A DNA stretch of 64,000 bases, from positions 1 to 64,000 of IMG/VR virus record IMGVR_UViG_2875455138_000005; one strand, given 5' to 3'. The translations under genes were made by a program, and so were the position numbers. The number at the start of each line of letters is the position of its first letter. Positions within the stretch are counted from its first letter, which is position 1. This DNA comes from an uncultured virus (IMG/VR IMGVR_UViG_2875455138_000005). Taxonomy: Duplodnaviria; Heunggongvirae; Uroviricota; Caudoviricetes. Positions 1 through 64,000 of this stretch are shown in pieces. Under the pieces are notes generated by a model, which was not told where the DNA came from, did not search any database, and saw nothing but the letters and a program-made list of their open reading frames with translations.

Positions 1-16
1 CAAATCCTCTTCGTGG

Positions 17-45
17 TTGACAATTAGACAACAAAATTGTATAGT
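17..45 (+). promoter_or_regulatory. SigA-type promoter
   Basis: TTGACA(17-22)-17 bp-TATAGT(40-45). Confidence 0.7.
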
Positions 46-80
46 AAAATTAACAAGGATAGAAAACAGCATGCTGTAAC

Positions 81-125
81 AAAAAAGGTTTTTCTGGAGT
101 CGCGACCAGAAGAGCCTTTTTTGCT
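81..125. terminator. Bidirectional intrinsic terminator
   Basis: AAAAAAGGTTTTTCTGG...CCAGAAGAGCCTTTTTT hairpin with A/T tracts on both sides. Confidence 0.7.
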
Positions 126-1077
126 TTTTCAATAAACTTATGAATTGAAATAAATATTGGAGTAGCTGGCTTTAGAAGGAATCCCAAAGCTGGACGTATC
201 GAGGTATTTTTTGTATCTCCCACGCGGGATTAAACGGCTACTCTCGTTTAATGAATTCAAAAACAAATTACGAGAAGGAAAGACCCATTATAAGCCTTCT
301 CAATAGCATTTTCAGTCTCTCTTGTCAGGTTACACGCCTTATTGAGAAACAAAGCGTCTCAAACGCTCGCCATTTATTTTGCACAGTTTTCTCTGACCCG
401 TGTAAGGTGGTATGTGCATGGGAATAAGCCTCCATTCAGAACATTGAAGGAGATGAAGTGAAATGGGAGCGGTGATCAAGCGCCCAACAACCATTTCACT
501 TATTTTACGAGTATAGAAGACTCGCAAACCCGGAAAATGTTTATGTGACCGCATAATAAGCATCAAAGCTTACAAGGGCATTATTTAAAGGGAAGGGAGA
601 CGCATCTGCCTTACCTAAGTGCAAGCTGAAGCAATACACCGCAATTAATATTCAGGCTATATGCCACTCATAATAAGACCCTGATGGGATTCAGTCGCAA
701 TTTGCAATAATGCGTTAAGTCTTATCGGCATATTTAGCCCGATAATAGCCATTTACCTGTCTCTTTTAGATACAGACATCCGAGTTAACCTCGAACCCTC
801 ATAAATGACCATTATCCGACTAACCACAATGACCAGTTGTAGCTGTAAAGTCGAATTTAATGCTTTTATTCGTATGAAAGTGAGAATAGACATATTTAGA
901 AAAAGCTTAACCCACGGTGGGGCAATACCCCGCTAATATCCACTTATCCGAAACCCTGGCATTCCAAGTCCTCAAACAAATGAATATTAGCCGAGAACTG
1001 ATATCCCACATATCAGTAAACAGCTTTTTATTGACGACACCCCCATGTCATCAATAAAAGAACTCTAATTAATTAAC

Positions 1078-1228
1078 CTGGAGATAAATGCGGAAGAGGA
1101 TTTGCACCTCTCATGAACGGATTTCAACAACCGTTAGCCAAATCGACTATTATGTAGCTCCGTAGTCTACTTCACAGTACCGTCCTTATGTTCGTCTAAG
1201 CGTCTACCTATTCCGCCACCACATTCAT
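1078..1228 (-). ncRNA. tRNA-like structured RNA with a long internal insertion
   Basis: Minus strand has a D-arm-like GTGGCGGAATAGGTAGACGC, a T-arm-like GAGAGGTGCAAATCCTCT and a closing stem ATGAATGTGG/CCGCATTTAT followed by CTCCA; about 90 nt separate the arms. Confidence 0.45.
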
Positions 1229-1268
1229 AGGTTAAAGAGGGAGAGATACCAATCCTTCATTTTATATA

Positions 1269-1544
1269 TTAAGCTTTCACTGCGTCTTTTAGAGCTTTAG
1301 CAGCCTTAAATGCAGGTGCCTTTGTAGCCGGAATATCAATTTCCTCACCCGATTGTGGATTTCTCCCTTTACGAGCTGCACGTTCACGAACTTCAAACGT
1401 TCCAACTCCTGGAATCTTGATTGATTCACCTTTTGTAAGTGTTTCAACGATCACATTAAATACTGCTTCTACTTTAGGCGCAGCTTCTTTCTTAGTAACT
1501 CCTAATTTTTCTGCAACTTCTCCAACAAATTCTGTTTTGTTCAT
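1269..1544 (-). CDS. yonN: HU-like histone-like DNA-binding protein
   Basis: MNKTEF...GTFEVRERAARKGRNPQSGEEIDIPA HU signature; synteny. Confidence 0.95.
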   Translation of the reverse strand: MNKTEFVGEVAEKLGVTKKEAAPKVEAVFNVIVETLTKGESIKIPGVGTFEVRERAARKGRNPQSGEEIDIPATKAPAFKAAKALKDAVKA

Positions 1545-1800
1545 GTTTTAATTCCTCCTAGTGATATTGTTTATTTTTGTGTTAAAGTATAATTACGGTA
1601 ACGTTTATGCTTCTTTGAAAAACGGGAGACGTACTCACCCTTATATGTGGAAATTAGCTTTCTTTCTCCCTTATGGCGATTATCTCAAAAGGGGCTTTCA
1701 GACCAGTCATATCAAGGGTTCAAGGCGCTTTTTTCGTTAAACTTTTTCCGGTAAAATCGCTGTACCCCTTGGGGGAGTAAGGCTCAGGGCACTTTCTATT

Positions 1801-2442
1801 CTAGGACATTCTTTGTTTTCTTTTGCTATTCCTCCAAGAGGTTCTGAGTTTTTCCTTAGAGCATTTGTCACATAACTTCTTTTTATTTGATTTGGTTTTA
1901 TATAGTTTATTGCATGATAAACAAATTTTGGTTGATTTTAAATTGACTTCTAGGTTTTTAAGAATGTTTTCACCGAAACACTCCCACAAAGTTGCCTTAA
2001 ACTTACTCTTTTTCTTGTATAGGTGCTTAACTAAAACATCAGTAACATATTGCTCGTCTTGATGAATCTTCAATAACCTGTCTTTAATGACCTTATAGAC
2101 ATAAAGTTTTTGTCCAGGCTTGATGTCTTCATCATTCATGAGCCATTTCTTGTTTTGGTCTAATCGTTTGTATTCACGAATAATTGCATCGTCCAACTTA
2201 ATCTCCTTGTTCTTGAGCAGGAAACGATAATCAAATTTTCCTGCTACTGCTGCGAAATTAATTCGGTCAGAAGGGATAATGGAGTCTAACTTATTTACTG
2301 TGCTTTCATTAATTAACTCAACGCTATGTTCTTCTTTATCCTTTGCATTGATGAAGAAGTGGGGTACTTTATTTTTTATGTAATCTTTAATTTTTTCATC
2401 AACATGATCAGGACGGGTGGGCATGAATAAGGTTTTTGCGAA
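1801..2442 (-). CDS. yonO: YonO-like RNA polymerase, exon 2
   Basis: Reads [13 protein letters not shown]... from 2442, immediately after the intron terminal G at 2443; C-terminal CxxC...CxxC; in frame with exon 1 after splicing. Confidence 0.88.
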
Positions 2443-3733
2443 CTTTGATACCCTCGGTTTCCCGATATTTTATTAGGGAATAGACCATATCATCATCTGT
2501 GCTAGACAGATGGTCAGCGCTTCATAATAAGGAATTTCACCTTATTATTACTCCATAAAGGATGGTCGTTGCACCTTCATTTACAAGTGCTTCCCAGCAT
2601 GATGTAAACGCTTGGCACAGGGTTTTCATATAATACATTCTACATTCATTTTACATTTTTATAGGTTCTTCCTTGTTTAATTCCATAGACAACATTGGGT
2701 TTTATGTTACACATTTTTGCAACATGGGGTGCTGATAACCCTTTTTTAAGAAGTTCTCTTATGCGAAATACTTCTTTTGGAGTAAGAGTGCTTTTCTTCT
2801 TGCTTTTGTATTTAAGAATAAAGTCGTCCCACCCAGTAACATGAATATGATTCCATACTTTACACTCTAATATTGATTTAACGATGGGGTAGGAAACACA
2901 CATTGACTTTGATACTTCGGACATCTTTTCTCCATTAATCAAACGAACTTTTATCTCGTATGCTTTCGTTTCATTTATTTTTGAGGATTTATTTTTTGAC
3001 CCTAAATGAGACTGACGCATCTTTAATCTAGATTCTGGCGAATGCCTTTTATTCATTCTAGATTGTAAAAGCTTTTCCTTATGCTGCGGAGAGAGCTTTC
3101 TGCCAATTCTCGCTTTACTCATTTTGGCTTTAGTCTCATCACTAAGCTTTCTTCCGGTGTTATTAATCCTATTCTTTTCCCCAATAATTCTTTTGGTGGA
3201 GTCAGACATCTTACAATTACTCTTGCCCTCTCCGCCGGTGGTCATGTTAAAGCCATTTAAATAGGCACCTAGTTCATTTATGTAGTGAGTTTCTAATTCG
3301 TTCATATCTGAGTTTGGATCAACTGTTTGCAATACATGAAATTGGAAATCGTTTTCTCCATATTTATTCCAGGTATTCTGCAAATGTCGATTACAGTGCG
3401 AATTGTTTTTCAGCTTCCAAGTGTGATGCCAGTAACGCTTAATAAATTTCATCTTAGTTTTCCCCACATATATTAAGCCGGTGCTTATCTGCTCAATCTT
3501 ATATATCCCACTCAAATATTTATGCTCATCCTCATTTATAAACTTCACTTTGTCACCCCCTTGTTTTAAATATCATTGTTCAAAAATGTAAAATGTATTA
3601 ATTAGAATTCCCCTGTTAGCACACTCATTGACGATCATTTCCTATCGCTACTTTTCGCTGAATGTACACCCTAGATTTCTAGGTTCACTGACTTTTCATC
3701 CGCATATCGCTATGCGACGCGACTATAAATTTA
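2443..3733 (-). ncRNA. Group I intron (IA-like) interrupting yonO, about 1291 nt
   Basis: 5' exon ends in U within P1 CGAUUA/UAGUCG (U-G wobble); P3 GUCAGUG/CGCUGAC; P/Q GCUAACAGGGG...AACCCUGUGCCAAG; P7 GACCA/UGGUC within GCAACGACCAUC and GAUAUGGUCUA; ends in G; removal restores the frame (~838 aa). Confidence 0.9.
2646..3548 (-). CDS. Intron-encoded GIY-YIG homing endonuclease with NUMOD3-like repeats
   Basis: SGIYKI...IYVGKT...RY..H motif; repeats KLSDETKAKMS, KLSPQHKEKL, HSPESRLKMRQSHLG. Confidence 0.92.
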   Translation of the reverse strand: MKFINEDEHKYLSGIYKIEQISTGLIYVGKTKMKFIKRYWHHTWKLKNNSHCNRHLQNTWNKYGENDFQFHVLQTVDPNSDMNELETHYINELGAYLNGFNMTTGGEGKSNCKMSDSTKRIIGEKNRINNTGRKLSDETKAKMSKARIGRKLSPQHKEKLLQSRMNKRHSPESRLKMRQSHLGSKNKSSKINETKAYEIKVRLINGEKMSEVSKSMCVSYPIVKSILECKVWNHIHVTGWDDFILKYKSKKKSTLTPKEVFRIRELLKKGLSAPHVAKMCNIKPNVVYGIKQGRTYKNVK

Positions 3734-5608
3734 ATCGATAGTAAAGTTATTTTCCATGCATAACCATTTGATCACATCCAGATTTATATTGTCGCTGTTC
3801 CATATCTTAGTGATGTTGTTGCTGTATTCCCCGATATTGATCCCATAAGCAAGAGTTAGTGCTTCATATATGTTCCTGCTATTAATCTCTTGTTTTTGTG
3901 CTACTGACATTTCATAATACAAAGGAACGATGTTCTCCATATTACGCTTGGCAATATTGACGATTAACTCATCAGAAATAATTAAGGCCTTATCCCCGTC
4001 ATTGTCAAACTGCAGCAACTTAGATATCGGATCATGAATGCTTGTGTAAACACCTGGGGTAATAAACCACTTTTCATATTCCTCATCTTTTTTGTTCCAC
4101 CTAACACCATGCTCTCTGAATAGGTGAGGGGAGCGGAGGATGTCAATATACCCTTCATCATATAAAGAACAATGGACATCATTTCCTGAAAGTAGTCCTT
4201 TTGGATTCTGGATATTCAGAAATAACTTTTCGCAGAAAGCATACAGATCAGGACATAAATATGTATAACGAGCACCATCCACAAGCAATTTTCCTGATTT
4301 GGCATCTTTAATCATGCTTTTCTTTTTATTTTTAATAATTTCTTTCGTGTGATCATCGTTAAGAAGTTCTGGATATAGAAGTAAAGCGTCCTGAAGAGCT
4401 GTCCGATGTTTCTTTTTCTCCGTAGCTCCAAGAACTCTTAACATGGTCTCTTTATCAGTTCCCAATGTGGTTATCTCTTTTACAGTCTTTGAGCTCATCT
4501 GAATTAATTCTTCATCTGAGATATCTGTAAGTGTCTGAAGCATTTGATAAGTGAGTTTACCTTCAACAGAAGGGTCTTCTTCGTTGAGTTTAGCCTCTAA
4601 GCATCCATATTTTTTGTAATTGCCTTGATATTCTTCCCACGATGAATAATACTTCCACATTTTAAACTGACTTTTAGTGAAGATAATTTGAACATCATCT
4701 TTCACTACGTCCCATTCCTTGCCGTATATATCAGTTACTTTAAAAGCTTTGTTTTCCTCAGCAAATTTACGAAAATCAAAAGGGACTAATAAACCCTTTA
4801 CCCACGGGAGCCTTACCATGAAGCTTTTACGACTTAGAGTGGGGAGTATCATTCCGCAGCCATCTGTATGCTCAATGGGAATGTTCATTGTTTTTCGTGT
4901 GATTTCGTAGGTGTCTCGGTCAATATAGTCAACAAGGCTTGATACATCCGTTTCTAGGTCGTTGACAACAATTGCTTTATCAATATCGATCTCCCAAGGG
5001 CTACTGGCGCTGTTTGATAGGGCCATATAGCTATTCCATTTGTTAATGCTGCTCCCTCCAAGGGAATTAATCTTTTCAATGCTCAAGCCACAGGTCAAAG
5101 CATCCTGATACTTGTCGTAGGTGCTTTTTTTAATGAAACATGATTTCTTTGTGCGAATTTGACCGGCGCTACTCGTGAAATAAACGTATTTTTCATTGTT
5201 ATGTAAAAATCCTTGATCAATAATGTCTTTCAATACCTCAAAATGATAAGTCTGGACAACCATGATTTCCTCAGAAAGGGTGTTTTCTTTAATCCCGAGG
5301 GTTCGAGTTAACACTGAATCAAATAATGAAATCACTTTGTTGTCTCTTAAACTGTCAGTTCGAAGTGTTCTTATGTCATTATGTTCATCGAATGCGGAAT
5401 AGAGGCATTCTTTAAGGTATGTAATTCTTTGCGAAATGTATTTCTTATGTCTATTATGTACACTATCTAATGTCTTAAGATAATCTCTGTATCTATAAGA
5501 CTTCAAAATCCTATTATGTAATGAATTTTCTTTGTCATTATAAAATGCTGATGTGTCCACACTGTATATGTGAACTTGCTTAGACAATCCATCCTTTTTT
5601 CTTTTCAA
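3734..5608 (-). CDS. yonO: YonO-like single-subunit RNA polymerase, exon 1
   Basis: RdRP-like motifs TDGCG, RSPHL and catalytic FDNDGD; position relative to HU. Confidence 0.92.
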
Positions 5609-5648
5609 CCAATCCCCTCCGTATATTTTATTTTTACTCTAAAAGTGC

Positions 5649-5828
5649 TTAATATTCGCTATTAAGATATTGATTTACTAAACTTCGATATGTAAAGCTT
5701 TGTTTTTTAATCTTTCCGTACCATTTGTAATCCTGATAAAGGTGTTCTTCTTCGGGTGTTGCTGTCCCATCGACTACTTTTCCCTCAATAAACCCCATTA
5801 AATGACTAAATAAATACTGCTTTTTCAT
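5649..5828 (-). CDS. yonP: Small hypothetical protein (59 aa; missing from ORF track)
   Basis: GGAGGTG RBS, MKKQYLFSHLMGFIEGK...; located directly upstream of yonO. Confidence 0.6.
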   Translation of the reverse strand: MKKQYLFSHLMGFIEGKVVDGTATPEEEHLYQDYKWYGKIKKQSFTYRSLVNQYLNSEY

Positions 5829-5947
5829 CTTACACCTCCATACTATTTTATTTTTATTCTTAAAATGATTAAAATAAAGACCACTTCATGTGGTTGTGTT
5901 TTTATTATATATTTTATTTTTACTCTTGTAAACATAAAAATCCAAAG

Positions 5948-6184
5948 TTAATTGGATTTAATTTCGATTAATTCAAAAAGATCGTCAACTTTACAATTTA
6001 GAATATGTGCCATCAATAAAAGATTGTATGTACTAGGGAGGACGGTTGCAAATCCCTCGCTGTCATTTTTACACCATCTAGATATACTTGCTCTTTCAGC
6101 TTTTATTTGCTCTGCTAACCAGCCTTTTTCGATACCTTTGCTGCTTAGAAATGAATCCAACTTACTTTTAACCCTATATTCCAT
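5948..6184 (-). CDS. Xre/Cro-type HTH regulator
   Basis: WLAEQI..RASISRW..N..LLMAHILNCKVDDLF HTH pattern; divergent from the tubRZ-like operon. Confidence 0.85.
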   Translation of the reverse strand: MEYRVKSKLDSFLSSKGIEKGWLAEQIKAERASISRWCKNDSEGFATVLPSTYNLLLMAHILNCKVDDLFELIEIKSN

Positions 6185-6362
6185 TTAAATCATCCTTTTG
6201 CTGTTTGAATAAATTTTATAAAATGACTGGTTTACATACAAGCAGAGTGTAGTTATTTGCATTAAGATACAAAAATATTTGCATTTAAATACAAATAAAC
6301 AATATAATAATCGTAGATCAACCAAGATACTTCAAAATCACAAGATATTAAGGAGGGGTCAC

Positions 6363-6647
6363 ATGGATACTTATTTTGATTCAGTAATTGACAACTTAAC
6401 TCGAAATGATTTGTATATTCTAGGCTTATTGAGCGATGAAGGGGCTGATTTAAAGTTTAAATCAATTAGGAAGAAAACCATTCAAGCAAAAACTCAGTTA
6501 ACTGATGCTACCTTTAGAAAGAGCATAGATCGTTTAGAGGCCTTGCAGTTTATTAATATAGTTAAAAACAGTAAAGAGCATACAGTTTTTATTACTCAAT
6601 ATGGACAAGAAGCTTTGAGATATCAATTAGAAGGGGAGAGGGTTTAA
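6363..6647 (+). CDS. Winged-helix DNA-binding protein, TubR-like adaptor
   Basis: AGGAGGGG RBS; wHTH pattern (TQLTDATFRKSIDRLEALQFI...VFITQYG); stop overlaps the tubulin gene start. Confidence 0.65.
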   Translation: MDTYFDSVIDNLTRNDLYILGLLSDEGADLKFKSIRKKTIQAKTQLTDATFRKSIDRLEALQFINIVKNSKEHTVFITQYGQEALRYQLEGERV

Positions 6648-7759
6648 TGTTTGGCTTTATTGGAATTGGGCAGGCCGGTGGAAGTGTAGCAGATGAAGCG
6701 ATGAAGAGAGGATTTCATTCTGTCGCAATAAATTATTCACTTTCAGACCTTAATTCATTGATCAATATTCAAGATAAGCTTCATCTGGTAGGGACAGAAG
6801 GAGTAGGTAAAGACAGAAACGTAGCAGCGAAACATATGAAAAATAACTGGGAGTCCTCTATTGAGTTTATAAAGAACACAATGGAAAAACCTTCAGTACA
6901 AGTTATTTTTGTTGTTTTCTCTGCAGCTGGTGGAACCGGTTCAGGGGTAGCTCCTATATTATTAGAATTGTTAAACGAATACCTTGCTCATAAAACCATA
7001 GTCGCTGTTCCAATCCTTCCTGACAACAATGAGGTACTGGTTAACCAGATGAATTCACTGGAGCTACTTGAAGACTTATCTATGCCAGAGACATGTGTTT
7101 TACCTTTGGATAATCAAATGGTTTTGAGTAAACATGAAGGAAACATCTCTGAGAGTAGGCTTTACAAGGAGACAAACAAGCTGTTCCTGGATTTAATTGA
7201 AGTCTTACTTAATTACACGGACAGAGGATCCAAGATCAGCACACTAGACAGGAAGGATTTAAATCAGCTTTTTGATACGCCAGGAATCATGACTATTGCC
7301 CAAACAAACCTCAATGAATTTACAAATGAGGGCAAGTATTTTGATAAGCTGCATGAAGATATACAGAAGTCGTGGAACAATTCGATATTTACTCCTGTTG
7401 AGTTTACAAATGTGATGAGAGCTGGAGTTATCCTAGATGTTCATGAGTTCTTAACGGAGCATATATCGTATAATGAGCTGTTTAATGTCTTTGATAACAA
7501 GATGCCTTTAGACTTATTTAAGGGGCATTATGATAAAGGTAATAGGGCGATAACGATTCTTAGCGGGTTAACCTGGATCAATGAACGGATGAAGCAGTTA
7601 GATGATTTAATTGAAAATGGAAACACTGAAGTTAAAGAAACAACTGTTTATAAAGCGAAGAATCGCCGTAGAAAGGATTTATTCAAGCCGAGGAAGCTAG
7701 AGAACAAGGAATCGAAAAAGACCTCGTATATGGAGGCACTGAAGAGACTAAAGCGCTAA
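6647..7759 (+). CDS. Tubulin/FtsZ-family GTPase, TubZ-like
   Basis: GIGQAGG, GVGKDR, tubulin signature AAGGTGSG, LDN, T7-like LDRKD; basic C-terminal tail. Confidence 0.9.
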   Translation: MFGFIGIGQAGGSVADEAMKRGFHSVAINYSLSDLNSLINIQDKLHLVGTEGVGKDRNVAAKHMKNNWESSIEFIKNTMEKPSVQVIFVVFSAAGGTGSGVAPILLELLNEYLAHKTIVAVPILPDNNEVLVNQMNSLELLEDLSMPETCVLPLDNQMVLSKHEGNISESRLYKETNKLFLDLIEVLLNYTDRGSKISTLDRKDLNQLFDTPGIMTIAQTNLNEFTNEGKYFDKLHEDIQKSWNNSIFTPVEFTNVMRAGVILDVHEFLTEHISYNELFNVFDNKMPLDLFKGHYDKGNRAITILSGLTWINERMKQLDDLIENGNTEVKETTVYKAKNRRRKDLFKPRKLENKESKKTSYMEALKRLKR

Positions 7760-7770
7760 TTTTAAAGGGA

Positions 7771-7799
7771 AGCTGCCTACTAAGGTGGCTTTTTATTTT
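7771..7799 (+). terminator. Intrinsic terminator
   Basis: AAGCTGCC-TACTAA-GGTGGCTT followed by a T tract. Confidence 0.65.
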
Positions 7800-8179
7800 G
7801 ATTTTTTATGACCCCCCTTAGTGATCGTGAGCTAAAAAAGTGCGTATCGTGAATGAAGATCGGAAAGGGTTAATTAGTTGATATAGCAATGTTTTAGAGC
7901 TGTCAAAGGGGATAATAGGTGTTTTGTGATCGTAAAACGTAGACAGGAGAGAGGAAAAGTGGACGTTGAGTTAAAAATTTGATGAAAAAGGGAAGAATGA
8001 GGGGTAGAAAAACATTGATACTATAGGCTTTTACGATAGCGATTACGATGTGAAAATAGGCTGAAAAATGGGAAAGTGAAAAAATAAGTTGGGTGTGGAA
8101 ATGGAAGTGCTAGGGGTACATTTGTTCCTGTTTTTTAGCCTTTAGATGTTAATATACCCCCTATATATTGGTATTGAAT

Positions 8180-8207
8180 TCCCTATATAAGATACGTTAT
8201 GTAGGGT
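8180..8207. other. dif-like tyrosine recombinase site
   Basis: TCCCTATATAA-GATACG-TTATGTAGGGT: two inverted 11-bp arms with a 6-bp spacer; right arm begins TTATGTA like the Bacillus dif RipX arm. Confidence 0.55.
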
Positions 8208-8749
8208 TTTTATGATTTGGCTGATAAATTTAGACTTCTAACACAATTTCAAATGAAAAACAATATTTATTTTTGAAAAAATAATAAAGCGGTCAATTTA
8301 AAAGTGAATACCCATTCATTAAAAATAATCGTGTGTATAACGAAGGGGAATGAATCGAAGTGTTATCTATCCTATATAATTTTCATCTAATCCACACACA
8401 CCTATTTTATATTCACTTTAATCATATTCCTTCATCTCGTTACATCCACCATTACATATCCTCATCTTGCCTAATCATCTCCATCCAATTCCTTCACCAC
8501 ACATCATCATATATCCATCCCATAACACACTAACAACACCATCAGAAGCATTCTAATACACCTATAATCAATTTTAATTTAATCATAGTATCATTGGTAT
8601 CCAATCCACATACACGCCTTATACAGCCTATAAACACCCATAAATAATAGTCCAAAATAATTGAAAAAAATCCATATTTAGAGTAAAAATAAAATGAATT
8701 TGTAGGGGAAATGTGATATAATAGAGTTATAGGAAAGGAGGTGAAAAGA

Positions 8750-8929
8750 GTGCTTGAGAAAGTGGGTATAACAATTGCTTTCCTTATTCCTATCACGGTT
8801 TTAATCATCAACTGTTTAACGATAGCTGAGAAGATTCAAAACCTGATGAAGAATAAGAAAAGCAAAAAGAAAAAGCGTACACGCAAGCGTCTCCGACCAG
8901 AGAGACAACGCAAACGTATACGCCGATAA
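8750..8929 (+). CDS. yonT: Type I toxin YonT
   Basis: MLEKVGITIAFLIPITVLII hydrophobic helix plus very basic tail RKRLRPERQRKRIRR; strong AAGGAGGTG RBS. Confidence 0.88.
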   Translation: MLEKVGITIAFLIPITVLIINCLTIAEKIQNLMKNKKSKKKKRTRKRLRPERQRKRIRR

Positions 8930-8964
8930 ACCTCTAAAGGGGATTAAGTTCCCCTTTAGTTACT
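8865..8964 (-). ncRNA. SR6-like antisense antitoxin RNA (ends approximate)
   Basis: Minus-strand promoter TTTACA(8998-8993)-16 bp-TATAAT(8976-8971) firing across the yonT 3' end; hairpin CTAAAGGGGA...TCCCCTTTAG. Confidence 0.6.
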
Positions 8965-8978
8965 ACCCATATTATAAC

Positions 8979-9182
8979 ATGGACAAGCACATTGTAAATA
9001 TGAAACGATTCTCATTATGGTTTACGAACATAACATTTATTGTTTTATTCTTATTGTTCCTCTTCATCAAAGATTACTTCAGCAGCGGAACACAGTCGCT
9101 TATTACAGGTATCTTCATAGTAACGTGTATCATCATCATTTTATTATGGATCGCTTACTTTGTATACGCCAAAAGAAGGTAA
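8979..9182 (+). CDS. yoyJ: Two-TM small membrane protein
   Basis: Two hydrophobic helices; directly downstream of yonT. Confidence 0.65.
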   Translation: MDKHIVNMKRFSLWFTNITFIVLFLLFLFIKDYFSSGTQSLITGIFIVTCIIIILLWIAYFVYAKRR

Positions 9183-9223
9183 ACAAATCTAGCTAACATC
9201 ATGCTATACTAAGCGTATTAGAG

Positions 9224-9469
9224 GTGAGCGGAATGGAAAAGATACTTGAAGCAATACAGCAACTTTCCAGGGATATTAACACAATTAAGCAGGACGTTAA
9301 GGATATTAAAGAAACGGTTAAACGAATCGAAGAAAATGAGCCTGAAGAGGTTGTATCCATGCTTAAGATTATTAACAAGAATATTGAAAGTGACCACCGA
9401 TACAATGATAAGAAATTTTCTGGACTTGAAAGACGTATTCATGATCTTGAAGAAAGAATCAACAATTGA
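9224..9469 (+). CDS. Small coiled-coil protein
   Basis: ORF with RBS; heptad pattern. Confidence 0.7.
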   Translation: MSGMEKILEAIQQLSRDINTIKQDVKDIKETVKRIEENEPEEVVSMLKIINKNIESDHRYNDKKFSGLERRIHDLEERINN

Positions 9470-9549
9470 ATTTCATATATGAGAAGGAGCGGTAAAATAT
9501 TTATCCGTTCCTTTATTTTTAATATTAAAGGGGGAAGTCTATATTTATT

Positions 9550-10782
9550 ATGAATAAAATTAAAATAATTGATTCTATAATGGGATCAGGTAAGACAAGT
9601 TACATGATACAAAAAATGAATGAAGCACCTACAGACGATAAGTTTATTTTTATTACACCTTATCTTGATGAGGTAAAGAGGATCAAGGAAGCGTGTCCAG
9701 ATAAGAAGTTTATTGAACCTAAGATACACAGCGTAAACGGAGAAACATTTTATAAACTGGATTCGTTACATAAGCACCTTTCAGATAATAAGAATATAGC
9801 AACTACACACGCACTCTTTAAGATGGCAAATGAGACAACAAAAGAACTCATCTATTCAGGTAATTATACTTTGATACTAGACGAGGCAATAGAGGTTGTA
9901 AAGCAGTTAAACATATCTGCAGATGACCTGGATATGTTATTTAAAAATAACTGGATAATAAATAAAGACGATCGAATAATCTGGAACATGGAACAAGAAA
10001 AGAATATGCAAAGGGAATATGATGGAGAGTTTAAACACTTGAAACAGCTTGCATTAAATAACAACTTAATATTACATAATGATTCAGTCATACTTTGGAA
10101 CTTCCCTGCTGACATATTCAAATTGTTTAAAGAGGTATACAACTTAACATATCTGTTCGATGGACAGTTGCAGAAGTATTATTATGATTTAAACAATATT
10201 CCTTATGAGAAATATATGATTAAAAAAGATAAGGGAAAATATAAGTGTGTGCCTTATGATTCAGCAGCCGATAAGCACATTAAGAATAAAATTAAAATCA
10301 ATATAAATGTATATGATGGTGATCTTAATAAAATCGGTGAAGAAAAGTACTCTTTATCAAAAGGATGGTACAGAAATAAAAGGGTTTTACATAAACGACT
10401 GCAGAATAATATCCTGAATTACTTTCAGAACATATGTAAGTCTAAATCAAACTTTAATATGTGGACAACGTTTATTGATTATAAACCAAGGCTTTCAGGC
10501 AAGGGATATACTAAGGGATTCATACCATGTAATATCCGGTCTACAAATGAACATAGTCATAAAAATACACTAGTTTATGCTATTAATCGTTATTGTAATC
10601 CCTTATTAGTTGAATACTTTAGCTCTAAGGGTATTAAAGTTGATGAGACTTATTTTGCCCTTTCAGAGATGATTCAATGGATATGGAGAAGCAGCATAAG
10701 AAATAATGATTCGATTTCAATTTATATTCCATCAAGAAGAATGAGATTAATGTTAATTGATTGGTTAAATAATGATTTATAA
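9550..10782 (+). CDS. yonV: YonV-like P-loop/SF2 helicase-like protein
   Basis: DSIMGSGKT Walker A, LILDEA Walker B, Q-xxx-R-xxx-R late motif; 410 aa; synteny. Confidence 0.8.
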   Translation: MNKIKIIDSIMGSGKTSYMIQKMNEAPTDDKFIFITPYLDEVKRIKEACPDKKFIEPKIHSVNGETFYKLDSLHKHLSDNKNIATTHALFKMANETTKELIYSGNYTLILDEAIEVVKQLNISADDLDMLFKNNWIINKDDRIIWNMEQEKNMQREYDGEFKHLKQLALNNNLILHNDSVILWNFPADIFKLFKEVYNLTYLFDGQLQKYYYDLNNIPYEKYMIKKDKGKYKCVPYDSAADKHIKNKIKININVYDGDLNKIGEEKYSLSKGWYRNKRVLHKRLQNNILNYFQNICKSKSNFNMWTTFIDYKPRLSGKGYTKGFIPCNIRSTNEHSHKNTLVYAINRYCNPLLVEYFSSKGIKVDETYFALSEMIQWIWRSSIRNNDSISIYIPSRRMRLMLIDWLNNDL

Positions 10783-11092
10783 TCCTTATTGCAAATAAAG
10801 CAATAAATCACAAAAAAAAGTCAACTGTCCCAAGGGTTTGAAGGGTGTGTCCCTTAAAGGGGAAGAGGGGTAATAATTAAATAAAAAATAATAAATTCGT
10901 CCGTAAAGAAAGTGCCTTTACGGCCGTCTCGTTTCAGCAAGCTGAACCTCGATAATATGTTTTTCTTTTTTAGAATAAAAATAAAATAACTATTGAATAT
11001 TTAAAGTGATCATGTTAAAATTAAATCAAGTCAAAGGATTACATACATTTAGAATAAAAATAAAATTATTATAAAGAATGGAGAGGTTGAAA

Positions 11093-12961
11093 ATGACAGC
11101 TGTTTTAAGAATTAACGAAGAGTTAAACGGGATTGAACTTTATTTTGATAGTAAACCAGAACAAGAGGTTTTAACTCATCTTAAATCAAACGGTTTTCGA
11201 TACTCTGGATTCAAAAAATGTTGGTGGAGCAAACGGACAGAAAAATCAATGCAGGTCGCTAATGGTGTCACTAAACAAGAAATCTCATCTTCTAAAACAA
11301 TCACAAAAACCAAAAAGAAAGCTAAGGGTGTAAATATGAGTCTGTGGGATGCAACACAATGGAGTGAATTAGAAGTAAATAAGGAACAAGAAGTAAAAGA
11401 AATGGCAAAGGAAATAAGAAAGCATATAAGACAACGTTTCCCACAATGCAAATTCTCTGTTACTACTGGGGGAAGCTATTTACATAGCACTATTAACATC
11501 AAAATCAAAGCAAGCCCTTATGAAAAAGGCTCAACTTATTTGACTGCGATTTATGATTATTGCAACAGTCTTTTAAACAATTATCGCCATTGCTACAGCC
11601 CAGCAGATCCATACACTGATTACGCAGGCAGTTACAATTTCTATGGTCGTGTTTCATTAGATTGGGAATACACAGTGACAGAACAAACAGAAGAAATTAA
11701 AGAAGATATGACACTGTTTGATTCAAAGATGGAAGAATTCGAAAGAGCCGAGAAAGCGAGAAAAGAAAAAGAACTTCAGGAATATTTAAAAGAGCAAGAG
11801 CTCAAAAATGCTGAATACAAGAGACAGCAACAAGAAGAAAAGAAGCAAGTCGAAAATATCTATAGCAGCATTGTAGTAAAACAACTGAATGAAGATCAGG
11901 AGTATTTTGTTATTGATGCACAGTTTGCCAACTTAAACAAAAATCAAACACTTGATCAATACAAAGACGAGGTTGCTAAAGGTGACTACAGACTTGAAAA
12001 TGTGAAAATTACAAAAGAAGTACATTTCAATACTGAAGAAGCTTTAAACAACTTTTCTAACTTGCTTTTAAATGATTTTGATTTTCTTGCGGAAACCGGT
12101 GGAAGTTTTACGGAAGACAACAGAATCAACTCAATGATTGATTATTACAATATGGACGATCTTGAAAAGAACACAGTCAAATGGAATTTATATGGCGTAG
12201 GAGTGTACTATGATGGGAAATTGCAATTTATTATAGACGCTCAAGGCCATTCTTATGCGAGATATGTTGGCTTAGTGGATAATGCCAAAATTGAAAAGTC
12301 AATTTCTCATAAGCAAGCGTTAAAAGAAGAATTGCAGGAGTTAAAATATCAAGCGAGAAAAATAGAAGATCTTTCTAGCTCAGTCATTGAAGAATTAAAT
12401 ATATTTGCAACCTGGAACAATGAAGACTGGGACAAATATAAAACTTCACTCAAAGAAAAATTGAAATTGAATAATTTAAATTTAAGTAAAAATGTTATCC
12501 AACAAGCAGATGCAGAAAAATTAAAAACTGCTTTATACAGAATTCTCCATGAAGTTGACAGTATTCAAGAACAATTTAAAAATGCTGATCTTGAAAAAGG
12601 TGAAAAATATACTCTGTTTCACATATCTGATCTTGGATCTTTAATTACTGAAAGAATAACATATGACAGTTACCGGCCAACTAAATATGCCCAATATGAT
12701 AATGCAGTCAAGTTGACATACCGGCCTGAAAGTAAAAGAAAATTATATTTTCGTCACTTCTATTCAGAATTATTGATGTTCAAAGGGTGGCACTCGCTGC
12801 CCGAAACAGTATTGAATAATGTAGAGGTTAAACCAGATGGAATGAAAATAATTCATAGTAAGTACCACTCTTGCGACAAAAGACAATTCGATGAGGTTTT
12901 AGGTTATTTAAATAAAAAAAGCTTCAAACCAATAATCAACACTTATAAGCCTAATCTATAA
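11093..12961 (+). CDS. Large polyvalent-protein-associated (LPD29-like) domain protein
   Basis: AKEIRKHIRQRFPQCKFSVT...DPYTDY motif; N-terminal IELYFDSKP...LKSNGFRYS..KKCWW domain. Confidence 0.6.
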   Translation: MTAVLRINEELNGIELYFDSKPEQEVLTHLKSNGFRYSGFKKCWWSKRTEKSMQVANGVTKQEISSSKTITKTKKKAKGVNMSLWDATQWSELEVNKEQEVKEMAKEIRKHIRQRFPQCKFSVTTGGSYLHSTINIKIKASPYEKGSTYLTAIYDYCNSLLNNYRHCYSPADPYTDYAGSYNFYGRVSLDWEYTVTEQTEEIKEDMTLFDSKMEEFERAEKARKEKELQEYLKEQELKNAEYKRQQQEEKKQVENIYSSIVVKQLNEDQEYFVIDAQFANLNKNQTLDQYKDEVAKGDYRLENVKITKEVHFNTEEALNNFSNLLLNDFDFLAETGGSFTEDNRINSMIDYYNMDDLEKNTVKWNLYGVGVYYDGKLQFIIDAQGHSYARYVGLVDNAKIEKSISHKQALKEELQELKYQARKIEDLSSSVIEELNIFATWNNEDWDKYKTSLKEKLKLNNLNLSKNVIQQADAEKLKTALYRILHEVDSIQEQFKNADLEKGEKYTLFHISDLGSLITERITYDSYRPTKYAQYDNAVKLTYRPESKRKLYFRHFYSELLMFKGWHSLPETVLNNVEVKPDGMKIIHSKYHSCDKRQFDEVLGYLNKKSFKPIINTYKPNL

Positions 12962-13012
12962 ACTAATGAGGGGATGGGAAAACATCTCATTCCCTAAAAA
13001 GGGGAGCTCAAA

Positions 13013-14614
13013 ATGTTTAAAGATAATCCGGATTTTTATCCGACACCACCACAGTTAATCCGAAAAATGACATCTAAAGTAGAATGGAAGTACATTAACT
13101 CCGTTCTGGAGCCCTCAGCAGGCAAAGGAAACTTAGTAGAAGCCATTTACACTCAATTTAAAAATACTAGGAACTATAGAAGGAATACGAAATATGATGT
13201 GGATACAATTGAACAAGATGAAACCTTACGGCACATCCTTAAGGGGAAAAGTTATAGAGTGATAGCAGACGATTTTCTGACCTTTAACACATACAAGAGG
13301 TACGATTTGATTTTTATGAATCCACCTTTTAGCAACGGTGCTAAACACTTATTAAAGGCGATTGAGTTAATTGAGAAGCAACAAAGATCCGGCCAGATTG
13401 TTTGCTTATTGAACGCCGAAACATTAAAAAATCCGTATTCAAATGACAGAAAATTTCTCATACGTAAACTAGAAGAAATAAATGCAGAAGTCGAATACAT
13501 TCATAACGGTTTCCAGGGTTCAGAGCGAAGCACAGAAGTTGAAACGGCACTAATATACATATGCATTGAAAAGCAAGAATATAACAGCGTTCTAATAGAA
13601 GAATTGAAAAAAGATGAGTTTCATAGAATTAATGAGGATTATAAAGCAACACAGTTGGTGAATGCAGACTTTATAAAAGGGATTGTAGAACAATTCAATT
13701 ATGAAATCAAAGCGGGTTTAAAATTAATCAATGAATACAACAGTTTGAAACCATTAATGCTGCATAGTTTCAATGATGACAGTACTCCAATATTGAAGCT
13801 GCAAATTGATAAGAATACCGAAGAAAATGACATAGAGAATGCATATATAAAACAAATTAGGGCGAAGTATTGGAATACGTTATTTAACAATGATCAATTT
13901 ATGGGGCTCTTCACAAGCAATCTGAAACAAAAGTATTTGCAGCACGTTGAGGAATTAAAAGATTATGATTTTTCTTTGTTCAATATCTATACATTAAGAA
14001 TTCAGATGAGTAAAGAGATGACGCAGGGCGTAGAAGATACAATACTTAACCTTTTTGAAGAATTTAGCCACAAGCATTACTATGATGAATCATCAAAAAA
14101 TGTGCACTTATATAATGGGTGGAAAACAAATAAATCATATAAAATTAATAAAAAAATAATTATTCCATTGAACGTGTATAGCTGGCTAGATGGTCGGTAT
14201 AATCCAACAGACTATAAGGTCTTAGAAAAGTTGAAAGATATCGAAAAAGTTTTCAATTATCTTGACAATGGATTGACAGAAGACATAAATATTGTTGAAA
14301 CTTTAAATTTAGCTGAGCATTATGGGGAGACGAAAAAAATAGAGTTAAAGTTCTTCTATGTAACTTTTTATAAAAAAGGGACATGTCACATCGAGTTCAA
14401 AGATATGGAAATTCTAAAGAAATTTAATATCTTTGGCAGCCAAAAGAAAAACTGGCTTCCTCCTTCGTATGGCAAGGTAAAATATCAGGATATGACGGCA
14501 GAAGAAAAAGACGTAATTAATGATTTTGAGGGTGCGCAATCTTACAGTGAAACGGTAAATAACGCTTCTTATTATATCCTGGATACATCGAAGCTTCTCA
14601 TGCTTACATCATAA
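13013..14614 (+). CDS. N6-adenine DNA methyltransferase with DUF4942-like C-terminus
   Basis: DFYPTP, LEPSAGKG (SAM-binding), MNPPF (catalytic), C-terminal FYKKGTCHIEF. Confidence 0.85.
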   Translation: MFKDNPDFYPTPPQLIRKMTSKVEWKYINSVLEPSAGKGNLVEAIYTQFKNTRNYRRNTKYDVDTIEQDETLRHILKGKSYRVIADDFLTFNTYKRYDLIFMNPPFSNGAKHLLKAIELIEKQQRSGQIVCLLNAETLKNPYSNDRKFLIRKLEEINAEVEYIHNGFQGSERSTEVETALIYICIEKQEYNSVLIEELKKDEFHRINEDYKATQLVNADFIKGIVEQFNYEIKAGLKLINEYNSLKPLMLHSFNDDSTPILKLQIDKNTEENDIENAYIKQIRAKYWNTLFNNDQFMGLFTSNLKQKYLQHVEELKDYDFSLFNIYTLRIQMSKEMTQGVEDTILNLFEEFSHKHYYDESSKNVHLYNGWKTNKSYKINKKIIIPLNVYSWLDGRYNPTDYKVLEKLKDIEKVFNYLDNGLTEDINIVETLNLAEHYGETKKIELKFFYVTFYKKGTCHIEFKDMEILKKFNIFGSQKKNWLPPSYGKVKYQDMTAEEKDVINDFEGAQSYSETVNNASYYILDTSKLLMLTS

Positions 14615-14738
14615 TAAAATACGCACTTTTAGAATAAAAATAAAATTAGTATTGATTATTTAAAATGGTCATGCTATACTTAAATCAAGTTAAAACAACA
14701 GCGGAGCATGCATATTTCAAGGATGAAAATAAAATAAA

Positions 14739-15137
14739 ATGCATATTTTAAACAGAATGGAGAGAATTAATTTGGATAAAAGTCAATTAATAAAGGTTGG
14801 CTCAACAGTATATCTTAAACCAATCAATAATGCCGCACGATATGGAAGAAAAGATATTCTAGAGAAAGTTGTGTTAAAAAAGGGAAGGAAATATTTCTAT
14901 GTTGGAAATACGGGAGAGACAGAAACAAGACGCATGTTCAAATTTTCTTTGGAAGATATGAGAGAAGTGACAGAATATAGTCCTGACTGGGAGCTTTATT
15001 TATCAAAACAAGAGATTATTGATAAGGAAGAGAAGAAAAAGTTAATGTTTGATATACGATCGGTCTTTGATAGGTGGTCGACGGCTGATTTAACTCTGGA
15101 TCAATTAAGAAGGGTGCATGAAATTATTTCTGAATAA
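14739..15137 (+). CDS. Hypothetical phage protein (small beta-barrel-like)
   Basis: ORF; IKVGSTVYL...VLKKGRKYFYV pattern; true start may be downstream. Confidence 0.7.
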   Translation: MHILNRMERINLDKSQLIKVGSTVYLKPINNAARYGRKDILEKVVLKKGRKYFYVGNTGETETRRMFKFSLEDMREVTEYSPDWELYLSKQEIIDKEEKKKLMFDIRSVFDRWSTADLTLDQLRRVHEIISE

Positions 15138-15168
15138 AACAACAATTTTAAACATATAGGAGGGTGCT

Positions 15169-15594
15169 GTGATGAAAGAAGGAACAATCGATTTATGGGA
15201 TAGAAAAGACGGAAAAGTTAAAGTGATCATAACTGATTTATTGAAATTGCATCCGTACACAGGAAAAGGAAATAGATCGACTGTAAGTCTATTTGATTTT
15301 GACGGAAATTATAGATGCCGTATAGACCATATACAGAGTGATAAGAATCTAGTTGGAGATATACTCGAAGCGTTAGAGGTCGACGACAGATTCAAAAATT
15401 TCAAACTAGCATTCGATAAGGACATTAAAATGTACGAATTTTCGATAAATGAACATGGGAACATGCCGTATAGGTCATACAATACAAACAGTGTGACGGC
15501 AGTTATCAATACAACTTTCGATGCATTAATCAGTATGAGATACATGCCAAATAACGGAGGGTACGCAGTGACAAAAGATAACGAGAAATATTGA
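15169..15594 (+). CDS. Hypothetical protein
   Basis: ORF with GGAGGG RBS. Confidence 0.7.
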   Translation: MMKEGTIDLWDRKDGKVKVIITDLLKLHPYTGKGNRSTVSLFDFDGNYRCRIDHIQSDKNLVGDILEALEVDDRFKNFKLAFDKDIKMYEFSINEHGNMPYRSYNTNSVTAVINTTFDALISMRYMPNNGGYAVTKDNEKY

Positions 15595-15707
15595 GATTGG
15601 AACAATTTCAAGAACTGGTCAGGCTAAGGATATGAAAGACTTAGATTGTTCGGTCTTACATAGTATCGACAACATCTTTAAATATCATAAAATCAGATAG
15701 GACGGGC

Positions 15708-15890
15708 GTGTGTAGTTTGGATAGAGAGAAAATCAATGTCTATAAATCAGAAGAAAACGATTATTGCGATGGATGTGGACACAGAAGAATAAAGGGCGTA
15801 TACAGCGTATACGTGCCGTATGCAAGAAGTATTGTAAATGTATGTGATGATTGTAAAGAAAAGCTTGTGAATGCATTGAAATCGGAATAA
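15708..15890 (+). CDS. Small Zn-ribbon protein
   Basis: CDGC...CDDC. Confidence 0.55.
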   Translation: MCSLDREKINVYKSEENDYCDGCGHRRIKGVYSVYVPYARSIVNVCDDCKEKLVNALKSE

Positions 15891-15948
15891 AACAATATTT
15901 CACAGGGGCTTGTTAGCCAATACTAAAGCGAAGAGGTGAGAGAGCTCA

Positions 15949-16164
15949 ATGAATTTAAAAGTTGATGACAAAGTAAAGCCAATTAACAAGACTGCTGGAC
16001 ACCGTGATTTTGATAATAGTGCTACTCACTATTCGATGTTGGAAATAAAGCAAAACTTTTTATATGTAATCGGAGTCAATGAAGAAGAATCTAGAAAAGT
16101 TAAGGAAATTTGCTATTGGTGTGGGGTGTATCCAGGTGCACCGATGGATATAAAAAAAGATTGA
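15949..16164 (+). CDS. Hypothetical protein
   Basis: ORF with GAGGTG RBS. Confidence 0.6.
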   Translation: MNLKVDDKVKPINKTAGHRDFDNSATHYSMLEIKQNFLYVIGVNEEESRKVKEICYWCGVYPGAPMDIKKD

Positions 16165-16272
16165 ATAAAACAAACAGCGGTTTCATGACATTCCAAATAA
16201 GCAAATACCTGCCAAAAAACATTTGACTATTTAAAGTAGTCAATATATAATAAAAGTATAGAAAAAATTGAA

Positions 16273-16605
16273 ATGAGGGAACGAGAAATGAAAACATTAG
16301 TTCATCAAATTAAAGAAATCAGCAACAATCAAAAAGAAGAGATTAACGGATACACAATCTTTAAAAGAAACCAAAATATTTGTACAGTATCTAAATTCGG
16401 CGAAGTGATGTTCGAAGGGACCCTAATAGAAGTTTCAGAGTATATAACAAAGAATAGACAGGACACTTTAAATAGTTTTTCTCAAAATGAAATAGAGACT
16501 CTAGCAGAAGCAATGGGAAAAGATAAGAGAACGATTTTGTTTGATATAGAAGATAGTCGAGTTACAGCCGAATTATACCGTGAAAGACTTGCCCGTGTTA
16601 TCTAG
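16273..16605 (+). CDS. Hypothetical protein
   Basis: ORF downstream of a TTGACT...TATAAT promoter. Confidence 0.65.
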   Translation: MREREMKTLVHQIKEISNNQKEEINGYTIFKRNQNICTVSKFGEVMFEGTLIEVSEYITKNRQDTLNSFSQNEIETLAEAMGKDKRTILFDIEDSRVTAELYRERLARVI

Positions 16606-16687
16606 CTCCTCAGGGGGAGAATAAACCGCATTAAGCCCTGAGCGTTCCTGCTTATGCAGGAGGTTGTTAGTATTTTTAAATTCTTGA

Positions 16688-17035
16688 ATGGGAGATGGAA
16701 TAATTATGACAACTTTAAATGAAAACGTCCTTCAATTTTTACTGGATAATGGCTTTAAATTAAAAGAGTACGAAGATCAGGGGTTAACATTTTATTCAAA
16801 AGAAATAAAAGATAGTCAAGCTTTAAAAAAATTGATTGAGTATCATTATGAGATCGAAGAAGATGAAGATATTGTAGAAGGCGATACCACCTTTATTATG
16901 GAGATTCAAACAAATGGTGAGAATCCACAATGGCTTTTTACAGGCGAACATGACATGTTCGACATTCTTGACGATCAAGACGACTTTTTTGATTATGTAA
17001 AAGGGATTGAACGATTAATTAGGCCAACTGAGTAG
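16688..17035 (+). CDS. Acidic hypothetical protein
   Basis: ORF; strongly D/E-rich. Confidence 0.7.
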   Translation: MGDGIIMTTLNENVLQFLLDNGFKLKEYEDQGLTFYSKEIKDSQALKKLIEYHYEIEEDEDIVEGDTTFIMEIQTNGENPQWLFTGEHDMFDILDDQDDFFDYVKGIERLIRPTE

Positions 17036-17061
17036 CTAAAGAGAGGGGAAATACAATAGCC

Positions 17062-17226
17062 ATGAAGGTTAAACAATTGATTGATTCATTGCAAGAGTTG
17101 ATAGACAAAGGGGAAATAACAGAGGAAACACAAGTTCTACTCAATACATATGACGACTGCATGTACGAAGTAGCATGTGCTGAGCCACTGGGAGAGTTTG
17201 TACAAATAGAAGCTAAGATTAAATAA
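17062..17226 (+). CDS. Small hypothetical protein (54 aa; missing from ORF track)
   Basis: GAGGGG RBS; MKVKQLIDSLQELIDKG... Confidence 0.55.
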   Translation: MKVKQLIDSLQELIDKGEITEETQVLLNTYDDCMYEVACAEPLGEFVQIEAKIK

Positions 17227-17253
17227 AGAAATAAAACATGTATTTAAAGAAAG

Positions 17254-17460
17254 GTGATTAACATGAAGAGATGGATTAAATTTGACTACGATGATGGAGC
17301 GGAAGTTTCTTATAAGATAAACAACCCTGATCCCAATGGAGAGATTACTATTGATTTTAAGGTGAAACAGTCAGAAGAAGATGTTAAAGAGTTTCAGCTA
17401 TACGATGATGAATTAGAGCAAGTATACAATCAATTACAAGAAATGAAAAAAGGGTTGTAA
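17254..17460 (+). CDS. Hypothetical protein
   Basis: ORF with RBS. Confidence 0.6.
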   Translation: MINMKRWIKFDYDDGAEVSYKINNPDPNGEITIDFKVKQSEEDVKEFQLYDDELEQVYNQLQEMKKGL

Positions 17461-17642
17461 TGGGATATAGCAAAGATTTTGCAATCAATCTTGCAAATGA
17501 GAGAGCAAACAAACTTGGGTTTAAGCATTATGTCATTCATAATCCTAAAGATTATAGAGAAATTTTTAATAATACAGGCTTTGTTGTGGCACAGACGGTA
17601 AAAGAAAATGAAAAGTCATCTATTGTTTACGAAACAGAATGA
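17460..17642 (+). CDS. Hypothetical protein
   Basis: Coupled to the upstream ORF (TAATG). Confidence 0.6.
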   Translation: MGYSKDFAINLANERANKLGFKHYVIHNPKDYREIFNNTGFVVAQTVKENEKSSIVYETE

Positions 17643-17656
17643 AAAGGGGAGATAAA

Positions 17657-17767
17657 ATGGATGAGCTGCTAATCAAGTGTGAAGAATGCGGGTATAAATG
17701 GAATGGCGATGACTTTGATGAAGACTGTCCATCATGTGAAAGCGAAAATATCAAAGTTATTGGATGA
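17657..17767 (+). CDS. 36-aa Zn-ribbon peptide (missing from ORF track)
   Basis: AAGGGGAG RBS; CEECG...CPSC. Confidence 0.55.
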   Translation: MDELLIKCEECGYKWNGDDFDEDCPSCESENIKVIG

Positions 17768-17898
17768 AACGTTAGTATTCCAAAGCCTATTTTAAATAAA
17801 AACACCATTTTAACTTGAATGTAATTAATAAATAGGCAGCCATTATTAATTTAGCTACACTAGCATAAGGTATCAAAATAATGGGGTGATGAGGACAA

Positions 17899-18285
17899 AT
17901 GTTCAAAGTTTATTTAGGAAACGAAAACTGCACTGCTTGTGGCAAGAAGCATAAAAAAGTGTTTGAAATTGATGGAAAGCCTTATGGATCTACCTGTGCA
18001 AAAAGATTGTTTGATATTGATCTAAGTGCTCCTGCATGGCTTTATGAATTAGCAGAAAACTGGGTGAAAGTAGATTCTGGATACACCAAAGACAATTATG
18101 ATTGTTGCACTCTAAATTTCTTTAACCATCATGGTTTAGAGAAAGGAGGAAAGATAGAGGATAAGTTTGGAGAGTCGCTACTGTGGAATAAACCCGTCAA
18201 AATAAAAGGCTATTCAATTAAGGTAGAGTGGCAGTATGAAATAAATGATTACATATTGAGAAGGTATAGAGAGCTATATTTTTAA
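17899..18285 (+). CDS. Hypothetical protein with N-terminal Zn finger
   Basis: CTACGK...YGSTC. Confidence 0.65.
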   Translation: MFKVYLGNENCTACGKKHKKVFEIDGKPYGSTCAKRLFDIDLSAPAWLYELAENWVKVDSGYTKDNYDCCTLNFFNHHGLEKGGKIEDKFGESLLWNKPVKIKGYSIKVEWQYEINDYILRRYRELYF

Positions 18286-18326
18286 ATATCCTATAAGGGG
18301 GAGAGGCTGTCTAAGTAAAACAGCCT

Positions 18327-19421
18327 TTAACTTGCTTTTATTGTTTTATTGCTCAAATTGTTTTCACTGTTTTTGCGTAATTTTAATGCTGGCCTTTCAA
18401 CTAATCTATATGAAAGAAATGCGGATGCAGCAGTAACAGCAATTAGGGCTATGATCAGCGGGTAATCAGACAATGTTTTATTAATTCCAGTGTATAAGAA
18501 GATGTTGATAATCACCATGTGCCATATGAAAATCCCCATACTGATATCATCTAACCGGTTCAGCTGCCAAAATATCTTCGGCCCATTGTAACCGAACCAG
18601 ACGAGTGCATAGCTCAGGGGTACGAACCATAAAAAGCTCCATAGTGTACTGTTTATTGCGCTGAGATGTAAAAAGTCAATTTTAAAGAATAAAAATAAAA
18701 TTACTGAAGATAAGAATAAAACAATATGCCGCGGTGACTTGCTCCATGCTTTAGCCCAGAAGATGCCCAAAGTGAAATAAAACATCTGCGGCAGGAAAGA
18801 ATGTAAGTACAGGTTACCGAAGACACTGGCCGGCGCACACTTTAAAACTATGAAAGAAGCTAACACACTGAAGGCGGCAACAGCAAAAGAGCAAAGAATC
18901 ATTTTTTTGAATCCGAAACGTTTATAAAACCAATAAATAGCGGGTAACACCAGGTAAAAGCTAATTTGAACAGGAATTGTCCAAAGTGAATCGTTAAGGC
19001 GACCTGTGCCAATGTGATGAAATATGTCAGGGAAGTATTGAGGGTATAGCACAAGATTGCTCAGAAGCCATATCCAGTAATCTTTTGTAGTGAATACTGT
19101 TAATGAAAGAGCTCCTAGAACAATTAGCAGTACAGTGGAGGCAAGAGCATAGGTGTATATAGCAGGGGCAATTCTAATGATTCGGCTCCAATAAAAATCG
19201 GTTACATTATTTCCTTTAAGCCTGGATCTCTCATAAGAAGTGAAAAGAAAAAATGCACTTAGAAAAAAGAAGATTGATATGCCGGTGTGAAACGATGCTT
19301 TACTCTCTGGGGTATAACCAAAGACAGAAATGTTTAAATCTCTTGTAGCATGGCCAACCAACACACAAAGAGCAGCAAACAGCCTGATAACAAAGAAACA
19401 ATTAGAATGCTTTACGTTCAT
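18327..19421 (-). CDS. Acyltransferase family 3 (OafA-like) membrane O-acyltransferase
   Basis: R..AAL.V..GH, FFFLSAF, R..RI.P, SLWTI..Q..FY, S.GIFIWH, SYRLVERP motifs; about 10 TM helices. Confidence 0.88.
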   Translation of the reverse strand: MNVKHSNCFFVIRLFAALCVLVGHATRDLNISVFGYTPESKASFHTGISIFFFLSAFFLFTSYERSRLKGNNVTDFYWSRIIRIAPAIYTYALASTVLLIVLGALSLTVFTTKDYWIWLLSNLVLYPQYFPDIFHHIGTGRLNDSLWTIPVQISFYLVLPAIYWFYKRFGFKKMILCSFAVAAFSVLASFIVLKCAPASVFGNLYLHSFLPQMFYFTLGIFWAKAWSKSPRHIVLFLSSVILFLFFKIDFLHLSAINSTLWSFLWFVPLSYALVWFGYNGPKIFWQLNRLDDISMGIFIWHMVIINIFLYTGINKTLSDYPLIIALIAVTAASAFLSYRLVERPALKLRKNSENNLSNKTIKAS

Positions 19422-19705
19422 TAAAAGAACCTCTTTCCTATACCATATAGCGAATAAGCAGTAAGGCTGCCTATAAGCAGTGATGATTATATCATAAAAA
19501 TGGAAGAAACGTTCTTAAAAATGAATTAAATAAATATTTTTGTTCTCTATAAAGGTTTAATATCATTATAAATACATGTAGATACTCATAGATTTATGAA
19601 TATCTAGCTATATCATAGTTGATACAGAAAAATGAAGAATCTGTGTGCCTGTTCGCTCTACTTTAATCTCAAATGTTGTATAATTTGGGAAGAGGGGGAG
19701 TGGAT

Positions 19706-20143
19706 ATGAAAAAGTTGGGTTTGAGTATTGTTGCAGTGTCTTTAACTTGGTGTTTGAGTAGCGGAAGTACTTTGGCCAAGATTACAAAAGATGAACATAA
19801 GGTCAGCTTTAAAATGACTGAGAATGAAACGGGCTTTTTCATGGCTGATGACACCAATCTCGAGTATTGGCCAACTAAATTGGGATACAGGTTCACCATT
19901 TACAATGCTGAAGGTTGTACATTAAATTTTAAACTCCAAAGAATTACACTGGCAGGTTATGATTTTACTCTAAGTGAAAAGAATTTCACGGGAAATCATT
20001 TGAACTTGAGCGCAGAGGATAAGGTGAATGGTGATGCAAACAGGAATCATTACTTAAGTATCACAAAAGGAACCGGCTGTGGTGACGTCTGGATTAAAGG
20101 CTTTTATGGATTCGAACATGATGAGCCGGATGATGATTGGTAA
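19706..20143 (+). CDS. Secreted hypothetical protein
   Basis: Signal peptide MKKLGLSIVAVSLTWCLSSGSTLA; GGGGGAG RBS. Confidence 0.7.
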   Translation: MKKLGLSIVAVSLTWCLSSGSTLAKITKDEHKVSFKMTENETGFFMADDTNLEYWPTKLGYRFTIYNAEGCTLNFKLQRITLAGYDFTLSEKNFTGNHLNLSAEDKVNGDANRNHYLSITKGTGCGDVWIKGFYGFEHDEPDDDW

Positions 20144-20236
20144 GTTTAATACATAGTCAAGGTATATCCTTGACCTTTTTTATGGATATAATGATAATTT
20201 AAAGTGATCATACATAATGAATGTGGGGTAGTTAAA

Positions 20237-20449
20237 TTGATTAAATCAAATTTAAAGCCGATATTAGACGAAAGGAATATCAGTATTCGAAAGCTGTCCA
20301 ATGATATTGATCATGGTTTTAACACAGTTAGGAAGCTTTATCACGATGAAATGGAGCGGTACCCAAGGGATCTGTTGGATAAAGTCTGTACCTATTTAAA
20401 TATCGAGTTGCATGAGCTGCTGACATACAAAAGGGATCAAAATGCTTAA
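20237..20449 (+). CDS. yopB: Xre/Cro HTH regulator
   Basis: [20 protein letters not shown]...[19 protein letters not shown] pattern. Confidence 0.7.
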
Positions 20450-20507
20450 ATGTTTCTAGTGTGTCGTCTTAAACATTCCTCATTAAAATATAAAGGGAGA
20501 TTCTGAA

Positions 20508-20735
20508 ATGATTGAATTCAAATTAAAGCAACTAGCTGAAGAAAAAGGAATAAGCGGTATAAGGGAACTATCTAGGATTCTCGAACACGATTATAAAAGT
20601 GTTCGGTTGATGTGGCTGGGTGAAATAAAGCGGGTTCCAACAGATCTAATTGAAAAAGTGTGCTCCTATTTTGACGTCACAATTAATGAACTGATGGAAT
20701 TTAAAAAAGATGAAAATAATAGAAAAAAGCGTTGA
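20508..20735 (+). CDS. Xre/Cro HTH regulator (paralogue of the upstream gene)
   Basis: LKQLAEEKGISGIRELS...IEKVCSYFDVTINELM. Confidence 0.8.
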   Translation: MIEFKLKQLAEEKGISGIRELSRILEHDYKSVRLMWLGEIKRVPTDLIEKVCSYFDVTINELMEFKKDENNRKKR

Positions 20736-20792
20736 TCCGTTTTAGGGATCATGATATACTAAAGTTACAAGTTAAGGAAACAATAAAAAACA

Positions 20793-21029
20793 ATGGAAAA
20801 GAGAGTGAAGAGAATGAATAATTTAGAACAACATTTAAAAGAGCAAACGGATGCCTTTCTGGCAGATTGCTTTAATGAATTAAAACAGTGGCGGGAATCT
20901 GGTGTCTTAGAGCAAGGGAAGGTTAGAAATTTACATGATACTTTTAATTCGAATATCACTCAACTACATATGATTAGTGAAGTAATTTACAGGGAGATAG
21001 CATCAAGATTCGTTGAAAGAATCAAGTGA
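20793..21029 (+). CDS. Hypothetical protein
   Basis: ORF downstream of a promoter. Confidence 0.6.
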   Translation: MEKRVKRMNNLEQHLKEQTDAFLADCFNELKQWRESGVLEQGKVRNLHDTFNSNITQLHMISEVIYREIASRFVERIK

Positions 21030-21149
21030 AACTAGAGAATAAACTAACTCAGAACTTACAAAGGCCTGCAACTTATACATGAATGGAGGAAGAATTACAG
21101 GCGACTTTTTAAAAGCAGTATATTTCACAGGGAAAAGGGGAGAGAAAAC

Positions 21150-21341
21150 ATGAAGGATTATTCAGTAAAGTTCTACGATCAGGACTATATGCTTTTATCC
21201 GATATAATTAAAGCCGAAAGTTTAGAAGACTTAAAAATGAGTGCGGAAAGTAAAGCGAAAACCGTGATGGATGAGAATGGAGTTAATGAGATCACTTGGA
21301 CAGCAAGTGAGGTTGTACTTAAAGGGAAGGTTATGGAGTAG
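21150..21341 (+). CDS. Hypothetical protein
   Basis: ORF with AAGGGGAG RBS. Confidence 0.6.
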   Translation: MKDYSVKFYDQDYMLLSDIIKAESLEDLKMSAESKAKTVMDENGVNEITWTASEVVLKGKVME

Positions 21342-21372
21342 GAATACAAACTTAATTAGAGGAGGAAAGACC

Positions 21373-21750
21373 ATGATAAAACAAGAAGAAATCATCTTAA
21401 TGGAAGCACTTCTAAGAGATGTAAGGGGTAACTGGTCAGATGAAATCATCTCCAGGTTGACAGAGACAAACCGGATTGCGAAGAGGTACAATTTTGAAGC
21501 AATAGAGGAAGAAACTCGTGCAATTATAGATTCAGAAAAGGTAGGAAAAAATAAGAATTTTGATGGGAGATGTTTTATATCAGACTATAAATCAGGCGGT
21601 TATGAAGGCTTGAGCGAATTTTATGGAGGAGACGGCAATTTTAAATTGAAGGCCAAATCAAAAGAATTTTTGCAAAAAGTGGATGAACTGATGACAAATG
21701 ACTGGCTTATCTTTCCGGATTTTGACGAATACAATAAATGCAATGTTTAA
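21373..21750 (+). CDS. Hypothetical protein
   Basis: GGAGG RBS before ATG at 21373. Confidence 0.65.
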   Translation: MIKQEEIILMEALLRDVRGNWSDEIISRLTETNRIAKRYNFEAIEEETRAIIDSEKVGKNKNFDGRCFISDYKSGGYEGLSEFYGGDGNFKLKAKSKEFLQKVDELMTNDWLIFPDFDEYNKCNV

Positions 21751-21787
21751 ATAAAATCGTACTTTCATAAAGAATAGGAGAAAAGAG

Positions 21788-22102
21788 ATGTTGCCGACTT
21801 CTTTAAAAACAAAAGTTCAGCGAATCTTATTACAAGGTAGCTTTAAAAAATCTGAGAGCTCTAAAAGCAGAGTAAAAGGACTAAGCAATATTTCTGCGGG
21901 TTTTACTTTTGCCAAGACGTTTGACGACGATTACTGCCTCTATTATACAGCCGGTAATATGGCTTTCCGGGGAATGCCTAACGAAGAAAAGGATAATCAA
22001 ACAGAAAAAATGTATCAGTTCTTATTGGATCAGGGTCTTCAAAAAAATATTGAATTGACAAAGTTTAGAAATCAAAAAGCAATCTTGTTGAAAGTGGAAT
22101 AA
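21788..22102 (+). CDS. Hypothetical protein
   Basis: AGGAG RBS. Confidence 0.65.
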   Translation: MLPTSLKTKVQRILLQGSFKKSESSKSRVKGLSNISAGFTFAKTFDDDYCLYYTAGNMAFRGMPNEEKDNQTEKMYQFLLDQGLQKNIELTKFRNQKAILLKVE

Positions 22103-22162
22103 TTGCGAGACACTTTGAGGAACAGTATAAAATTGCACTTTACAACAAAGGGAGTGATGAAA

Positions 22163-22552
22163 ATGAGAGAGGAAATTCAAGTGTTACTTGAGGAAATTCA
22201 AGAATTAGAAATGGCTTTAAGCAAGTCCGATAATAATACTGTTTCAGCTGTTCTCCAAGAGGCAATCGATAAAAGACGTAATGAAATTGGCGAGCTAAAG
22301 CCAAATGGGTACGTCATAGCAGACGTAGTCCTTAAAGACGGTACCGAGTTAAAACGGTGCTTAGTTTTTACTGTAACAGATCGAATGGGGTCACAAGCTG
22401 TAACTGAATTAGTTGAAGCAAGAGAAATCTTCGAAAAAGATAAAGCGGTTTATTTGCAACAGGAATATGAGGATGGAAACTTTGCAGGGGATATAGGAGT
22501 ACACGAAATAGCAACATACAACCTTGAATATGAAAATGGTGTCAATGAATAA
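22163..22552 (+). CDS. Acidic hypothetical protein
   Basis: GGGAGTG RBS before MREEIQ. Confidence 0.65.
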   Translation: MREEIQVLLEEIQELEMALSKSDNNTVSAVLQEAIDKRRNEIGELKPNGYVIADVVLKDGTELKRCLVFTVTDRMGSQAVTELVEAREIFEKDKAVYLQQEYEDGNFAGDIGVHEIATYNLEYENGVNE

Positions 22553-22581
22553 AAAATCTTTAACCTAGATAGAGGTGCAAT

Positions 22582-22857
22582 ATGCAACTAATCAATGACA
22601 CAATTATTCTAACTAAAGAAATGAAGGATATTTTAGGTGATGTGGTGGAATATGCATACATAAAAATGCCTTCCTGGTCAAGTAAGCAAGATTTTGAAGA
22701 AGTCTACTCAGAGATGTTGGGACAAAAGGCAAGAATAGAGCCCGTTGATTCCTACCCGATTTTCGTTAAACTAACAAACAGCAAAACATTTACACTTTGG
22801 TCATCTGAGTGGGGCGGAATAAGATCTGAAACGGAAAAAGGATACTTAAACGAGTAA
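22582..22857 (+). CDS. Hypothetical protein
   Basis: GAGGTG RBS. Confidence 0.6.
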   Translation: MQLINDTIILTKEMKDILGDVVEYAYIKMPSWSSKQDFEEVYSEMLGQKARIEPVDSYPIFVKLTNSKTFTLWSSEWGGIRSETEKGYLNE

Positions 22858-22968
22858 AACAATTAAGTTAAAATCATTCTTTTATGTGGAACTAAGACAA
22901 CTGTGGACGAAAAACAATCATCAGAACATGAAAAGGTGTTTAAAACGCAGATATGAAGGAGTGAATTA

Positions 22969-23520
22969 ATGAACCAGCTTACAGATACAACTAATAATAT
23001 TTGGAGGGTAATCAATAGACATAAGAGATTGATAATCGCTATTGTTGTAATCGCTACTGTTGGGTACCTCGTGTTTGGCAGAAGCTCAGGATTAACACAG
23101 GAGAAGTTTCAAGATAAAATATACAAAGTTTCAAACGGAGTTATTGATATTAATGATTCGAAAATTGAGAAGGTTAATGATGGGTCATCTGTCTATATGG
23201 CCAAATGGAATGGTTTCACAATTACGGCATCTGTAGATAGTAAAGACCGTATTATTTTTCCTTATGGTGTTATTGGCCTTCCTTCAAATCAAATGGATGA
23301 AATTTCCTTGGGGCAATACCAAGAAATAATGAAAGCATTAAGTAGTGTAGCAGATTCAAAACTTTCTGATGAAGATAAGGAACGGTTAATTTTAAATGAA
23401 TTGAATTTTAATAATGTAATTGAGACAGGAACAAAACATTCCACCTCTAAAAATGGAATAAAGTATGAATTGATTGGCACAGAGGGTGCCTTATTATTTA
23501 TGCTTGGCAATAAGAAATAA
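22969..23520 (+). CDS. Membrane-anchored protein with a soluble C-terminal domain
   Basis: Single TM LIIAIVVIATVGYLVF after a basic N-terminus. Confidence 0.7.
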   Translation: MNQLTDTTNNIWRVINRHKRLIIAIVVIATVGYLVFGRSSGLTQEKFQDKIYKVSNGVIDINDSKIEKVNDGSSVYMAKWNGFTITASVDSKDRIIFPYGVIGLPSNQMDEISLGQYQEIMKALSSVADSKLSDEDKERLILNELNFNNVIETGTKHSTSKNGIKYELIGTEGALLFMLGNKK

Positions 23521-23562
23521 TTGTGAAAAATCATAAATGCACAATGAGGGAGAGGATGACTT

Positions 23563-23790
23563 ATGGCAGCCAAAATGATAACTGTCTGGTACAAATACGA
23601 TGATAAAGGTAGCAAAGCCAAACTAAATCATATTGAAGATGGATGGGTGAATGAAGAATATCCAAAGCCAATAGATCCGTCATTCACAAATCAAGAAGCA
23701 TGGAAGAAAAGTGATTGGGAAAGGAAACATGCTTATTTAGATGGACAACATCGAGTATTGAGCGTTCCACCAGCAAATTGGATTAAATAA
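23563..23790 (+). CDS. Hypothetical protein
   Basis: GGAGAGG RBS. Confidence 0.65.
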   Translation: MAAKMITVWYKYDDKGSKAKLNHIEDGWVNEEYPKPIDPSFTNQEAWKKSDWERKHAYLDGQHRVLSVPPANWIK

Positions 23791-23808
23791 TGAACCAGCA
23801 GGGGGAGT

Positions 23809-24039
23809 ATGCAAATGATCAAGGTTTATACAAGAGGTCATAAGATACCAGAAAAGATTAAGTCTTGCATCTCTGAATGGAATTATTGGTCTTGGATTGT
23901 AGTTTCCAATACTGCAAAGAGGAACAAGGATGCGAAACGACTAATAGAGAAGATTGAAGCTGATCCAGACAGGATTGCAGAATATAAAACTGAAGACGGA
24001 ATTGAAGTATATGTAAGCTACATGGATCCAGTGAAATAA
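23809..24039 (+). CDS. Hypothetical protein
   Basis: GGGGGAG RBS. Confidence 0.6.
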   Translation: MQMIKVYTRGHKIPEKIKSCISEWNYWSWIVVSNTAKRNKDAKRLIEKIEADPDRIAEYKTEDGIEVYVSYMDPVK

Positions 24040-24052
24040 AAAGAGCATTAAA

Positions 24053-24235
24053 CTAAATGCTCTTCTTCATACCACACCTACGACACTCACGTAAAAACAC
24101 ACCACTTTTCACTGAACTCTTGAACAAAGCGTAATCACAGTTGTCACAGCGTCCATATTTAACATCGGGATACTCCTTATAATCATACACAACTGTTACA
24201 TCGTAGCCATTCGTCTCAAAATCTTTCTTTTCCAT
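24053..24235 (-). CDS. Small Zn-ribbon protein
   Basis: CDNC...CRRC; GTAGGTG RBS. Confidence 0.65.
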   Translation of the reverse strand: MEKKDFETNGYDVTVVYDYKEYPDVKYGRCDNCDYALFKSSVKSGVFLRECRRCGMKKSI

Positions 24236-24305
24236 TAAATTTCACCTACACAAAGTATTTAACACTACTATAATACCAGACGATGTATATAAGGAGGGCT
24301 TTAAT

Positions 24306-24557
24306 TTGATTGGAATAGCATATTTCTTAATAGTCTGGCTTGGTGTAGGCTTTCTGACAGGATTTAAGGCCTTATTTGTTGATCAGGTTTATGATGAAGA
24401 GTTTAAGCAGGAACTGATTGATTCATTTTCACCAGGTATGGAGCAGAATTTGATTGAACTGTTCTTTAAAAATAAAATAAATATCATGGTGTTTTACATA
24501 CTGATTGGATTGCTGCCACTGGCCATAAAAATTGCTGGTCTGCTGAAGAGGAGTTAG
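24306..24557 (+). CDS. yopE: Two-TM membrane protein
   Basis: 83 aa, two hydrophobic segments; synteny. Confidence 0.6.
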   Translation: MIGIAYFLIVWLGVGFLTGFKALFVDQVYDEEFKQELIDSFSPGMEQNLIELFFKNKINIMVFYILIGLLPLAIKIAGLLKRS

Positions 24558-24559
24558 CT

Positions 24560-24775
24560 ATGCCGGTTATCGATAACTTTTTTGTTATTCAATTTGAAAA
24601 TGATGATTACTTCAAGTCATTTAAATTAGATGGAAGTGGTTATAAGACATCTAAGGGGCTTCATGGCGCTTCTAAGTTCACTACAATGTCAGAAGCTTTA
24701 GTGATCGCAAATGAGCTACATACGGAGTTTAAAGCCACTTCTGCCATAAGGCAAATTGAAGTTATTACTAGGTGA
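24560..24775 (+). CDS. yopF: Hypothetical protein
   Basis: 71 aa; synteny. Confidence 0.55.
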   Translation: MPVIDNFFVIQFENDDYFKSFKLDGSGYKTSKGLHGASKFTTMSEALVIANELHTEFKATSAIRQIEVITR

Positions 24776-24786
24776 GGAGTGTTCAG

Positions 24787-24918
24787 GTGTACTGGATTGA
24801 ATGGATTGAGGATGGAGAGAAAAAAAGCATTGTTGCGGATGGATGGATTGAATGGGCCACAATCCTGGAAGACCTTTATCAGCAGCGATTTGAATATGTT
24901 GAATGGAATACCTTGTGA
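24787..24918 (+). CDS. yopG: 43-aa Trp-rich protein (missing from ORF track)
   Basis: GAGGAG RBS; MYWIEWIEDGEKKSIVADGWIEWATILEDLYQQRFEYVEWNTL; synteny. Confidence 0.6.
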   Translation: MYWIEWIEDGEKKSIVADGWIEWATILEDLYQQRFEYVEWNTL

Positions 24919-24960
24919 ACGGATGAAATTAACTCGTATTCAAGAAAGGAAGGTTAGATT

Positions 24961-25167
24961 TTGATTGACTTTTTATATAATAATATTCAGTGGATTTTTA
25001 GCGGTGTCGGTCTACCTATTGTAGGTTGGATATGCTTAAAGTGGAAGAAAACAAAAAAGGAAGACATTCATGATACAAAATATAATCAACAAGGCGGGGA
25101 CAATTCAGTTAATATTCAAGGGTGTAATGTAGAAATAAATGATTTTAAAAACAAGGGTGATAAATAG
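24961..25167 (+). CDS. Small single-TM protein with C-terminal QQGGDNSVNIQG motif
   Basis: WIFSGVGLPIVGWICL TM helix, basic linker, N/Q/G-rich tail. Confidence 0.7.
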   Translation: MIDFLYNNIQWIFSGVGLPIVGWICLKWKKTKKEDIHDTKYNQQGGDNSVNIQGCNVEINDFKNKGDK

Positions 25168-26217
25168 ATGAAAAAGACTTGCTCGCAAAGTGGAGGAGAT
25201 CACTCCGTCAATATCCAAGGAGAGACTGTACATGTAACGGGGCTATCATATGGAGATGCAAAACAAATATGTAACGATATTTTCAAAGAAAATTTTTATA
25301 AGCTTTCTCAAGAAGCTAATAAGATTGCTACAGAAAGAGCAAATACTTTAATTGAAGGTTTTCTAGAACAATTTTCTAAGAATCCCAATTTACCTAATCG
25401 GTTTTCTGATCCTGACTTGCAATATATAATTTATGTAGCACAAAGGGATTTTGTAAGGTCTGGCGAAAAATATCTATACCAGATGTTAAAAGAATTATTA
25501 GTTGAACGGACTAAAGAAAAGGATAGATCGTTTAAACAGGTAGTTCTCAATGAAGCAATAGAAGTTTCTTCTAAGCTAAATACTGAACACATTAATTTAC
25601 TAAGTCTGCACTTCCTTTTATCTGAAGTAACTTTTCCGTGCCAAACAATAGGAGAATTAAATTGTTTGTTAAATAAATATGCAGTGCCGTTTCTGCCAAA
25701 AAAAATCCCTTCATTAAACCAGATGATGCATTTAGAGTATTGTAAATGCGAGAACTTAACAAAAGGTCAAAATGAGCATTTTTCTTATTTGATTCACATG
25801 GCATACGGTGGGATATTTCAAGCTGGTTTTGATCTTGAGCACTATCTTAAGACATTTCCTTATCTAGATTCAAATATCCTAAAAGAAATGGTTACGCCTC
25901 TTTCAGACGAAAATAATTTATATAAGTTCAATGTTCAGGGATTTTTTCATTTATTAGATAAAATTGAAATTTTGGGTTCAGTGTTTATTCAGCATCAAAG
26001 TAAGATTATTGATTTTTATAAAAACCATCTTAAATCAGAAAATGAAATAAGTTTGGCTATAAGCAGATATGAAAGTATCCGTAAAGTAAATGAAATATGG
26101 GACAGAACTACTCTTCCTGAGTTTAGAATGACCTCCGTTGGAAAGGTTATTGCTATTACTAATCTTAATCAAAATACAGATTTAGATATTAAATTAGAAG
26201 AAGCCTTAGCTAAATAA
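25168..26217 (+). CDS. Uncharacterised protein with N-terminal QSGGDHSVNIQG motif (resembles the LPO_1073/Vpar_1526 family)
   Basis: GLSY.DAKQI...F..NF..L..EA...A.ER...DPD.Q...L..LL.ER pattern recalled for that family. Confidence 0.6.
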   Translation: MKKTCSQSGGDHSVNIQGETVHVTGLSYGDAKQICNDIFKENFYKLSQEANKIATERANTLIEGFLEQFSKNPNLPNRFSDPDLQYIIYVAQRDFVRSGEKYLYQMLKELLVERTKEKDRSFKQVVLNEAIEVSSKLNTEHINLLSLHFLLSEVTFPCQTIGELNCLLNKYAVPFLPKKIPSLNQMMHLEYCKCENLTKGQNEHFSYLIHMAYGGIFQAGFDLEHYLKTFPYLDSNILKEMVTPLSDENNLYKFNVQGFFHLLDKIEILGSVFIQHQSKIIDFYKNHLKSENEISLAISRYESIRKVNEIWDRTTLPEFRMTSVGKVIAITNLNQNTDLDIKLEEALAK

Positions 26218-26401
26218 AATTACAATAATAAAAGACACAGTTGTGAAGAAAAATTGTGTCTTTATAAAATACGAATTTTAAACAGAGAAGGATTCCTTAA
26301 AAAATAATTAGAATAAAAATAAAATAAATACTTGTAATTCTGACAACTCTAATGTATATTATAAACAAGGGAACATTAGTTGGGAAGGGGTGGAGTAACC
26401 A

Positions 26402-27547
26402 ATGAACCTTAAGCAGATGATTAAGAATGAATGTGAAAAAGACAACCAGCTCGCAGCGAAACTCTCAAAAATAGCAGGGTACGAAAAGGTTAATGGCTTT
26501 TACAAATTCATCAACACCCCAGAGAAAGAAATGGACAACTTAGGCGGTTTAATTAATATTGTTAAAAGCTTGTTTCCTGATAATGAAAAGCAACTTTTGA
26601 GTGATTATTTCTTGTCATTGGATCCCAATAAGAAATGTGCTAGACAATCTGTTGAATATGCAGATTTAAATCAGTGGAATGCATTAACTGATAAAATAAT
26701 TTTAAATTTATGCAATTCAAAAAATGCGACAAGCAAAGAATGGGGTAAGACCTATAATATACATAGAAAGTTAACAGAAAACAAGATATCCTTAACTGAA
26801 GCAATCAGGGAAACTGGAAAATGCAAAACAGCAGAAATGATATTCTTCTCAAATGCAATGTTAATGTATGAATACCTTAAAATCGGTGAATTTGGATTAA
26901 TGAAAAGTACAGCAAAATTGCTGGATTTTCAAGAAATATCAGACGCTTACATAAAAGGCTTGTACACCTCCAGAGTAAGCTTGTTGAAAGCTAATATAAG
27001 CTTCAATGAGAACAATTTAATTGAAGCAAGAAAATATTGTTTATATGCCACTGAAACTACAAACGTGGACAGGATTTGTTTTTTTGCATATTTAACAATC
27101 GGAAATTCTTTTATATTCGAAAATTTTGAAGAGGCTAAGCGGTCTTATATTAATGGTGCTAAGTATGCAAGTAACACAATTCACAAAGAGATGTTAGAAG
27201 GAGCATTATGTTTTCTTGCAAGCTTTTGGGACAAAGAGAATTTTTGGGTGAATTATGAATCACAGAATACTAAATACTTGCAATTGAGGGCATACCATTA
27301 TATACGAAAAGGTGAAGTTGATAAAGCAAATGATATTTTAAATGAGTTATCAATAAGAGAACAAGATGAGAATGAGATGGGATTTTATTTTTATTATAGA
27401 GGTTTAATATCTGTAGATAAATCTGATTTTTATAAATCTATACGCTGTTTCAAAAAATCAGATGACAAATATTCAGTTCAACTGCCCTTGATTGAACTTA
27501 AAAAAATGGGCGCGGACATAGAACTGTTAAGTCTTATTTCAATTTAG
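26402..27547 (+). CDS. aimR: Arbitrium peptide receptor AimR
   Basis: MNLKQMIKNECEKDNQLAAKLSKIAGY N-terminal HTH plus TPR region; followed by an aimP-like gene. Confidence 0.95.
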   Translation: MNLKQMIKNECEKDNQLAAKLSKIAGYEKVNGFYKFINTPEKEMDNLGGLINIVKSLFPDNEKQLLSDYFLSLDPNKKCARQSVEYADLNQWNALTDKIILNLCNSKNATSKEWGKTYNIHRKLTENKISLTEAIRETGKCKTAEMIFFSNAMLMYEYLKIGEFGLMKSTAKLLDFQEISDAYIKGLYTSRVSLLKANISFNENNLIEARKYCLYATETTNVDRICFFAYLTIGNSFIFENFEEAKRSYINGAKYASNTIHKEMLEGALCFLASFWDKENFWVNYESQNTKYLQLRAYHYIRKGEVDKANDILNELSIREQDENEMGFYFYYRGLISVDKSDFYKSIRCFKKSDDKYSVQLPLIELKKMGADIELLSLISI

Positions 27548-27576
27548 AGCGATGCAATTGAAAGGGGGTGAGGTTG

Positions 27577-27708
27577 TTGAAAAAAACGATTTTAGGTGTA
27601 GCTATTATTGCGGCTCTGGCATTATCATTTGTTGCAGGACAAAAATCAGTAAACACTGCAGCTCCAAACGATGAAATTAGTGTAGCAAGCATCATTCGTG
27701 GGGCTTAA
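27577..27708 (+). CDS. aimP: Arbitrium pre-pro-peptide AimP (43 aa), predicted mature SIIRGA (missing from ORF track)
   Basis: TTG start; signal peptide MKKTILGVAIIAALALSFVAG; C-terminus ...SVASIIRGA. Confidence 0.93.
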   Translation: MKKTILGVAIIAALALSFVAGQKSVNTAAPNDEISVASIIRGA

Positions 27709-27742
27709 AAATTCACAACAACGATACTACATAATCAATGGT

Positions 27743-27778
27743 TAGACGTTTGATCCACTGGATCAGGCGTCTTTTCTA
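27743..27778 (+). terminator. Terminator between aimP and aimX
   Basis: AGACGTTTGATCC-ACT-GGATCAGGCGTCT followed by TTT. Confidence 0.8.
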
Positions 27779-27789
27779 ATTTTAAGAGA

Positions 27790-27826
27790 ATGTTCCAGAA
27801 ATTCATAATATAAAAAACAAGAACAT
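27790..27826. promoter_or_regulatory. AimR operator
   Basis: Perfect inverted repeat ATGTTC-N25-GAACAT upstream of aimX; the 6-25-6 layout is typical of AimR boxes. Confidence 0.8.
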
Positions 27827-27838
27827 GGAGGAATTAAA

Positions 27839-27994
27839 ATGAAAAAGCATTTCGGACAATCACTTTCTTATGAGGATATGGCCAAAGGTTACGAAGAAAT
27901 GGCGGCTATTAATCTTGTAATTTCCCAGGAAGACAATCATCTTGAAAATGAAGCAGAAATGATTAGATCAAAATATAAAGCAAAGGTATCCTAA
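27839..27994 (+). CDS. aimX: AimX protein (51 aa; missing from ORF track)
   Basis: MKKHFGQSLSYEDMAKGYEEMAAINLVISQEDNHLENEAE resembles phi3T AimX and the MazE C-terminus. Confidence 0.85.
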   Translation: MKKHFGQSLSYEDMAKGYEEMAAINLVISQEDNHLENEAEMIRSKYKAKVS

Positions 27995-28143
27995 TGAGGA
28001 TTAAAGACAAATCAGCAGACATTTTAACACATACATAGGGGATGTGTTATTTGTCGTGAATAAAAATAAAATAAATTATTGCATATTATTCTAGCAACAT
28101 ATATAATGAAGTTACAAGATGAACGTTGTTGGGAGATGAAATA

Positions 28144-28356
28144 ATGGAAACAACCAGTGCCACTCAAAAGGAAGAGTTGAAGATTACATCATTAAGACAA
28201 TATCAATACATAAAACAACTAAAGAACTTCACACGAGTCAATCTCCACCTAGAGGATCCAGATGTGTTTACACCTAATAATGTAACTACAATGAGAAAAA
28301 ATCATAAAGAATATAACCTCATTAAAGAACAAAAGAATTCTATAAAATGCATTTAA
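28144..28356 (+). CDS. First small gene of the sro (yopM-yopR-like) operon
   Basis: ORF with RBS after a promoter; position. Confidence 0.6.
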   Translation: METTSATQKEELKITSLRQYQYIKQLKNFTRVNLHLEDPDVFTPNNVTTMRKNHKEYNLIKEQKNSIKCI

Positions 28357-28370
28357 GGAGTAAAAATAAA

Positions 28371-28601
28371 ATGAATAATAAATATTATACAGAAGAAAAC
28401 AAGACTAAAGTTTGGAAAAAGCATATGATCGTTTTGAAGTTTCTAGAGCAGCCTGAGATAGCAGTTGCTTATAATGAGTTCTTACGAAGAGAAGCGACAA
28501 GTGATGAATGGGTTGGGTTCGAAGAGGAGTTGTATGAGGAACTGACGGGGATGCCAATTATAAACGTCTGCAAGGATGAGAGGGTAAATGTCCTAAACTG
28601 A
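28371..28601 (+). CDS. phi3T_93/SroB-like lysogeny factor
   Basis: KVWKKHMIVLKFLEQP...DEWVGFE recalled similarity to phi3T_93; position. Confidence 0.6.
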   Translation: MNNKYYTEENKTKVWKKHMIVLKFLEQPEIAVAYNEFLRREATSDEWVGFEEELYEELTGMPIINVCKDERVNVLN

Positions 28602-28639
28602 ATTTTATTATAGAATAAAAATAAATTAGGTGTGATAAA

Positions 28640-28804
28640 ATGAATACGGGCATCTTAATTAACGCTCTTAAAGAATACGACATGTTAAAGCAAATGGAAA
28701 TCTGTAACGCCAATATAATGCTGCTGAGTAATATTCAAGGTGAAACTGAATGGATTGTTGCGTGGAAAGAATTTGATCAATACTTAATGAAAAAAATGAT
28801 ATGA
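28640..28804 (+). CDS. Small sro-operon protein (54 aa; missing from ORF track)
   Basis: AGGTGTG RBS; MNTGILINALKEYDML... Confidence 0.55.
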   Translation: MNTGILINALKEYDMLKQMEICNANIMLLSNIQGETEWIVAWKEFDQYLMKKMI

Positions 28805-28813
28805 GGTGTCATT

Positions 28814-29872
28814 ATGGAAGCTCAAAAGAAAGCGTCAACACTAAGGGATTATTCAATATACAACAACATAAATAGGTGGTTTGATGAATTAGATTTAAGA
28901 AACAGGGATCGAGAAACTGGAGAAATTGAAAAGTCTAATACTAGAGCCACGTATGAGAGGCATATAAGAGAGTTTTTCAACCACTATGCTGCCAAGGATA
29001 TTGAATATTTAACTGAGAGTGACCTGGCGATTAAGAAGAGTGACCTGTATGATTATCGAACCCATTTGGCTAAAAATAAAAGTAACTCCAATTCAACAAT
29101 TAACAATAAGATTGCCGCACTGAAAAGTATGATTAAGTACCTTGAATCTGAACATGAGTGTGATTCATCTGTATTTAATTTTAGACCTCTTCCAACAGAA
29201 AAGAACCCAGCAGGGTCTTTTGAAGGAATATCGGAAGCTGATGAGTTTGCTGAGGCAGCTTATGTTACTGAGCGTCAGAACAGATTAATGAAAAAGATGT
29301 TTATTTTGTTTAGTGCACGTACTGGTGGGCGTAAATCAGAGGTGCTTAGAGTTGGGTGGGATGATATTACTTATTCAGAAAAGCACCAATGCTATCTCGT
29401 CACCTTTAAAAAAACTAAGCAAAAAAAGGCTAGGCCAGTTGGGATTTCCACTGCTTTTTATGAAGAGTTGTTGCTGTTAAAGCAAGAGTATGGGGAACAT
29501 GAGCTTTTATTTCATAAGTTAACAGTTGATTCAATACAGGATATGTGGAATCGCGTATGTAGAGTTATGGGCATTCCCAAAGAAAGAAAGATAACTCCGC
29601 ATAGTTTACGCAATACTGCAACAAACTTTTCTTACAGCGTTAATGGTGATATTAAAAAAGTGGCAGCGTTCTCTGGCCACAGTAATATCAATACTTTAAA
29701 TGACCATTATTTAGTCAATGAAAGGGATTATTCTCAAGATCCAGGGGTTTTGGTTGATCAAAAAGAAGACATGTCCTTTTTAGAAGATGTTACTTTAGAG
29801 CAATATAAAGAATTCTTTTTAAAATCAGACATGTATATACAGAATAAACTTAAAATGTTTTTGAACAAGTGA
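28814..29872 (+). CDS. yopP: Tyrosine recombinase-family protein
   Basis: TGGRKSEV (R), KTK (K), HSLR, SGH and DHY catalytic residues. Confidence 0.85.
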   Translation: MEAQKKASTLRDYSIYNNINRWFDELDLRNRDRETGEIEKSNTRATYERHIREFFNHYAAKDIEYLTESDLAIKKSDLYDYRTHLAKNKSNSNSTINNKIAALKSMIKYLESEHECDSSVFNFRPLPTEKNPAGSFEGISEADEFAEAAYVTERQNRLMKKMFILFSARTGGRKSEVLRVGWDDITYSEKHQCYLVTFKKTKQKKARPVGISTAFYEELLLLKQEYGEHELLFHKLTVDSIQDMWNRVCRVMGIPKERKITPHSLRNTATNFSYSVNGDIKKVAAFSGHSNINTLNDHYLVNERDYSQDPGVLVDQKEDMSFLEDVTLEQYKEFFLKSDMYIQNKLKMFLNK

Positions 29873-29948
29873 TACAAATAATCATATAAAAGCTTTACTT
29901 GCTTATGAAAATAATGATAAATTTAATATGATTATGTGAGGTGATAAT

Positions 29949-31293
29949 GTGTCTGAAGTTTTGTTGACAACGGATAAACTTTATAAGTTAAAAACTGAAA
30001 TAGAGGAAAATCTTAATGATATTAAAAATGATCCCAATATGGTGAAGGAATTAAAAGCCACAATGGCGGACAAATACAAGGCACTCCCTGGTTATATCCA
30101 AGAAATTTTAAATAATAATGATAACAACGTACAACGTTTAAACGAAAAAGAAGTGTACATTGTTTCAAAAGAGATGTATTCAATTCTTGGGGCGCAAGCT
30201 TTAGATCCGTCAAATTATTTTCCAACCAGATTGGCAAAAGAGCTTGAAGGTGGGAGAGTATTCGCCGGTGAAGAAGTAGTTAAGCTTCCATACAAGTTTA
30301 AAAATGTGATTAAAATTAAAGAGGATAACTATGTCACTTCCATTACTGCCAAAGAACTGAGTGAGTTATATAATAGCTCCATCCTGCAGTACAATTACAA
30401 CATTCAGCGTGAAGGAAAGTACATTAAGGGTAGCCTTATTCCTGTACCTAAAACAAACCCTAAATCAGTTGATGAGATCAAAGAATTGTTTATTAAAGGC
30501 GATTTAATTGTATCAATGTTAACTTTTAACGCTCGTCTTGGAACATCTGATGGTGATGAAGAAGTTGAATATGATCCAAGCGACCAATCCCTCACTGTAA
30601 CACGAGGAACCTTATTAGATGCTCTTGATGGATATCATCGAATTTCAGGTATTGTTAAGGCCATTGCTGAAGTCCCTGAATTAGATCAACCATTCATTTT
30701 AAATGTGCTCAATTACGATGAAGAAAAGGCTAAGGTTCACTTTGCTCAAATGAATACCATAAACCCAGTTGAAAAATCCAGAATTGAAGAATTGGGACAA
30801 AAACGGTATTCTTCAACCGTTGTCGAGCAGCTGAAATTTAAAAGTGAACTTAAAAATAAGCCCACAAAGTGAAATTGGTATCGATAGCAATTTTCTTGTG
30901 ACATATTATACTTTATCAGAAGCTATAGACGATGCATTTGAGTTGAAATCTCGAAAAGATGCGTTGAAAATTGCGAAATACCTGGTAGACTTTTTCGATA
31001 ACCTTTTTTATGCCTTCCCAGATGAATTTCTTGAAGATGATTTATCGTCCATTAGAAAGCAATCATACATTAATCATAACGTAATGTTTTACGGTTATGT
31101 TTATTTGGCCAAGAAGATGAAGGAAAACAATGTAGAACTAAACAAGCTTGAAAATATCCTTAATACGATTGACTTTAGTAAAAGCGGAAGAGTGTTTGAA
31201 GAATTAGGAAGACAAAATAATGAAAATCAACTAAAGAATGTTATGAAGAAGAAACTTAAGCGAATATTTTATGATGAAATTGCTGTTGTTTAA
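29949..31293 (+). pseudogene. yopQ: yopQ-like (ParB/DndB-like domain) gene split by a frameshift near 30857
   Basis: DALDGYHR motif; two overlapping ORFs (29949-30872 and 30844-31293) together give about 450-460 aa; ...ELKNK|ISPQSE junction. Confidence 0.75.
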
Positions 31294-31313
31294 AGCCTAA
31301 AGGAGAATTTAAT

Positions 31314-32297
31314 ATGAGTGAAATGTATAATGCTGAATTGAAGGAAAAGTTTTTAGAGAAATACGAAAGTGAAGCAACAAGAAACCATTATTGGCTAAGG
31401 CTAAGGGATTTCTCAGCTACAGAAAAAATACTTCAAAAAGACATATTTAATTTTTCTTTGGAAGAGCTGCGTACGTTATTTTTAGATTTAGATAGCAAAT
31501 CTATAGATTCACTAAGAGGAGCAAGAGCTGTAATTGGACAATACACAACCTGGGCAATGGAAAATGGCTTGGCAAACAGTAACATCAACAAAGTGTATCA
31601 GATACAGGATGGGGACTTAAAGCAGTTTATAGATAAAAACAAAAAAACACTATTCACCAATAAAGAAGTAGAAGAATATGTTGATTTTATGGTTAATGAT
31701 CAGGATAAAGCGATGATACAGGCTATTTATGAAGGCATAGATGGTTATCAGCATTCAGAGTTACTGAATTTAACAGGTGACGATTTACTTGATGATAACA
31801 AGGTAAAGCTTGTAGATGATAAACACGGTGTAAGAATAATTACTGTAAGCGACAAATGTTATGAGTTGCTTAAGCGCGCTAATGATCAAACAACATATCA
31901 TCTTAGCAATGGTTCGCCAGAGAGTGGACTTAAAAACAAATTTGCTACATTAGTTAAAAGCGAAAATATTTTTAGGTTAAAATATAAGAGTTCTAATCAG
32001 AGTATGAAAGCTGACAAATTTTTAATTCACCGTTCTTTTAGTCAGTTTCAAAAATTTTTAGAAGAACCCTTCTTTTCACCTAAGAATCTTATCAACTCAG
32101 GAAAGCTCAACATGGCGTATGAGATATACAAAGAGAAGGGTGAATTAAAAGTACCTGATTATAAGAAAATAACTCGACAATATGGATTCCTGAATGAAGA
32201 CGCGGAGTTTAATTCACAATCACTGAGGAAAGTAGTGAATATGGAGAACTTAGAAAAATATTGTATCAAGTCTGAAGTAATTGAGACTAATTCTTAA
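31314..32297 (+). CDS. yopR: Master repressor MrpR/SroF (recombinase fold)
   Basis: [11 protein letters not shown]..., [18 protein letters not shown]; 327 aa; synteny. Confidence 0.88.
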
Positions 32298-32517
32298 TCC
32301 CTGTTACAGGGATTAACTTTACATAACTTTTAGAGTAAAAATAAAAACAATGTGAATTAACTCGTGATATTTTTAAAAAAATATCAGGATTTTGTTCATA
32401 TTTTTCAGAATTCGACAAAGTTAGACAGAGACAAATTTGTACATATGCAGTAAAATAGTTCTATACACTAAAAAGGGTACAAGGAGGTTCGCTAGGTCAA
32501 ACTCCCTAGCGATTAAG

Positions 32518-32739
32518 TCAATGTTTGATTTTCCATTCATAGAGGTCTTCAATCGAACAGTTTAGGGCAATTGCAATGATTCTCGCTGTTTTTATATTCA
32601 TAGAAGGTCTAACGCCATTAGCGTAATCACTTAACCTTTGCTTACTGATGCCTGTTAGGTTCGAAAGTTGCCCTAGGGACATTCCTCTACGTTCAAGGAG
32701 AATGGATATCAAACATTGTCCGATTTCAACCTCAAGCAT
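32518..32739 (-). CDS. yopS: Xre HTH regulator
   Basis: LSNLTGISKQRLSDYANG...IAIALNCSIEDLY; GGAGG RBS. Confidence 0.75.
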   Translation of the reverse strand: MLEVEIGQCLISILLERRGMSLGQLSNLTGISKQRLSDYANGVRPSMNIKTARIIAIALNCSIEDLYEWKIKH

Positions 32740-32862
32740 CGGACAACCTCCTGATATAGTATTGCTTATCATACTATATCAATTCTTTCCAAGTTTTTAA
32801 ATGAAAGAAAAAAGATTTGCCACTAACTAGGTAAAAGGTTATAATTAAGTCAACAAAAAAGG

Positions 32863-32874
32863 GAACGTAGGTTC
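32863..32874. promoter_or_regulatory. LexA/DinR (SOS) box
   Basis: GAAC-GTAG-GTTC just downstream of TTGCCA...TATAAT. Confidence 0.65.
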
Positions 32875-32904
32875 GGTTAATTACTACCAGAGAGAGGGAA
32901 ACGT

Positions 32905-33204
32905 ATGTCAGAAAAGGATTATTTCATTCAAGGGGAGCTGTGCATACCTTTTTTCGGCAGAATAAAAGCCAAGAATGAAGAGGAAGCACTTTTGTTCGCA
33001 TATCAATCAATTAAAAAGAAATTGAGAAATAAAACAGGAAAAATGGGGTTTCTTCAAAAAGATCATGAAAAATATGAGGCACTATTTGATGTAGATATTA
33101 TGTGTACAGAGGATGCTGAATTAACAACCTCTTATGCCGAAGAAATAGACGATTCGTTTGAAAATGAGGATTATAAATCTTCACAATTGTTATCATCGAA
33201 GTAA
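32905..33204 (+). CDS. Hypothetical protein
   Basis: ORF with RBS. Confidence 0.65.
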   Translation: MSEKDYFIQGELCIPFFGRIKAKNEEEALLFAYQSIKKKLRNKTGKMGFLQKDHEKYEALFDVDIMCTEDAELTTSYAEEIDDSFENEDYKSSQLLSSK

Positions 33205-33278
33205 AAATACATACACATCTTGTCAGTCATCATGAGACATAAAAAATTGGTGACTTTTTAGTCAGACTGGAGCATACA

Positions 33279-33524
33279 ATGGATTTTAATCTTGAAATTG
33301 ACTTGAAAGACATTATGAGATCAGTTTCCATGAGTGTTGGTTCTAAGAACATCCAAAGTGGAGAGTACTACATAGACATTATTTTTAAAAACAATGGGGA
33401 TTGTTTGAGGATTAGAATGGATCATGCTTCAGTTTTAGAATTTAGAGACAAAATAAATGAAACTCTTTGGAAACTAGACGGCATGAAGACGTTTATGAAG
33501 ACAGCAGCTTTACAGTATGAGTAA
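33279..33524 (+). CDS. Hypothetical protein
   Basis: ORF with GGAG RBS. Confidence 0.6.
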   Translation: MDFNLEIDLKDIMRSVSMSVGSKNIQSGEYYIDIIFKNNGDCLRIRMDHASVLEFRDKINETLWKLDGMKTFMKTAALQYE

Positions 33525-33632
33525 AGCTGATTTTTTTGAAATTTTTAAGAGTAAAAATAAAATAATTGTTTACAACATTTGGTTGGGGTTATATAATCGA
33601 ATTAGAATAAGGAAAGGAGATAGCTTTAATTA

Positions 33633-33857
33633 TTGATTAATGAACAAATTAACGATCAAATAAGAACTATGGTTTTAAGGAAATATGAAAAGCTCTTAGC
33701 ATCATGCGAAAGATCTTTGCGCAGCATAGAGAATAATGAAATCAGAATGGCAATAGGAGACCTGGACTTTGTTAAAGACAATTTAGAGGAAATACAATAC
33801 ATACTTCGTGATGTTGTGAATCAGCATGAATATATTAAGGATAAAAATAAAATGTAA
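33633..33857 (+). CDS. Hypothetical protein
   Basis: AAGGAG RBS; upstream TTTACA...TATAAT promoter. Confidence 0.6.
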   Translation: MINEQINDQIRTMVLRKYEKLLASCERSLRSIENNEIRMAIGDLDFVKDNLEEIQYILRDVVNQHEYIKDKNKM

Positions 33858-33889
33858 GTTTTATAGAGATTAAGATAAGGGGGAATAAC

Positions 33890-34171
33890 ATGGGTGCATT
33901 AATCGCTAAGCAACCGAATGGACGGTACTGCCGATTTAGTTCAGTGGTAGACTGCCCAACGCACATAAATATGACGCGTGAAGACTATTTAAATAATTTT
34001 ACTGGGACAACAAAAGGAAGGGAAGATGCTGAAGATACACTTGCAAATTATCTCCGGCCGTTTCACGAAGTTATAAAGTGGTACACACCGCTGAACATGA
34101 GCGAAAAAGAGTTTGTGGAGGCGTTAAAAGAAATGTGTGACGAAAACCCAAAGGAGGCGCGGGAATTGTGA
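33890..34171 (+). CDS. Hypothetical phage protein
   Basis: MGALIAKQPNGRYCRFSSVVDCPTH; RBS. Confidence 0.7.
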   Translation: MGALIAKQPNGRYCRFSSVVDCPTHINMTREDYLNNFTGTTKGREDAEDTLANYLRPFHEVIKWYTPLNMSEKEFVEALKEMCDENPKEAREL

Positions 34172-34365
34172 AAGTGAAGCGTATTGAATATAAGCTGTGG
34201 TACGAAGTTAGGTTCGGATGGACGCATTTCAGTTTCGGCGCTAATGATGATAAATCTGCATTGAAATATGCAGAGGAATACGCAAAAAATAACTACCTCA
34301 TAAATTATAAAGTGGAAAAAATAACGAATGAGAGATTGTTTTGGACTGAGGAGGGTGCGGAGTGA
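34168..34365 (+). CDS. Hypothetical protein
   Basis: Translationally coupled ORF. Confidence 0.6.
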   Translation: MKVKRIEYKLWYEVRFGWTHFSFGANDDKSALKYAEEYAKNNYLINYKVEKITNERLFWTEEGAE

Positions 34366-34559
34366 TTAGAGCAACAGAAAAACAGTTGAGACTGATCGGA
34401 CGCATGGAGCAATACATTAGTGCAAGATTCACCGGTAATACAATTAGAGAAGCAAGTGAGTTTATTACTAATCATATGGATGAATACCAAGAAGAGAGAG
34501 AAATGGCCGATGAATCAAAAGTTTTATATGATGATATTTTCTATGAAGAAGGTTGGTAA
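34362..34559 (+). CDS. Hypothetical protein
   Basis: ATEKQ...TIREASEFI small-domain pattern; coupled ORF. Confidence 0.6.
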   Translation: MIRATEKQLRLIGRMEQYISARFTGNTIREASEFITNHMDEYQEEREMADESKVLYDDIFYEEGW

Positions 34560-34627
34560 CCTTGCCGAGAAGTATTGAGATCTATATAAAAGATGCATTT
34601 TAAATAGAAAATAAGGCGGTTTAATAA

Positions 34628-35257
34628 TTGAAGTTAGTCGAGACTACATTAAGAAATCGAATTAGAGAGATATTAAGTGAAAAGGGATTAACTATACATG
34701 ATCTGTCATCTTTGACCGGTATCAACGTGCAAAAATTAAGTTGTTATGCTTCTGGTGTCAAATGTTCTATGAGCATTCAAACTGCATTACAAATAAGTAG
34801 AGGGCTGGGTCTATCAGTAGAAGAAATCTTTTACGAAGAAATAATTTATCACCGGGAACTTATGAAGGGAGAACTTTCATCATACATGAAGACGGAAGAG
34901 GATAAGCAATACATTATACAAAATAATTACACAACAAACATACAGTACATGCATAATTCTCATTTACATCAAGGCAACAATTATAATGCTAGTGATTTAA
35001 AAGAATCGTTAGCCAACCTTATATATTTATTTAAAAAGGAGTACGAAACTTTAAATTTGAAATTTGATCAAGCTGCTTTATCTTCGGATGCCATTAAAGG
35101 GATTGAAAAAGAGATAGGCAATGAGTCGCCTGATAGGAGTAAACTCATTAAGTTTTTAAAAATCTTAAAGGATGTAATAAAGGGAGCGGCATCCACAGTT
35201 ATTGGGGGACAAATTAATACATTAATAAAATCTATAACAGAACAGGGTATGGGGTGA
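34628..35257 (+). CDS. HTH protein with N/Q-rich linker and helical C-terminal domain
   Basis: N-terminal Xre HTH; QNNYTTNIQYMHNSHLHQGNNYN linker. Confidence 0.7.
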   Translation: MKLVETTLRNRIREILSEKGLTIHDLSSLTGINVQKLSCYASGVKCSMSIQTALQISRGLGLSVEEIFYEEIIYHRELMKGELSSYMKTEEDKQYIIQNNYTTNIQYMHNSHLHQGNNYNASDLKESLANLIYLFKKEYETLNLKFDQAALSSDAIKGIEKEIGNESPDRSKLIKFLKILKDVIKGAASTVIGGQINTLIKSITEQGMG

Positions 35258-35263
35258 ATTGAT

Positions 35264-35953
35264 ATGGGAATGTTTGATACCTTTAATGGTCAAATTAAAT
35301 GTCCTAATTGCGCTGCAATACACAACACAGAGGTTCAGTTTAAATGGAGTGAATGCTTACTATTAGACTATGAGTTGGGGGATGTTGTTTCAGGAGCACC
35401 AGAAGGTTTATATGTCGAAGATGATTGGTTTAATGAGAGGTGCTCAAATTGCAAATTAGAATATATGCCGAATGTGGTTTTGAAAAACGGGAAGGTTATT
35501 TCATTTATTAGCAAAGAGGAGCTTCAAAGAGCAGACATAGCTCAATTAAAAGATATCCCATTAAAACATGCTAAGACACAAAGGTATGAAAGAGATAAAA
35601 TCGTCGCCAAGGGTTTTACTAAAGAGTCTGCCGATTTTAATAAGCAACCATTTAAGGATAAGCAGGTTATAACGGCCTTTGAGCGTAAATGGAAAGTTGT
35701 AAAAGGCTGGAGAAAGGATTTTAATCCAGAAAAAGCCAGTGAATTTTTCAAACTAACCGGTTGTGCAACAAGGAAATCTGATTACTGGTTCGTTTATATA
35801 GTTGTAGATGCTACAGGATTGAAACGCTTTGTTGAAGTATCCGACAGAATAAAACATTGGTCAGACAATGATGACAGGTACGGTAATATGCTATTCAGTG
35901 AAACCTATGGATTTAAAGATCAACACTTTATATTTAGCGAAATCTTCTTATAG
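35264..35953 (+). CDS. Hypothetical Zn-binding protein
   Basis: MGMFD...CPNC...VQFK...CSNC. Confidence 0.7.
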   Translation: MGMFDTFNGQIKCPNCAAIHNTEVQFKWSECLLLDYELGDVVSGAPEGLYVEDDWFNERCSNCKLEYMPNVVLKNGKVISFISKEELQRADIAQLKDIPLKHAKTQRYERDKIVAKGFTKESADFNKQPFKDKQVITAFERKWKVVKGWRKDFNPEKASEFFKLTGCATRKSDYWFVYIVVDATGLKRFVEVSDRIKHWSDNDDRYGNMLFSETYGFKDQHFIFSEIFL

Positions 35954-36045
35954 GGGTTGGGAAGACTTAAAAGTTGTATTGGCAGCGGGAGAACATAGGG
36001 AATTGGATTAAAAGTAAAACTTTATTTAGATATTAAGGAGTAAAC

Positions 36046-36816
36046 ATGACGAGATGCACATTTGTTAACGATGGGTTATTCGGTCAACTTTATGAAAATG
36101 AAGTCAATATGACTGAATTAGATATAATAACATACATCACAATTCAATTAGTGGCAGTAAACAGAAATTTCAAGAGCAGGCAAAAGTTATCGGAGTTTAT
36201 AGGGTGTAGCAACAAACAACTTAAAGTAGTGTTGGATAGGCTTAAAAATTTAAAAGGGACATGTAACAGTTACTGTCCAAAGTATGGAGACGAGGTAAAG
36301 TTAAATGAAAAAGGACGTGGAGTTTCTAAGAGCTTAGTTACTGAAAATAAAGAAATTGTTTATGATGTCATATCAAAAAGAAATCGTAAATTAATATCCT
36401 TTCGCCCCAACTACATGCCAAACTATAGATATGACGAAGGGTTATTAAAACCACTGGAATTTTTTATTGTTACTTCAGATGATATGTATCTCCTTAAGAA
36501 TGGTTTATTGACAAGATCTGAATTTGTTACATATTTGTTTATTCTTAAATCATATCAATATGATAAAGAGTTAAATGATCAAACTTTTTTAAGTTACACT
36601 GACATAGCAATGAAAACACGAAGAAAACTCACCCAAACTACACATAGCCACATAGAAAAACTGACCAGGCTTAAAATTGACGGTATACCAATCCTTAAAA
36701 AATTTGAAGCAGATAGCCATGAACTCTCCGATAGAGGGTTGGAACCTATTTCAAGATTTGTGCCTGTATTTAATTTAGAAAAATTTAAAGAAAGTAGATG
36801 GAAAAATGAAATTTGA
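36046..36816 (+). CDS. Hypothetical DNA-binding protein with two wHTH-like segments
   Basis: SRQKLSEFIGCSNKQLKVVLDRL and SYTDIAMKTRR...HSHIEKL. Confidence 0.55.
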   Translation: MTRCTFVNDGLFGQLYENEVNMTELDIITYITIQLVAVNRNFKSRQKLSEFIGCSNKQLKVVLDRLKNLKGTCNSYCPKYGDEVKLNEKGRGVSKSLVTENKEIVYDVISKRNRKLISFRPNYMPNYRYDEGLLKPLEFFIVTSDDMYLLKNGLLTRSEFVTYLFILKSYQYDKELNDQTFLSYTDIAMKTRRKLTQTTHSHIEKLTRLKIDGIPILKKFEADSHELSDRGLEPISRFVPVFNLEKFKESRWKNEI

Positions 36817-37003
36817 ACCAATGGATAAAGTTAAATTTAAAACAGCTAGTCATTTCAACAAACTTCGAACCTTAAAAAAAAGAGTTCCTGAATTAGATGA
36901 TCCTTTACTCGGCGAATGCTGGGAATTTGAAAAAGATGGGTTAAAACAATTTGATTGGGAGGAGAACTACGAATTTGTCGCTAGACCCAAACATTTTAAT
37001 TAG
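36806..37003 (+). CDS. Hypothetical protein
   Basis: ORF overlapping the upstream stop. Confidence 0.55.
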   Translation: MKFEPMDKVKFKTASHFNKLRTLKKRVPELDDPLLGECWEFEKDGLKQFDWEENYEFVARPKHFN

Positions 37004-37133
37004 GATTAAAAAAAGAATCTAATTGAAGTTTTAAAGAAAAGAATGACTTCGGAGTCGGCAGACGCTATATTAAAATTAAGTGATTAAGGGGTAATAAACA
37101 CAAAACTTTTGAAGTTTAGCAGGGGGCATAGCG

Positions 37134-37331
37134 ATGAAGATTAGACAAAGATATGAATGTGGGGCTGATAAAATTGCTATTCAGTATTCCATTGATGAAA
37201 AAGGGATGATTACCAGCCTTAAAGAAGTGAATTGGGACTCAAGCACAGAAGCGGGCGAGCTCTTACTTCCGAGAATTGAAGTTACTGATAACTGCTTTAA
37301 TAAGATAATTAACAATCCCAAAATGGTTTAA
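37134..37331 (+). CDS. Hypothetical protein
   Basis: AGGGGG RBS. Confidence 0.55.
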   Translation: MKIRQRYECGADKIAIQYSIDEKGMITSLKEVNWDSSTEAGELLLPRIEVTDNCFNKIINNPKMV

Positions 37332-37376
37332 GACGATAAAAAGTAAAATTTCATTCATTTGAAATAACGGAGGGAA

Positions 37377-37721
37377 ATGAAGGTGACGGAATCACAATTA
37401 AAGGAAGAAAATGAAAATTTAAAAAGGCAAGTGGATCATATGAAAGAGGTCTATAAAGAAAATATGTCTCTTCACATGGCAGTAAGACAGGGCGAACAGC
37501 TAAAGGCCAACCTACAAGCTTATTTACGACAAGATGACCGAGTATATAGTCCTCATTTCATTACACCAAAACAAAAACAATATATTGTGACTCTGTTCAA
37601 AAAACATGGCTTGTCTCCACTCAGTAAAGCAAAACGAAAAATAGTTAGGCGGTTTAATGGGGGCGGTCTGATTTCAGAGCACGAAGCACACCAAGTTATA
37701 CAAATGTATGAAAGAAAGTAA
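37377..37721 (+). CDS. Hypothetical protein
   Basis: GGAGGG RBS; coiled-coil N-terminus. Confidence 0.6.
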   Translation: MKVTESQLKEENENLKRQVDHMKEVYKENMSLHMAVRQGEQLKANLQAYLRQDDRVYSPHFITPKQKQYIVTLFKKHGLSPLSKAKRKIVRRFNGGGLISEHEAHQVIQMYERK

Positions 37722-37876
37722 TAGTGAATCTTGGTTTGGCTGTTTCAATTGTAAATAAGAAGGAAAGAAATTATTAATTGAGCCTACAGAATCACAATAA
37801 AAAGACTGTTTTAAAGAAAGGGTGAGAACCGATAGTCAATTTCAAAAAACTTAGTGATCCTGAATATATTAAGCAG

Positions 37877-38503
37877 ATGGGAATTGAGAGAAATGAACGT
37901 GAGCGGATATATCAAGAAAAGGAGACTTTAAGAAAGAAAACGGTGTGCTTCACTGGTCATAGGCCGAACAAATTGGGTGGATATGATATGAAAAATCCAA
38001 CAATGCTTAAACTCAAAGAAAAGCTGCTTGAAGTAATTGAAGAATTAATCACTAAGGAAAACAAGTCCAGGTTCATAACTGGTGGAGCATTAGGAACTGA
38101 TCAGGCTGCTTGTTGGTGTGTACATATTCTAAAGAAGAAATACCCACATATTAAAAACATAATTGCTACACCTTTCAAAGAACAAGATAAAGTGTGGTCT
38201 GAAGAACAAAAAATGTGGTACAAACGTATGCTTGATGTGGCAGATGAGATTACCAATGTTGAAGAATTAGGTAAATATAAAGTTAGTGGAGCTGTATCAG
38301 GGGAATTTTCATCGGCTAAAATGCAAAAACGAAATGAATACATGATTGATCACAGTGAAGCAATAGTAGCTGTCTATGATGGAAGTAAAAGTGGGACAAG
38401 GAACTGTCTGAATTACGCTAGGAAAACATACTTAGGACATCAAATTTGGAGGCTACATCCGAAATGTGATTTTGAATTGGATATAAGCTATACGCCTGGA
38501 TGA
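37877..38503 (+). CDS. yoqJ: SLOG/YpsA (DUF1273)-like protein
   Basis: CFTGHRP, FITGGALGTD, KMQKRNEYMID, GTRNCLNYA motifs. Confidence 0.8.
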   Translation: MGIERNERERIYQEKETLRKKTVCFTGHRPNKLGGYDMKNPTMLKLKEKLLEVIEELITKENKSRFITGGALGTDQAACWCVHILKKKYPHIKNIIATPFKEQDKVWSEEQKMWYKRMLDVADEITNVEELGKYKVSGAVSGEFSSAKMQKRNEYMIDHSEAIVAVYDGSKSGTRNCLNYARKTYLGHQIWRLHPKCDFELDISYTPG

Positions 38504-38518
38504 GGAGGAACATATAAC

Positions 38519-38782
38519 ATGAAGGAATTTAAAATTGTGAATTTAGATGGAGTTAATTGGGGATCGCATAATGATGAAACTTTAGATTTCAAAGAATTGA
38601 TTACAGGAGGAACGATTGCAGTAGGCGACGTTGTTAAAGTTGAAGGACTAGGCGATTGCCCACTTCCTCTAAGGGAGAACCAATTTTGCATAACATTTAA
38701 CAAAGAAAATGAATTGTTTCTTGAAGAACCATTCACTTTAGAAGAATGCAAATCATTGTTTGGTGCAGAATTTAAATATTGA
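38519..38782 (+). CDS. Hypothetical protein
   Basis: GAGGAGG RBS. Confidence 0.6.
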   Translation: MKEFKIVNLDGVNWGSHNDETLDFKELITGGTIAVGDVVKVEGLGDCPLPLRENQFCITFNKENELFLEEPFTLEECKSLFGAEFKY

Positions 38783-38957
38783 ATTAAAAGGATTATTTCA
38801 TTGTAAGGAGGAAGGCACATAGGTTATTTAAAGCACATAATTGATACAGCCTGGTTTAATTTAGTTTGGTTTAGATGGCACCTTGGAGCGGACATAAGCG
38901 TATTTGACGGCTGCGGATGGAATACATATAGATATTTGAAGAATAAAAATAAAATAA

Positions 38958-39188
38958 GTGGAGGTTACAAGGGTGATCAAGAGGAATCTGCTTAGCAACC
39001 ACGTTGATGAGATTATTGGTGAATATTACGCTGCTAAAGGATATTCAGTCCATAGCATTGAACACCAGGAAAATGGACAACTGATTGTTGTTACGGAACG
39101 AGTAGCTGAGGAGAAGGAACAGGCAAAGGTTGATATTGCCTTTGATTTTGTACATAGAAGACCACATAAGAAGAAGTATTTAGCTTAA
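38958..39188 (+). CDS. Hypothetical protein (YoqK-like)
   Basis: IKRNLLSNHVDEIIGEYYAAKGY; synteny. Confidence 0.6.
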   Translation: MEVTRVIKRNLLSNHVDEIIGEYYAAKGYSVHSIEHQENGQLIVVTERVAEEKEQAKVDIAFDFVHRRPHKKKYLA

Positions 39189-39201
39189 AAAAGGCAAAGA
39201 G

Positions 39202-39618
39202 TCAAAGCTCTTTACCATCAGGTGTTTTCCTTAACCGGTTCGCAATGTACTTCATTACGTTTACTGCAATCGACACTAATGCAATAATCAATGCTATTTC
39301 AAATAAGAGGATGTATCCAAAATTCACATTAAGCTTTTCAAAGTAATCGCTGGTAATAGAGAGGATTTTATAAATCCCTAGCATAAAAATAATAAAGGAA
39401 ACTCCTAAAATTACAAGTGACTTTTTAGAATAATCTTTAGCGTGTTCAAAATTATAAATCATTATTGATAAAAATAACAAACCCGTAGCAATTTTGTGGG
39501 ATAACGAATCATCGGCCGAAAATGATTGCACTACTATGCTGATGATTAATCCAGTAATACCGATTGTTTTATTCAAGGAATCACCCACTCGTATGTAAGT
39601 TAGGTATGAGTTTACCAA
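39202..39618 (-). CDS. Four-TM membrane protein (YoqO-like)
   Basis: Four hydrophobic helices; opposite strand to its neighbours. Confidence 0.65.
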   Translation of the reverse strand: MVNSYLTYIRVGDSLNKTIGITGLIISIVVQSFSADDSLSHKIATGLLFLSIMIYNFEHAKDYSKKSLVILGVSFIIFMLGIYKILSITSDYFEKLNVNFGYILLFEIALIIALVSIAVNVMKYIANRLRKTPDGKEL

Positions 39619-39664
39619 TTAAAGGGGATTTTCTCAAGATGATACACATTAAAGTTAAATTAAA

Positions 39665-39856
39665 ATGCTTTCACAAGAAAGGGGTGGAAACATGCTTGGT
39701 TATCAGAAAGGGAAGCAAGTAAGGTGGCATGAAGATGGGGAGATGGGAATTATATTGTGGACGACAAATCGAGGTTCTGTGGGAGTTAAATGGAGCTCGG
39801 GTGAATACAGTGAATACAATTATAAAGTTGATGAGTTACTAATATTAACAGATTAG
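39665..39856 (+). CDS. Small hypothetical protein
   Basis: AAGGGGTG RBS before MLGYQKG. Confidence 0.5.
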   Translation: MLSQERGGNMLGYQKGKQVRWHEDGEMGIILWTTNRGSVGVKWSSGEYSEYNYKVDELLILTD

Positions 39857-39941
39857 TATTTTACCCAAAAGTGAACGCATGACAGCAAGAAAAAGGTTTA
39901 GTCTAAATGAAATCGTGATTTTAAACAGATAGGAGGAAACG

Positions 39942-40211
39942 ATGAATCAAGATATTCAGTTTTTAAAAGAACTTCAGCAAGAGTTGAAAAATCAAGACAA
40001 CGACGGTCAAGCTGCACCACGTTTCTGGACAGTTGGTGATTATGAATGGGTCGAAGCTCGAGAGGAAAATGCAGAACGGTATTCTGTATACCTGCCATAT
40101 ATTGCAGAAGCTCATACTTACGCAATGACAGCTTGGAGGGCACCGAAAGTAGAGCGGCTGCTTAAAATTCTCGAAACGTTTGATTGGAGTTCAATAACGA
40201 TATCTAAATAA
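39942..40211 (+). CDS. Hypothetical phage protein
   Basis: AGGAGG RBS; FLKELQQELKNQDNDGQAAPRFW. Confidence 0.65.
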   Translation: MNQDIQFLKELQQELKNQDNDGQAAPRFWTVGDYEWVEAREENAERYSVYLPYIAEAHTYAMTAWRAPKVERLLKILETFDWSSITISK

Positions 40212-40290
40212 AAGATAGTTTTCAACTAAACATATAAGGATGGATCGTTATCGAAATTATAAAAATCCGATAACGATCGCAGAAGGGGTG

Positions 40291-40437
40291 TTAATCTCTA
40301 TAACGCCTTCTTTCCTCAAAGTCATCGGGATACTCATTCTGCTTTGACTTGAATACAAACCAAATTATAGCAGCTAGCATGTAATCCATGACTTTTTCAA
40401 AAGTCCAATTTGTGAAAAGATCCATAAGAATTTTCAT
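40291..40437 (-). CDS. 48-aa single-TM peptide
   Basis: AGGAGG RBS; MKILMDLFTNWTFEKVMDYMLAAIIWFVF plus charged tail. Confidence 0.55.
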   Translation of the reverse strand: MKILMDLFTNWTFEKVMDYMLAAIIWFVFKSKQNEYPDDFEERRRYRD

Positions 40438-40579
40438 TGCCTTTCGCCTCCTGAGACAAAAATGTCCTATCTCTCTTAGATGGCATGTGTATGACACGCA
40501 TCTATTAATAAAAGAGTGAAAAGCAATACGAAAATCAAAAAAGAATTGAAAAAACATAAAAAATATAGAGGTGGAGTAA

Positions 40580-41416
40580 ATGGCAGAAACTAAGGCGAAC
40601 ACAAATACAAAGATTCACGTATTGGTTGATGAAAAACTAGGTGGCACCAAGCGGGAATACATTGAGGTCGATAGGAAGGCGGAGGTCGGGGAGAATATCA
40701 TAATCGTTGAAAAAGTGGATTTCGAAGAATGGTACGAAATCGGCGATATTTTTACGGTAGACCGTACTTACCACACAGCGGATGGAGCCGTGTATTGCGA
40801 CGACGCATCATCCGTTAATAATACTTACGGACTTATCCATCTCTCAGAATACCGGGTACTCGAACCGACCGACATCATCCACATTAATGGAATGCGTTAT
40901 GAAATGGTTGATCGCAAGGCGGAAGCGGGCGAAAAGGTTATTCATGTTTATAAAGGAGAGTCGAATGGCATTGTCCGAATTGTCCGCAAAGCCGGCGATG
41001 ATGGAGTAGATGTTGATACATACGAAGATGAGGGAGAATTATATAGCGGCTTTTATCATGGACATTATTACGTTCTCGTCCCTCTAGATAAAGAGAAGAC
41101 CTTTGAAAATAAAAATAGTGTATACAAAGAAGTCAAAAACTACATACATAATGAATTAGGTATTTCAAAGCAAGACGTACAAGAAATGATTAGTATAGCG
41201 GTTTCTAATGAAGTTCAGAAGATGTCAGAGTCAGGAAAACTGGATAGATTTGCGGGAGAAAAGATTGAATCACTTATTGAAGAAGGGTTTAGAAATGGAG
41301 ATCGACTGCTGTATGGATTTAAAGAAAGGGTGTCACAAACAGTTTCCGATGAGGTGGGTAAACGGATTGCAAACGTGTTAAATATTAATGTGGAATTAAA
41401 GGAGGAAAAGAATTGA
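40580..41416 (+). CDS. Hypothetical protein with an internal domain duplication
   Basis: EVDRKAEVGE...YRVLEP and MVDRKAEAGE...YYVLVP repeats. Confidence 0.7.
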   Translation: MAETKANTNTKIHVLVDEKLGGTKREYIEVDRKAEVGENIIIVEKVDFEEWYEIGDIFTVDRTYHTADGAVYCDDASSVNNTYGLIHLSEYRVLEPTDIIHINGMRYEMVDRKAEAGEKVIHVYKGESNGIVRIVRKAGDDGVDVDTYEDEGELYSGFYHGHYYVLVPLDKEKTFENKNSVYKEVKNYIHNELGISKQDVQEMISIAVSNEVQKMSESGKLDRFAGEKIESLIEEGFRNGDRLLYGFKERVSQTVSDEVGKRIANVLNINVELKEEKN

Positions 41417-41581
41417 TCAAGAACGAACGAGAAGATTATTTAAGCAGGCTTGCTGAATACGGATTAACAGAAGAAGAGGAAGAGGAAATGGCCAATATTT
41501 TAAATGATTTTGTGGGCTATGATATTTGGTGATCATATTAGAATCAAAATAAAATAGTTATTTTATAGAAAGAGGGGAAGA

Positions 41582-41995
41582 GTGCAGATGGCATCAGAAG
41601 AGCAATTGAGACGAATGAACGACATAAACGATTTGATCAAGCTTATCGCAAGCATTGATCATCGTACATTCTACCGCAAGTCAAAGGATCGCATAGCGTA
41701 TTTCAGATTTAAGAAAAAACTGTTCTTCGTTGATGATTACACAGGGGATGACGTTTACCCATATGAAATGGGATACGGTAGTCCAAACGGTTTTTCGCAT
41801 GGGGGCAACATGTGGCAGCTGGTCAACAGCTTCAGAAAATTCATCATAACAGGGAAATACGGTGAACTGAGGGATTATAAAGAAATATGGGCTTACAGCT
41901 ATGAAGGATGTATGAAAATCCGTCAGAAGGCGAAGGAGATCGGTTTCATTGAAAGTGTTGATTACCCCTATAGTTTTGATGAATGGGCAAGTTAA
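41582..41995 (+). CDS. yoqU: Hypothetical protein
   Basis: 137 aa, GFSHGG motif; convergent with ligB. Confidence 0.6.
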   Translation: MQMASEEQLRRMNDINDLIKLIASIDHRTFYRKSKDRIAYFRFKKKLFFVDDYTGDDVYPYEMGYGSPNGFSHGGNMWQLVNSFRKFIITGKYGELRDYKEIWAYSYEGCMKIRQKAKEIGFIESVDYPYSFDEWAS

Positions 41996-42069
41996 AACTA
42001 ATTGATTCATGTACTAAATTTTCATCAAAATTAATTAGCTTTGCATTAAGGAATTATGTAACGGAGAGA

Positions 42070-42882
42070 TTAGACTCTCCAGGATTCAAAGGAAGGTATG
42101 CGGAGTTTGCCATGCTTAGTCTTAAATCTGTGTTTAACCTTACATAATATCGGTTCTACAAATATATATTCATCAGATTCAGACTTTATATGTTTCATAG
42201 AGTGGAACTTACTTCGTTCTGCTTTCGGCATGAATTCCATAAATCCAGCTGCAGTACCATCAGGATAAGAGAGAAGGAACTTTATATCCTCTTTGGTGTA
42301 GCCTGTGATAAGCACATCTGTGTAATCATAGTTAATCACTTTCAGCCAGCTATGGGAACGTTTATTGATTTCATAAGGGGAGTTAGCTTTCTTTAGTACG
42401 ATTCCTTCAAGACTCTTTTCTTTGGCTAGATTAAAGTAAGCTAATCCGTTTCCTTGCAGGCCTTCAATAACAAAGACATTATTATGATCAAGCTTAAGGT
42501 CTAAAAGGACGTTTTTACGTTCAGTGAGCGGCTTATTAGCGATTGAATGCCCATCAATATAAATTACATCGAATACACAGTAAACCACCTTATGGGCTGA
42601 TTTCTTAGACATAAAGCGTTCCATCACAGCTTCGAAATCTGGAGCGCCTCCTGGGGTAGCAACAATGATTTCACCATCTATAACAGTTCCGTTGGGGATA
42701 TCGAGATCCAACAGTTCTGGGAACTTGCTTGTTACTTCATTGTTGTGACGAGTGTAAAGCTTTATCTGATCATTAAACTTGGAGAGGATCAGTCTAATTC
42801 CATCAAACTTCAGCTCGGTAATATAACCATCGTCATCAAATGGCTCTTTGATTGAATGCAATAACATTGGCGATACAAACAA
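42070..42882 (-). CDS. ligB: ATP-dependent DNA ligase
   Basis: ELKFDG, IDGEI, VFDV, EGIVLK, WLK ligase motifs; 270 aa. Confidence 0.93.
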   Translation of the reverse strand: MFVSPMLLHSIKEPFDDDGYITELKFDGIRLILSKFNDQIKLYTRHNNEVTSKFPELLDLDIPNGTVIDGEIIVATPGGAPDFEAVMERFMSKKSAHKVVYCVFDVIYIDGHSIANKPLTERKNVLLDLKLDHNNVFVIEGLQGNGLAYFNLAKEKSLEGIVLKKANSPYEINKRSHSWLKVINYDYTDVLITGYTKEDIKFLLSYPDGTAAGFMEFMPKAERSKFHSMKHIKSESDEYIFVEPILCKVKHRFKTKHGKLRIPSFESWRV

Positions 42883-42951
42883 TATATCACCTCCTACTTA
42901 GAACATAATAGCTAAGCGAAGGTGATATATAAAGCAAAATGACTGTGGTAA

Positions 42952-43626
42952 TTAATGGGATTCAATGAGCTCCGGTGAGTTGTTTTTAGGTGAGTTAACT
43001 AAGGATGAAACTTGATAAGCTTCCATGTCATTAGAGTTGTACGGCAACAGTAAGCTTTGAAGATAATCAGGGTCAGTGTTTTTAGGATTTAGCCATTCCT
43101 TTTCATTCTCATCTGTAAGGATAACTGGCATCCGATCATGAATGTCTTCCATAAGCTCATTAGGCTTTGTTGTGATGATTGTGCAAGTATACAGCGGATT
43201 TCCTTCTGACGTGTTCCACTTTTCATATAAGCCGGCAAAAGCAAAGAGATTGGAGGATTTGAGCTTAATACGCATAGGAATCTTAGTCTTTGGATCAAGA
43301 CGCTTCCATTCATAAAAACTGTCAGCTGGGATGATACAACGTTTGCTTACGAGTGGCTTTCGAAAGCTGGGTTTCTCGGCCAATGTTTCAGCACGAGCAT
43401 TAATCATTTTATACCCGATCTTTTCATCCTTAGCCCAAGGAGGTATAAGACCCCATCTAAGTTTGCCCAGACGATTATTTGATCCATCATTAATGATTGT
43501 CAGGATGTTTTGTGATGGAGCGACATTATAGCTTGGGTTGTATTCGTCTTCAGACAAAAATTGGTCTATATTGAACTGTTCGATGATGTCGTCAAACTCA
43601 GAAAATAAAGTGAACCTGCCACACAT
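42952..43626 (-). CDS. yoqW: SRAP (SOS response-associated peptidase/HMCES-like) protein
   Basis: MCGRF N-terminus, NARAET, FYEW, HDRMP. Confidence 0.95.
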   Translation of the reverse strand: MCGRFTLFSEFDDIIEQFNIDQFLSEDEYNPSYNVAPSQNILTIINDGSNNRLGKLRWGLIPPWAKDEKIGYKMINARAETLAEKPSFRKPLVSKRCIIPADSFYEWKRLDPKTKIPMRIKLKSSNLFAFAGLYEKWNTSEGNPLYTCTIITTKPNELMEDIHDRMPVILTDENEKEWLNPKNTDPDYLQSLLLPYNSNDMEAYQVSSLVNSPKNNSPELIESH

Positions 43627-43696
43627 GTTCATCATCCTTTAGGGTTTTTGAATATTGTACAGGCTTGATACACGAAAATCAAAAAGGAGGAATGTG

Positions 43697-43918
43697 ATGA
43701 AGCAGCAAACAGTTGAGGTTAAAGAAGTGGATGTGTTAATTAGAGGGATATGGACAAAGAAGAAGTTCACTGATATTCAAAAGGGGCAAACCTTTAAGAT
43801 TAAGGAGAATGGAAGAGCAAAGAAATACATAGCAAGAACAGATCCTTATTGGGATGACATGTATGAGACTTACATAATTGATTTATTGGATAAAAATAAA
43901 ATAAGTGTATTAGGGTGA
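43697..43918 (+). CDS. yoqX: Hypothetical protein
   Basis: AAGGAGG RBS; 73 aa; divergent from yoqW. Confidence 0.55.
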
Positions 43919-44244
43919 TGTTTCTGAATTTATTGAGAGATGCACGGATATTAAGAAGAGAACTTTTCCTTGGAGCTTTAGCGTTAGTAGGTATGAACTT
44001 GTTCGTATATTTTCTATTTGGTGGTTTAACTGCCATAGACAATCAGAGGATAATAACACGAAGAATTGGAATGTTTGTTGTAAGCATTGGAATACCATGT
44101 TCTTTTATTCTAAAGTACTTGATCGTTTGGAGACCGTTAATCCGTAAGGTAATGGAAGAGTTAAAGGAAGAAGATCAGAATGAACGTACACTCAAGAAAT
44201 ATGAATTTCTAAGAAAGAAATTTGATAAAACAGAGATTTTATAA
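43915..44244 (+). CDS. Two-TM membrane protein
   Basis: Two hydrophobic segments. Confidence 0.6.
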
Positions 44245-44275
44245 AGAAAAAATAAAATAAAATGGAGGCTGCACA

Positions 44276-44728
44276 ATGAGGGAAATTAAGTTTCGAGGAA
44301 TGGGCATCAATGAAGAATGGTATTACGGTAATCTATCAATCATTAAGCAAAGAATCAAGAGCATGGGTATTGATCCTGGTTCTTATATCTCTAATAAAGC
44401 TGGGGTTCCATTTGCTTACAGTGTCAGGCCGGAAACAGTTGGGCAATATACTGGATTAAAAGATAAAAATGGTCTAGAGATTTACGAAGGAGACATTTTA
44501 GAAAAAACTTCTGAGTTATACACCAATTTTGGGAAAACACCTACAGGAAAGTTCCATACTTCATACATTAAAGTGATTTGGATTGACGATTGTTGGGGAT
44601 ATGAGGTTATCGAAAATAACGGTAAAGGCCCAATCATTGGGCATAAATGGAAAGGGTTAAAGGTGACTGCAAGATATTCAGTAGTGTACGGCAATATTTA
44701 TGAAACTCCTGAGCTAGAGTCTAAATAA
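44276..44728 (+). CDS. YopX-family protein
   Basis: MREIKFRG...GQYTGLKDKNGLEIYEGDIL...GNIYE. Confidence 0.88.
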   Translation: MREIKFRGMGINEEWYYGNLSIIKQRIKSMGIDPGSYISNKAGVPFAYSVRPETVGQYTGLKDKNGLEIYEGDILEKTSELYTNFGKTPTGKFHTSYIKVIWIDDCWGYEVIENNGKGPIIGHKWKGLKVTARYSVVYGNIYETPELESK

Positions 44729-44784
44729 AAACGATATTTTATAGAGGAATGGAGTGAAGCAATATAGATAGAACAAATCGTACT

Positions 44785-45021
44785 TTGATAGAGCTTGAAT
44801 TAATGATTGAAGACGGAACAGTTCCCAAAAGATTGATTAATCAAGTAAAACAGTTTATTCATAGTGTAAAAGCACAAGAAATAAACATTGCCGACCTAAG
44901 ACATTCCTCAGCGAGAAAACAACATGGAGATGAGTTCATAACTTTATTGGAAAAAGCTAATCATCAGCAATATTTTAAATACTATGGTGTAGTATGCGAT
45001 AAATTTAAAACAAAATTTTGA
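44785..45021 (+). CDS. Hypothetical protein
   Basis: ORF; start uncertain. Confidence 0.45.
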   Translation: MIELELMIEDGTVPKRLINQVKQFIHSVKAQEINIADLRHSSARKQHGDEFITLLEKANHQQYFKYYGVVCDKFKTKF

Positions 45022-45051
45022 GATTGCGTGCGTTAAAAGTGATTTTTAACT

Positions 45052-45240
45052 TAAAAGGAGGTGATTGAGATGTAATTTATTTCAGCTATCTGAAGTTTAT
45101 AAGAATAAAAATAAAAGGAGGTGATTGAGATGTAATTTATTTCAGCTATCTGAAGTTTATAAGAATAAAAATAAAAGGAGGTGATTGAGATGTAATTTAT
45201 TTCAGCTATCTGAAGTTTATAAGAATAAAAATAAAAGGAG
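45052..45240 (+). repeat. Perfect 60-bp tandem repeat, about 3.1 copies
   Basis: Sequence lines 45061, 45121 and 45181 are identical. Confidence 0.97.
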
Positions 45241-45251
45241 TGTTTATTTAA

Positions 45252-46073
45252 TTGAAGATTAAAAACAGAATAGTGGAATTGCTAAAAAAGACTAAAGGAG
45301 CAGAGAAGAGAGACTTTGGACGGTACACTCTAATCTGCCCACCTCACCGCGAAGTGAAGCTATTAAAGTATAACATAGTTAAGAAGACTTTTCCATTCTT
45401 GGTGACAGCTCTGGTCTCATTCCTGAATCCAGTGAGTATTTTAGCAGCGGACAAGTATCGGAACTTTGAAGAGCTTAAAGCGAATGAATCACCGTTCAAT
45501 TTTAGCGTATTTTCAAAAGAGCAAGACTCTGATGTATTAATTCTTGCTCCCCATGGAGGTGGTATAGAAGGGGGAACAAGCGAGCTTGCAAAGGAATTAA
45601 GCGAAACATACTCTACATATCTTTTTGAAGCTTTAAAGACACCAGGAGCATTTGATTTACATTTAACCAGTACAAATTTCGATGAACCTCAAGCACTTGA
45701 AATGTTGAAGGAGCATGAGTTCACACTGTCACTTCACGGCTACGCAAGTAATGATCAACATGTTTTAGTTGGCGGCACAGATCGGAATAAAGCTGAAGCG
45801 ATAACAATCACATTAAATAATGCCGGCTACTCTGCAGAGCTTCTTGATGAGGGGGCAAGGTTATCTGGCAGCAGTCCGAACAATGTTGCGAATAAAAATA
45901 AAACAGGAAAGAGCATTCAACTTGAGTTAAGCACTGGACTGCGCAAATCAATGTTTAACACCTTTTCTCTAAAAGGACGCTCAGGCACCAGAAATGAGAA
46001 CTTTTATAACTTCATTGACACTCTGTCACGGTTTATCAATGGAAATGTAGAAGGGAAGGGTTTGGCAACATGA
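45252..46073 (+). CDS. yoqZ: Poly-gamma-glutamate hydrolase (DUF867/PghP family)
   Basis: APHGGGIEGGTSELA, HLTSTNFDEP, SLHG, QLELS. Confidence 0.92.
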   Translation: MKIKNRIVELLKKTKGAEKRDFGRYTLICPPHREVKLLKYNIVKKTFPFLVTALVSFLNPVSILAADKYRNFEELKANESPFNFSVFSKEQDSDVLILAPHGGGIEGGTSELAKELSETYSTYLFEALKTPGAFDLHLTSTNFDEPQALEMLKEHEFTLSLHGYASNDQHVLVGGTDRNKAEAITITLNNAGYSAELLDEGARLSGSSPNNVANKNKTGKSIQLELSTGLRKSMFNTFSLKGRSGTRNENFYNFIDTLSRFINGNVEGKGLAT

Positions 46074-47812
46074 ACATGCAGCAGCCCTTATACTATTCTG
46101 TTGATGCTCTGGATTGGGGAATTGATGATAAAGGGTCAAATGCTATTGAAACGACAGAAGGGATAAACCGAGCTTTAAAGTACGCAAGCTCAAAATCATT
46201 CTATAAAGTACATATACCAAAAGGTACCTATCTAATTGATGCTGTGAATACATCAAGGCGGTTGCCTGAATTCGGCGGAGGTATTAATATTCCTTCGAAT
46301 ATTGAGTTAATACTTCATCCAGAGGCTGTTTTTAAAGTGTTGCCTAATGATTCTCAAGGCTACTCCTGTTTTTATATTGGCCAAGCGAGCAATGTAACGA
46401 TTCGTGGCGGTCAAATTATAGGGGATCGATACGAGCATGATTATTCAAAAGTAACTTCAATTAAAAGGACACATGAATGGGGATACGGAATTCATATTCA
46501 TGGCAGCAGTAATGTGTTAATTGAAAATGTGCAAGTCTCTGACTGTATTGGAGATAACATTTGGATAGCAGCCGATGGGATGATGAACACTTCAGGAGCG
46601 TATACGCCTTCAAAGAATGTAACCGTTCGAAAGTGTACTCTTTTAAGAGGGAGAAGAAATAATCTGGCTACCAATGGTTGTGAAGGTCTTCTTGTAGACG
46701 ACTGTGATATAGAGGAAGCTGGGGGAGATACCATTGGGCCACAATTAGGAATTGATTTAGAGGGTTTTGGAGAAAACGGAATTAAGTATGATCACCCATA
46801 CAAATTAACTGTACGAAACTGCAGGTTTAAAAATAATGGGCGTGGATCCGTTACAGCCCACACAAGCGGTGAAGTAAATCTTGAGGGAAACTACAGTGAC
46901 AATGTTATCTCTTATGGATTCAGCACTGATGTCAGTGTTAAGGACAACAAGATTATTAATAAGGGAAAATCCAAGAAATATGGAATTGACTCGGTGGGTG
47001 TTTCAAGCACGGAGTCAGGAAATAGAGTGCAAATCAGCGGTAACACTGTAAGAGGGTTTGAAATAGGCATTTGTGTAAGAGGTAAAGGGATTGATGTAAC
47101 GAACAATATACTTGAAAACATCGCGGCTTGTCCGATTGCAACACATGAAGCAGAAGATGTTTTTATTTCGAATAATCATATTGAAAACAGCGATTGTATA
47201 CAAGTTCAAGTGCGAAACTCAAAAGATGTGAGAGTTACAAATAATAAAGGGGGAAATACCACATCTGCTTATGCCATTAAAATCATGGATTCGAACCGTG
47301 TAAGCTTTGCAATTAATGAATTTGCAAATGTGCACGGGGGAATTTATTGTGAAAGGTCTCAATCAGTTCGTTTAAAGTTGAATGACCTATTCTTAAGCGG
47401 AAGTGGATACGGCATCTTTTGGGATAAGGATTCTGAAGTGTATTTCAACAGAAATGAAATTCATAATCCAAGAAATGTTGCAATCAAAGGTACATCCGAG
47501 AAATACAGCTGTCAGATCAGTGAGAATCAGATTTATTTCTGTAAGTCATTGATTGCTATCCACCTGACAGGTGGTTCAGAACACATGTTAAACAATAATG
47601 AGATCATGTTTAATCGTTCAACAGACCAGGGATATGGAGTGTATTTGGAGAATACGGACAAAGTACGGCTTGTAAGAAATGATGCGCGGGGAATTGGAGG
47701 TAAGCTATTATCTCACCCTTATTGCACAGATAAAGCAAAGAATACAACGTTAATTCATAACACATATGATAGTGGAACGCTGAAGACAGCAGAAGGAGAT
47801 GTTGTAGTCTAA
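46070..47812 (+). CDS. yorA: Right-handed beta-helix (pectin lyase-like) protein
   Basis: IPKGTYLI, HEWGYGI, GIDLE and repeated beta-helix units; synteny. Confidence 0.85.
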   Translation: MNMQQPLYYSVDALDWGIDDKGSNAIETTEGINRALKYASSKSFYKVHIPKGTYLIDAVNTSRRLPEFGGGINIPSNIELILHPEAVFKVLPNDSQGYSCFYIGQASNVTIRGGQIIGDRYEHDYSKVTSIKRTHEWGYGIHIHGSSNVLIENVQVSDCIGDNIWIAADGMMNTSGAYTPSKNVTVRKCTLLRGRRNNLATNGCEGLLVDDCDIEEAGGDTIGPQLGIDLEGFGENGIKYDHPYKLTVRNCRFKNNGRGSVTAHTSGEVNLEGNYSDNVISYGFSTDVSVKDNKIINKGKSKKYGIDSVGVSSTESGNRVQISGNTVRGFEIGICVRGKGIDVTNNILENIAACPIATHEAEDVFISNNHIENSDCIQVQVRNSKDVRVTNNKGGNTTSAYAIKIMDSNRVSFAINEFANVHGGIYCERSQSVRLKLNDLFLSGSGYGIFWDKDSEVYFNRNEIHNPRNVAIKGTSEKYSCQISENQIYFCKSLIAIHLTGGSEHMLNNNEIMFNRSTDQGYGVYLENTDKVRLVRNDARGIGGKLLSHPYCTDKAKNTTLIHNTYDSGTLKTAEGDVVV

Positions 47813-47850
47813 ATAAAATTGTAGTTTTAACAAGATTGGGAGATGGATAT

Positions 47851-48228
47851 ATGGCCAATATTTTAAGTAAAGAACAAGATGAAGCAATCCGGTATTTCAA
47901 GAACAAGCTAAACATATCGGAAAAACTGTACATATCCCTAATTAATTTTAATTTGCTTAGAGATAAACACGAAGACTTTGGCAATAGACTATATGAGCTT
48001 TATAAAACAGATCCTTATCTGTATATCAAAGCGCTCAAAGAAGGTTACGTGGTTGATCAGCCAATTGAATTTAATGAAGCAATTGTGCGGTTCTATGATG
48101 GTGAAGAACTTGCTGTAATTCATAAGACCACTGGGAAAAGATATAATGTAAATGTAAAAATGAAAAAGCTTCCTGACGGTTTTACGCTGCAGTCAATGAA
48201 TATGTGGTCATGGAGTGAGGTTGTTTAA
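47851..48228 (+). CDS. yorC: Hypothetical protein
   Basis: About 125 aa; synteny. Confidence 0.55.
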   Translation: MANILSKEQDEAIRYFKNKLNISEKLYISLINFNLLRDKHEDFGNRLYELYKTDPYLYIKALKEGYVVDQPIEFNEAIVRFYDGEELAVIHKTTGKRYNVNVKMKKLPDGFTLQSMNMWSWSEVV

Positions 48229-48299
48229 ATAAATTTAAACTGATATTGCTAGCAATTTTAGTTATAATGAAGTCACATGGTAATGTTTGGAGGGGTATT

Positions 48300-48950
48300 G
48301 TGTCAAAATCATATGTTCTATGGGGCTTCATTGTACTATTATTAGCTTGTTTTTCATTTTTATCAGATGTAATAACTGTAACAGGTTATAATTTCATCTA
48401 TTGGTTTCAGAATCAAATTCCTGAATCGGTAGTGATCATAGTATTGTTTTTTATTATTATTGGTTTAATTTATTGGGTTAAATCTATTTATAGGCAAAAC
48501 AACAAACTAAAAAGCAAAGCAAAAGAACTTGAAAACAAAGTTTTAGAACTTGAGGCAGAAAGATTGAGCAAGGCTGATAAAAGTTTGCTAGAAGAATTTT
48601 TACAAACGTTTAATGACAAATTATATAATTTTACTGAGATGTTAGTTCAGACTCGACAATTATCATTTAACCAAATGCAGAACTTGGAAAATGATGCCGT
48701 TCTTTTTGGATATCCTCATAAAAAGTTTGAAAACGAACGACTTGAGACCGCTAAAAGAATCCTTTTGGATAGACTGAACTCTTTTCTTGATTTTTATTCT
48801 ACACATACTATAAGCACTACTGCTCCAACAATCGTTAGATTTAAGCCAAAAACAGAAAAAGACGAAAAGGATTATCAAACAAAGCTAAAAGAGTTCTATG
48901 AGAGTTGGGAAACATTTATGAAAGTTGTTGGAAATGAAACACGTAAGTAG
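48300..48950 (+). CDS. Two-TM protein with coiled coil and C-terminal soluble domain
   Basis: Two N-terminal hydrophobic helices; GGAGGGG RBS. Confidence 0.65.
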   Translation: MSKSYVLWGFIVLLLACFSFLSDVITVTGYNFIYWFQNQIPESVVIIVLFFIIIGLIYWVKSIYRQNNKLKSKAKELENKVLELEAERLSKADKSLLEEFLQTFNDKLYNFTEMLVQTRQLSFNQMQNLENDAVLFGYPHKKFENERLETAKRILLDRLNSFLDFYSTHTISTTAPTIVRFKPKTEKDEKDYQTKLKEFYESWETFMKVVGNETRK

Positions 48951-49082
48951 GATCATATCAGCCAGTTAGTGCTGGCTGATATATAATTTTTTATTTTTAA
49001 GAATAAAAATAAAATAGTTATTGACCATTTTGTTTAGATGATGTAAGATTAAATTATCCCATAGAGAGAAAGGAGGAAAGAG

Positions 49083-49457
49083 ATGAAAAAGGAATTAAAG
49101 ATACTGAAAGTATCTGCTGAAGCTTTACATACCTACAAAAACGATGTCAAAAGGAATTACGACATTGATGAAGACCAAGCAAGGAGAAAATTAACCAGGA
49201 ATGTGATGTTGGTAAAGGAATTTAAACCACAAGGAATTAAAAGAGGTCTTTTTTCTAAAACATATTCATATGGAAACTTAAAGATCATAATCCGGCATGG
49301 AACAGTAATAAGGATTGAAAATGTAAAAGGTGATCCTGAACCTTGGGACTTTCCAAAAAAGAGATACATAGAATTAAACAAGCTACTTGGTATAAAGGAT
49401 TGTAAGTTTAGTAGCAAGTCTCATTATAGGCATTTTAAGGATAAAAATAAAATATAA
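49083..49457 (+). CDS. yorE: Basic hypothetical protein at the head of the replication operon
   Basis: AAGGAGG RBS; ARRKLTRNV; synteny. Confidence 0.6.
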   Translation: MKKELKILKVSAEALHTYKNDVKRNYDIDEDQARRKLTRNVMLVKEFKPQGIKRGLFSKTYSYGNLKIIIRHGTVIRIENVKGDPEPWDFPKKRYIELNKLLGIKDCKFSSKSHYRHFKDKNKI

Positions 49458-49468
49458 AAAAGAAAGAG

Positions 49469-50398
49469 GTGCGGAATATTAAAAAGGTAAAATTATTTAC
49501 ACACACTGACCTAGACGGAGTTGGTTGTGCAATAGTATGTAACCACTTATTAAATGACGTGGAAGTAGAGTTTTGTGATTATCATAATATAGATCAAAAA
49601 GTTCTTGAATTCATAAATAATAACAGGTTTAAGGAATATGATTTAATTCTCGTTACAGATATATCTGTTAATAAGGATCTTGCTGAAAAAATAAATGAAA
49701 TTCAATCAACGTCTAAATGGGTACTTATTGATCATCATGCGACAGCGAAGTGGTTAAATATTTATAAATGGGCAAATGTTAATGATTACTATATTAAATC
49801 ACCATGCGAAGAAAACCTAAAGACATCTGCTACAAGTATGGTTTATGACCATCTCATTAAGTTTCAAAATAATGAGTGTGAAGAATTGAGTGAATTTGTA
49901 GAAAAAGTAAGAAGATATGACACCTGGGAGTGGTCAACAAAATATAATGACACCCATGCCAAAAAACTGAATGATCTTCTTTATATTATTGGGAGAGAAA
50001 ACTTTATAAAAAGATTCTCAACAAATCCATCCATTTATTTTTCAGATCATGAACTACATATTTTGGACATTGAGAAATTTAAAATTAAAGAATACATATC
50101 TAAAAAGGAAAAACAACTGAGAACTTTGCAAGTGCTTGATTACAGTGCAGGAGTAGTGTTTGCTGATACATATCAATCTGAACTAGGGAATGAACTTGCT
50201 CAGAAAAATCCTAATTTAGATTTCATTATCATAATTGATCCTGGTTCATTAAAGGTCAGTTATAGGGGAGTCAAGGAGAAAATTGATTTAGGAAAAGACA
50301 TTGCTGCTAAATTTGGTGGTGGAGGTCACCCCCGAGCAGCCGGTAGTCAAATTAATCAAAGAGTCATAGATTCAGTTCTTAAATTAATCTTAAACTAA
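49469..50398 (+). CDS. DHH/DHHA1 phosphoesterase
   Basis: HTDLDG, TD, IDHH, GGGGHPRAAG. Confidence 0.9.
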   Translation: MRNIKKVKLFTHTDLDGVGCAIVCNHLLNDVEVEFCDYHNIDQKVLEFINNNRFKEYDLILVTDISVNKDLAEKINEIQSTSKWVLIDHHATAKWLNIYKWANVNDYYIKSPCEENLKTSATSMVYDHLIKFQNNECEELSEFVEKVRRYDTWEWSTKYNDTHAKKLNDLLYIIGRENFIKRFSTNPSIYFSDHELHILDIEKFKIKEYISKKEKQLRTLQVLDYSAGVVFADTYQSELGNELAQKNPNLDFIIIIDPGSLKVSYRGVKEKIDLGKDIAAKFGGGGHPRAAGSQINQRVIDSVLKLILN

Positions 50399-50418
50399 TT
50401 ATTCTGGGAGGAATTATA

Positions 50419-51660
50419 TTGAGCAAACTTTATAATACATTTGAATTTATCGGTAACCTATTTATTTCAAACAATAAAGAGAAATTCCATGAAATTAAGG
50501 AATATGACAGCGGATGGGTTAAGGAAAGATTGAGCTTCGCAGTTCAAGAGTCAAAAACAAACAGTGTTTTTGTTGAGATTGAAGGTGGTTACTCAAAAAG
50601 TAAACAAAATAAAGTGTTTTCATTTAGCAAGGGTACAGAAAATGAAAAAGGATCAAGACTCGAAATTCCATGGGAAGATCGGTTGAAAGAAGAAACAGTA
50701 AACATGGTTGCTGATTTTTCTAAGATCCTAATTAACTTAAACGATGAGTCAACAAAAGCCAAATTAAATGAATTGAAATTTAAAATTAGAGGGTTGGAAA
50801 TGAAAGGCTCTCTTACTGAAGAAGAAAATAAAACTTTATCTACTCTCAAGGGAGAATATAAACAATTAAACGTAAATGGTGCAGAATTCATTCATGAATA
50901 TGATGCTATTCAGTACTTGTCCCAAAACCTCGAAAAGCATAAAGACAATAAATTTAAAATCACAGGCAATATTGAATACAATTCATGGAATGGACGGAAT
51001 TTTAGAAAGTTCAAAATCAAAACCATTGAAATTGTAAGTAGTGATACACCATCTCAACTAAGAGCCACCATGGATGTATTTTTCACAAGTGAATCTTTAG
51101 ATGAATCGTCATTTGAGGAAGAAAAAAGGTACTTTGTTGATGCGTACGTACTTAGCTATGATAATCAGGCAAAAAAAGATCGATTTTTTCCTCAGCAATT
51201 AGTCATCAATGCACAAAAATTGGACTTTGAAAATGAATTACATATGAAACGGTTAGATCTCTTGAAAAACTTCTTTAAAGTTGAAAATGATGAAGTTTTT
51301 CACCTTCAATGGGTTGTGAATATTTTCAGGGGTGCTGATGAGATTGAGTTTACCGAAGAGGAACTCACGGAAAGTCAAAAGGAAATGATTGCTTTAGGTT
51401 TAAACACACTGGATGACTTTAAACCTAAAGGAGGGTTATTGGGCGAAAATCGTGAAGAAAATAGACTTTTAAAACCTATTTTAAAAAAGTTTAATGATTC
51501 TAATGATTTTACAGAAGGTGCCGCAACATCTACATATGAAATTGAAGATCTTACATATATTCCACAACAGATTCAAAATTCTACACCACCCGTAGAAAAA
51601 GAAGAACCTAAAGTGACTGAAGAAGAAAAAGATAATGCATTTGATGAGTTATTTGCTTGA
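50419..51660 (+). CDS. Putative ssDNA-binding replication protein
   Basis: OB-fold-like strands (FEFIGNL, KFKITGNIEY); acidic tail DNAFDELFA; position. Confidence 0.5.
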   Translation: MSKLYNTFEFIGNLFISNNKEKFHEIKEYDSGWVKERLSFAVQESKTNSVFVEIEGGYSKSKQNKVFSFSKGTENEKGSRLEIPWEDRLKEETVNMVADFSKILINLNDESTKAKLNELKFKIRGLEMKGSLTEEENKTLSTLKGEYKQLNVNGAEFIHEYDAIQYLSQNLEKHKDNKFKITGNIEYNSWNGRNFRKFKIKTIEIVSSDTPSQLRATMDVFFTSESLDESSFEEEKRYFVDAYVLSYDNQAKKDRFFPQQLVINAQKLDFENELHMKRLDLLKNFFKVENDEVFHLQWVVNIFRGADEIEFTEEELTESQKEMIALGLNTLDDFKPKGGLLGENREENRLLKPILKKFNDSNDFTEGAATSTYEIEDLTYIPQQIQNSTPPVEKEEPKVTEEEKDNAFDELFA

Positions 51661-51715
51661 TTTGAAAAGACCTAACTAACATTTATTTAAAAACAATAAG
51701 GAGATGTTTATCCAT

Positions 51716-52831
51716 ATGGCAAGAAAATTTGGTAAAAAGAATAAAATTAAAGTTAATCCTCTCGATTATAACACTGGAATTATTGGTGAATCGGGGATCG
51801 GTAAAACAACTCTAGCTAAAGAAGTTTGCGAAAAATTAGTCGGAGAAGACGGGTATATAATCTTGAATATTGGTAAAGAGGATGGTATTGATGCCATCCC
51901 CAATGCCTCTTATGAAGATGTTCCTGATTGGACAACCTTTGATGAAATTACTAAAGATATTATTAAAAACAGAACAACAGATTATGCTGATTTAAAGGTT
52001 TTAGTATATGACACATTTGATGAGTTGATTAAAATTACAGAACCAGAAGTTATTAGACTACACAATAAAGCAAATCCTGAAAAAAGAGTGAATACCATTA
52101 AAGCAGCATTCGGTGGTTTCCAGGCAGGAGAAGACAAGGTAATTGAGTTAATTCTTGAAAAGATGTGGAAACTTAAAAAGGTCGGTATTAGCATGTTTAT
52201 TTTAGGTCATACGAAGAAAAGAACAATGACAGACGTAGTTACTGGTTTGGAATATGACATGCTGACAACCAATATGACACATAAATACTTCAATGCGATT
52301 AAAACCAAGCTCCACGTCTTGGGAGTAGCATCTATTAATCGGTCAATTGAAAAGAAAACAGTAAAACAAAAAATTGGGCCTGACAAAACAGTGGGAACAG
52401 TTGTTGATGAATCAAGAATCATCACTTTTAGAGATGATAACTTTAATATTGATTCAAAGTCAAGATTCTCAGATATCACACCATCAATTCCATTAGATCC
52501 GAATGAATTTATTAAAGCAATTGAACAAGCTATCCATGTGGCTTTTGATAAACAAAAAAATAACACAAATAACATTGAAGAAGAAAGAAAAGAACAAGAG
52601 CAAATTAAAGAAATTCAAATTCACAACGAAGTTAACAACTCATCTTTTATTGATAAAGAAGAGAATGAGAGATTGGCAGAAGAGATTAAGACACTATTCC
52701 CTAATGCAACTGACGAAGCTAAGGGGGAAATGAAGAAAATTATGGATCAATTTAATATGAAAGATTTTAAAGGGGTAGACATTGTACCAACTACAGCATT
52801 CGAAAAGATAGTCGAAGCATTATCTAACTGA
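51716..52831 (+). CDS. AAA_24/Sak4-like ATPase (YorG-like)
   Basis: GESGIGKTT Walker A, VYDT, ILGH; position. Confidence 0.75.
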   Translation: MARKFGKKNKIKVNPLDYNTGIIGESGIGKTTLAKEVCEKLVGEDGYIILNIGKEDGIDAIPNASYEDVPDWTTFDEITKDIIKNRTTDYADLKVLVYDTFDELIKITEPEVIRLHNKANPEKRVNTIKAAFGGFQAGEDKVIELILEKMWKLKKVGISMFILGHTKKRTMTDVVTGLEYDMLTTNMTHKYFNAIKTKLHVLGVASINRSIEKKTVKQKIGPDKTVGTVVDESRIITFRDDNFNIDSKSRFSDITPSIPLDPNEFIKAIEQAIHVAFDKQKNNTNNIEEERKEQEQIKEIQIHNEVNNSSFIDKEENERLAEEIKTLFPNATDEAKGEMKKIMDQFNMKDFKGVDIVPTTAFEKIVEALSN

Positions 52832-52879
52832 AGGAAAAGAGGGGGAGAGTCTCCCCCTTATCAATAGGAGAGGGTATTC

Positions 52880-53431
52880 TTGGCCAGAAGATGTGTATGT
52901 CAAATATGTAAAGCTAATGGAACTGTCGATACTTTTTTCAGGGTTTCTGACGATAAGGGGAAAAATAAATACTACTGTTCTAAGGATGAATATGAAAACT
53001 ATATCAAGGATAAGGTGAAACGAAAAAACCTCTTAAATTACATAGCGAAAGATGTCTTGAATTATAGCGAGGGTCAAGTCATTTCTCCAATTTTTCTAAA
53101 AAAGATAGCCGAACTAAAAAGTTTTTATGATTATGAAGTGATACAAATTTGCTTTGAGAAGAACCAACAAACAATTCAATATTGGTTAACTAATAAAGAG
53201 TTTTACAACGAGTATGGAATGATTAGCTATATTTTTAAGATTGTTGAAAGTAACATCAATGATGTTTATAAGGAATGGCTGCATGAACAAAATCAGAGAA
53301 TGATTGAAAAAAATCATCATCTTGATATTGCAATTGTAAATCAAACTAATATCGTTGATTCCACATCTTTAAAACAAAACAATTCACCAAAAAATATAAC
53401 AGAGTTTCTGGATGGGGAGGACGAGTATTGA
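52880..53431 (+). CDS. YorH-like protein (possible helicase loader/initiator)
   Basis: N-terminal CQIC...YYCS; overlaps the helicase start. Confidence 0.55.
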   Translation: MARRCVCQICKANGTVDTFFRVSDDKGKNKYYCSKDEYENYIKDKVKRKNLLNYIAKDVLNYSEGQVISPIFLKKIAELKSFYDYEVIQICFEKNQQTIQYWLTNKEFYNEYGMISYIFKIVESNINDVYKEWLHEQNQRMIEKNHHLDIAIVNQTNIVDSTSLKQNNSPKNITEFLDGEDEY

Positions 53432-54909
53432 ACAACTTAGATTCTTATCCAAAGGAATTAGTTGAAAACAGGGGACAAATTGAAGGAAGCTTTATATTTT
53501 GTTTATGGAAAAACCCTGATTTGTATGAGGATTATAAAGACCACGTGAGGGCGGATAGAGATTTTCTAACAGAAGACGGGAAATTTTATTACTCTCTAGG
53601 TTTAGAACTGAGCAACATGAATTATAAGAGCTTTGATGATGCAAGTGTTTTCAGCTACATAGAAGGTAAAGAAACATTAAAAAATGGTTTTATTCGGCGA
53701 GGTGGAATGAAAACCATTGATGAACTCAAGCACGTATTAAACGATGAAAACGTTGATACATACTATGATGAGCTAATTAAATTTAACATGATACTTAAAC
53801 TTCATGATAAGGGATTTAATGTTACGAACGAGCTTGATAAATTCAAAAAAATGACGAGTCAGCAATTGTACAGTTACTTTGAATTTCAATTAGATAATGT
53901 TTTTCTAGGTCGAGGTTCAGGAGTTAAAATTGAAGATCTGGATTTGAATGAAGAGTTTGTCGAATCAATTGAAAACGGGGAAGAAATGGGATTAAGCTAT
54001 TCAGCTGCATGTCCATTATTGAATTATCACACGCTTGGACTTCATAAATCTAATGTTCAAATTTTTGCTGGATTTAGTGGGACAGGGAAAACAAGTTTTT
54101 GTGTTTCTTCTTATATCATGTCAATTTTGGATCAGGGTGAAAAGGTAACAATTATCGCCAATGAAATGAATAAAAGGGCTTGGCAACATATTTTTATGGC
54201 AACAATTTTAAGTCATAAACTTGGTTATTATGGTTTACCAAGAAAGAAACAAAAAATGGGCAACCTGAAGCATGAGCAAAAGGAAATGTTACAAAAGGCA
54301 ATTGAATATTATGAGAAGCATTACAAGGGGCGTATCAAATTTGCCAAGATATATGATTACAGCATTAATGATGTAAAGAGAATAATGAGAAGAATGGCAA
54401 AACAAGGCTTCGGTTATATGCTTTACGATACATTTAAAGCTGAAGATGCTGCTTCAACTAATGTAACAGGTGAGCTAATTGAAGCTTCAAAACAGTTATT
54501 ACAAGTTGCGGAAAAAGAGGATATTTGTATCATCATTACAATGCAATTAGCCATTTATATGGAGAATACAAGATATCTAACAGCGTCTTGTTTATCAAAT
54601 GCCAAAGCAGTTAAGGAGATTGTTTCCGAGTTAGTTCTAACAAGACCTTTATGGGAAGATGAATTCCCAGGAGGAAAATTCGATGTTAAACCCTATAGAT
54701 TCAAAAAAGACTCGTCGGGTAAATTTACTAACATTAAAGAAGAAATTCAGTTAGACCCAAATAAGAAGTATAGATTATTCTTTTTGAATAAGACACGGAA
54801 TGACGAAGGCGATACAGTGTTGCTATACCAATTTGACGGTGCATGGAATAAATGGATTGAGCTCGGTTATTGTACTCCTAAACATCAGAGAACTACAGAG
54901 CGGACATGA
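53428..54909 (+). CDS. yorI: DnaB-like replicative helicase
   Basis: AGFSGTGKTS, ANEM, LYDT, TMQL, NKTRN. Confidence 0.88.
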   Translation: MNNLDSYPKELVENRGQIEGSFIFCLWKNPDLYEDYKDHVRADRDFLTEDGKFYYSLGLELSNMNYKSFDDASVFSYIEGKETLKNGFIRRGGMKTIDELKHVLNDENVDTYYDELIKFNMILKLHDKGFNVTNELDKFKKMTSQQLYSYFEFQLDNVFLGRGSGVKIEDLDLNEEFVESIENGEEMGLSYSAACPLLNYHTLGLHKSNVQIFAGFSGTGKTSFCVSSYIMSILDQGEKVTIIANEMNKRAWQHIFMATILSHKLGYYGLPRKKQKMGNLKHEQKEMLQKAIEYYEKHYKGRIKFAKIYDYSINDVKRIMRRMAKQGFGYMLYDTFKAEDAASTNVTGELIEASKQLLQVAEKEDICIIITMQLAIYMENTRYLTASCLSNAKAVKEIVSELVLTRPLWEDEFPGGKFDVKPYRFKKDSSGKFTNIKEEIQLDPNKKYRLFFLNKTRNDEGDTVLLYQFDGAWNKWIELGYCTPKHQRTTERT

Positions 54910-54930
54910 TTACCAAGGGACGGTGAAATC

Positions 54931-55947
54931 ATGGACGTATATGATCTTAAGAATCACATTATTGAAAAGCCAGATTACATAGAACTTATTTTAGAAAAGA
55001 CGGGGTTTTACAACGTTGATGAACGCGGAAATGAGTATAGATGTGCAAGAAAAAAAGGAAGAAATCCGACATCAGTAAAAGTAAATAAAACCACTTTAGG
55101 TGCAACCTGTTTTTCAACCAACTTAAAAGGTGACTTGATAACACTTGTTCAAAATAAATTGGGTTTATCTTTTCCCAAAACAATCAAAAGGATATCTGAA
55201 ATAGTTGATTATAAACGTGAAGAAGAATATAAACCACCTGAGTTACCATTCGGAGGTTTTTATAAGAAGATAAGAAAACTAAGTAATCCAATGGATTTGG
55301 ATCTAGAAACGTATTCCGATGACATTTTAGATCAATTTGAATCCGTTCCAAATAAGCTGTTTTATGAGGATGGCATATTACCTATAACCCAATCTTTGTT
55401 CCAGGTTGGTTACGATAGTGTTTCCGGAAGAATAACGGTTCCATGGAAATCTCTTAGTGGTGAATTGTGTGGTGTAATGGGGCGCCTTAATAAGAAGGAA
55501 GTTAATGATGAGGAAACAAAATGGTTGCCTATTATTTCATTTCCCAAGTCTAAAACGCTATACGGGTTTGTTGAAAATTACGATTCAATTAGAGAAAAGA
55601 GCATTGTTTTGATCGGGGAATCGGAAAAACATTCAATGGCCTTAGCAAGTAAGGGATTGAATGTTGGAGTTTCTTTAGGCGGTAGCTTTTTAAGCGAAAT
55701 TCAAGCAAATCACATAAAATCAATGTTTCCGAAAAAGTCATTAGTCATGATGGATGAAGGATTAGGTGAAGAACATAGCGTAGAAATTGCCAACAGCCTA
55801 AAGTTTGAAAATTTCTTTGAAAATGAAGTTGGGTACATATTTGATCGTGAAAACAAGTATCTGCCTAAGGGATCAAAAATGGCACCAGCAGACCTTGATA
55901 AAAACACTCTACACCGTCTAATTAGAGACTGTACAGTTTGGATATGA
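54931..55947 (+). CDS. yorJ: DNA primase (TOPRIM)
   Basis: GRITVP, GVMGR, LYG, GESEK, MDEG. Confidence 0.82.
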   Translation: MDVYDLKNHIIEKPDYIELILEKTGFYNVDERGNEYRCARKKGRNPTSVKVNKTTLGATCFSTNLKGDLITLVQNKLGLSFPKTIKRISEIVDYKREEEYKPPELPFGGFYKKIRKLSNPMDLDLETYSDDILDQFESVPNKLFYEDGILPITQSLFQVGYDSVSGRITVPWKSLSGELCGVMGRLNKKEVNDEETKWLPIISFPKSKTLYGFVENYDSIREKSIVLIGESEKHSMALASKGLNVGVSLGGSFLSEIQANHIKSMFPKKSLVMMDEGLGEEHSVEIANSLKFENFFENEVGYIFDRENKYLPKGSKMAPADLDKNTLHRLIRDCTVWI

Positions 55948-55962
55948 AAAGGAGATGATTGA

Positions 55963-57030
55963 TTGAAAGAAAAATTAAATGAATTAAGACAACAAGGGAA
56001 AAACATTTATTCCTTTTCAAAGCTCGGAACCTTTAATAACTGTGAATATGAATACTACAATACATACGTTTTGAAAAAGAAAGGCATAGATAATATTTAC
56101 ACCCTTATGGGTTCTGAATTACATAACGGGATTGAACAGATTTATAAAAATGAATTAAACATTGGAGAATTTAAAAAGGGATTTGAAAATAGATTAATTG
56201 AATTAGAGCTGAATGGAGTCAACTTTCCGAGTGACTCAATCGGGGACAGTTGGAAAGCAGACATTGGTCATTTCCTAAACAATTTTAATAAAATTGACAG
56301 CAAAATGGTTTTAGAGAAGCTGCTTGTATTTGAAATATCAGATGGAATATATCTTCAAGGATATGTAGATGCAATCCTGCCCAGTGAAAAAGGAAAACCG
56401 TACGTTAGTATTTATGACTGGAAGACATCAAGTAAGTTTGCCGGCAAGAAATTAAATGAAGCAGGAAGACAGTTATTGATGTACAAGCTTGCGTTGGAGC
56501 AAACAACTGACTTAAAAGTAGATAAAATCCTATGGTTCATGGTGAAATACGTTTATGTATGTACCCAAGGAAAAACCAAAGTGAAAAAGAAAATGTGTAA
56601 CAGGGGTAAGTGGGTAAAGGAAATACGAATGCAGCTAGAAAAAGAGATGCGCACTCTGGAATATGATGATTTCGAAATTGACCTGTTGTTAGATAACGCA
56701 GTAAAAGAAAATAGCATAGACTGCTTACCTGAAGAGATTAAAAATAAGTATTGGCTTGAAGATTGTTTAGTTGAATACGAAGTTACTGAAGAGAAAATTA
56801 ATGAACTGAAAGAATATATTACTGATACTGTTAAAAAGATTGAAAATAAAGACCGCGAAGATGAAACCCAATGGGAACCAGTGAAAATAGATAAATACAA
56901 TTCCTTTTATTGTAGTGTCTTATGTGGTCACCGAAAAACATGCAAGTTTTATAAGGATTTTTTAAATAAATCATCAAATAAATTTAAGAAAAAGGATAAG
57001 ACTGATTTGTTTGATAACCTATTTTCTTAG
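55963..57030 (+). CDS. PD-(D/E)XK RecB/Cas4-like nuclease
   Basis: YSFSKL..F..C, GSELH, GYVD...DWKT, QLLMY, C-terminal CSVLC...TC. Confidence 0.85.
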   Translation: MKEKLNELRQQGKNIYSFSKLGTFNNCEYEYYNTYVLKKKGIDNIYTLMGSELHNGIEQIYKNELNIGEFKKGFENRLIELELNGVNFPSDSIGDSWKADIGHFLNNFNKIDSKMVLEKLLVFEISDGIYLQGYVDAILPSEKGKPYVSIYDWKTSSKFAGKKLNEAGRQLLMYKLALEQTTDLKVDKILWFMVKYVYVCTQGKTKVKKKMCNRGKWVKEIRMQLEKEMRTLEYDDFEIDLLLDNAVKENSIDCLPEEIKNKYWLEDCLVEYEVTEEKINELKEYITDTVKKIENKDREDETQWEPVKIDKYNSFYCSVLCGHRKTCKFYKDFLNKSSNKFKKKDKTDLFDNLFS

Positions 57031-57036
57031 GGGGTA

Positions 57037-58761
57037 ATGATGAGGAAGATATTCTATGACTTTGAAGTTTTTAAACATAACTGGATGGTTGTGCTGATCG
57101 ATTACGATACTAAAAAGGGTAAGGTTATTGTAGATGATGTTGATGAACTGAAACGATTCTATAAGATGTTTAAAGATGATATTTGGATTGGTTACAACTC
57201 TAGAATGTATGACCAATACATTCTAAAGGGAATTTTATTGGGAATGAAACCATATTTCATTAGTTCGAGAATCATTAATGATAATGTAAAGGGATTTAAT
57301 GTTGTTGGAAAAGGTTATAAAATCCCATTGAATAACTTTGACATAACAACCGGTTTCCATAGCTTAAAGCAGCTAGAAGGCTTTATGGGTTCAAGGATTA
57401 AAGAGTCATCAGTACCATTTGATATCTCAAGAGCATTAACAGAAAAAGAAATTAAGGAAGTAGTTGAGTACTGTATTCACGATGTGAAACAAACAATTGA
57501 AGTGTTTGATAATAAAAAAGAGGAATTCGAAAGCCAATTGGCCCTAATTGAAGCCTTTGATTTGGAAATGTCTATGTTTACAAAGACAAAAGCCCAATTA
57601 TCTGCATTTATCTTGGGGGCTGAAAAACAAGGAAACAGGGGAGATGAGTTTGAACTTAGATTTCCTAATACATTAAAAATTAAAAAATATAAACACATTG
57701 TTGATTGGTATAGAAATCCTGAAAATCTAGATTATAAAAAAAATTTAAAGGTGGATGTTGCAGGTGTACCTCATATTTTTGCCTGGGGAGGTTTACATGG
57801 CGCAATACCAAAGTATAAAGATGAGGGGATAATTTTATGTTGTGATGTTGCATCTCTATACCCTTCAATCATGATTGAATATGATTACATAAGTCGAAAC
57901 GTGAAGAACCCTTTGAAATATACTGAGATCAGAGATACACGGTTAGAACTTAAACGCAAAAAAGATCCTAAGCAGGCTCCCTACAAGATTGTTTTAAACT
58001 CAACGTATGGAGCAATGAAAGATCAGTATAATCCACTATACGACCCGTTAATGGCAAATAACGTATGTTTAGCCGGGCAGCTGCTGTTATTAGATTTGAT
58101 CGAGAAAATTGAACCGTATTGTAAACTGATTCAGTCAAATACTGATGGGTTGTTTATGAAAGTTGAAAAGGAATCTGATATTGATTTAATTAAGGAAGTC
58201 GCAAAGGAGTGGGAAACCAGAACACGACTAGATTTAGAGTGGGATGTTTATGAGAAGATTTATCAGAAGGATGTAAACAACTATATAATCATTGATAAAG
58301 ACCAAAAGTATAAATCTAAAGGTGCTTATGTTAAAAAACTAAACAACCTGGATTATGACTTACCAATTGTAAATAAAGCCATGATTGAGTATTTTACAAA
58401 AGACATTCCAGTTGAAAAAACCATAAATGAATGTGATCAGTTAAGAGAATTTCAAAAGATATCTAAGGTTTCAAACAAATATATGTACGCTCTTTATGGA
58501 GAAGAAAGGCTACCTGAAAAAGTTTTAAGAGTTTTTGCTTCTAATGATGAAGATGCTAAAGGTGTTTTCAAGGTTAAAACAGAAGAACGAATTGAAAAAA
58601 TCGGAAATACTCCACCGCGCTGCTTTATAAATAATGATAACGTTATTGATTTAAAAGTTCCTGATTATCTTGATAAGGAATATTACATAGAGATAGCCAA
58701 AAAACGAATAAATGATTATTTAGGAATATCGAATAGAAAGAAAACAAAGAAGGAGAAGTGA
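57037..58761 (+). CDS. Family B DNA polymerase with 3'-5' exonuclease domain
   Basis: YDFEV, GYN...YD, YCIHD exonuclease motifs; DVASLYPS, KIVLNSTYG, NTDG polymerase motifs. Confidence 0.9.
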   Translation: MMRKIFYDFEVFKHNWMVVLIDYDTKKGKVIVDDVDELKRFYKMFKDDIWIGYNSRMYDQYILKGILLGMKPYFISSRIINDNVKGFNVVGKGYKIPLNNFDITTGFHSLKQLEGFMGSRIKESSVPFDISRALTEKEIKEVVEYCIHDVKQTIEVFDNKKEEFESQLALIEAFDLEMSMFTKTKAQLSAFILGAEKQGNRGDEFELRFPNTLKIKKYKHIVDWYRNPENLDYKKNLKVDVAGVPHIFAWGGLHGAIPKYKDEGIILCCDVASLYPSIMIEYDYISRNVKNPLKYTEIRDTRLELKRKKDPKQAPYKIVLNSTYGAMKDQYNPLYDPLMANNVCLAGQLLLLDLIEKIEPYCKLIQSNTDGLFMKVEKESDIDLIKEVAKEWETRTRLDLEWDVYEKIYQKDVNNYIIIDKDQKYKSKGAYVKKLNNLDYDLPIVNKAMIEYFTKDIPVEKTINECDQLREFQKISKVSNKYMYALYGEERLPEKVLRVFASNDEDAKGVFKVKTEERIEKIGNTPPRCFINNDNVIDLKVPDYLDKEYYIEIAKKRINDYLGISNRKKTKKEK

Positions 58762-59483
58762 TATGCATCGCCATTGAGAGTAAAAATAAAATTAAAACAC
58801 ACATTTTCAAGTCTGTTTATGGTATGATGATTTTAATTCCCTTAACCACTTTTTCTTACATAAGTTATGAGCAACATTTACATAAAACCGAGGGAAATGA
58901 AGACTCAATAAAAGAATCATTTTATAAGAAGCCTAGACAGATTAGGATCCCATCAAGTGAGAATATTGTCTTGCGGTTATTTAAAAAAGCTCAAACGAAC
59001 AAAGAACAACAATTAAAAAAGCATACAGAGAAGATTATCTCAGCAAAACTCATTAAACCTAAGCAAAGTAAGAAAAGGCACATGAGAGGAGGTGAAAAGG
59101 CAAAGCATAGAGTTTTTAAGAGTAAAAATAAAATATACAAACAAAGAAAAGAAAACAAGGCACCGGCCGCAAAGAAATCTATCCAGGTTAAGCTGAGTGC
59201 TTATATTGCACACTGCCAAGAAGGATGCACAGGAACAACTAGAACAGGTGTTGATGTTACTCAATCAATCTATTACAAAGGGTATCGTGTTATTGCAACC
59301 GATCCAAGTGTCATTCCCTTGAATTCAATTGTTGAAATAAGCATTGGCGGGGAAACGTTCAAAGCAATTGCAATTGATACTGGTGGCGCAATCGTTGGAA
59401 ATAAAGTGGACTTGCTCGTAGCAACCGAGCGTGACGCAATTAATTTTGGCAAGCAAAATGGGACAATCTCAATTATTAGTTAG
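58758..59483 (+). CDS. yorM: 3D-domain (MltA-like) protein
   Basis: IATDPSVIPL, AIDTGGAI, KVDL; N-terminal TM. Confidence 0.85.
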   Translation: MICIAIESKNKIKTHIFKSVYGMMILIPLTTFSYISYEQHLHKTEGNEDSIKESFYKKPRQIRIPSSENIVLRLFKKAQTNKEQQLKKHTEKIISAKLIKPKQSKKRHMRGGEKAKHRVFKSKNKIYKQRKENKAPAAKKSIQVKLSAYIAHCQEGCTGTTRTGVDVTQSIYYKGYRVIATDPSVIPLNSIVEISIGGETFKAIAIDTGGAIVGNKVDLLVATERDAINFGKQNGTISIIS

Positions 59484-59501
59484 GAGAAGGAGGTTAATTG
59501 T

Positions 59502-59660
59502 ATGTTTAAAAAGGGAGAGAAGGTGATTGCTGGTTTCACAGAAGAAATTGGTGTTGTTGCACAAGTTGATAAAGGACATGAGCAATTAGAAGTTGAGTAT
59601 CCAGATGGCTCATATAGAGTAATTGGCTTCAGCAATGTGAGAAGGGTGGAAGATAAATGA
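59502..59660 (+). CDS. yorQ: 52-aa SH3-like protein (missing from ORF track)
   Basis: AAGGAGG RBS; MFKKGEKVIAGFTEEIGVVAQVD...; overlaps yorR. Confidence 0.55.
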   Translation: MFKKGEKVIAGFTEEIGVVAQVDKGHEQLEVEYPDGSYRVIGFSNVRRVEDK

Positions 59661-60154
59661 CGATGATAATTTTAGAAGGAACTGACTGCTGCTACAAATC
59701 AACAGTGGCAGATAAGCTTAGCAAAGAACTTGGATATCCGGTCATAAAGGGATCCAGCTTTGAATTAGCTAAGAGCGGTAATGAGAAGCTGTTTGAACAC
59801 TTCAACAAACTGGCCGATGAGGACAATGTAATTATTGATCGATACATATATTCAAATTTGGTTTATGCGAGAAAGTTCAAGGATTACTCAATCTTAACGG
59901 AAGATCAGCAAAGGGAGATTGAGGAGAAGATTAGATATAAAGCAAAAGTGGTTTATTTACATGCTGATCCGAAAGTTATTAAGCAGCGTTTACTTGAACG
60001 TGGTGATGAATACATAAATGATCGAGACATTGAGCCGGTCTTAGAGTTATACCGAGAAGTAATGAGCGATGTAGGATTACATACATATTCGTGGGATACA
60101 GAACAATGGAATAGTGATGAGATCGTAGAAGGTTTGATTCAATTATTTGAGTAA
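59657..60154 (+). CDS. yorR: Thymidylate kinase-like nucleotide kinase
   Basis: LEGTDCCYKST P-loop, IDR..YS..VY; 165 aa. Confidence 0.85.
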   Translation: MTMIILEGTDCCYKSTVADKLSKELGYPVIKGSSFELAKSGNEKLFEHFNKLADEDNVIIDRYIYSNLVYARKFKDYSILTEDQQREIEEKIRYKAKVVYLHADPKVIKQRLLERGDEYINDRDIEPVLELYREVMSDVGLHTYSWDTEQWNSDEIVEGLIQLFE

Positions 60155-60192
60155 AAAATTGAGAGAAGGAGTGAATTAACACTCCTCAGTAA

Positions 60193-60540
60193 CTAACGTG
60201 CTTCTACTGTAATTTTAAAAATTACATAATTGTCGTTAATGTCATACGCGTAAACCAATGCTGTGCCCAATGTTGAATGAGAGGATACAACACCACTGGA
60301 ACTAATGCTAATAAGGTTGCTTCCAGAAACAATTTCCCACCGGGTGTAACCTTTTAATAGAGATACGTTAGAATTCCTAAGCATGTGGTAATCAACTGTA
60401 CCGAGCGGATCGCCTAGCTGCTTAACTTGGTCAACTGATTTGACAGGTGTTAGGGCTGAAGCTTGTGATGTGAATGCAGGGAGAGCTAGTGTTGTAAGCG
60501 ATAGAGCAGAAACAATCAAGCCTTTGTAAAACTTTTTCAT
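60193..60540 (-). CDS. Secreted protein with small Ig-like domain
   Basis: Signal peptide ending ASA; W...SGS.LISISSSGVV....GTA.V pattern. Confidence 0.65.
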   Translation of the reverse strand: MKKFYKGLIVSALSLTTLALPAFTSQASALTPVKSVDQVKQLGDPLGTVDYHMLRNSNVSLLKGYTRWEIVSGSNLISISSSGVVSSHSTLGTALVYAYDINDNYVIFKITVEAR

Positions 60541-60680
60541 AAGAATTACCTCCTAGGTTTTGATTGTGATTACAACTTCAGTCTAGCATGTTAAATATTT
60601 GAAATGTGTGAAGTGTTTGTGAAACTGTTTAAAAGATCAATTTTATTTAGAGTAAAAATAAAGTAAATGGAGGTTATTTA

Positions 60681-60863
60681 TTGGGGTGTCTTTGTGAAAA
60701 TAAATATTTGATTTGGAAAGGGGATGATTTTTTGCAGGATGACAATAGAGTACAAACAATCTGGGTATGTTCAAAATGCAAAGAATCATTTGTATATATA
60801 AAATCAATTGGCTGCCATAAGCCTCTACCTTGCTTTAAAATGGAGGTGAAGGGTGCTGATTAA
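60681..60863 (+). CDS. Small Cys-rich protein
   Basis: CLC, CSKC; GGAGG RBS; overlaps the next gene. Confidence 0.55.
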   Translation: MGCLCENKYLIWKGDDFLQDDNRVQTIWVCSKCKESFVYIKSIGCHKPLPCFKMEVKGAD

Positions 60864-62247
60864 CTTGGATATAACATATAAAACAACTATTGATAATCCA
60901 TCAAAACGGGTTCTTGAAATATCAGATGCATTTGGAGTTGGAATAAATGAATCACATAAACACGTTATTATAGAGAACTTAACAATTCCAGAGTTTCAAA
61001 TCATGTATTTAACTGGAATGAGTGGTAGCGGAAAAACTAGTATGCTTAATTATTTTAAAGAGGAGTATTCTTTTACTGAACCGGATATTGAATTTGATTC
61101 TGAAAAGCCTATTATTGATACTATAGGTAAGGATACTGAAAATGCTCTTTTCCTTTTGAATTTGGTGGGCCTAGGTGAAGCATTTCTATATATAAAACCT
61201 TACAAAGTCCTTTCAGACGGACAGAAATATAGATATAAAATTGCTAAAATTATTGAAAGCGGACAAAAGGTTTGGTGTATTGATGAGTTCTGTAGTTTTT
61301 TAGACAGAACAACCGCAAAGATCGTTGCTTTTAACACACAAAAAATTGCAAGAAAGCTTGGGGTTAAACTAATTGTTGCAACAGCTCATGACGATCTTAA
61401 AAATTACATTCAAGCTGATTATGTGTTTGACTTTGGAATGGGGGAAGGATTAGAAATAACAAGAAATACAAAAGAGGTTATAAACCCTTTTGTTGATGAA
61501 CTTGAGATAACCCCAGGCACCATTGAAGATTATAAAAAGCTTGGGAAATATCATTACAAAAATAAAGATGCTCGCTTTACTAAATACATATTTAAGATGA
61601 TGTATAAAAGGATACTTGTTGGAGTTGCAGTTTATTCAATGCCCCGACAGCAATTGGTTGGAAGAAACGTTTTCTTCAATAAAAAATATGTAAACGAACG
61701 TGGGATTCCAAAACTAAGCGAAGTTAACAAAGACTTTTTGATGGGGTCAAGATTCATCATACACCCTATGTTCAGGGGCGTAGGGTTAGGTTCTGAACTT
61801 GTAAGGAAAACTGCACCTCAGGTTGACAGACCTTATATTGAGATTGTATCAACTATGAGTAAGTACAATAAGTTTTTAGAACAAGCAGGGGCTCATTATG
61901 TATGTGACAATCTAAATGAAGATAAAATCAAAAAGCAAGAAAAGATTATTAAACTTTTTGAAAAATACAACCTTAATTATGAACTTATTTCATCTATTGA
62001 CTACTGTCAGAAGGTTTTAGATACTGTACCAGTTGAAGAATTGAAAAATGCAATATATGGGGTTCTAAGACCTAATTTCTTTAACAATAGGGCAAGGTTT
62101 AAGAAATATGGGATTGATTTTCAAACCAAGAAAGAGTTTATGGAGCCTGATTTTCCTTTAACTCCAGAAATTTTAAGCTTGGCAAAATGGCCAACAACTA
62201 CATATTACATATGGGACAATACAAAAATTGAGAGCTCTCAGAAGTGA
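60853..62247 (+). CDS. ABC ATPase-GNAT acetyltransferase fusion
   Basis: GMSGSGKT, LSDGQ, IDEF, VATAH; then SRFIIHPMFRGVGLG acetyl-CoA motif. Confidence 0.85.
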   Translation: MLINLDITYKTTIDNPSKRVLEISDAFGVGINESHKHVIIENLTIPEFQIMYLTGMSGSGKTSMLNYFKEEYSFTEPDIEFDSEKPIIDTIGKDTENALFLLNLVGLGEAFLYIKPYKVLSDGQKYRYKIAKIIESGQKVWCIDEFCSFLDRTTAKIVAFNTQKIARKLGVKLIVATAHDDLKNYIQADYVFDFGMGEGLEITRNTKEVINPFVDELEITPGTIEDYKKLGKYHYKNKDARFTKYIFKMMYKRILVGVAVYSMPRQQLVGRNVFFNKKYVNERGIPKLSEVNKDFLMGSRFIIHPMFRGVGLGSELVRKTAPQVDRPYIEIVSTMSKYNKFLEQAGAHYVCDNLNEDKIKKQEKIIKLFEKYNLNYELISSIDYCQKVLDTVPVEELKNAIYGVLRPNFFNNRARFKKYGIDFQTKKEFMEPDFPLTPEILSLAKWPTTTYYIWDNTKIESSQK

Positions 62248-62296
62248 GACTCTCAATAAAATTTGTCTTTTAAAGAGTAAAAATAAAATATAAGAG

Positions 62297-62524
62297 GTGG
62301 AGTCTGCGGTGAACTATCCAGAAAGCTTAAAAGAGAAAGCCGAAAAGATTAAAGACGAAGTAAGAAGCGGAAAATTAGAAGAGGAGAAAATAAAAGCGAT
62401 TGCTAAGTCTGCAGTTGAACTTTTAAGATCCGAAGAGAAGAGCCATACACATTATGCAGAAGTTGTCGGTGCAATTGCTGCAAACCTAGAAGATTTCTTT
62501 AAGTCTTATCTAAAAGAGGATTAA
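62297..62524 (+). CDS. Hypothetical protein
   Basis: ORF with RBS. Confidence 0.6.
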   Translation: MESAVNYPESLKEKAEKIKDEVRSGKLEEEKIKAIAKSAVELLRSEEKSHTHYAEVVGAIAANLEDFFKSYLKED

Positions 62525-62561
62525 TATAACAGGATTAAAAGAAAGGATAAAGGGATGTTTA

Positions 62562-62789
62562 TTGAAAAGGTACTATGTTAGATGTAAAGATCACAAAGAC
62601 GAAAATACGTCTTTAATAATTGAGGCGTTATCACCTGAACAGGCAAAAGAACAAGCATATGAAGTACATAAAGTAAGAGATATTTATAATGTGAGTCTGG
62701 GAGAAGGAAAGTCAAGGAATTATCTTGAACGAAAATATGCTCCATACATAAAAAATAACAACAGCAAGGCGGTAATTATCTTTTCATAA
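62562..62789 (+). CDS. Hypothetical protein (YorX-like)
   Basis: 75 aa; IEALSPEQAKEQA; synteny. Confidence 0.6.
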   Translation: MKRYYVRCKDHKDENTSLIIEALSPEQAKEQAYEVHKVRDIYNVSLGEGKSRNYLERKYAPYIKNNNSKAVIIFS

Positions 62790-62801
62790 GGGAGGACGTC
62801 C

Positions 62802-62999
62802 GTGCGCATATCTGATCCAATAAAAGAAACACTTGTGCAAAATATAGATCAACTTAGTAGCAGAGTTGATGAGTTGTTCATTTATCTTGAAAATGAGTTG
62901 CCGTCAACATCTGAAAGACAATGGAAAACTATAGACAATAAATTCGGTGAGATTTTTACTAAATCTAAGGAATTACAAAATTACATAAGTTGTTTATAA
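62802..62999 (+). CDS. Hypothetical protein
   Basis: GGGAGG RBS. Confidence 0.6.
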   Translation: MRISDPIKETLVQNIDQLSSRVDELFIYLENELPSTSERQWKTIDNKFGEIFTKSKELQNYISCL

Positions 63000-63186
63000 A
63001 GGTGAGCAATATCCCCTTGATATAAGGACATCTGTGTTACTTAATATTCAAAATCATCAGTATTTCTTAACAATTATTTATATGATTGGTAGCATTTATT
63101 AAAGAAAGAAGGTGATTTATGAGATTGTCTGTTTGATAAGTATTGGCGCCAGATGAGAATTATATTTTTACAAAGGGGATATTTTA

Positions 63187-63948
63187 ATGAACAGTTATTT
63201 TTATCGAACGATCTTAGCACTAGTTGCCGTATTTGTGCTGGCCTTTTCAACATTTCCTCCGAACAGTGATGCAAAGAGCACAATCTCAACAGATAATGTC
63301 GACAAGGATAAAGTAAAATCAGAGGCAGAATTTATTGCAGATCACACTATTGATGTGAGTAAAAAGACTAAGGAAAAACTTCTTTCCAAGGCAGAAAAAG
63401 CAATTGAAGATGGAGACATTAAGTATCATAAATCAAACGAAAAGGTATTTGATAATGCATCAGTTAGAGCTATTAAGTATGATGATGGCACAGTAACTTA
63501 TTCGGTTTCTTATTTATACGTGGACACTGAAAAAGTAGACAGAGTTAGCTCATTTAATGTTTCGTTTGATAGCGATATGAATATTGAAGAGTACTATGAA
63601 GTTGACATGAAGAAAATCAGCAGCACTCAAAACGAAATGAATTATTGGGTTAATGGCGTTAAGGATGAGGACAAGTCTGGGGTCTTTGAAACAAAACAAA
63701 CTTCAGAGGACAAAGGAAGTACATCTAACATGATGAGTGCTCAGAAGAGTTGGACTGGATGCGTATCAGATTGCTTAGGTGATAAGAATATTAGCCAATG
63801 GGCAATTACCGGTTTAGCTATTTTATGTGGAGTTTCATGCACAGCTGGTGTTCCAGCAACAGCAGGGACTGCTTGCTATGCTTGTGTAAATTCTGCTGGT
63901 ATTATTGGTGTAAATGCATTCTTTGATTGTATGGAGAAGTGTAAATGA
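63187..63948 (+). CDS. Secreted precursor with Cys-rich halocin-C8-like C-terminal domain
   Basis: Signal peptide, acidic pro-region, then SWTGCVSDC...LCGVSC...ACYAC...DCMEKC (8 Cys). Confidence 0.65.
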   Translation: MNSYFYRTILALVAVFVLAFSTFPPNSDAKSTISTDNVDKDKVKSEAEFIADHTIDVSKKTKEKLLSKAEKAIEDGDIKYHKSNEKVFDNASVRAIKYDDGTVTYSVSYLYVDTEKVDRVSSFNVSFDSDMNIEEYYEVDMKKISSTQNEMNYWVNGVKDEDKSGVFETKQTSEDKGSTSNMMSAQKSWTGCVSDCLGDKNISQWAITGLAILCGVSCTAGVPATAGTACYACVNSAGIIGVNAFFDCMEKCK

Positions 63949-64000
63949 TCAATATCTTAAGTAAAATACTATTTGTTTTGTCTGGTTGCGCTTTGTTGAT

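Follow-up and report, generated by a model that had tools for sequence, protein, structure and literature searches.

Short palindromes of the form TAAAA-N6-TTT(T/C)A lie at junctions between accessory genes of an uncultured SPbeta-like phage, which raises the question of whether genes are gained, lost and exchanged through them, and by what means. The DNA analysed, referred to as the window, comprises positions 1 to 64,000 of the IMG/VR record IMGVR_UViG_2875455138_000005 and contains the motif at 22 places, while the full 87-kb contig contains 33 sites, none of them before 14.7 kb. An earlier note on this DNA had proposed an integron-like cassette system. Literature searches returned no published description of the dyad.

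Occurrence and anatomy of the dyads

Over the whole window, 39 strand matches to the motif were counted, compared with 3.87 ± 2.44 in 100 dinucleotide shuffles, none of which reached 39. In non-coding DNA alone, 15 sites occur in 8,705 bases where 0.49 ± 0.68 are expected, a count reached by none of 2000 resamplings. The enrichment over shuffled and intergenic background that the earlier proposal presupposed is thus present. When TAAAA-Nk-TTTTA was scanned with k = 0–15, 17 matches were obtained at k = 6 and 0–4 at any other k; among all 1024 pentamers used as arms, TAAAA ranks top with 17, the runner-up reaching 4. In SPbeta, 34 sites, 29 of them at junctions, compare with 2 for a reversed control. 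The probability that the motif is a functionless by-product of AT-rich intergenic composition is accordingly negligible: the non-coding DNA here is 69% A+T and the four copies inside ORFs are probably chance matches, but the non-coding count, the enrichment of N6 alone and the reversed control refute this explanation.

Of the 22 window sites, 17 are intergenic, four fall in ORFs and one overlaps the final codons of a gene. All 17 exact copies listed in the earlier note were recovered. The junction dyads begin with 14735..14750 (centre TGCATA, identical 16-mer in SPbeta) and 15135..15150 (CAACAA), and continue with 17797..17812 (ACACCA, in 9 of 61 YopP loci), 21752..21767 (TTTCA arm, TCGTAC, in 37 of 61), 22869..22884 (TCATTC, in 27 of 61) and 26265..26280 (TACGAA). 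The last of these directly follows a 9-bp inverted repeat and is located 121 nt upstream of aimR, preceding a promoter-like site. Slots A (33848..33863, TGTAAG) and B (34587..34602, GATGCA; 44 loci, 27 flank contexts) are followed by slot E at 37798..37813 with centre AGACTG, whose flanks occur in free combination (41 loci, 29 flank contexts) and of which no variants were seen among the 41 loci. Slots F (38785..38800, TTTCA arm, GGATTA), H (40209..40224, TTTCA arm, GATAGT), I (41550..41565, TAGTTA), K (44226..44241, CAGAGA, overlying the last codons of the upstream gene), L (44726..44741, ACGATA) and N (47814..47829, TTGTAG) come next, and finally 60630..60645 (GATCAA) and 62257..62272 (TTTGTC), both with identical 16-mers in SPbeta. 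ORF placement bears out that the TAA of the motif serves as the stop codon of the upstream gene at 15135, 40209 and 44726, in the last case that of a YopX-family gene.

Among the copies described as carrying a single mismatch, 17232..17247 (right arm TTTAA, situated after a stop codon and ahead of the following RBS), 36009..36024 (right arm CTTTA, slot C centre GTAAAA retained) and 39908..39923 (a junction dyad with a TGAAA arm, slot G, centre TCGTGA) do so, whereas the copy at 22128 has two. A decayed copy at 37018..37033 (left arm TCTAA) retains the slot D centre TTGAAG. Four exact copies had escaped the earlier note, namely 18669..18684 in a minus-strand acyltransferase ORF, 42502..42517 in the DNA ligase ORF, 48530..48545 in an ORF, and 58909..58924 in an ORF of the replication block. 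They lie deep within these ORFs and are probably chance matches; in-ORF copies decay fast between relatives. The replication block (about 49.1–59.5 kb), which had been regarded as free of the motif, therefore holds one exact copy, at 58909.

With weaker outer triplets added to the 5-bp arms, the full element extends to a 28-bp dyad (11+6+11), in which TCT at −6..−4 is mirrored by AGA at +19..+21. Every site has the same arms, which in the simplest reading would reflect recognition by two identical protein subunits, and the 11+6+11 geometry fits a tyrosine-recombinase core site. The 6-bp centre varies within a genome and is common to the same position across relatives, and thus acts as an address. 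The sites act as double-stranded DNA elements and not as hairpins. The forced 5-bp hairpin has a positive free energy (+1.5 kcal/mol as RNA, +0.85 as DNA), and variants at arm positions 2 and 15 are independent (221 distinct sites divide 140:72:9, and 9.2 doubles would be expected). An RNA element in the 5' leader, either a small hairpin or a signal for protein binding that would govern how the transcript of the downstream gene is processed, stabilised or translated, is therefore very unlikely. Most copies do follow a stop codon and precede the next Shine-Dalgarno sequence, 16–36 nt before the start codon, and a ProQ-C-like protein is encoded beside the first site. However, compensatory covariation is absent, with A·C-type and G·U-type single variants both common on the coding strand, and the spacing from site to Shine-Dalgarno sequence ranges from 0 to about 25 nt. 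The SPbeta sites ahead of aimR and yorE are preceded by an annotated terminator stem-loop and followed by the SPBRE/promoter, and hence lie outside the downstream transcripts, and the outer triplets are symmetric, as duplex DNA would predict.

Exchange and order in related phages

The sites are real, family-wide and restricted to the phage. Most related IMG/VR loci have 3–14 sites per 20 kb; 4–13 exact sites were found in 46 of 49 ligase loci and 3–14 in 61 of 73 YopP loci. One whole Bacillus rugosus genome contains 72 sites versus 40 for the control, and among the matches listed, 31 of 50 sites lie outside the YopP-locus contig. This contig carries a dense run of sites bearing the centres of the family, and no enrichment of the motif was observed in the host chromosome of this genome.

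Comparison of relatives supports the suggestion that single genes or small modules are gained, lost and exchanged at the sites. With the site start as reference, HSPs preferentially begin at −10..+2 and terminate at +15..+24, and cassette indels run precisely from site to site, so that their breakpoints fall exactly at the arms. Between SPbeta and phi3Ts, four of six boundaries of identical tracts abut a dyad. Across 47 and 61 related loci, an identical 16-mer, centre included, is found with unrelated left and right flanks in many combinations; 1,234 context pairs share the 16-mer with both flanks unrelated, the identical tract having a median length of 19 bp. When 16-mers were scanned without bias, the top ranks were dominated by 15 distinct dyads with at least three flank types on each side, although flank-type counts are upper bounds because some "different" clusters represent divergent alleles within a single gene family, such as the YopX-type ends at the ACGATA site. 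Arm variants show no clean segregation with either flank.

The claim that the motif explains the mosaicism holds only in part. Junctions with at least five HSP ends make up 11 of 11 of those with the motif but also 12 of 25 of those lacking it (p = 0.0026); since about half of the motif-free junctions are mosaic boundaries too, the motif is not required. A conserved dyad-free junction of about 34 bp, consisting of an overlapping stop and start with GGAGG, reassorts at least as much (13 × 15 flank types, likewise upper bounds), so that passive exchange at short conserved sequence clearly occurs in the SPbeta family. In laboratory hybrids of phi3Ts and SPbeta, the crossovers lie in long identical tracts or in one dyad-free 40-bp interval.

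The order of the sites is strictly fixed. No pair of centres was found in both orders, neither among 129 pairs (47 loci) nor among 240 pairs (61 YopP loci), and the slot strings are distinct in 45 of 47 and 57 of 61 cases. A single centre was found for 38 of 57 right and 41 of 55 left flank clusters, and in general the centres within a cluster are identical or point variants of each other. In the unbiased test of orthologous junctions, the mismatch amounts to 0.087 in the centre, 0.10–0.11 in the flanks and 0.11–0.16 adjoining the site; the centre is identical in 408 of 535 pairs, and its conservation is thus modest. Taken together, fixed order, reassorting flanks and indels that end at sites indicate crossover points used in register, not integron cassettes. 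Freely mobile cassettes of an integron-like or dif-module-like kind, which would leave as circles and integrate at other sites, are in fact most improbable. Single genes bracketed by two sites, the precise presence or absence of one cassette together with one site, and the likeness of the 28-bp geometry to dif speak for such mobility. However, the cassettes never change place, and a circle integrating into a matching site would leave duplicate centres, while no centre is repeated within one sequence among 494 sites. The two sites bracketing a gene differ in their centre, which argues against simple excision as circles, no stable attC-like hairpin is formed, and the host chromosome lacks enrichment of the motif.

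Candidate proteins and the regulatory alternative

The homologue of YopP/SroD (28814..29872, + strand) is a Xer-like tyrosine recombinase with the full active-site set and a candidate for the role of binder or catalyst. It matches the profiles PF00589 and PF02899, and its predicted fold resembles Tn1549 Int, XerA/XerH, Cre and lambda Int with TM values of about 0.5–0.6. Residues R173, K202, H263, H289 and Y299 are invariant over 10 homologues down to 28% identity, and a homologue is present in all five further site-bearing proviruses. Several observations weigh against YopP: in SPbeta YopP, the second Arg is replaced by Lys, and the Glu that follows the first Arg by Ala; phages whose alleles (window versus SPbeta type) are only 33% identical share arms and centres; and one provirus in which YopP is broken by a stop codon still has 12 sites in 20 kb. 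SroD is reportedly termed an auxiliary repressor by Brady et al. 2023.

An alternative candidate binder is the DndB/ParB-like homologue of YopQ/SroE (29949..31293, + strand), which comprises two overlapping ORFs; SroE is described as a second repressor whose mechanism is unclear (10.1101/2025.11.27.690993). The homologue of MrpR/YopR/SroF (31314..32297, + strand) has a dead recombinase fold. MrpR is the master repressor of SPbeta and binds a different element; all ten peaks of its reported ChAP-seq profile lie at SPBRE promoters (PMC10516654), by which it is ruled out as the dyad binder. The genes yopP, yopQ and yopR, named sro genes, belong to the family core and are active in lysogeny (10.1101/2021.11.22.469490; PMC10516654). 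Passive short-homology exchange may be carried out by an AAA_24 protein (51716..52831, + strand) and a PD-(D/E)XK nuclease, which is also encoded by the phage. The AAA_24 Pfam family we take to be the Sak4-like group of phage annealing recombinases.

We tentatively favour the explanation that the dyads are double-stranded DNA elements at gene junctions, at which a symmetric protein would bind the arms and a site-specific enzyme would target the exchange. YopP/SroD, as the Xer-like candidate, is the preferred but by no means assured version. Two related genomes would meet in one cell, through co-infection or when a phage meets a prophage, and a crossover within a site of the same address would yield a genome with its left part from one parent and its right part from the other. 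A pair of crossovers at successive sites would replace a cassette while gene order is kept, and rarer joins of neighbouring sites would cause the loss or gain of one cassette along with one site. Register would be maintained by the differing centres, much as it is with engineered heterospecific lox/FRT sites.

It is also quite conceivable, if doubtful, that the dyads are regulatory binding sites first, forming a stoperator-like or KorB-like operator array for a sro-module protein (YopQ/SroE, YopP/SroD or another conserved phage protein) that keeps the long early operons silent or timed. Relaxed homologous recombination by the AAA_24 protein and the nuclease would then use the dyads passively as short linkers, because they are the sole conserved sequence at many junctions. 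Consistent with this, a genome has about 30 sites, of which almost every one closely precedes an RBS and most lie in the early arm transcribed by host RNA polymerase, and the phage has the genes for such recombination. The core, lysogeny-active sro genes and the second repressor SroE point in the same direction, as do the modest conservation of the centres, the reassortment of dyad-free junction sequence and the formation of laboratory hybrids in long homology. Precedents are stoperators across mycobacteriophage genomes (PMC9283540) and, for passive linkers, the PeSLs of T4-type phages. Passive exchange at a regulatory site is thus almost as likely as the targeted version. Against it, the centres follow position and not the neighbouring gene: the same centre stands beside 7–14 flank clusters, upper-bound counts, which gene-specific regulation does not predict. 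Furthermore, the identity islands, at a median of 19 bp, reassort to much the same extent as the roughly 34-bp linker, which is more than would be expected if exchange depended steeply on the length of homology. In some cases a site follows a terminator and precedes the next promoter, and the exclusion of MrpR removes one binder, leaving the other candidates unaffected.

Comparison with known systems

Like the dyads, integron attC sites are imperfect inverted repeats bordering single-gene cassettes. They recombine as folded single strands with IntI and their cassettes change order, whereas the dyads have no stable fold and a fixed cassette order. The dif site is a 28-bp element with two 11-bp arms around a 6-bp centre. 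As with the dyads, accessory genes are bordered by numerous copies in the pdif "dif modules" of Acinetobacter plasmids; these modules are described as mobile between plasmids and use the host XerC/XerD (PMC6449649), while the dyads are position-locked and confined to the phage, which has a Xer-like gene of its own.

The PeSLs of T4-type phages are likewise short conserved intergenic repeats between non-essential genes (Arbiol et al. 2010, PMC2839356), at which insertions, deletions and replacements between related phages end (PMC2839356; Comeau et al. 2014, PMC4122927). PeSLs are composite promoter and terminator cassettes, form mini-circles and are exchanged via homology between copies (PMC2839356), whereas the dyad is a 16/28-bp element lacking a stable stem, with its own centre in each copy and a fixed order. 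SPBRE, the operator of MrpR/YopR/SroF, is another repeated element of the SPbeta family (PMC10516654), and the protein that binds it has a tyrosine-recombinase fold and is encoded beside YopP (PMC10516654; 10.1101/2025.11.27.690993). It is found at about ten promoters only and is specific to the SroF of each phage (PMC10516654; 10.1101/2025.11.27.690993). Its sequence, as derived from seven SPbeta promoters, shares no arms with the dyad, and SPBRE is absent from the 87-kb contig. Stoperators of cluster A mycobacteriophages resemble the dyads in that dozens of copies lie in small intergenic gaps of a temperate phage, but they are asymmetric, and the immunity repressor that binds them as a monomer stops elongation (PMC9283540). 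The SPbeta-family dyads, by contrast, are symmetric, have position-specific centres and coincide with mosaic boundaries.

Heterospecific lox and FRT sites, used in recombinase-mediated cassette exchange, have common arms and differing centres, and exchange takes place only between sites with the same centre. The dyads correspond to them in their shared arms, varied centres and in-register replacement between two sites. The lox and FRT systems are engineered, with 13-bp arms, 8-bp spacers and known enzymes, whereas the enzyme and the centre-matching of the dyads are deduced from comparative data. The accessory-gene dyads of this large Bacillus phage and its relatives thus look like built-in, addressed exchange points.

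Anatomy and distribution of the dyad

The IMG/VR virus record comprises 87,243 bases, and the window represents its first 64 kb. The window belongs to an SPbeta-like Bacillus phage whose kinship to SPbeta at the DNA level is distant, with at most 18% of 40-60 kb covered at approximately 85-88% identity in the phage collection. Pfam searches place the HU-like YonN, a YonO-like RNA polymerase (1801-5608, minus strand), AimR (26402-27547), the ligase, SRAP, YopX and a replication block (approximately 49-59 kb) in the window. The sro/yop module is located on the plus strand and consists of YopP/SroD (28814-29872), YopQ/SroE (29949-31293) and MrpR/YopR/SroF (31314-32297).

The YonO-like polymerase appears to be split into an RdRP-like ORF of 625 aa (3731-5608) and a second ORF (1801-2424), both on the minus strand. 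As a GIY-YIG/NUMOD3 homing-endonuclease ORF (2646-3548) lies between them, the arrangement suggests that the gene is interrupted by an intron- or intein-like insertion. Within 6363-7759, a tubulin/FtsZ-family GTPase of 370 aa is preceded by a small winged-helix-like protein. Together they resemble a TubZ/TubR- or PhuZ-like pair; such a pair is missing from the annotation of the SPbeta record between 60 and 110 kb. The YopQ homologue consists of two overlapping ORFs of 307 and 149 aa (29949-30872 and 30844-31293), which jointly align to residues 12-299 and 318-435 of the single 460-aa YopQ of SPbeta. A frameshift, an error in sequencing or a true split of the gene could account for this.

The 16-bp motif TAAAA-N6-TTT(T/C)A, in which two 5-bp arms enclose a 6-bp centre, is real, with 39 strand matches at 22 places compared with 3.87 ± 2.44 in shuffled sequence. 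An earlier note on this DNA had listed 17 exact copies, all of which are present, and four copies with a single mismatch, of which three have one mismatch and the copy at 22128 has two. Four further copies were overlooked, each located deep within an ORF. When the control is confined to non-coding DNA (77 segments, 8,705 bases, 69% A+T), 15 sites are found where 0.49 ± 0.68 are expected, and 0 of 2000 resamplings reach 15. Over the whole contig there are 33 sites, the first of which occurs only at 14.7 kb. A Phage_ProQ_C-like protein with an RNA-chaperone-like domain (14739-15137) is the sole gene between the first two dyads.

Only a spacing of six is enriched (17 copies versus 0-4 at every other spacing from 0 to 15), and TAAAA ranks first as arm among all 1024 pentamers. 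The position frequency matrix of 18 junction copies yields the consensus TCTAAATAAAA-N6-TTTTAWANAGA, with outer triplets TCT at -6 to -4 and AGA at +19 to +21. These triplets extend the element to a 28-bp dyad, consisting of two 11-bp halves and the 6-bp centre, whose first and last bases tend to T and A. The site thereby has the geometry of a tyrosine-recombinase core site, with inverted arms around an overlap region of 6-8 bp, as the earlier note had recognised. The next start codon is usually 16-36 nt downstream, with the Shine-Dalgarno sequence at a variable distance of 0 to approximately 25 nt from the site.

The dyad is a family trait of SPbeta-like phages and is confined to the phage. 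SPbeta itself contains 34 exact sites, compared with 2 for the reversed control; the early arm accounts for 27 of them and the late/lysogeny half for 7, and 29 are junctional. Among the IMG/VR loci around the ligase gene, 46 of 49 carry 4-13 exact sites, and the three loci with 0-1 sites encode a ligase that is just 55-58% identical. Around YopP homologues, 3-14 exact sites are found in 61 of 73 loci and 0-2 in the remaining twelve. A separate search of genome contigs yielded 2 loci only. In the one Bacillus rugosus genome analysed, the motif is not enriched in the host chromosome: 72 sites were counted against 40 in the control, and the excess forms a dense run with the centres of the family on the contig holding the YopP locus. 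A host protein with its own chromosomal sites is therefore unlikely. A YopP 98% identical to that of the window occurs in L161, a phage-sized contig of 133 kb from a record titled Streptomyces sp., which is probably contamination or a mislabelled Bacillus phage.

In the SPbeta record the dyads are unannotated, with no feature at their coordinates. No description of the dyad was found in the literature searched on SPbeta, SPBRE and mosaic phages.

The dyad as a DNA element

SPBRE, the 15-bp operator of MrpR in SPbeta, was derived here from seven SPbeta promoter regions named in the MrpR ChAP-seq paper (PMC10516654), which reports MrpR peaks at SPBRE only. The element common to these regions is another sequence, and identity of the dyad with SPBRE was rejected. 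The 'palindrome' features of the SPbeta record were rejected as well, being other sequences. An SPBRE-like sequence is absent from the whole contig, despite the presence of an MrpR/SroF homologue 32% identical to that of SPbeta. This fits the preprint 10.1101/2025.11.27.690993, according to which SroFs differ between phages in the motif they read. A YonO promoter was rejected too, because YonO starts the late operon at a single site upstream of yonK, according to PMC5467207.

The window contains a second repeated element, (A/G)TAAAAATAAAAT, with 33 matches at up to one mismatch compared with 2.4 expected, nearly always on the coding strand. Examples are located at 5845, 10975, 11054, 14634, 26313, 28060, 38943, 43890, 49003 and 49441, and three copies follow each other at 60-bp intervals between 45105 and 45237. 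The copy at 49003 sits immediately 5' of a TTGACC -35-like hexamer, the place that SPBRE occupies in SPbeta. This element may be the SroF/MrpR operator of this lineage or an UP-like element.

The dyad acts as DNA and not as a hairpin. Forced folding of the 16-bp dyad revealed no stable stem: the mean energy of the 5-bp stem over 33 sites is +1.5 kcal/mol as RNA and +0.85 kcal/mol as DNA. No covariation between the arms was detected among 221 distinct sites. At the mirror positions 2 and 15, 140 of these sites carry no variant, 72 carry one and 9 carry both, where 9.2 doubles are expected. Such independence is the pattern of two protein half-sites, not of base pairing. Furthermore, the site preceding aimR and that preceding yorE in SPbeta have an annotated terminator stem-loop on one side and the SPBRE/promoter on the other, which leaves them outside the downstream mRNA.

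Centre order and exchange among related phages

The dyads of the early arm occupy ordered positions, here called slots A to N, each of which has its own centre (e.g., slot A at 33848, slot B at 34587 and slot E at 37798), and the centres behave like addresses of these positions. In the loci around the ligase gene, 17 centres occur in at least 8 of 47 sequences, and 0 of 129 co-occurring pairs are found in both orders, while 45 of the 47 slot strings are distinct. The independent set of YopP loci agrees: for its 25 centres, none of 240 pairs occurs in both orders, and the 61 loci yield 57 distinct strings. The slot-to-slot distances vary widely, as exemplified by A to B, for which 38 loci show 35 lengths between 739 and 3,147 bp.

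Clusters of flanking sequence hold one centre or its point variants, and the exceptions come from neighbouring or nearby slots. Three such joins are exact from site to site: the left flank typical of slot D runs into the slot E centre, the slot L centre is followed by the right flank typical of M, and the left flank typical of slot G runs into the slot I centre. Every exceptional join is devoid of the intervening cassette(s) and sites, and a few neighbouring-slot joins involve different centres. In this pattern, cassettes are replaced in register and are occasionally lost or gained, but do not move about freely as integron cassettes or dif modules do.

Grouping sites by their centre gives the impression of near-invariance, which flank-based grouping does not. 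In the unbiased test, orthology was assigned from the flanks only (535 distinct junction-site pairs, mean identity 89%), and junction and ORF copies were scored separately, as chance ORF copies swamp a pooled profile. The mismatch rate amounts to 0.046 and 0.081 in the arms, 0.087 in the centre, 0.10-0.11 in the flanks and 0.11-0.16 in the 12 nt on each side of the site. An identical centre is shared by 408 of the 535 pairs, where approximately 42-51% would be expected from the mismatch rates. The chance copies within ORFs diverge far more quickly (centre mismatch rate 0.30). These rates indicate that the centre is constrained, yet only about two-fold.

When window positions 30-55 kb were aligned to 46 related loci, 675 internal HSP ends were obtained. 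Counted from the start of the site, HSP starts cluster at -10 to +2 and ends at +15 to +24, meaning that the site belongs to both adjoining homology blocks. At least five HSP ends are found at 11 of 11 junctions with the motif versus 12 of 25 without it (p=0.0026); for at least one end, the counts are 11 of 11 and 17 of 25 (p=0.076). Hence, the motif is sufficient but not necessary for a boundary. Clustering of the 200-bp flanks of 517 sites revealed that an identical 16-mer, including its centre, is freely combined with many different flanks on its left and on its right. The AGACTG site (37798 in the window) occurs in 41 loci and 29 contexts. Such flank-type counts are upper bounds, as some of the flanks counted as 'different' are divergent alleles within a single family, e.g., YopX-type gene ends. 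Among 1,234 context pairs with both flanks unrelated, the uninterrupted identity has a median of 19 bp (quartiles 18-21). The earlier note was correct in placing the gain, loss and shuffling of genes at these sites, where related phages cross over.

An unbiased scan covered all 16-mers found in at least 8 loci. Dyads dominate the top of the list, and 15 distinct dyads have at least three flank types on each side. The top linker, with 13 x 15 flank types, is a conserved overlapping stop/start junction of approximately 34 bp and not a dyad. It is a GGAGG-containing stretch ending in GTGA (34140-34200 and 34335-34395 in the window; 1784-1822 in locus L003), and is flanked by small genes that encode proteins with an NPELLE-like motif at the C-terminus.

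Further sources were considered for the position of the crossover. Arm variants, tried as crossover-point markers, are mixed within left and within right flank clusters. In the laboratory hybrids Hyb1-3 of phi3Ts x SPbeta, the crossover intervals comprise 1.4-18 kb of identity or, in one case, 40 bp without a dyad. These hybrids are uninformative because the crossovers fall in long identical tracts; a dyad abuts 4 of 6 boundaries of the phi3Ts/SPbeta identical tracts. Among 24 public runs with this DNA (contigs only), RNA sequencing runs hold at most 0.17 of the sampled words.

Candidate proteins, mechanism and known systems

YopP/SroD is the sole tyrosine recombinase found in the window and a candidate for acting on the dyads. 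It contains the Phage_integrase catalytic domain PF00589 (E 1.9e-14) and the SAM-like core-binding domain PF02899 (E 4.1e-6). The predicted fold (mean pLDDT 77) resembles Tn1549 Int, XerA/XerH, Cre and lambda Int with TM scores of 0.5-0.6, and IntI (2a3v) ranks 49 among the fold matches. A phmmer search against PDB sequences returned nothing at the default threshold and weak Xer matches at E values up to 10. The full R-E-K-H-R-H/W-Y set is present (R173, E176, K202, H263, R266, H289 and Y299), with R173, K202, H263, H289 and Y299 invariant across ten homologues down to 28% identity. The tyrosine sits one residue further from the histidine than in XerD. A homologue occurs in 5 of 5 further site-bearing proviruses. 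Two sources describe yopP as a core family gene active in lysogeny (10.1101/2021.11.22.469490, PMC10516654), and no function is assigned to it in the texts consulted.

However, several observations argue against YopP. Alleles just 33% identical occur in phages with the same sites, and the SPbeta copy has Ala and Lys at the active-site E and the second R. Moreover, in provirus G005 of locus L042 the copy (60594-61582) is cut in two by a TAG codon; the sites are kept, with 12 exact dyads in 20.8 kb at the ligase locus. A further candidate is the DndB/ParB-like YopQ/SroE, reported in the preprint (10.1101/2025.11.27.690993) as a second repressor whose mechanism is unclear. The AAA_24 protein and the PD-(D/E)XK nuclease, whose genes were identified in the window by Pfam, constitute a third candidate as relaxed recombination genes of the phage. 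The AAA_24 protein is Sak4-like.

SPbeta is a model temperate phage, and among its relatives the early arm, which carries the accessory genes, shows gene-by-gene differences; the SPbetaL4 record annotates Gad1 in a stretch matching this arm. A fixed addressed chain would explain how accessory genes reshuffle freely under a constant gene order. A targeted, protein-guided exchange at addressed sites is possible, though somewhat less likely than not, and is proposed here tentatively. Alternatively, the dyad might be a regulatory binding site at which exchange proceeds passively through short homology, an explanation of nearly equal probability. Reassortment was observed between identical 16-mers, and homologous recombination would look the same. 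Passive exchange would make the dyads a clear example of phage mosaicism shaped by a regulatory site, as with PeSLs. Targeting of the sites by an enzyme would add a new natural role to those of site-specific recombination and could provide a ready means of engineering large Bacillus phages in register.

A specific form of targeted exchange, a natural recombinase-mediated cassette exchange in which a phage tyrosine recombinase acts on dyads of the same address and genes are traded in register, is considered rather unlikely. SPbeta-like phages would then carry a chain of 30-40 heterospecific core sites, which share their arms but have a 6-bp overlap that changes from position to position, and the variable centre would serve as an address code instead of a spacer. 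YopP/SroD or another conserved phage enzyme would swap DNA between same-address sites only, so that related phages and prophages could trade accessory genes, including anti-defence genes, in register and without deletions.

Among known systems, integrons were the analogy drawn in the earlier note, which is wrong on two counts. Integron attC sites fold as single-stranded hairpins, whereas the dyad has no stable one (+1.5/+0.85 kcal/mol), and integron cassettes are mobile and vary in order, while that of the centres is fixed (0/129 and 0/240 pairs reversed). The 28-bp Xer/dif site with 11-bp arms and a 6-bp centre is matched in geometry. Dif sites are acted on by the XerC/XerD pair of the host, which in Bacillus is CodV/RipX. 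In contrast to dif modules, which occur in varied contexts and orientations, the dyads have a fixed order and their flanks keep their own or a neighbouring-slot centre. PeSLs combine a strong sigma-70 promoter with a terminator stem-loop, while the dyad lacks a stable stem and lies just 16-36 nt from the start codon; what the two have in common is that the element delimits indels and replacements among related phages. Finally, as in operator/stoperator arrays, many copies of the SPbeta-family dyad are located in short intergenic gaps.

Follow-up and report, generated by a model that had tools for sequence, protein, structure and literature searches.

The question raised by this locus is whether two adjacent genes upstream of an arbitrium receptor gene, one for a small membrane protein (gene A) and one for a large partner (gene B), form a defence pair coupled by a shared terminal motif. 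Both genes are located on a stretch of 64,000 nucleotides from an uncultured virus, here called the window. A sequence-only reading had noticed a motif common to the C-terminus of A and the N-terminus of B and had proposed an amyloid-signalling-like pair, in which B senses a trigger such as a superinfecting phage and A damages the membrane. The features of the locus are compiled in Table 1. Our reading is that the pair may be a BASS-like, motif-coupled sensor/membrane-effector module of an SPbeta-like prophage working as a triggered amyloid-type switch; we advance it tentatively, at slightly less than an even chance.

Table 1. Features of the A/B locus and its surroundings (positions in the window)
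Feature	Position	Strand	Basis
Gene A, small membrane protein, 68 aa	24961-25167	+	ORF list; TTG start, stop TAG 25165-25167
TM core of A, hydrophobic (residues 11-28, WIFSGVGLPIVGWICLKW), with a K-rich stretch after it	24991-25044	+	Helix in AF2 model
First motif copy, in the C-terminal tail of A (residues 42-59, NQQGGDNSVNIQGCNVEI)	25084-25137	+	Alignment to B 6-23
Junction, TAG of A then directly ATG of B in the same frame	25165-25170	+	Sequence
Gene B, LPO_1073/Vpar_1526-family protein, 349 aa	25168-26217	+	NF045477, PF28206
Second motif copy, at the N-terminus of B (residues 6-23, SQSGGDHSVNIQGETVHV)	25183-25236	+	Alignment to A 42-59
Globular LPO_1073/Vpar_1526 domain of B, residues 25-344	25240-26199	+	Extent of NCBIfam match
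Cargo slot from the yopG-like gene to the aimR upstream region, filled by A and B only	24909-26263	.	Contigs of a relative (where matching breaks off)
12-bp hairpin downstream of gene B, at the right-hand end of the slot	26231-26263	+	RNA fold
aimR, arbitrium receptor (context)	26402-27547	+	PF22871, E 7e-93; NF038310, E 3.8e-74

The best local alignment of A with the whole of B paired the two motif copies listed in Table 1 (11/18 residues identical, score 57), and no similarity was detected between A and any part of B beyond the motif; position, letters and exclusiveness of the match were thus as the sequence-only reading had described them. None of 5000 shuffles of A reached a score of 57. 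The best shuffle scored 56, close to the real value, and the window alone therefore provides moderate support only. A six-frame scan of the 64-kb window with the motif pattern detected these two sites and no others. The motif, of about 20 residues, has a high content of Q, N and G and reads QxQxxGxxSxN-[ILY]-Q-[AGS]-G-x-[DN]-[IV]-x-[IV]; according to the position table, alternating hydrophobic residues stand beside the conserved N, Q and G. In the family alignment G46, S49, N51 and Q53 of the A tail are invariant, and the motif is kept at the N-terminus of members of the B family. AF2 modelled the motif as unstructured in both monomers, next to confident helices. The model of A consists of a helix at residues 2-33 (pLDDT 81-85) and a coil at residues 34-68 (pLDDT about 50-58), and that of B is nearly all alpha-helical (pLDDT 91.4, pTM 0.84) with a coil at residues 1-27 (pLDDT 61-65).

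Protein A has one TM helix. Residues W11, F13, S14 and G15 were invariant in an alignment of 20 class-1 small proteins, and a profile built from 20 A-like proteins retrieved 2549 cluster representatives at E ≤ 1e-3, mostly of 55-75 aa. Only about 33 residues with one helix precede the tail; a Bell/HeLo-like helical domain of about 100 aa is absent. Searches of small proteins against Pfam (20 at E ≤ 10, 37 at E ≤ 1) revealed neither RHIM nor any other meaningful match, and no Pfam family scored above its cut-off among these 57 proteins. The PADLOC model PDC-M43A matched the N-terminal TM module of A (residues 3-59, E 1.5e-6).

Protein B matched NF045477 with an E-value of 3.7e-65 and 220.1 bits (cut-off 45), its globular domain covering profile positions 1-254 of 257, and the precomputed annotation assigned it to PF28206 (Vpar_1526). 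All 30 matches of an Atlas feature search with B carried PF28206, only the same family being returned; homologues measure 285-364 aa. Foldseek of the B model against the PDB gave nothing at E ≤ 1e-3; VIA-align against 48,161 chains peaked at Z 8.0, for designed helical bundles, which is within the chance range for helical proteins. Since these structure searches yielded neither a recognisable fold nor a catalytic motif for the large domain, the label "sensor" for B is a guess. Pfam returned TAFH and Vesiculo_matrix only, both sub-threshold. As the sequence-only reading had noted, B has no NLR P-loop: a Walker A pattern is absent, there is no NLR (NB-ARC/NACHT) domain, and LPO_1073/Vpar_1526 is the sole family match, which rules out that A and B form an NLR pair. 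With PADLOC-DB 2.0.0 at E ≤ 0.001 no system model matched any of seven large family members (0/7), including the divergent L078 and the short L079; the large protein of L055 gave a weak partial match to PDC-S47 (E 0.0047). Our literature search on the LPO_1073/Vpar_1526 family or the small/large pairing found nothing beyond one proteomics paper (PMC5491611).

The same-frame arrangement of A and B had not been noted in the sequence-only reading. If A and B were one gene, interrupted by an in-frame TAG or read through it, the product would be one TM protein containing a tandem repeat in its interior; the shared frame, the TAG as the only codon in between and the ATG directly after it fit such a gene. 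Among the 57 pairs with both starts defined, in contrast, only two are in frame (the window and L041) and the others overlap out of frame. Furthermore, a search for longer homologues found no B homologue of 612-2000 aa, which is weak evidence, the TAG is kept in two identical IMG/VR copies, and B has its own ATG with a purine-rich stretch upstream. Frames in other pairs, homologue lengths and the kept TAG rule out a split gene or TAG read-through, and we regard a single gene as exceedingly improbable. Homologues in the form of single fused ORFs with a repeat, which the sequence-only reading had named as an observation that would speak against a pair, were thus not found.

Co-occurrence and covariation of the two genes, proposed earlier as checks on the pair, were analyzed in 72 non-identical related loci from IMG/VR contigs and 63 species genomes, the record titles of the latter spanning more than 10 phyla. 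Two loci had no upstream DNA, leaving 70 testable ones. A small protein with 1-2 TM helices and a C-terminal tail like the N-terminus of its own partner was present in 68/70 loci, and the expected layout is thereby borne out; the replication rules out chance or low-complexity likeness. The small partners measure 56-113 aa, and in 67 of the 68 pairs the small gene lies upstream of the large one, in most cases overlapping its start by 4-14 nt out of frame. On both sides the consensus contains Q at -10 (65/67 and 65/67), G at -7 (48/67 and 46/67), S at -4 (51/67 and 58/67), N at -2 (41/67 and 42/67) and Q at 0 (66/67 and 67/67).

The motifs of cognate partners also covaried, as had been predicted for a coupled pair. 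The mean motif score was 48.5 for cognate and 35.7 for non-cognate combinations, and 0/2000 permutations reached the cognate value. Within motif classes, the counts were 7/5000 permutations for the AIQ class (n = 25) and 0/5000 for the NxQ class (n = 41). The same codon was used at 274 of 658 identical aligned residues (42%), as compared to 45% expected from codon usage. There is no excess of shared codons, and selection hence operates at the level of the protein; this codon analysis rules out that the likeness stems from recent DNA duplication or gene conversion.

The motif is kept across small proteins whose membrane architectures, three or more in number, are unrelated; their TM parts are thus interchangeable, which we count in favour of the switch. 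Such freedom is also expected of a mere anchor, and the two motif copies might accordingly form a stable, small beta structure which permanently tethers the LPO_1073 protein to the membrane via A. Activity would then reside in the LPO_1073 domain, which might, for instance, keep out or detect incoming phage DNA at the membrane, and neither templating nor amyloid would be involved. At one of the two non-pair loci (L032, from a metagenome bin) the large domain is fused directly to a TM hairpin and only the second half of the motif is kept. Additionally, Vpar_1526, the namesake of the family, was detected in uninfected Veillonella parvula, in the whole-cell, outer-membrane and surface fractions (PMC5491611, Table 1). 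The L032 fusion and the occurrence of Vpar_1526 in membrane-enriched fractions are accounted for at least as well by a permanent tether as by a triggered switch. The overlap of the genes suggests co-translation and a fixed stoichiometry, and in longer proteins the same TM-plus-motif segment precedes other soluble domains (e.g. P0122, TPR repeats), both of which would suit an anchor. A constitutive tether thus explains much of the evidence that we cite for the switch.

Several observations argue against a tether nevertheless. The interface of a heterodimer needs complementarity, yet it is the sequence likeness itself that is conserved and covaries. L032 is one of 70 loci and could be a deletion product, and proteome fractions are prone to carry-over. 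The second non-pair locus, L033, is a fusion of the LPO_1073 domain to an HNH endonuclease without a membrane part (E 1e-19 to 3e-19; PDC-M68A, 8.8e-27). HNH endonucleases of this type serve as CBASS effectors, and in the fusion the LPO_1073 domain takes the place that a regulatory domain would occupy. On balance, we consider the tether rather unlikely, albeit a reading to be reckoned with.

The fusion at L033 bears equally on the possibility that A is a toxin which self-assembles via its tail and that B caps this tail with its matching N-terminal motif; A would be freed when B is lost, titrated or modified during infection or upon loss of the prophage. Small-TM toxin pairs are common on mobile elements. 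Layout, covariation and co-expression would be the same as for the switch, and the small protein of L058 carries two tandem copies of the motif, the sole such effector-side repeat, which would favour self-assembly. In the HNH fusion, in contrast, LPO_1073 is in cis with the effector, and this agrees better with a domain that activates or gates than with an antidote to be titrated. The antidote would, moreover, be five times larger than the toxin, highly conserved and of complex fold. We therefore judge a toxin with a capping partner to be improbable.

In a further locus (L088), the same N-terminal TM module as in A was found paired with a retron NDT effector via a different shared tail motif.

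The genomic surroundings were examined for the role of the pair. The claims that it sits directly upstream of aimR and in a variable slot were both corroborated: aimR was identified by two profiles (Table 1), and the interval between the yopG homologue and aimR holds other genes in SPbeta (yopH/I/J), phi3T (genes 86-88) and BUCT082 (two genes). In contigs of a relative, matching ends at position 24908 and restarts at 26264/26265, at the edges of the slot. Contigs from RNA libraries (X3) contained the conserved flanks only and derive from a relative with other cargo. Fragments of the A/B pair were present in library X1, which is probably a DNA library. The hairpin at the right edge has a folding energy of -13.4 kcal/mol (z -4.8; 0/200 shuffles as stable); a simple terminator scan called no terminator, this hairpin included. 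A promoter scan gave 11 sites as compared to 11.5 expected.

In E. coli the pair is located between gpA and gpQ of P2-like prophages, adjoining the PADLOC systems Hp1, Hp2 and Hp3. According to the parts of the publication used here, this position is a defence hotspot and the E. coli pair is entered in Table S5A as "hypothetical" (PMC9122126). Its occurrence is sporadic, 6-7 of 5426 genomes. Among the nearest neighbours, 29/121 were integrases, transposases or defence/TA-type genes, distributed over 26/70 loci (a raw count from Pfam names, with no background). The module sits in prophage cargo slots, and its putative role in defence is suggested by this genomic context.

A function for the phage itself would be an obvious alternative, given that the pair adjoins aimR in the window: A and B could be a lysis-timing or membrane-remodelling pair of the holin/antiholin kind, or might assist lysogeny as an accessory to the arbitrium region. 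Phage genes surround the pair in three related IMG/VR contigs (L079-L081), and an ORF downstream of it in L080 resembles a cell-wall amidase by eye; a few small proteins gave weak, sub-threshold holin matches (E 0.026-0.53). Most of the 63 species-genome loci, in contrast, adjoin chromosomal genes, integrases, TA modules or defence genes rather than phage structural genes, and the sporadic occurrence in E. coli likewise speaks against a phage function. Searches by tblastn with B gave one weak match in 50,697 phage records and, among plasmids, two E. coli records, both with P2-type phage genes. None of 29 isolated Bacillus phage records sharing the flanks was among the matches to B. The variability of the slot and the absence from these 29 records indicate that the pair is dispensable for the phage, and a phage-own function appears quite improbable to us. 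Instead, we propose, with the reserve that applies to the switch as a whole, that A and B together form an accessory module of two genes that is complete in itself and travels as cargo of the SPbeta-like prophage.

The switch reading itself can be outlined as follows. A would be a small membrane protein with a cytoplasmic tail ending in the motif, and B a cytoplasmic protein with a flexible N-terminal motif ahead of an alpha-helical domain of about 320 residues. We infer that the two motif copies would associate homotypically through in-register beta stacking, in the manner of BASS, and that B would act as sensor or regulator and A as membrane effector. A trigger, e.g. phage infection, would cause B to present its motif in a beta form, which would recruit and template the tails of A in an amyloid-type assembly. 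As a consequence, the TM helices of A would cluster, the membrane would be damaged and the infection aborted, which would make the pair an anti-phage system. Several points count against this outline: B lacks an NTPase that would explain triggered oligomerisation, the effector A lacks a globular domain of the Bell/HeLo type, the strict RHIM/PP/BASS3 core was found in neither tails nor N-termini (see below), and PADLOC contains no model for the large protein.

Bacterial amyloid signalling has so far been tied to Bell/NLR pairs of multicellular bacteria and to the single tested Bab/Agp system of E. coli. If the switch exists, A/B would extend the principle to the simplest conceivable effector, a TM helix plus a tag, and the sensor would belong to a large family without assigned function that NCBI names "LPO_1073/Vpar_1526 family protein". 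A broader proposal, which we regard as doubtful, is that such pairs represent a third class of amyloid-type signalling in bacteria, and a very widespread one, with bare TM-peptide effectors, a non-NTPase Vpar_1526/LPO_1073 sensor and a new motif family; this class would then occur in unicellular bacteria of more than 10 phyla and on phages. The pairing with the retron NDT effector at L088 suggests that matching terminal tags may be a general plug-and-socket wiring which connects membrane effectors to many immune sensors. At stake is whether templating by matching tags is a general wiring principle of prokaryotic immunity. Two settings of the module are highly tractable: an SPbeta-like Bacillus prophage, in which the arbitrium switch is its neighbour, and the P2 defence hotspot in E. 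coli. Even a mere tether would provide an orphan family with a partner and a location, and would account for the small-protein family of 2549 cluster representatives.

Comparison with known systems places A/B outside the catalogued ones: PADLOC-DB 2.0.0 contains no model for it, and a phenotype was not found in print. Membership in PDC-M43 is ruled out. A covers only positions 2-57 of the 203 of the PDC-M43A profile and B has no PADLOC match, whereas true PDC-M43A proteins (L084, L085) have about 200 aa, an extra domain and a HATPase_c partner, PDC-M43B.

The following comparisons draw on selected parts of the publications cited. Amyloid signalling motifs are described as characterised by conserved N, Q and G, and G-(I,V)-Q-(I,V)-G is the core that RHIM, fungal PP and BASS3 share (PMC7885112). 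The A/B motif resembles them in its central core of a hydrophobic residue, Q, a small residue and G, and in the conserved N and G on its flanks. The strict core G-[IV]-Q-[IV]-G was found in 0/68 tails and 0/68 N-termini; relaxed forms occurred in the tails, namely [ILVYFM]-Q-[AVISG]-G in 54/68, G-[ILV]-Q-A-G in 20/68 and [IV]-Q-[IV]-G in 13/68. The initial description of an amyloid-signalling-like pair stands in part, being supported by layout, covariation, selection at the protein level, richness in Q, N and G and the modelled disorder of both motif copies, but not by a strict RHIM-like core.

The logic proposed for A/B is that of HET-S/NWD2 of Podospora, in which the N-terminal motif of a receptor templates the C-terminal motif of a neighbouring membrane-targeting effector. 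That system differs in being eukaryotic and in having a HeLo domain, a NACHT receptor and a 21-residue, two-repeat solenoid motif. In the Bell/NLR pairs of BASS1-10 (10.1101/2020.01.06.895854), the C-terminal motif of the effector equals the N-terminal motif of the receptor, as in A/B; the genes are likewise collinear with an overlap of a few bases, and effector-side pseudo-repeats are shared as well (here in L058 only). Bell/NLR pairs are defined by Bell and NB-ARC/NACHT domains, neither of which the A/B module has, and they are reported in the parts used here to be specific to multicellular bacteria, whereas unicellular bacteria from many phyla, as well as phages, carry the A/B module.

A further close likeness in layout is to Bab/Agp (BASS11) of E. 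coli ECOR25, described as a non-NLR sensor with a small membrane-targeting protein, a 20-residue amyloid motif and abortive infection (10.1101/2024.11.07.622273). As in A/B, the genes are adjacent and collinear, the small protein has an N-terminal hydrophobic helix and a C-terminal motif of about 20 residues, the large non-NLR partner carries the motif at its N-terminus, and the pair occupies a prophage defence hotspot. The effector domain is of the helical Bell type in Bab/Agp, as opposed to a bare peptide with 1-2 TM helices and a disordered tail in A/B. The likeness concerns gene layout, and a function like that of Bab/Agp would be putative for A/B. Within the parts of that report used here, Bab/Agp nevertheless provides a published precedent for the atypical, non-NLR sensor that the sequence-only reading had postulated for B.

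Gene A, the small membrane protein gene of the window, encodes a C-terminal end ...YNQQGGDNSVNIQGCNVEINDFKNKGDK, and the protein of its neighbour B starts with MKKTCSQSGGDHSVNIQGETVHVTGLSY.... The sequence-only reading had taken these ends for the common motif of an amyloid-signalling-like defence pair; indeed, the top local alignment of A with the whole of B consisted of exactly these two segments, which agree at 11 of 18 positions. The alignment score of 57 was attained by none of 5000 shuffles of A; since the best shuffle reached 56, the motif likeness is only moderately convincing when judged from the window alone. A six-frame pattern scan revealed no third occurrence of the motif pattern in the window. 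The reading frames of A and B coincide with only TAG and then ATG between them (25165-25170), a feature absent from the sequence-only reading.

Positions of the features in the window and in related loci (L-numbers)
Feature	Location	Strand	Description
ORF A	window 24961-25167	+	TTG start, 68 aa
ORF B	window 25168-26217	+	349 aa
Stable hairpin	window 26231-26263		12 bp, -13.4 kcal/mol, z -4.8; ends at right edge of slot
CxxC ORF	window 24053-24235	-	60 aa, two CxxC pairs (zinc-ribbon-like)
CxxC...CxxC ORFs	L079-L081, about 3228-3424		64-65 aa
E. coli pair	L089:3725-4837; L090:7001-8113		81-aa two-TM motif protein and 285-aa LPO_1073 protein
Hairpin fusion	L032:2303-3508		two-TM hairpin and LPO_1073 domain
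HNH fusion	L033:347-1789		HNH endonuclease N-terminal to LPO_1073 domain
Divergent large partner	L078:3670-4779		370 aa
Tandem-motif small partner	L058:2161-2499		actinobacterial
Retron locus	L088:3489-5814		65-aa protein and type II-A retron (IMG/VR contig)

Relatives of B were collected from IMG/VR (10 loci, two of them identical to the window) and from one genome per species (63 loci). By record titles, the latter belong to Bacillota, Bacteroidota, Pseudomonadota, Actinomycetota, Acidobacteriota, Cyanobacteria, Verrucomicrobiota, Planctomycetota, Nitrospirota, Chloroflexota, and others. From each large protein, the 24-residue segment that precedes the conserved GLSY anchor was aligned with every six-frame ORF within 1.2 kb. 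Both partners were found together in 68 of 72 non-identical loci, the top match lying in the last ≤25 residues of a plus-strand ORF that contains a hydrophobic stretch; of the four loci without such a match, L009 and L042 have no upstream DNA. In 67 loci the small gene is located upstream of the large one, whereas L010 has it downstream. Start codons of small genes were picked by rule, leaving ten without an assigned start; in pairs with both starts defined, the usual arrangement is an overlap of the small gene with the start of the large one by 4, 8, 11 or 14 nt. Only 2 of 57 pairs (L041 and the window) are in frame, and longer homologues were not found; therefore, a single broken or read-through gene was ruled out. 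The fused single ORFs with an internal repeat, named beforehand as evidence against a pair, did not appear among the homologues.

Counted from the invariant Q (position 0), the consensus common to both sides is Q(-12) x Q(-10) x x G(-7) x x S(-4) x N(-2) [ILY] Q(0) [AGS] G x [DN] [IV] x [IV]. Among 67 large and 67 small proteins, respectively, Q at -10 is present in 65 and 65, G at -7 in 48 and 46, S at -4 in 51 and 58, N at -2 in 41 and 42, and Q at 0 in 66 and 67. Two main flavours occur, ...S-T-N-[IL]-Q... and ...[AG]-I-Q-A-G-G..., and partners have the same flavour. The motif covariation expected for such a pair was observed: the motif score was 48.5 for cognate and 35.7 for non-cognate pairs (0/2000 permutations), and the cognate excess persisted inside each flavour (7/5000, n=25; 0/5000, n=41), relatedness among loci being ignored in all these permutations. 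The likeness across the two paralogous segments is not a product of the shared descent of the loci alone. Identical aligned residues (658) use the same codon in 42% of cases as compared to 45% expected from codon usage; in the window, 4 codons are shared among 11 identical residues. Hence, recent duplication or gene conversion was ruled out as the source of the likeness, which selection maintains at the peptide level.

No Pfam or NCBIfam family was found for A. Its model consists of a single helix (residues 2-33, pLDDT 81-85) followed by low-confidence coil containing the motif. Because lysines come after the hydrophobic core, the positive-inside rule predicts a cytoplasmic tail. The small proteins comprise at least three unrelated membrane designs with the motif kept, namely a single TM after W-I-x-x-N-K-E-W-x-F-S-G as in the window, a two-TM hairpin with a P-G-F-E-P-like turn, and an actinobacterial W-x-W-P-G type; the membrane part is thus interchangeable. 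Out of 1.84 billion cluster representatives, the profile of the first design picked up 2549 at a threshold of E≤1e-3, mostly of 55-75 aa, and 586 at E≤1e-10. A weak match of A to PADLOC PDC-M43A (E 1.5e-6) spans the TM module only; genuine PDC-M43A proteins are ~200 aa long and partnered with a HATPase_c protein (L084, L085), and assignment of the pair to PDC-M43 was ruled out.

The TM-plus-motif segment is reused, with the motif internal rather than terminal, in longer proteins from the profile search: as tandem copies in P0007 and P0008, before TPR repeats in P0122, and before unassigned domains in P0076 and P0152. Furthermore, the retron locus L088 (NDT_II-A E 2.2e-68; RT_II-A E 1.7e-186) carries just upstream a 65-aa protein with an A-type N-terminal TM module, and its tail (..FSIGSNNKTKNTQ..) has another short motif in common with the NDT N-terminus (..NIIGSNNETKVNQ..). 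These two proteins make up a second kind of 'matching tag' pair.

Protein B belongs to the LPO_1073/Vpar_1526 family (NCBIfam NF045477 over residues 25-344, E 3.7e-65, 220 bits with the cut-off at 45; also precomputed Pfam PF28206 Vpar_1526), which comes without assigned function. No Walker A motif was found in B, in agreement with the P-loop-free sensor proposed before. An AlphaFold2 model built with 71 family sequences was confident (pLDDT 91.4, pTM 0.84); residues 28-348 are nearly all helix, and residues 1-27, including the motif, are coil at pLDDT 61-65. Foldseek revealed nothing at E≤1e-3 among solved structures, and the top hits of a full VIA-align pass (Z 8.0) were designed helical bundles, a score in the range that the tool itself gives as noise for helical proteins; the predicted fold has no counterpart among solved structures. 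In L078, a small TM-plus-motif protein is partnered by a 370-aa protein with neither Pfam nor PADLOC match, which profile comparison identifies as LPO_1073-like and divergent (probability 99.5%, E 8.5e-23).

The anatomy of A and B fits the amyloid signalling layout, which is described for Bell/NLR pairs (10.1101/2020.01.06.895854) and works with a non-NLR sensor in the E. coli abortive-infection system Bab/Agp (10.1101/2024.11.07.622273). In-register parallel stacking with N/Q ladders would select for alike rather than complementary tags, and likeness is what is conserved here; the two tags may stack in this way, and the G-rich motif centre fits a strand-turn-strand arch. Each tag is predicted to be unstructured on its own. 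Based on layout, tag likeness, G-rich centre, and predicted disorder, we tentatively favour, at somewhat short of an even chance, a motif-coupled pair acting in abortive infection, with B as putative sensor and A as putative membrane effector. An inverse toxin/cap logic for these two proteins is improbable.

Two natural fusions bear on the role of the LPO_1073 domain. In L032 the TM hairpin is joined straight to it, the first half of the motif being missing and the second half left; in L033 the HNH part matches PADLOC PDC-M68A (8.8e-27) and CBASS-type SAVED-HNH and endonuclease effectors (1e-19, 3e-19). Hence, a membrane element or a nuclease can be linked covalently to the domain, as expected if the domain had a regulatory or sensory role and its effectors could be exchanged, and the motif pair looks like a non-covalent version of this link. 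The main rival, that A is a permanent membrane tether for B, is rather unlikely. In its favour, any TM design will serve, the L032 fusion exists, and Table 1 of PMC5491611 lists Vpar_1526, which we assume to be the family's namesake, in membrane-enriched fractions of uninfected Veillonella.

The window pair occupies the space from yopE/F/G homologues to aimR. That this slot is variable, as already proposed, was confirmed by yopH/I/J in SPbeta, three other genes in phi3T, and two in BUCT082. Contigs of a relative (RNA library) match the window up to 24908 and again from 26264/26265, and this break, the cargo slot, brackets exactly genes A and B plus the 12-bp hairpin. Matches of B include none of 29 Bacillus phage records with the same flanks, and tblastn with B gave one weak match in 50,697 phage records. 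A phage-own function of the pair is very improbable. The CxxC ORF of the window lies on the strand opposite to the yopE homologue and upstream of it; in the three Clostridia-like viral loci, such an ORF is located directly upstream of the small TM gene, which may be a coincidence. The E. coli pair, found in 6-7 of 5426 complete genomes, sits between replication endonuclease gpA and portal gpQ of P2-like prophages and is adjoined by PADLOC Hp1/Hp2/Hp3. This locus is given as a hotspot of anti-phage systems by Rousset et al. (PMC9122126), whose Table S5A enters the pair 14 times with the label 'hypothetical' only. The nearest ORFs of at least 110 aa (121 in 70 loci) were classified by our reading of Pfam names; 12 are integrases, transposases, reverse transcriptase or replication-associated (Rep) protein, and 17 are defence/TA types (PIN, TIR, OLD-type ATPase, type I R-M, HEPN, SIR2, HipA, Fic, AbiEii-like ATPases). 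Together they occur in 26 of 70 loci, a raw count that is indicative only.

In its strict form, G-[IV]-Q-[IV]-G, the RHIM/PP/BASS3 core was present in 0 of 68 small-protein tails and 0 of 68 large-protein N-termini; many of the tails have relaxed forms. The small partner of L058 contains two motif copies in tandem (..SHTNFQAGGANSRNYQASGD..), reminiscent of the pseudo-repeats reported on the effector side of BASS1/6 and HET-s. No model of PADLOC 2.0.0 covers the large protein, and full-text searches revealed no paper on the family or its pairing with a small protein. The A/B pair would work like a pair with bacterial amyloid signalling sequences (BASS) but, compared by domains, lacks two features that define the described families, namely an effector domain of the Bell type and a receptor of the NLR or TGP type.
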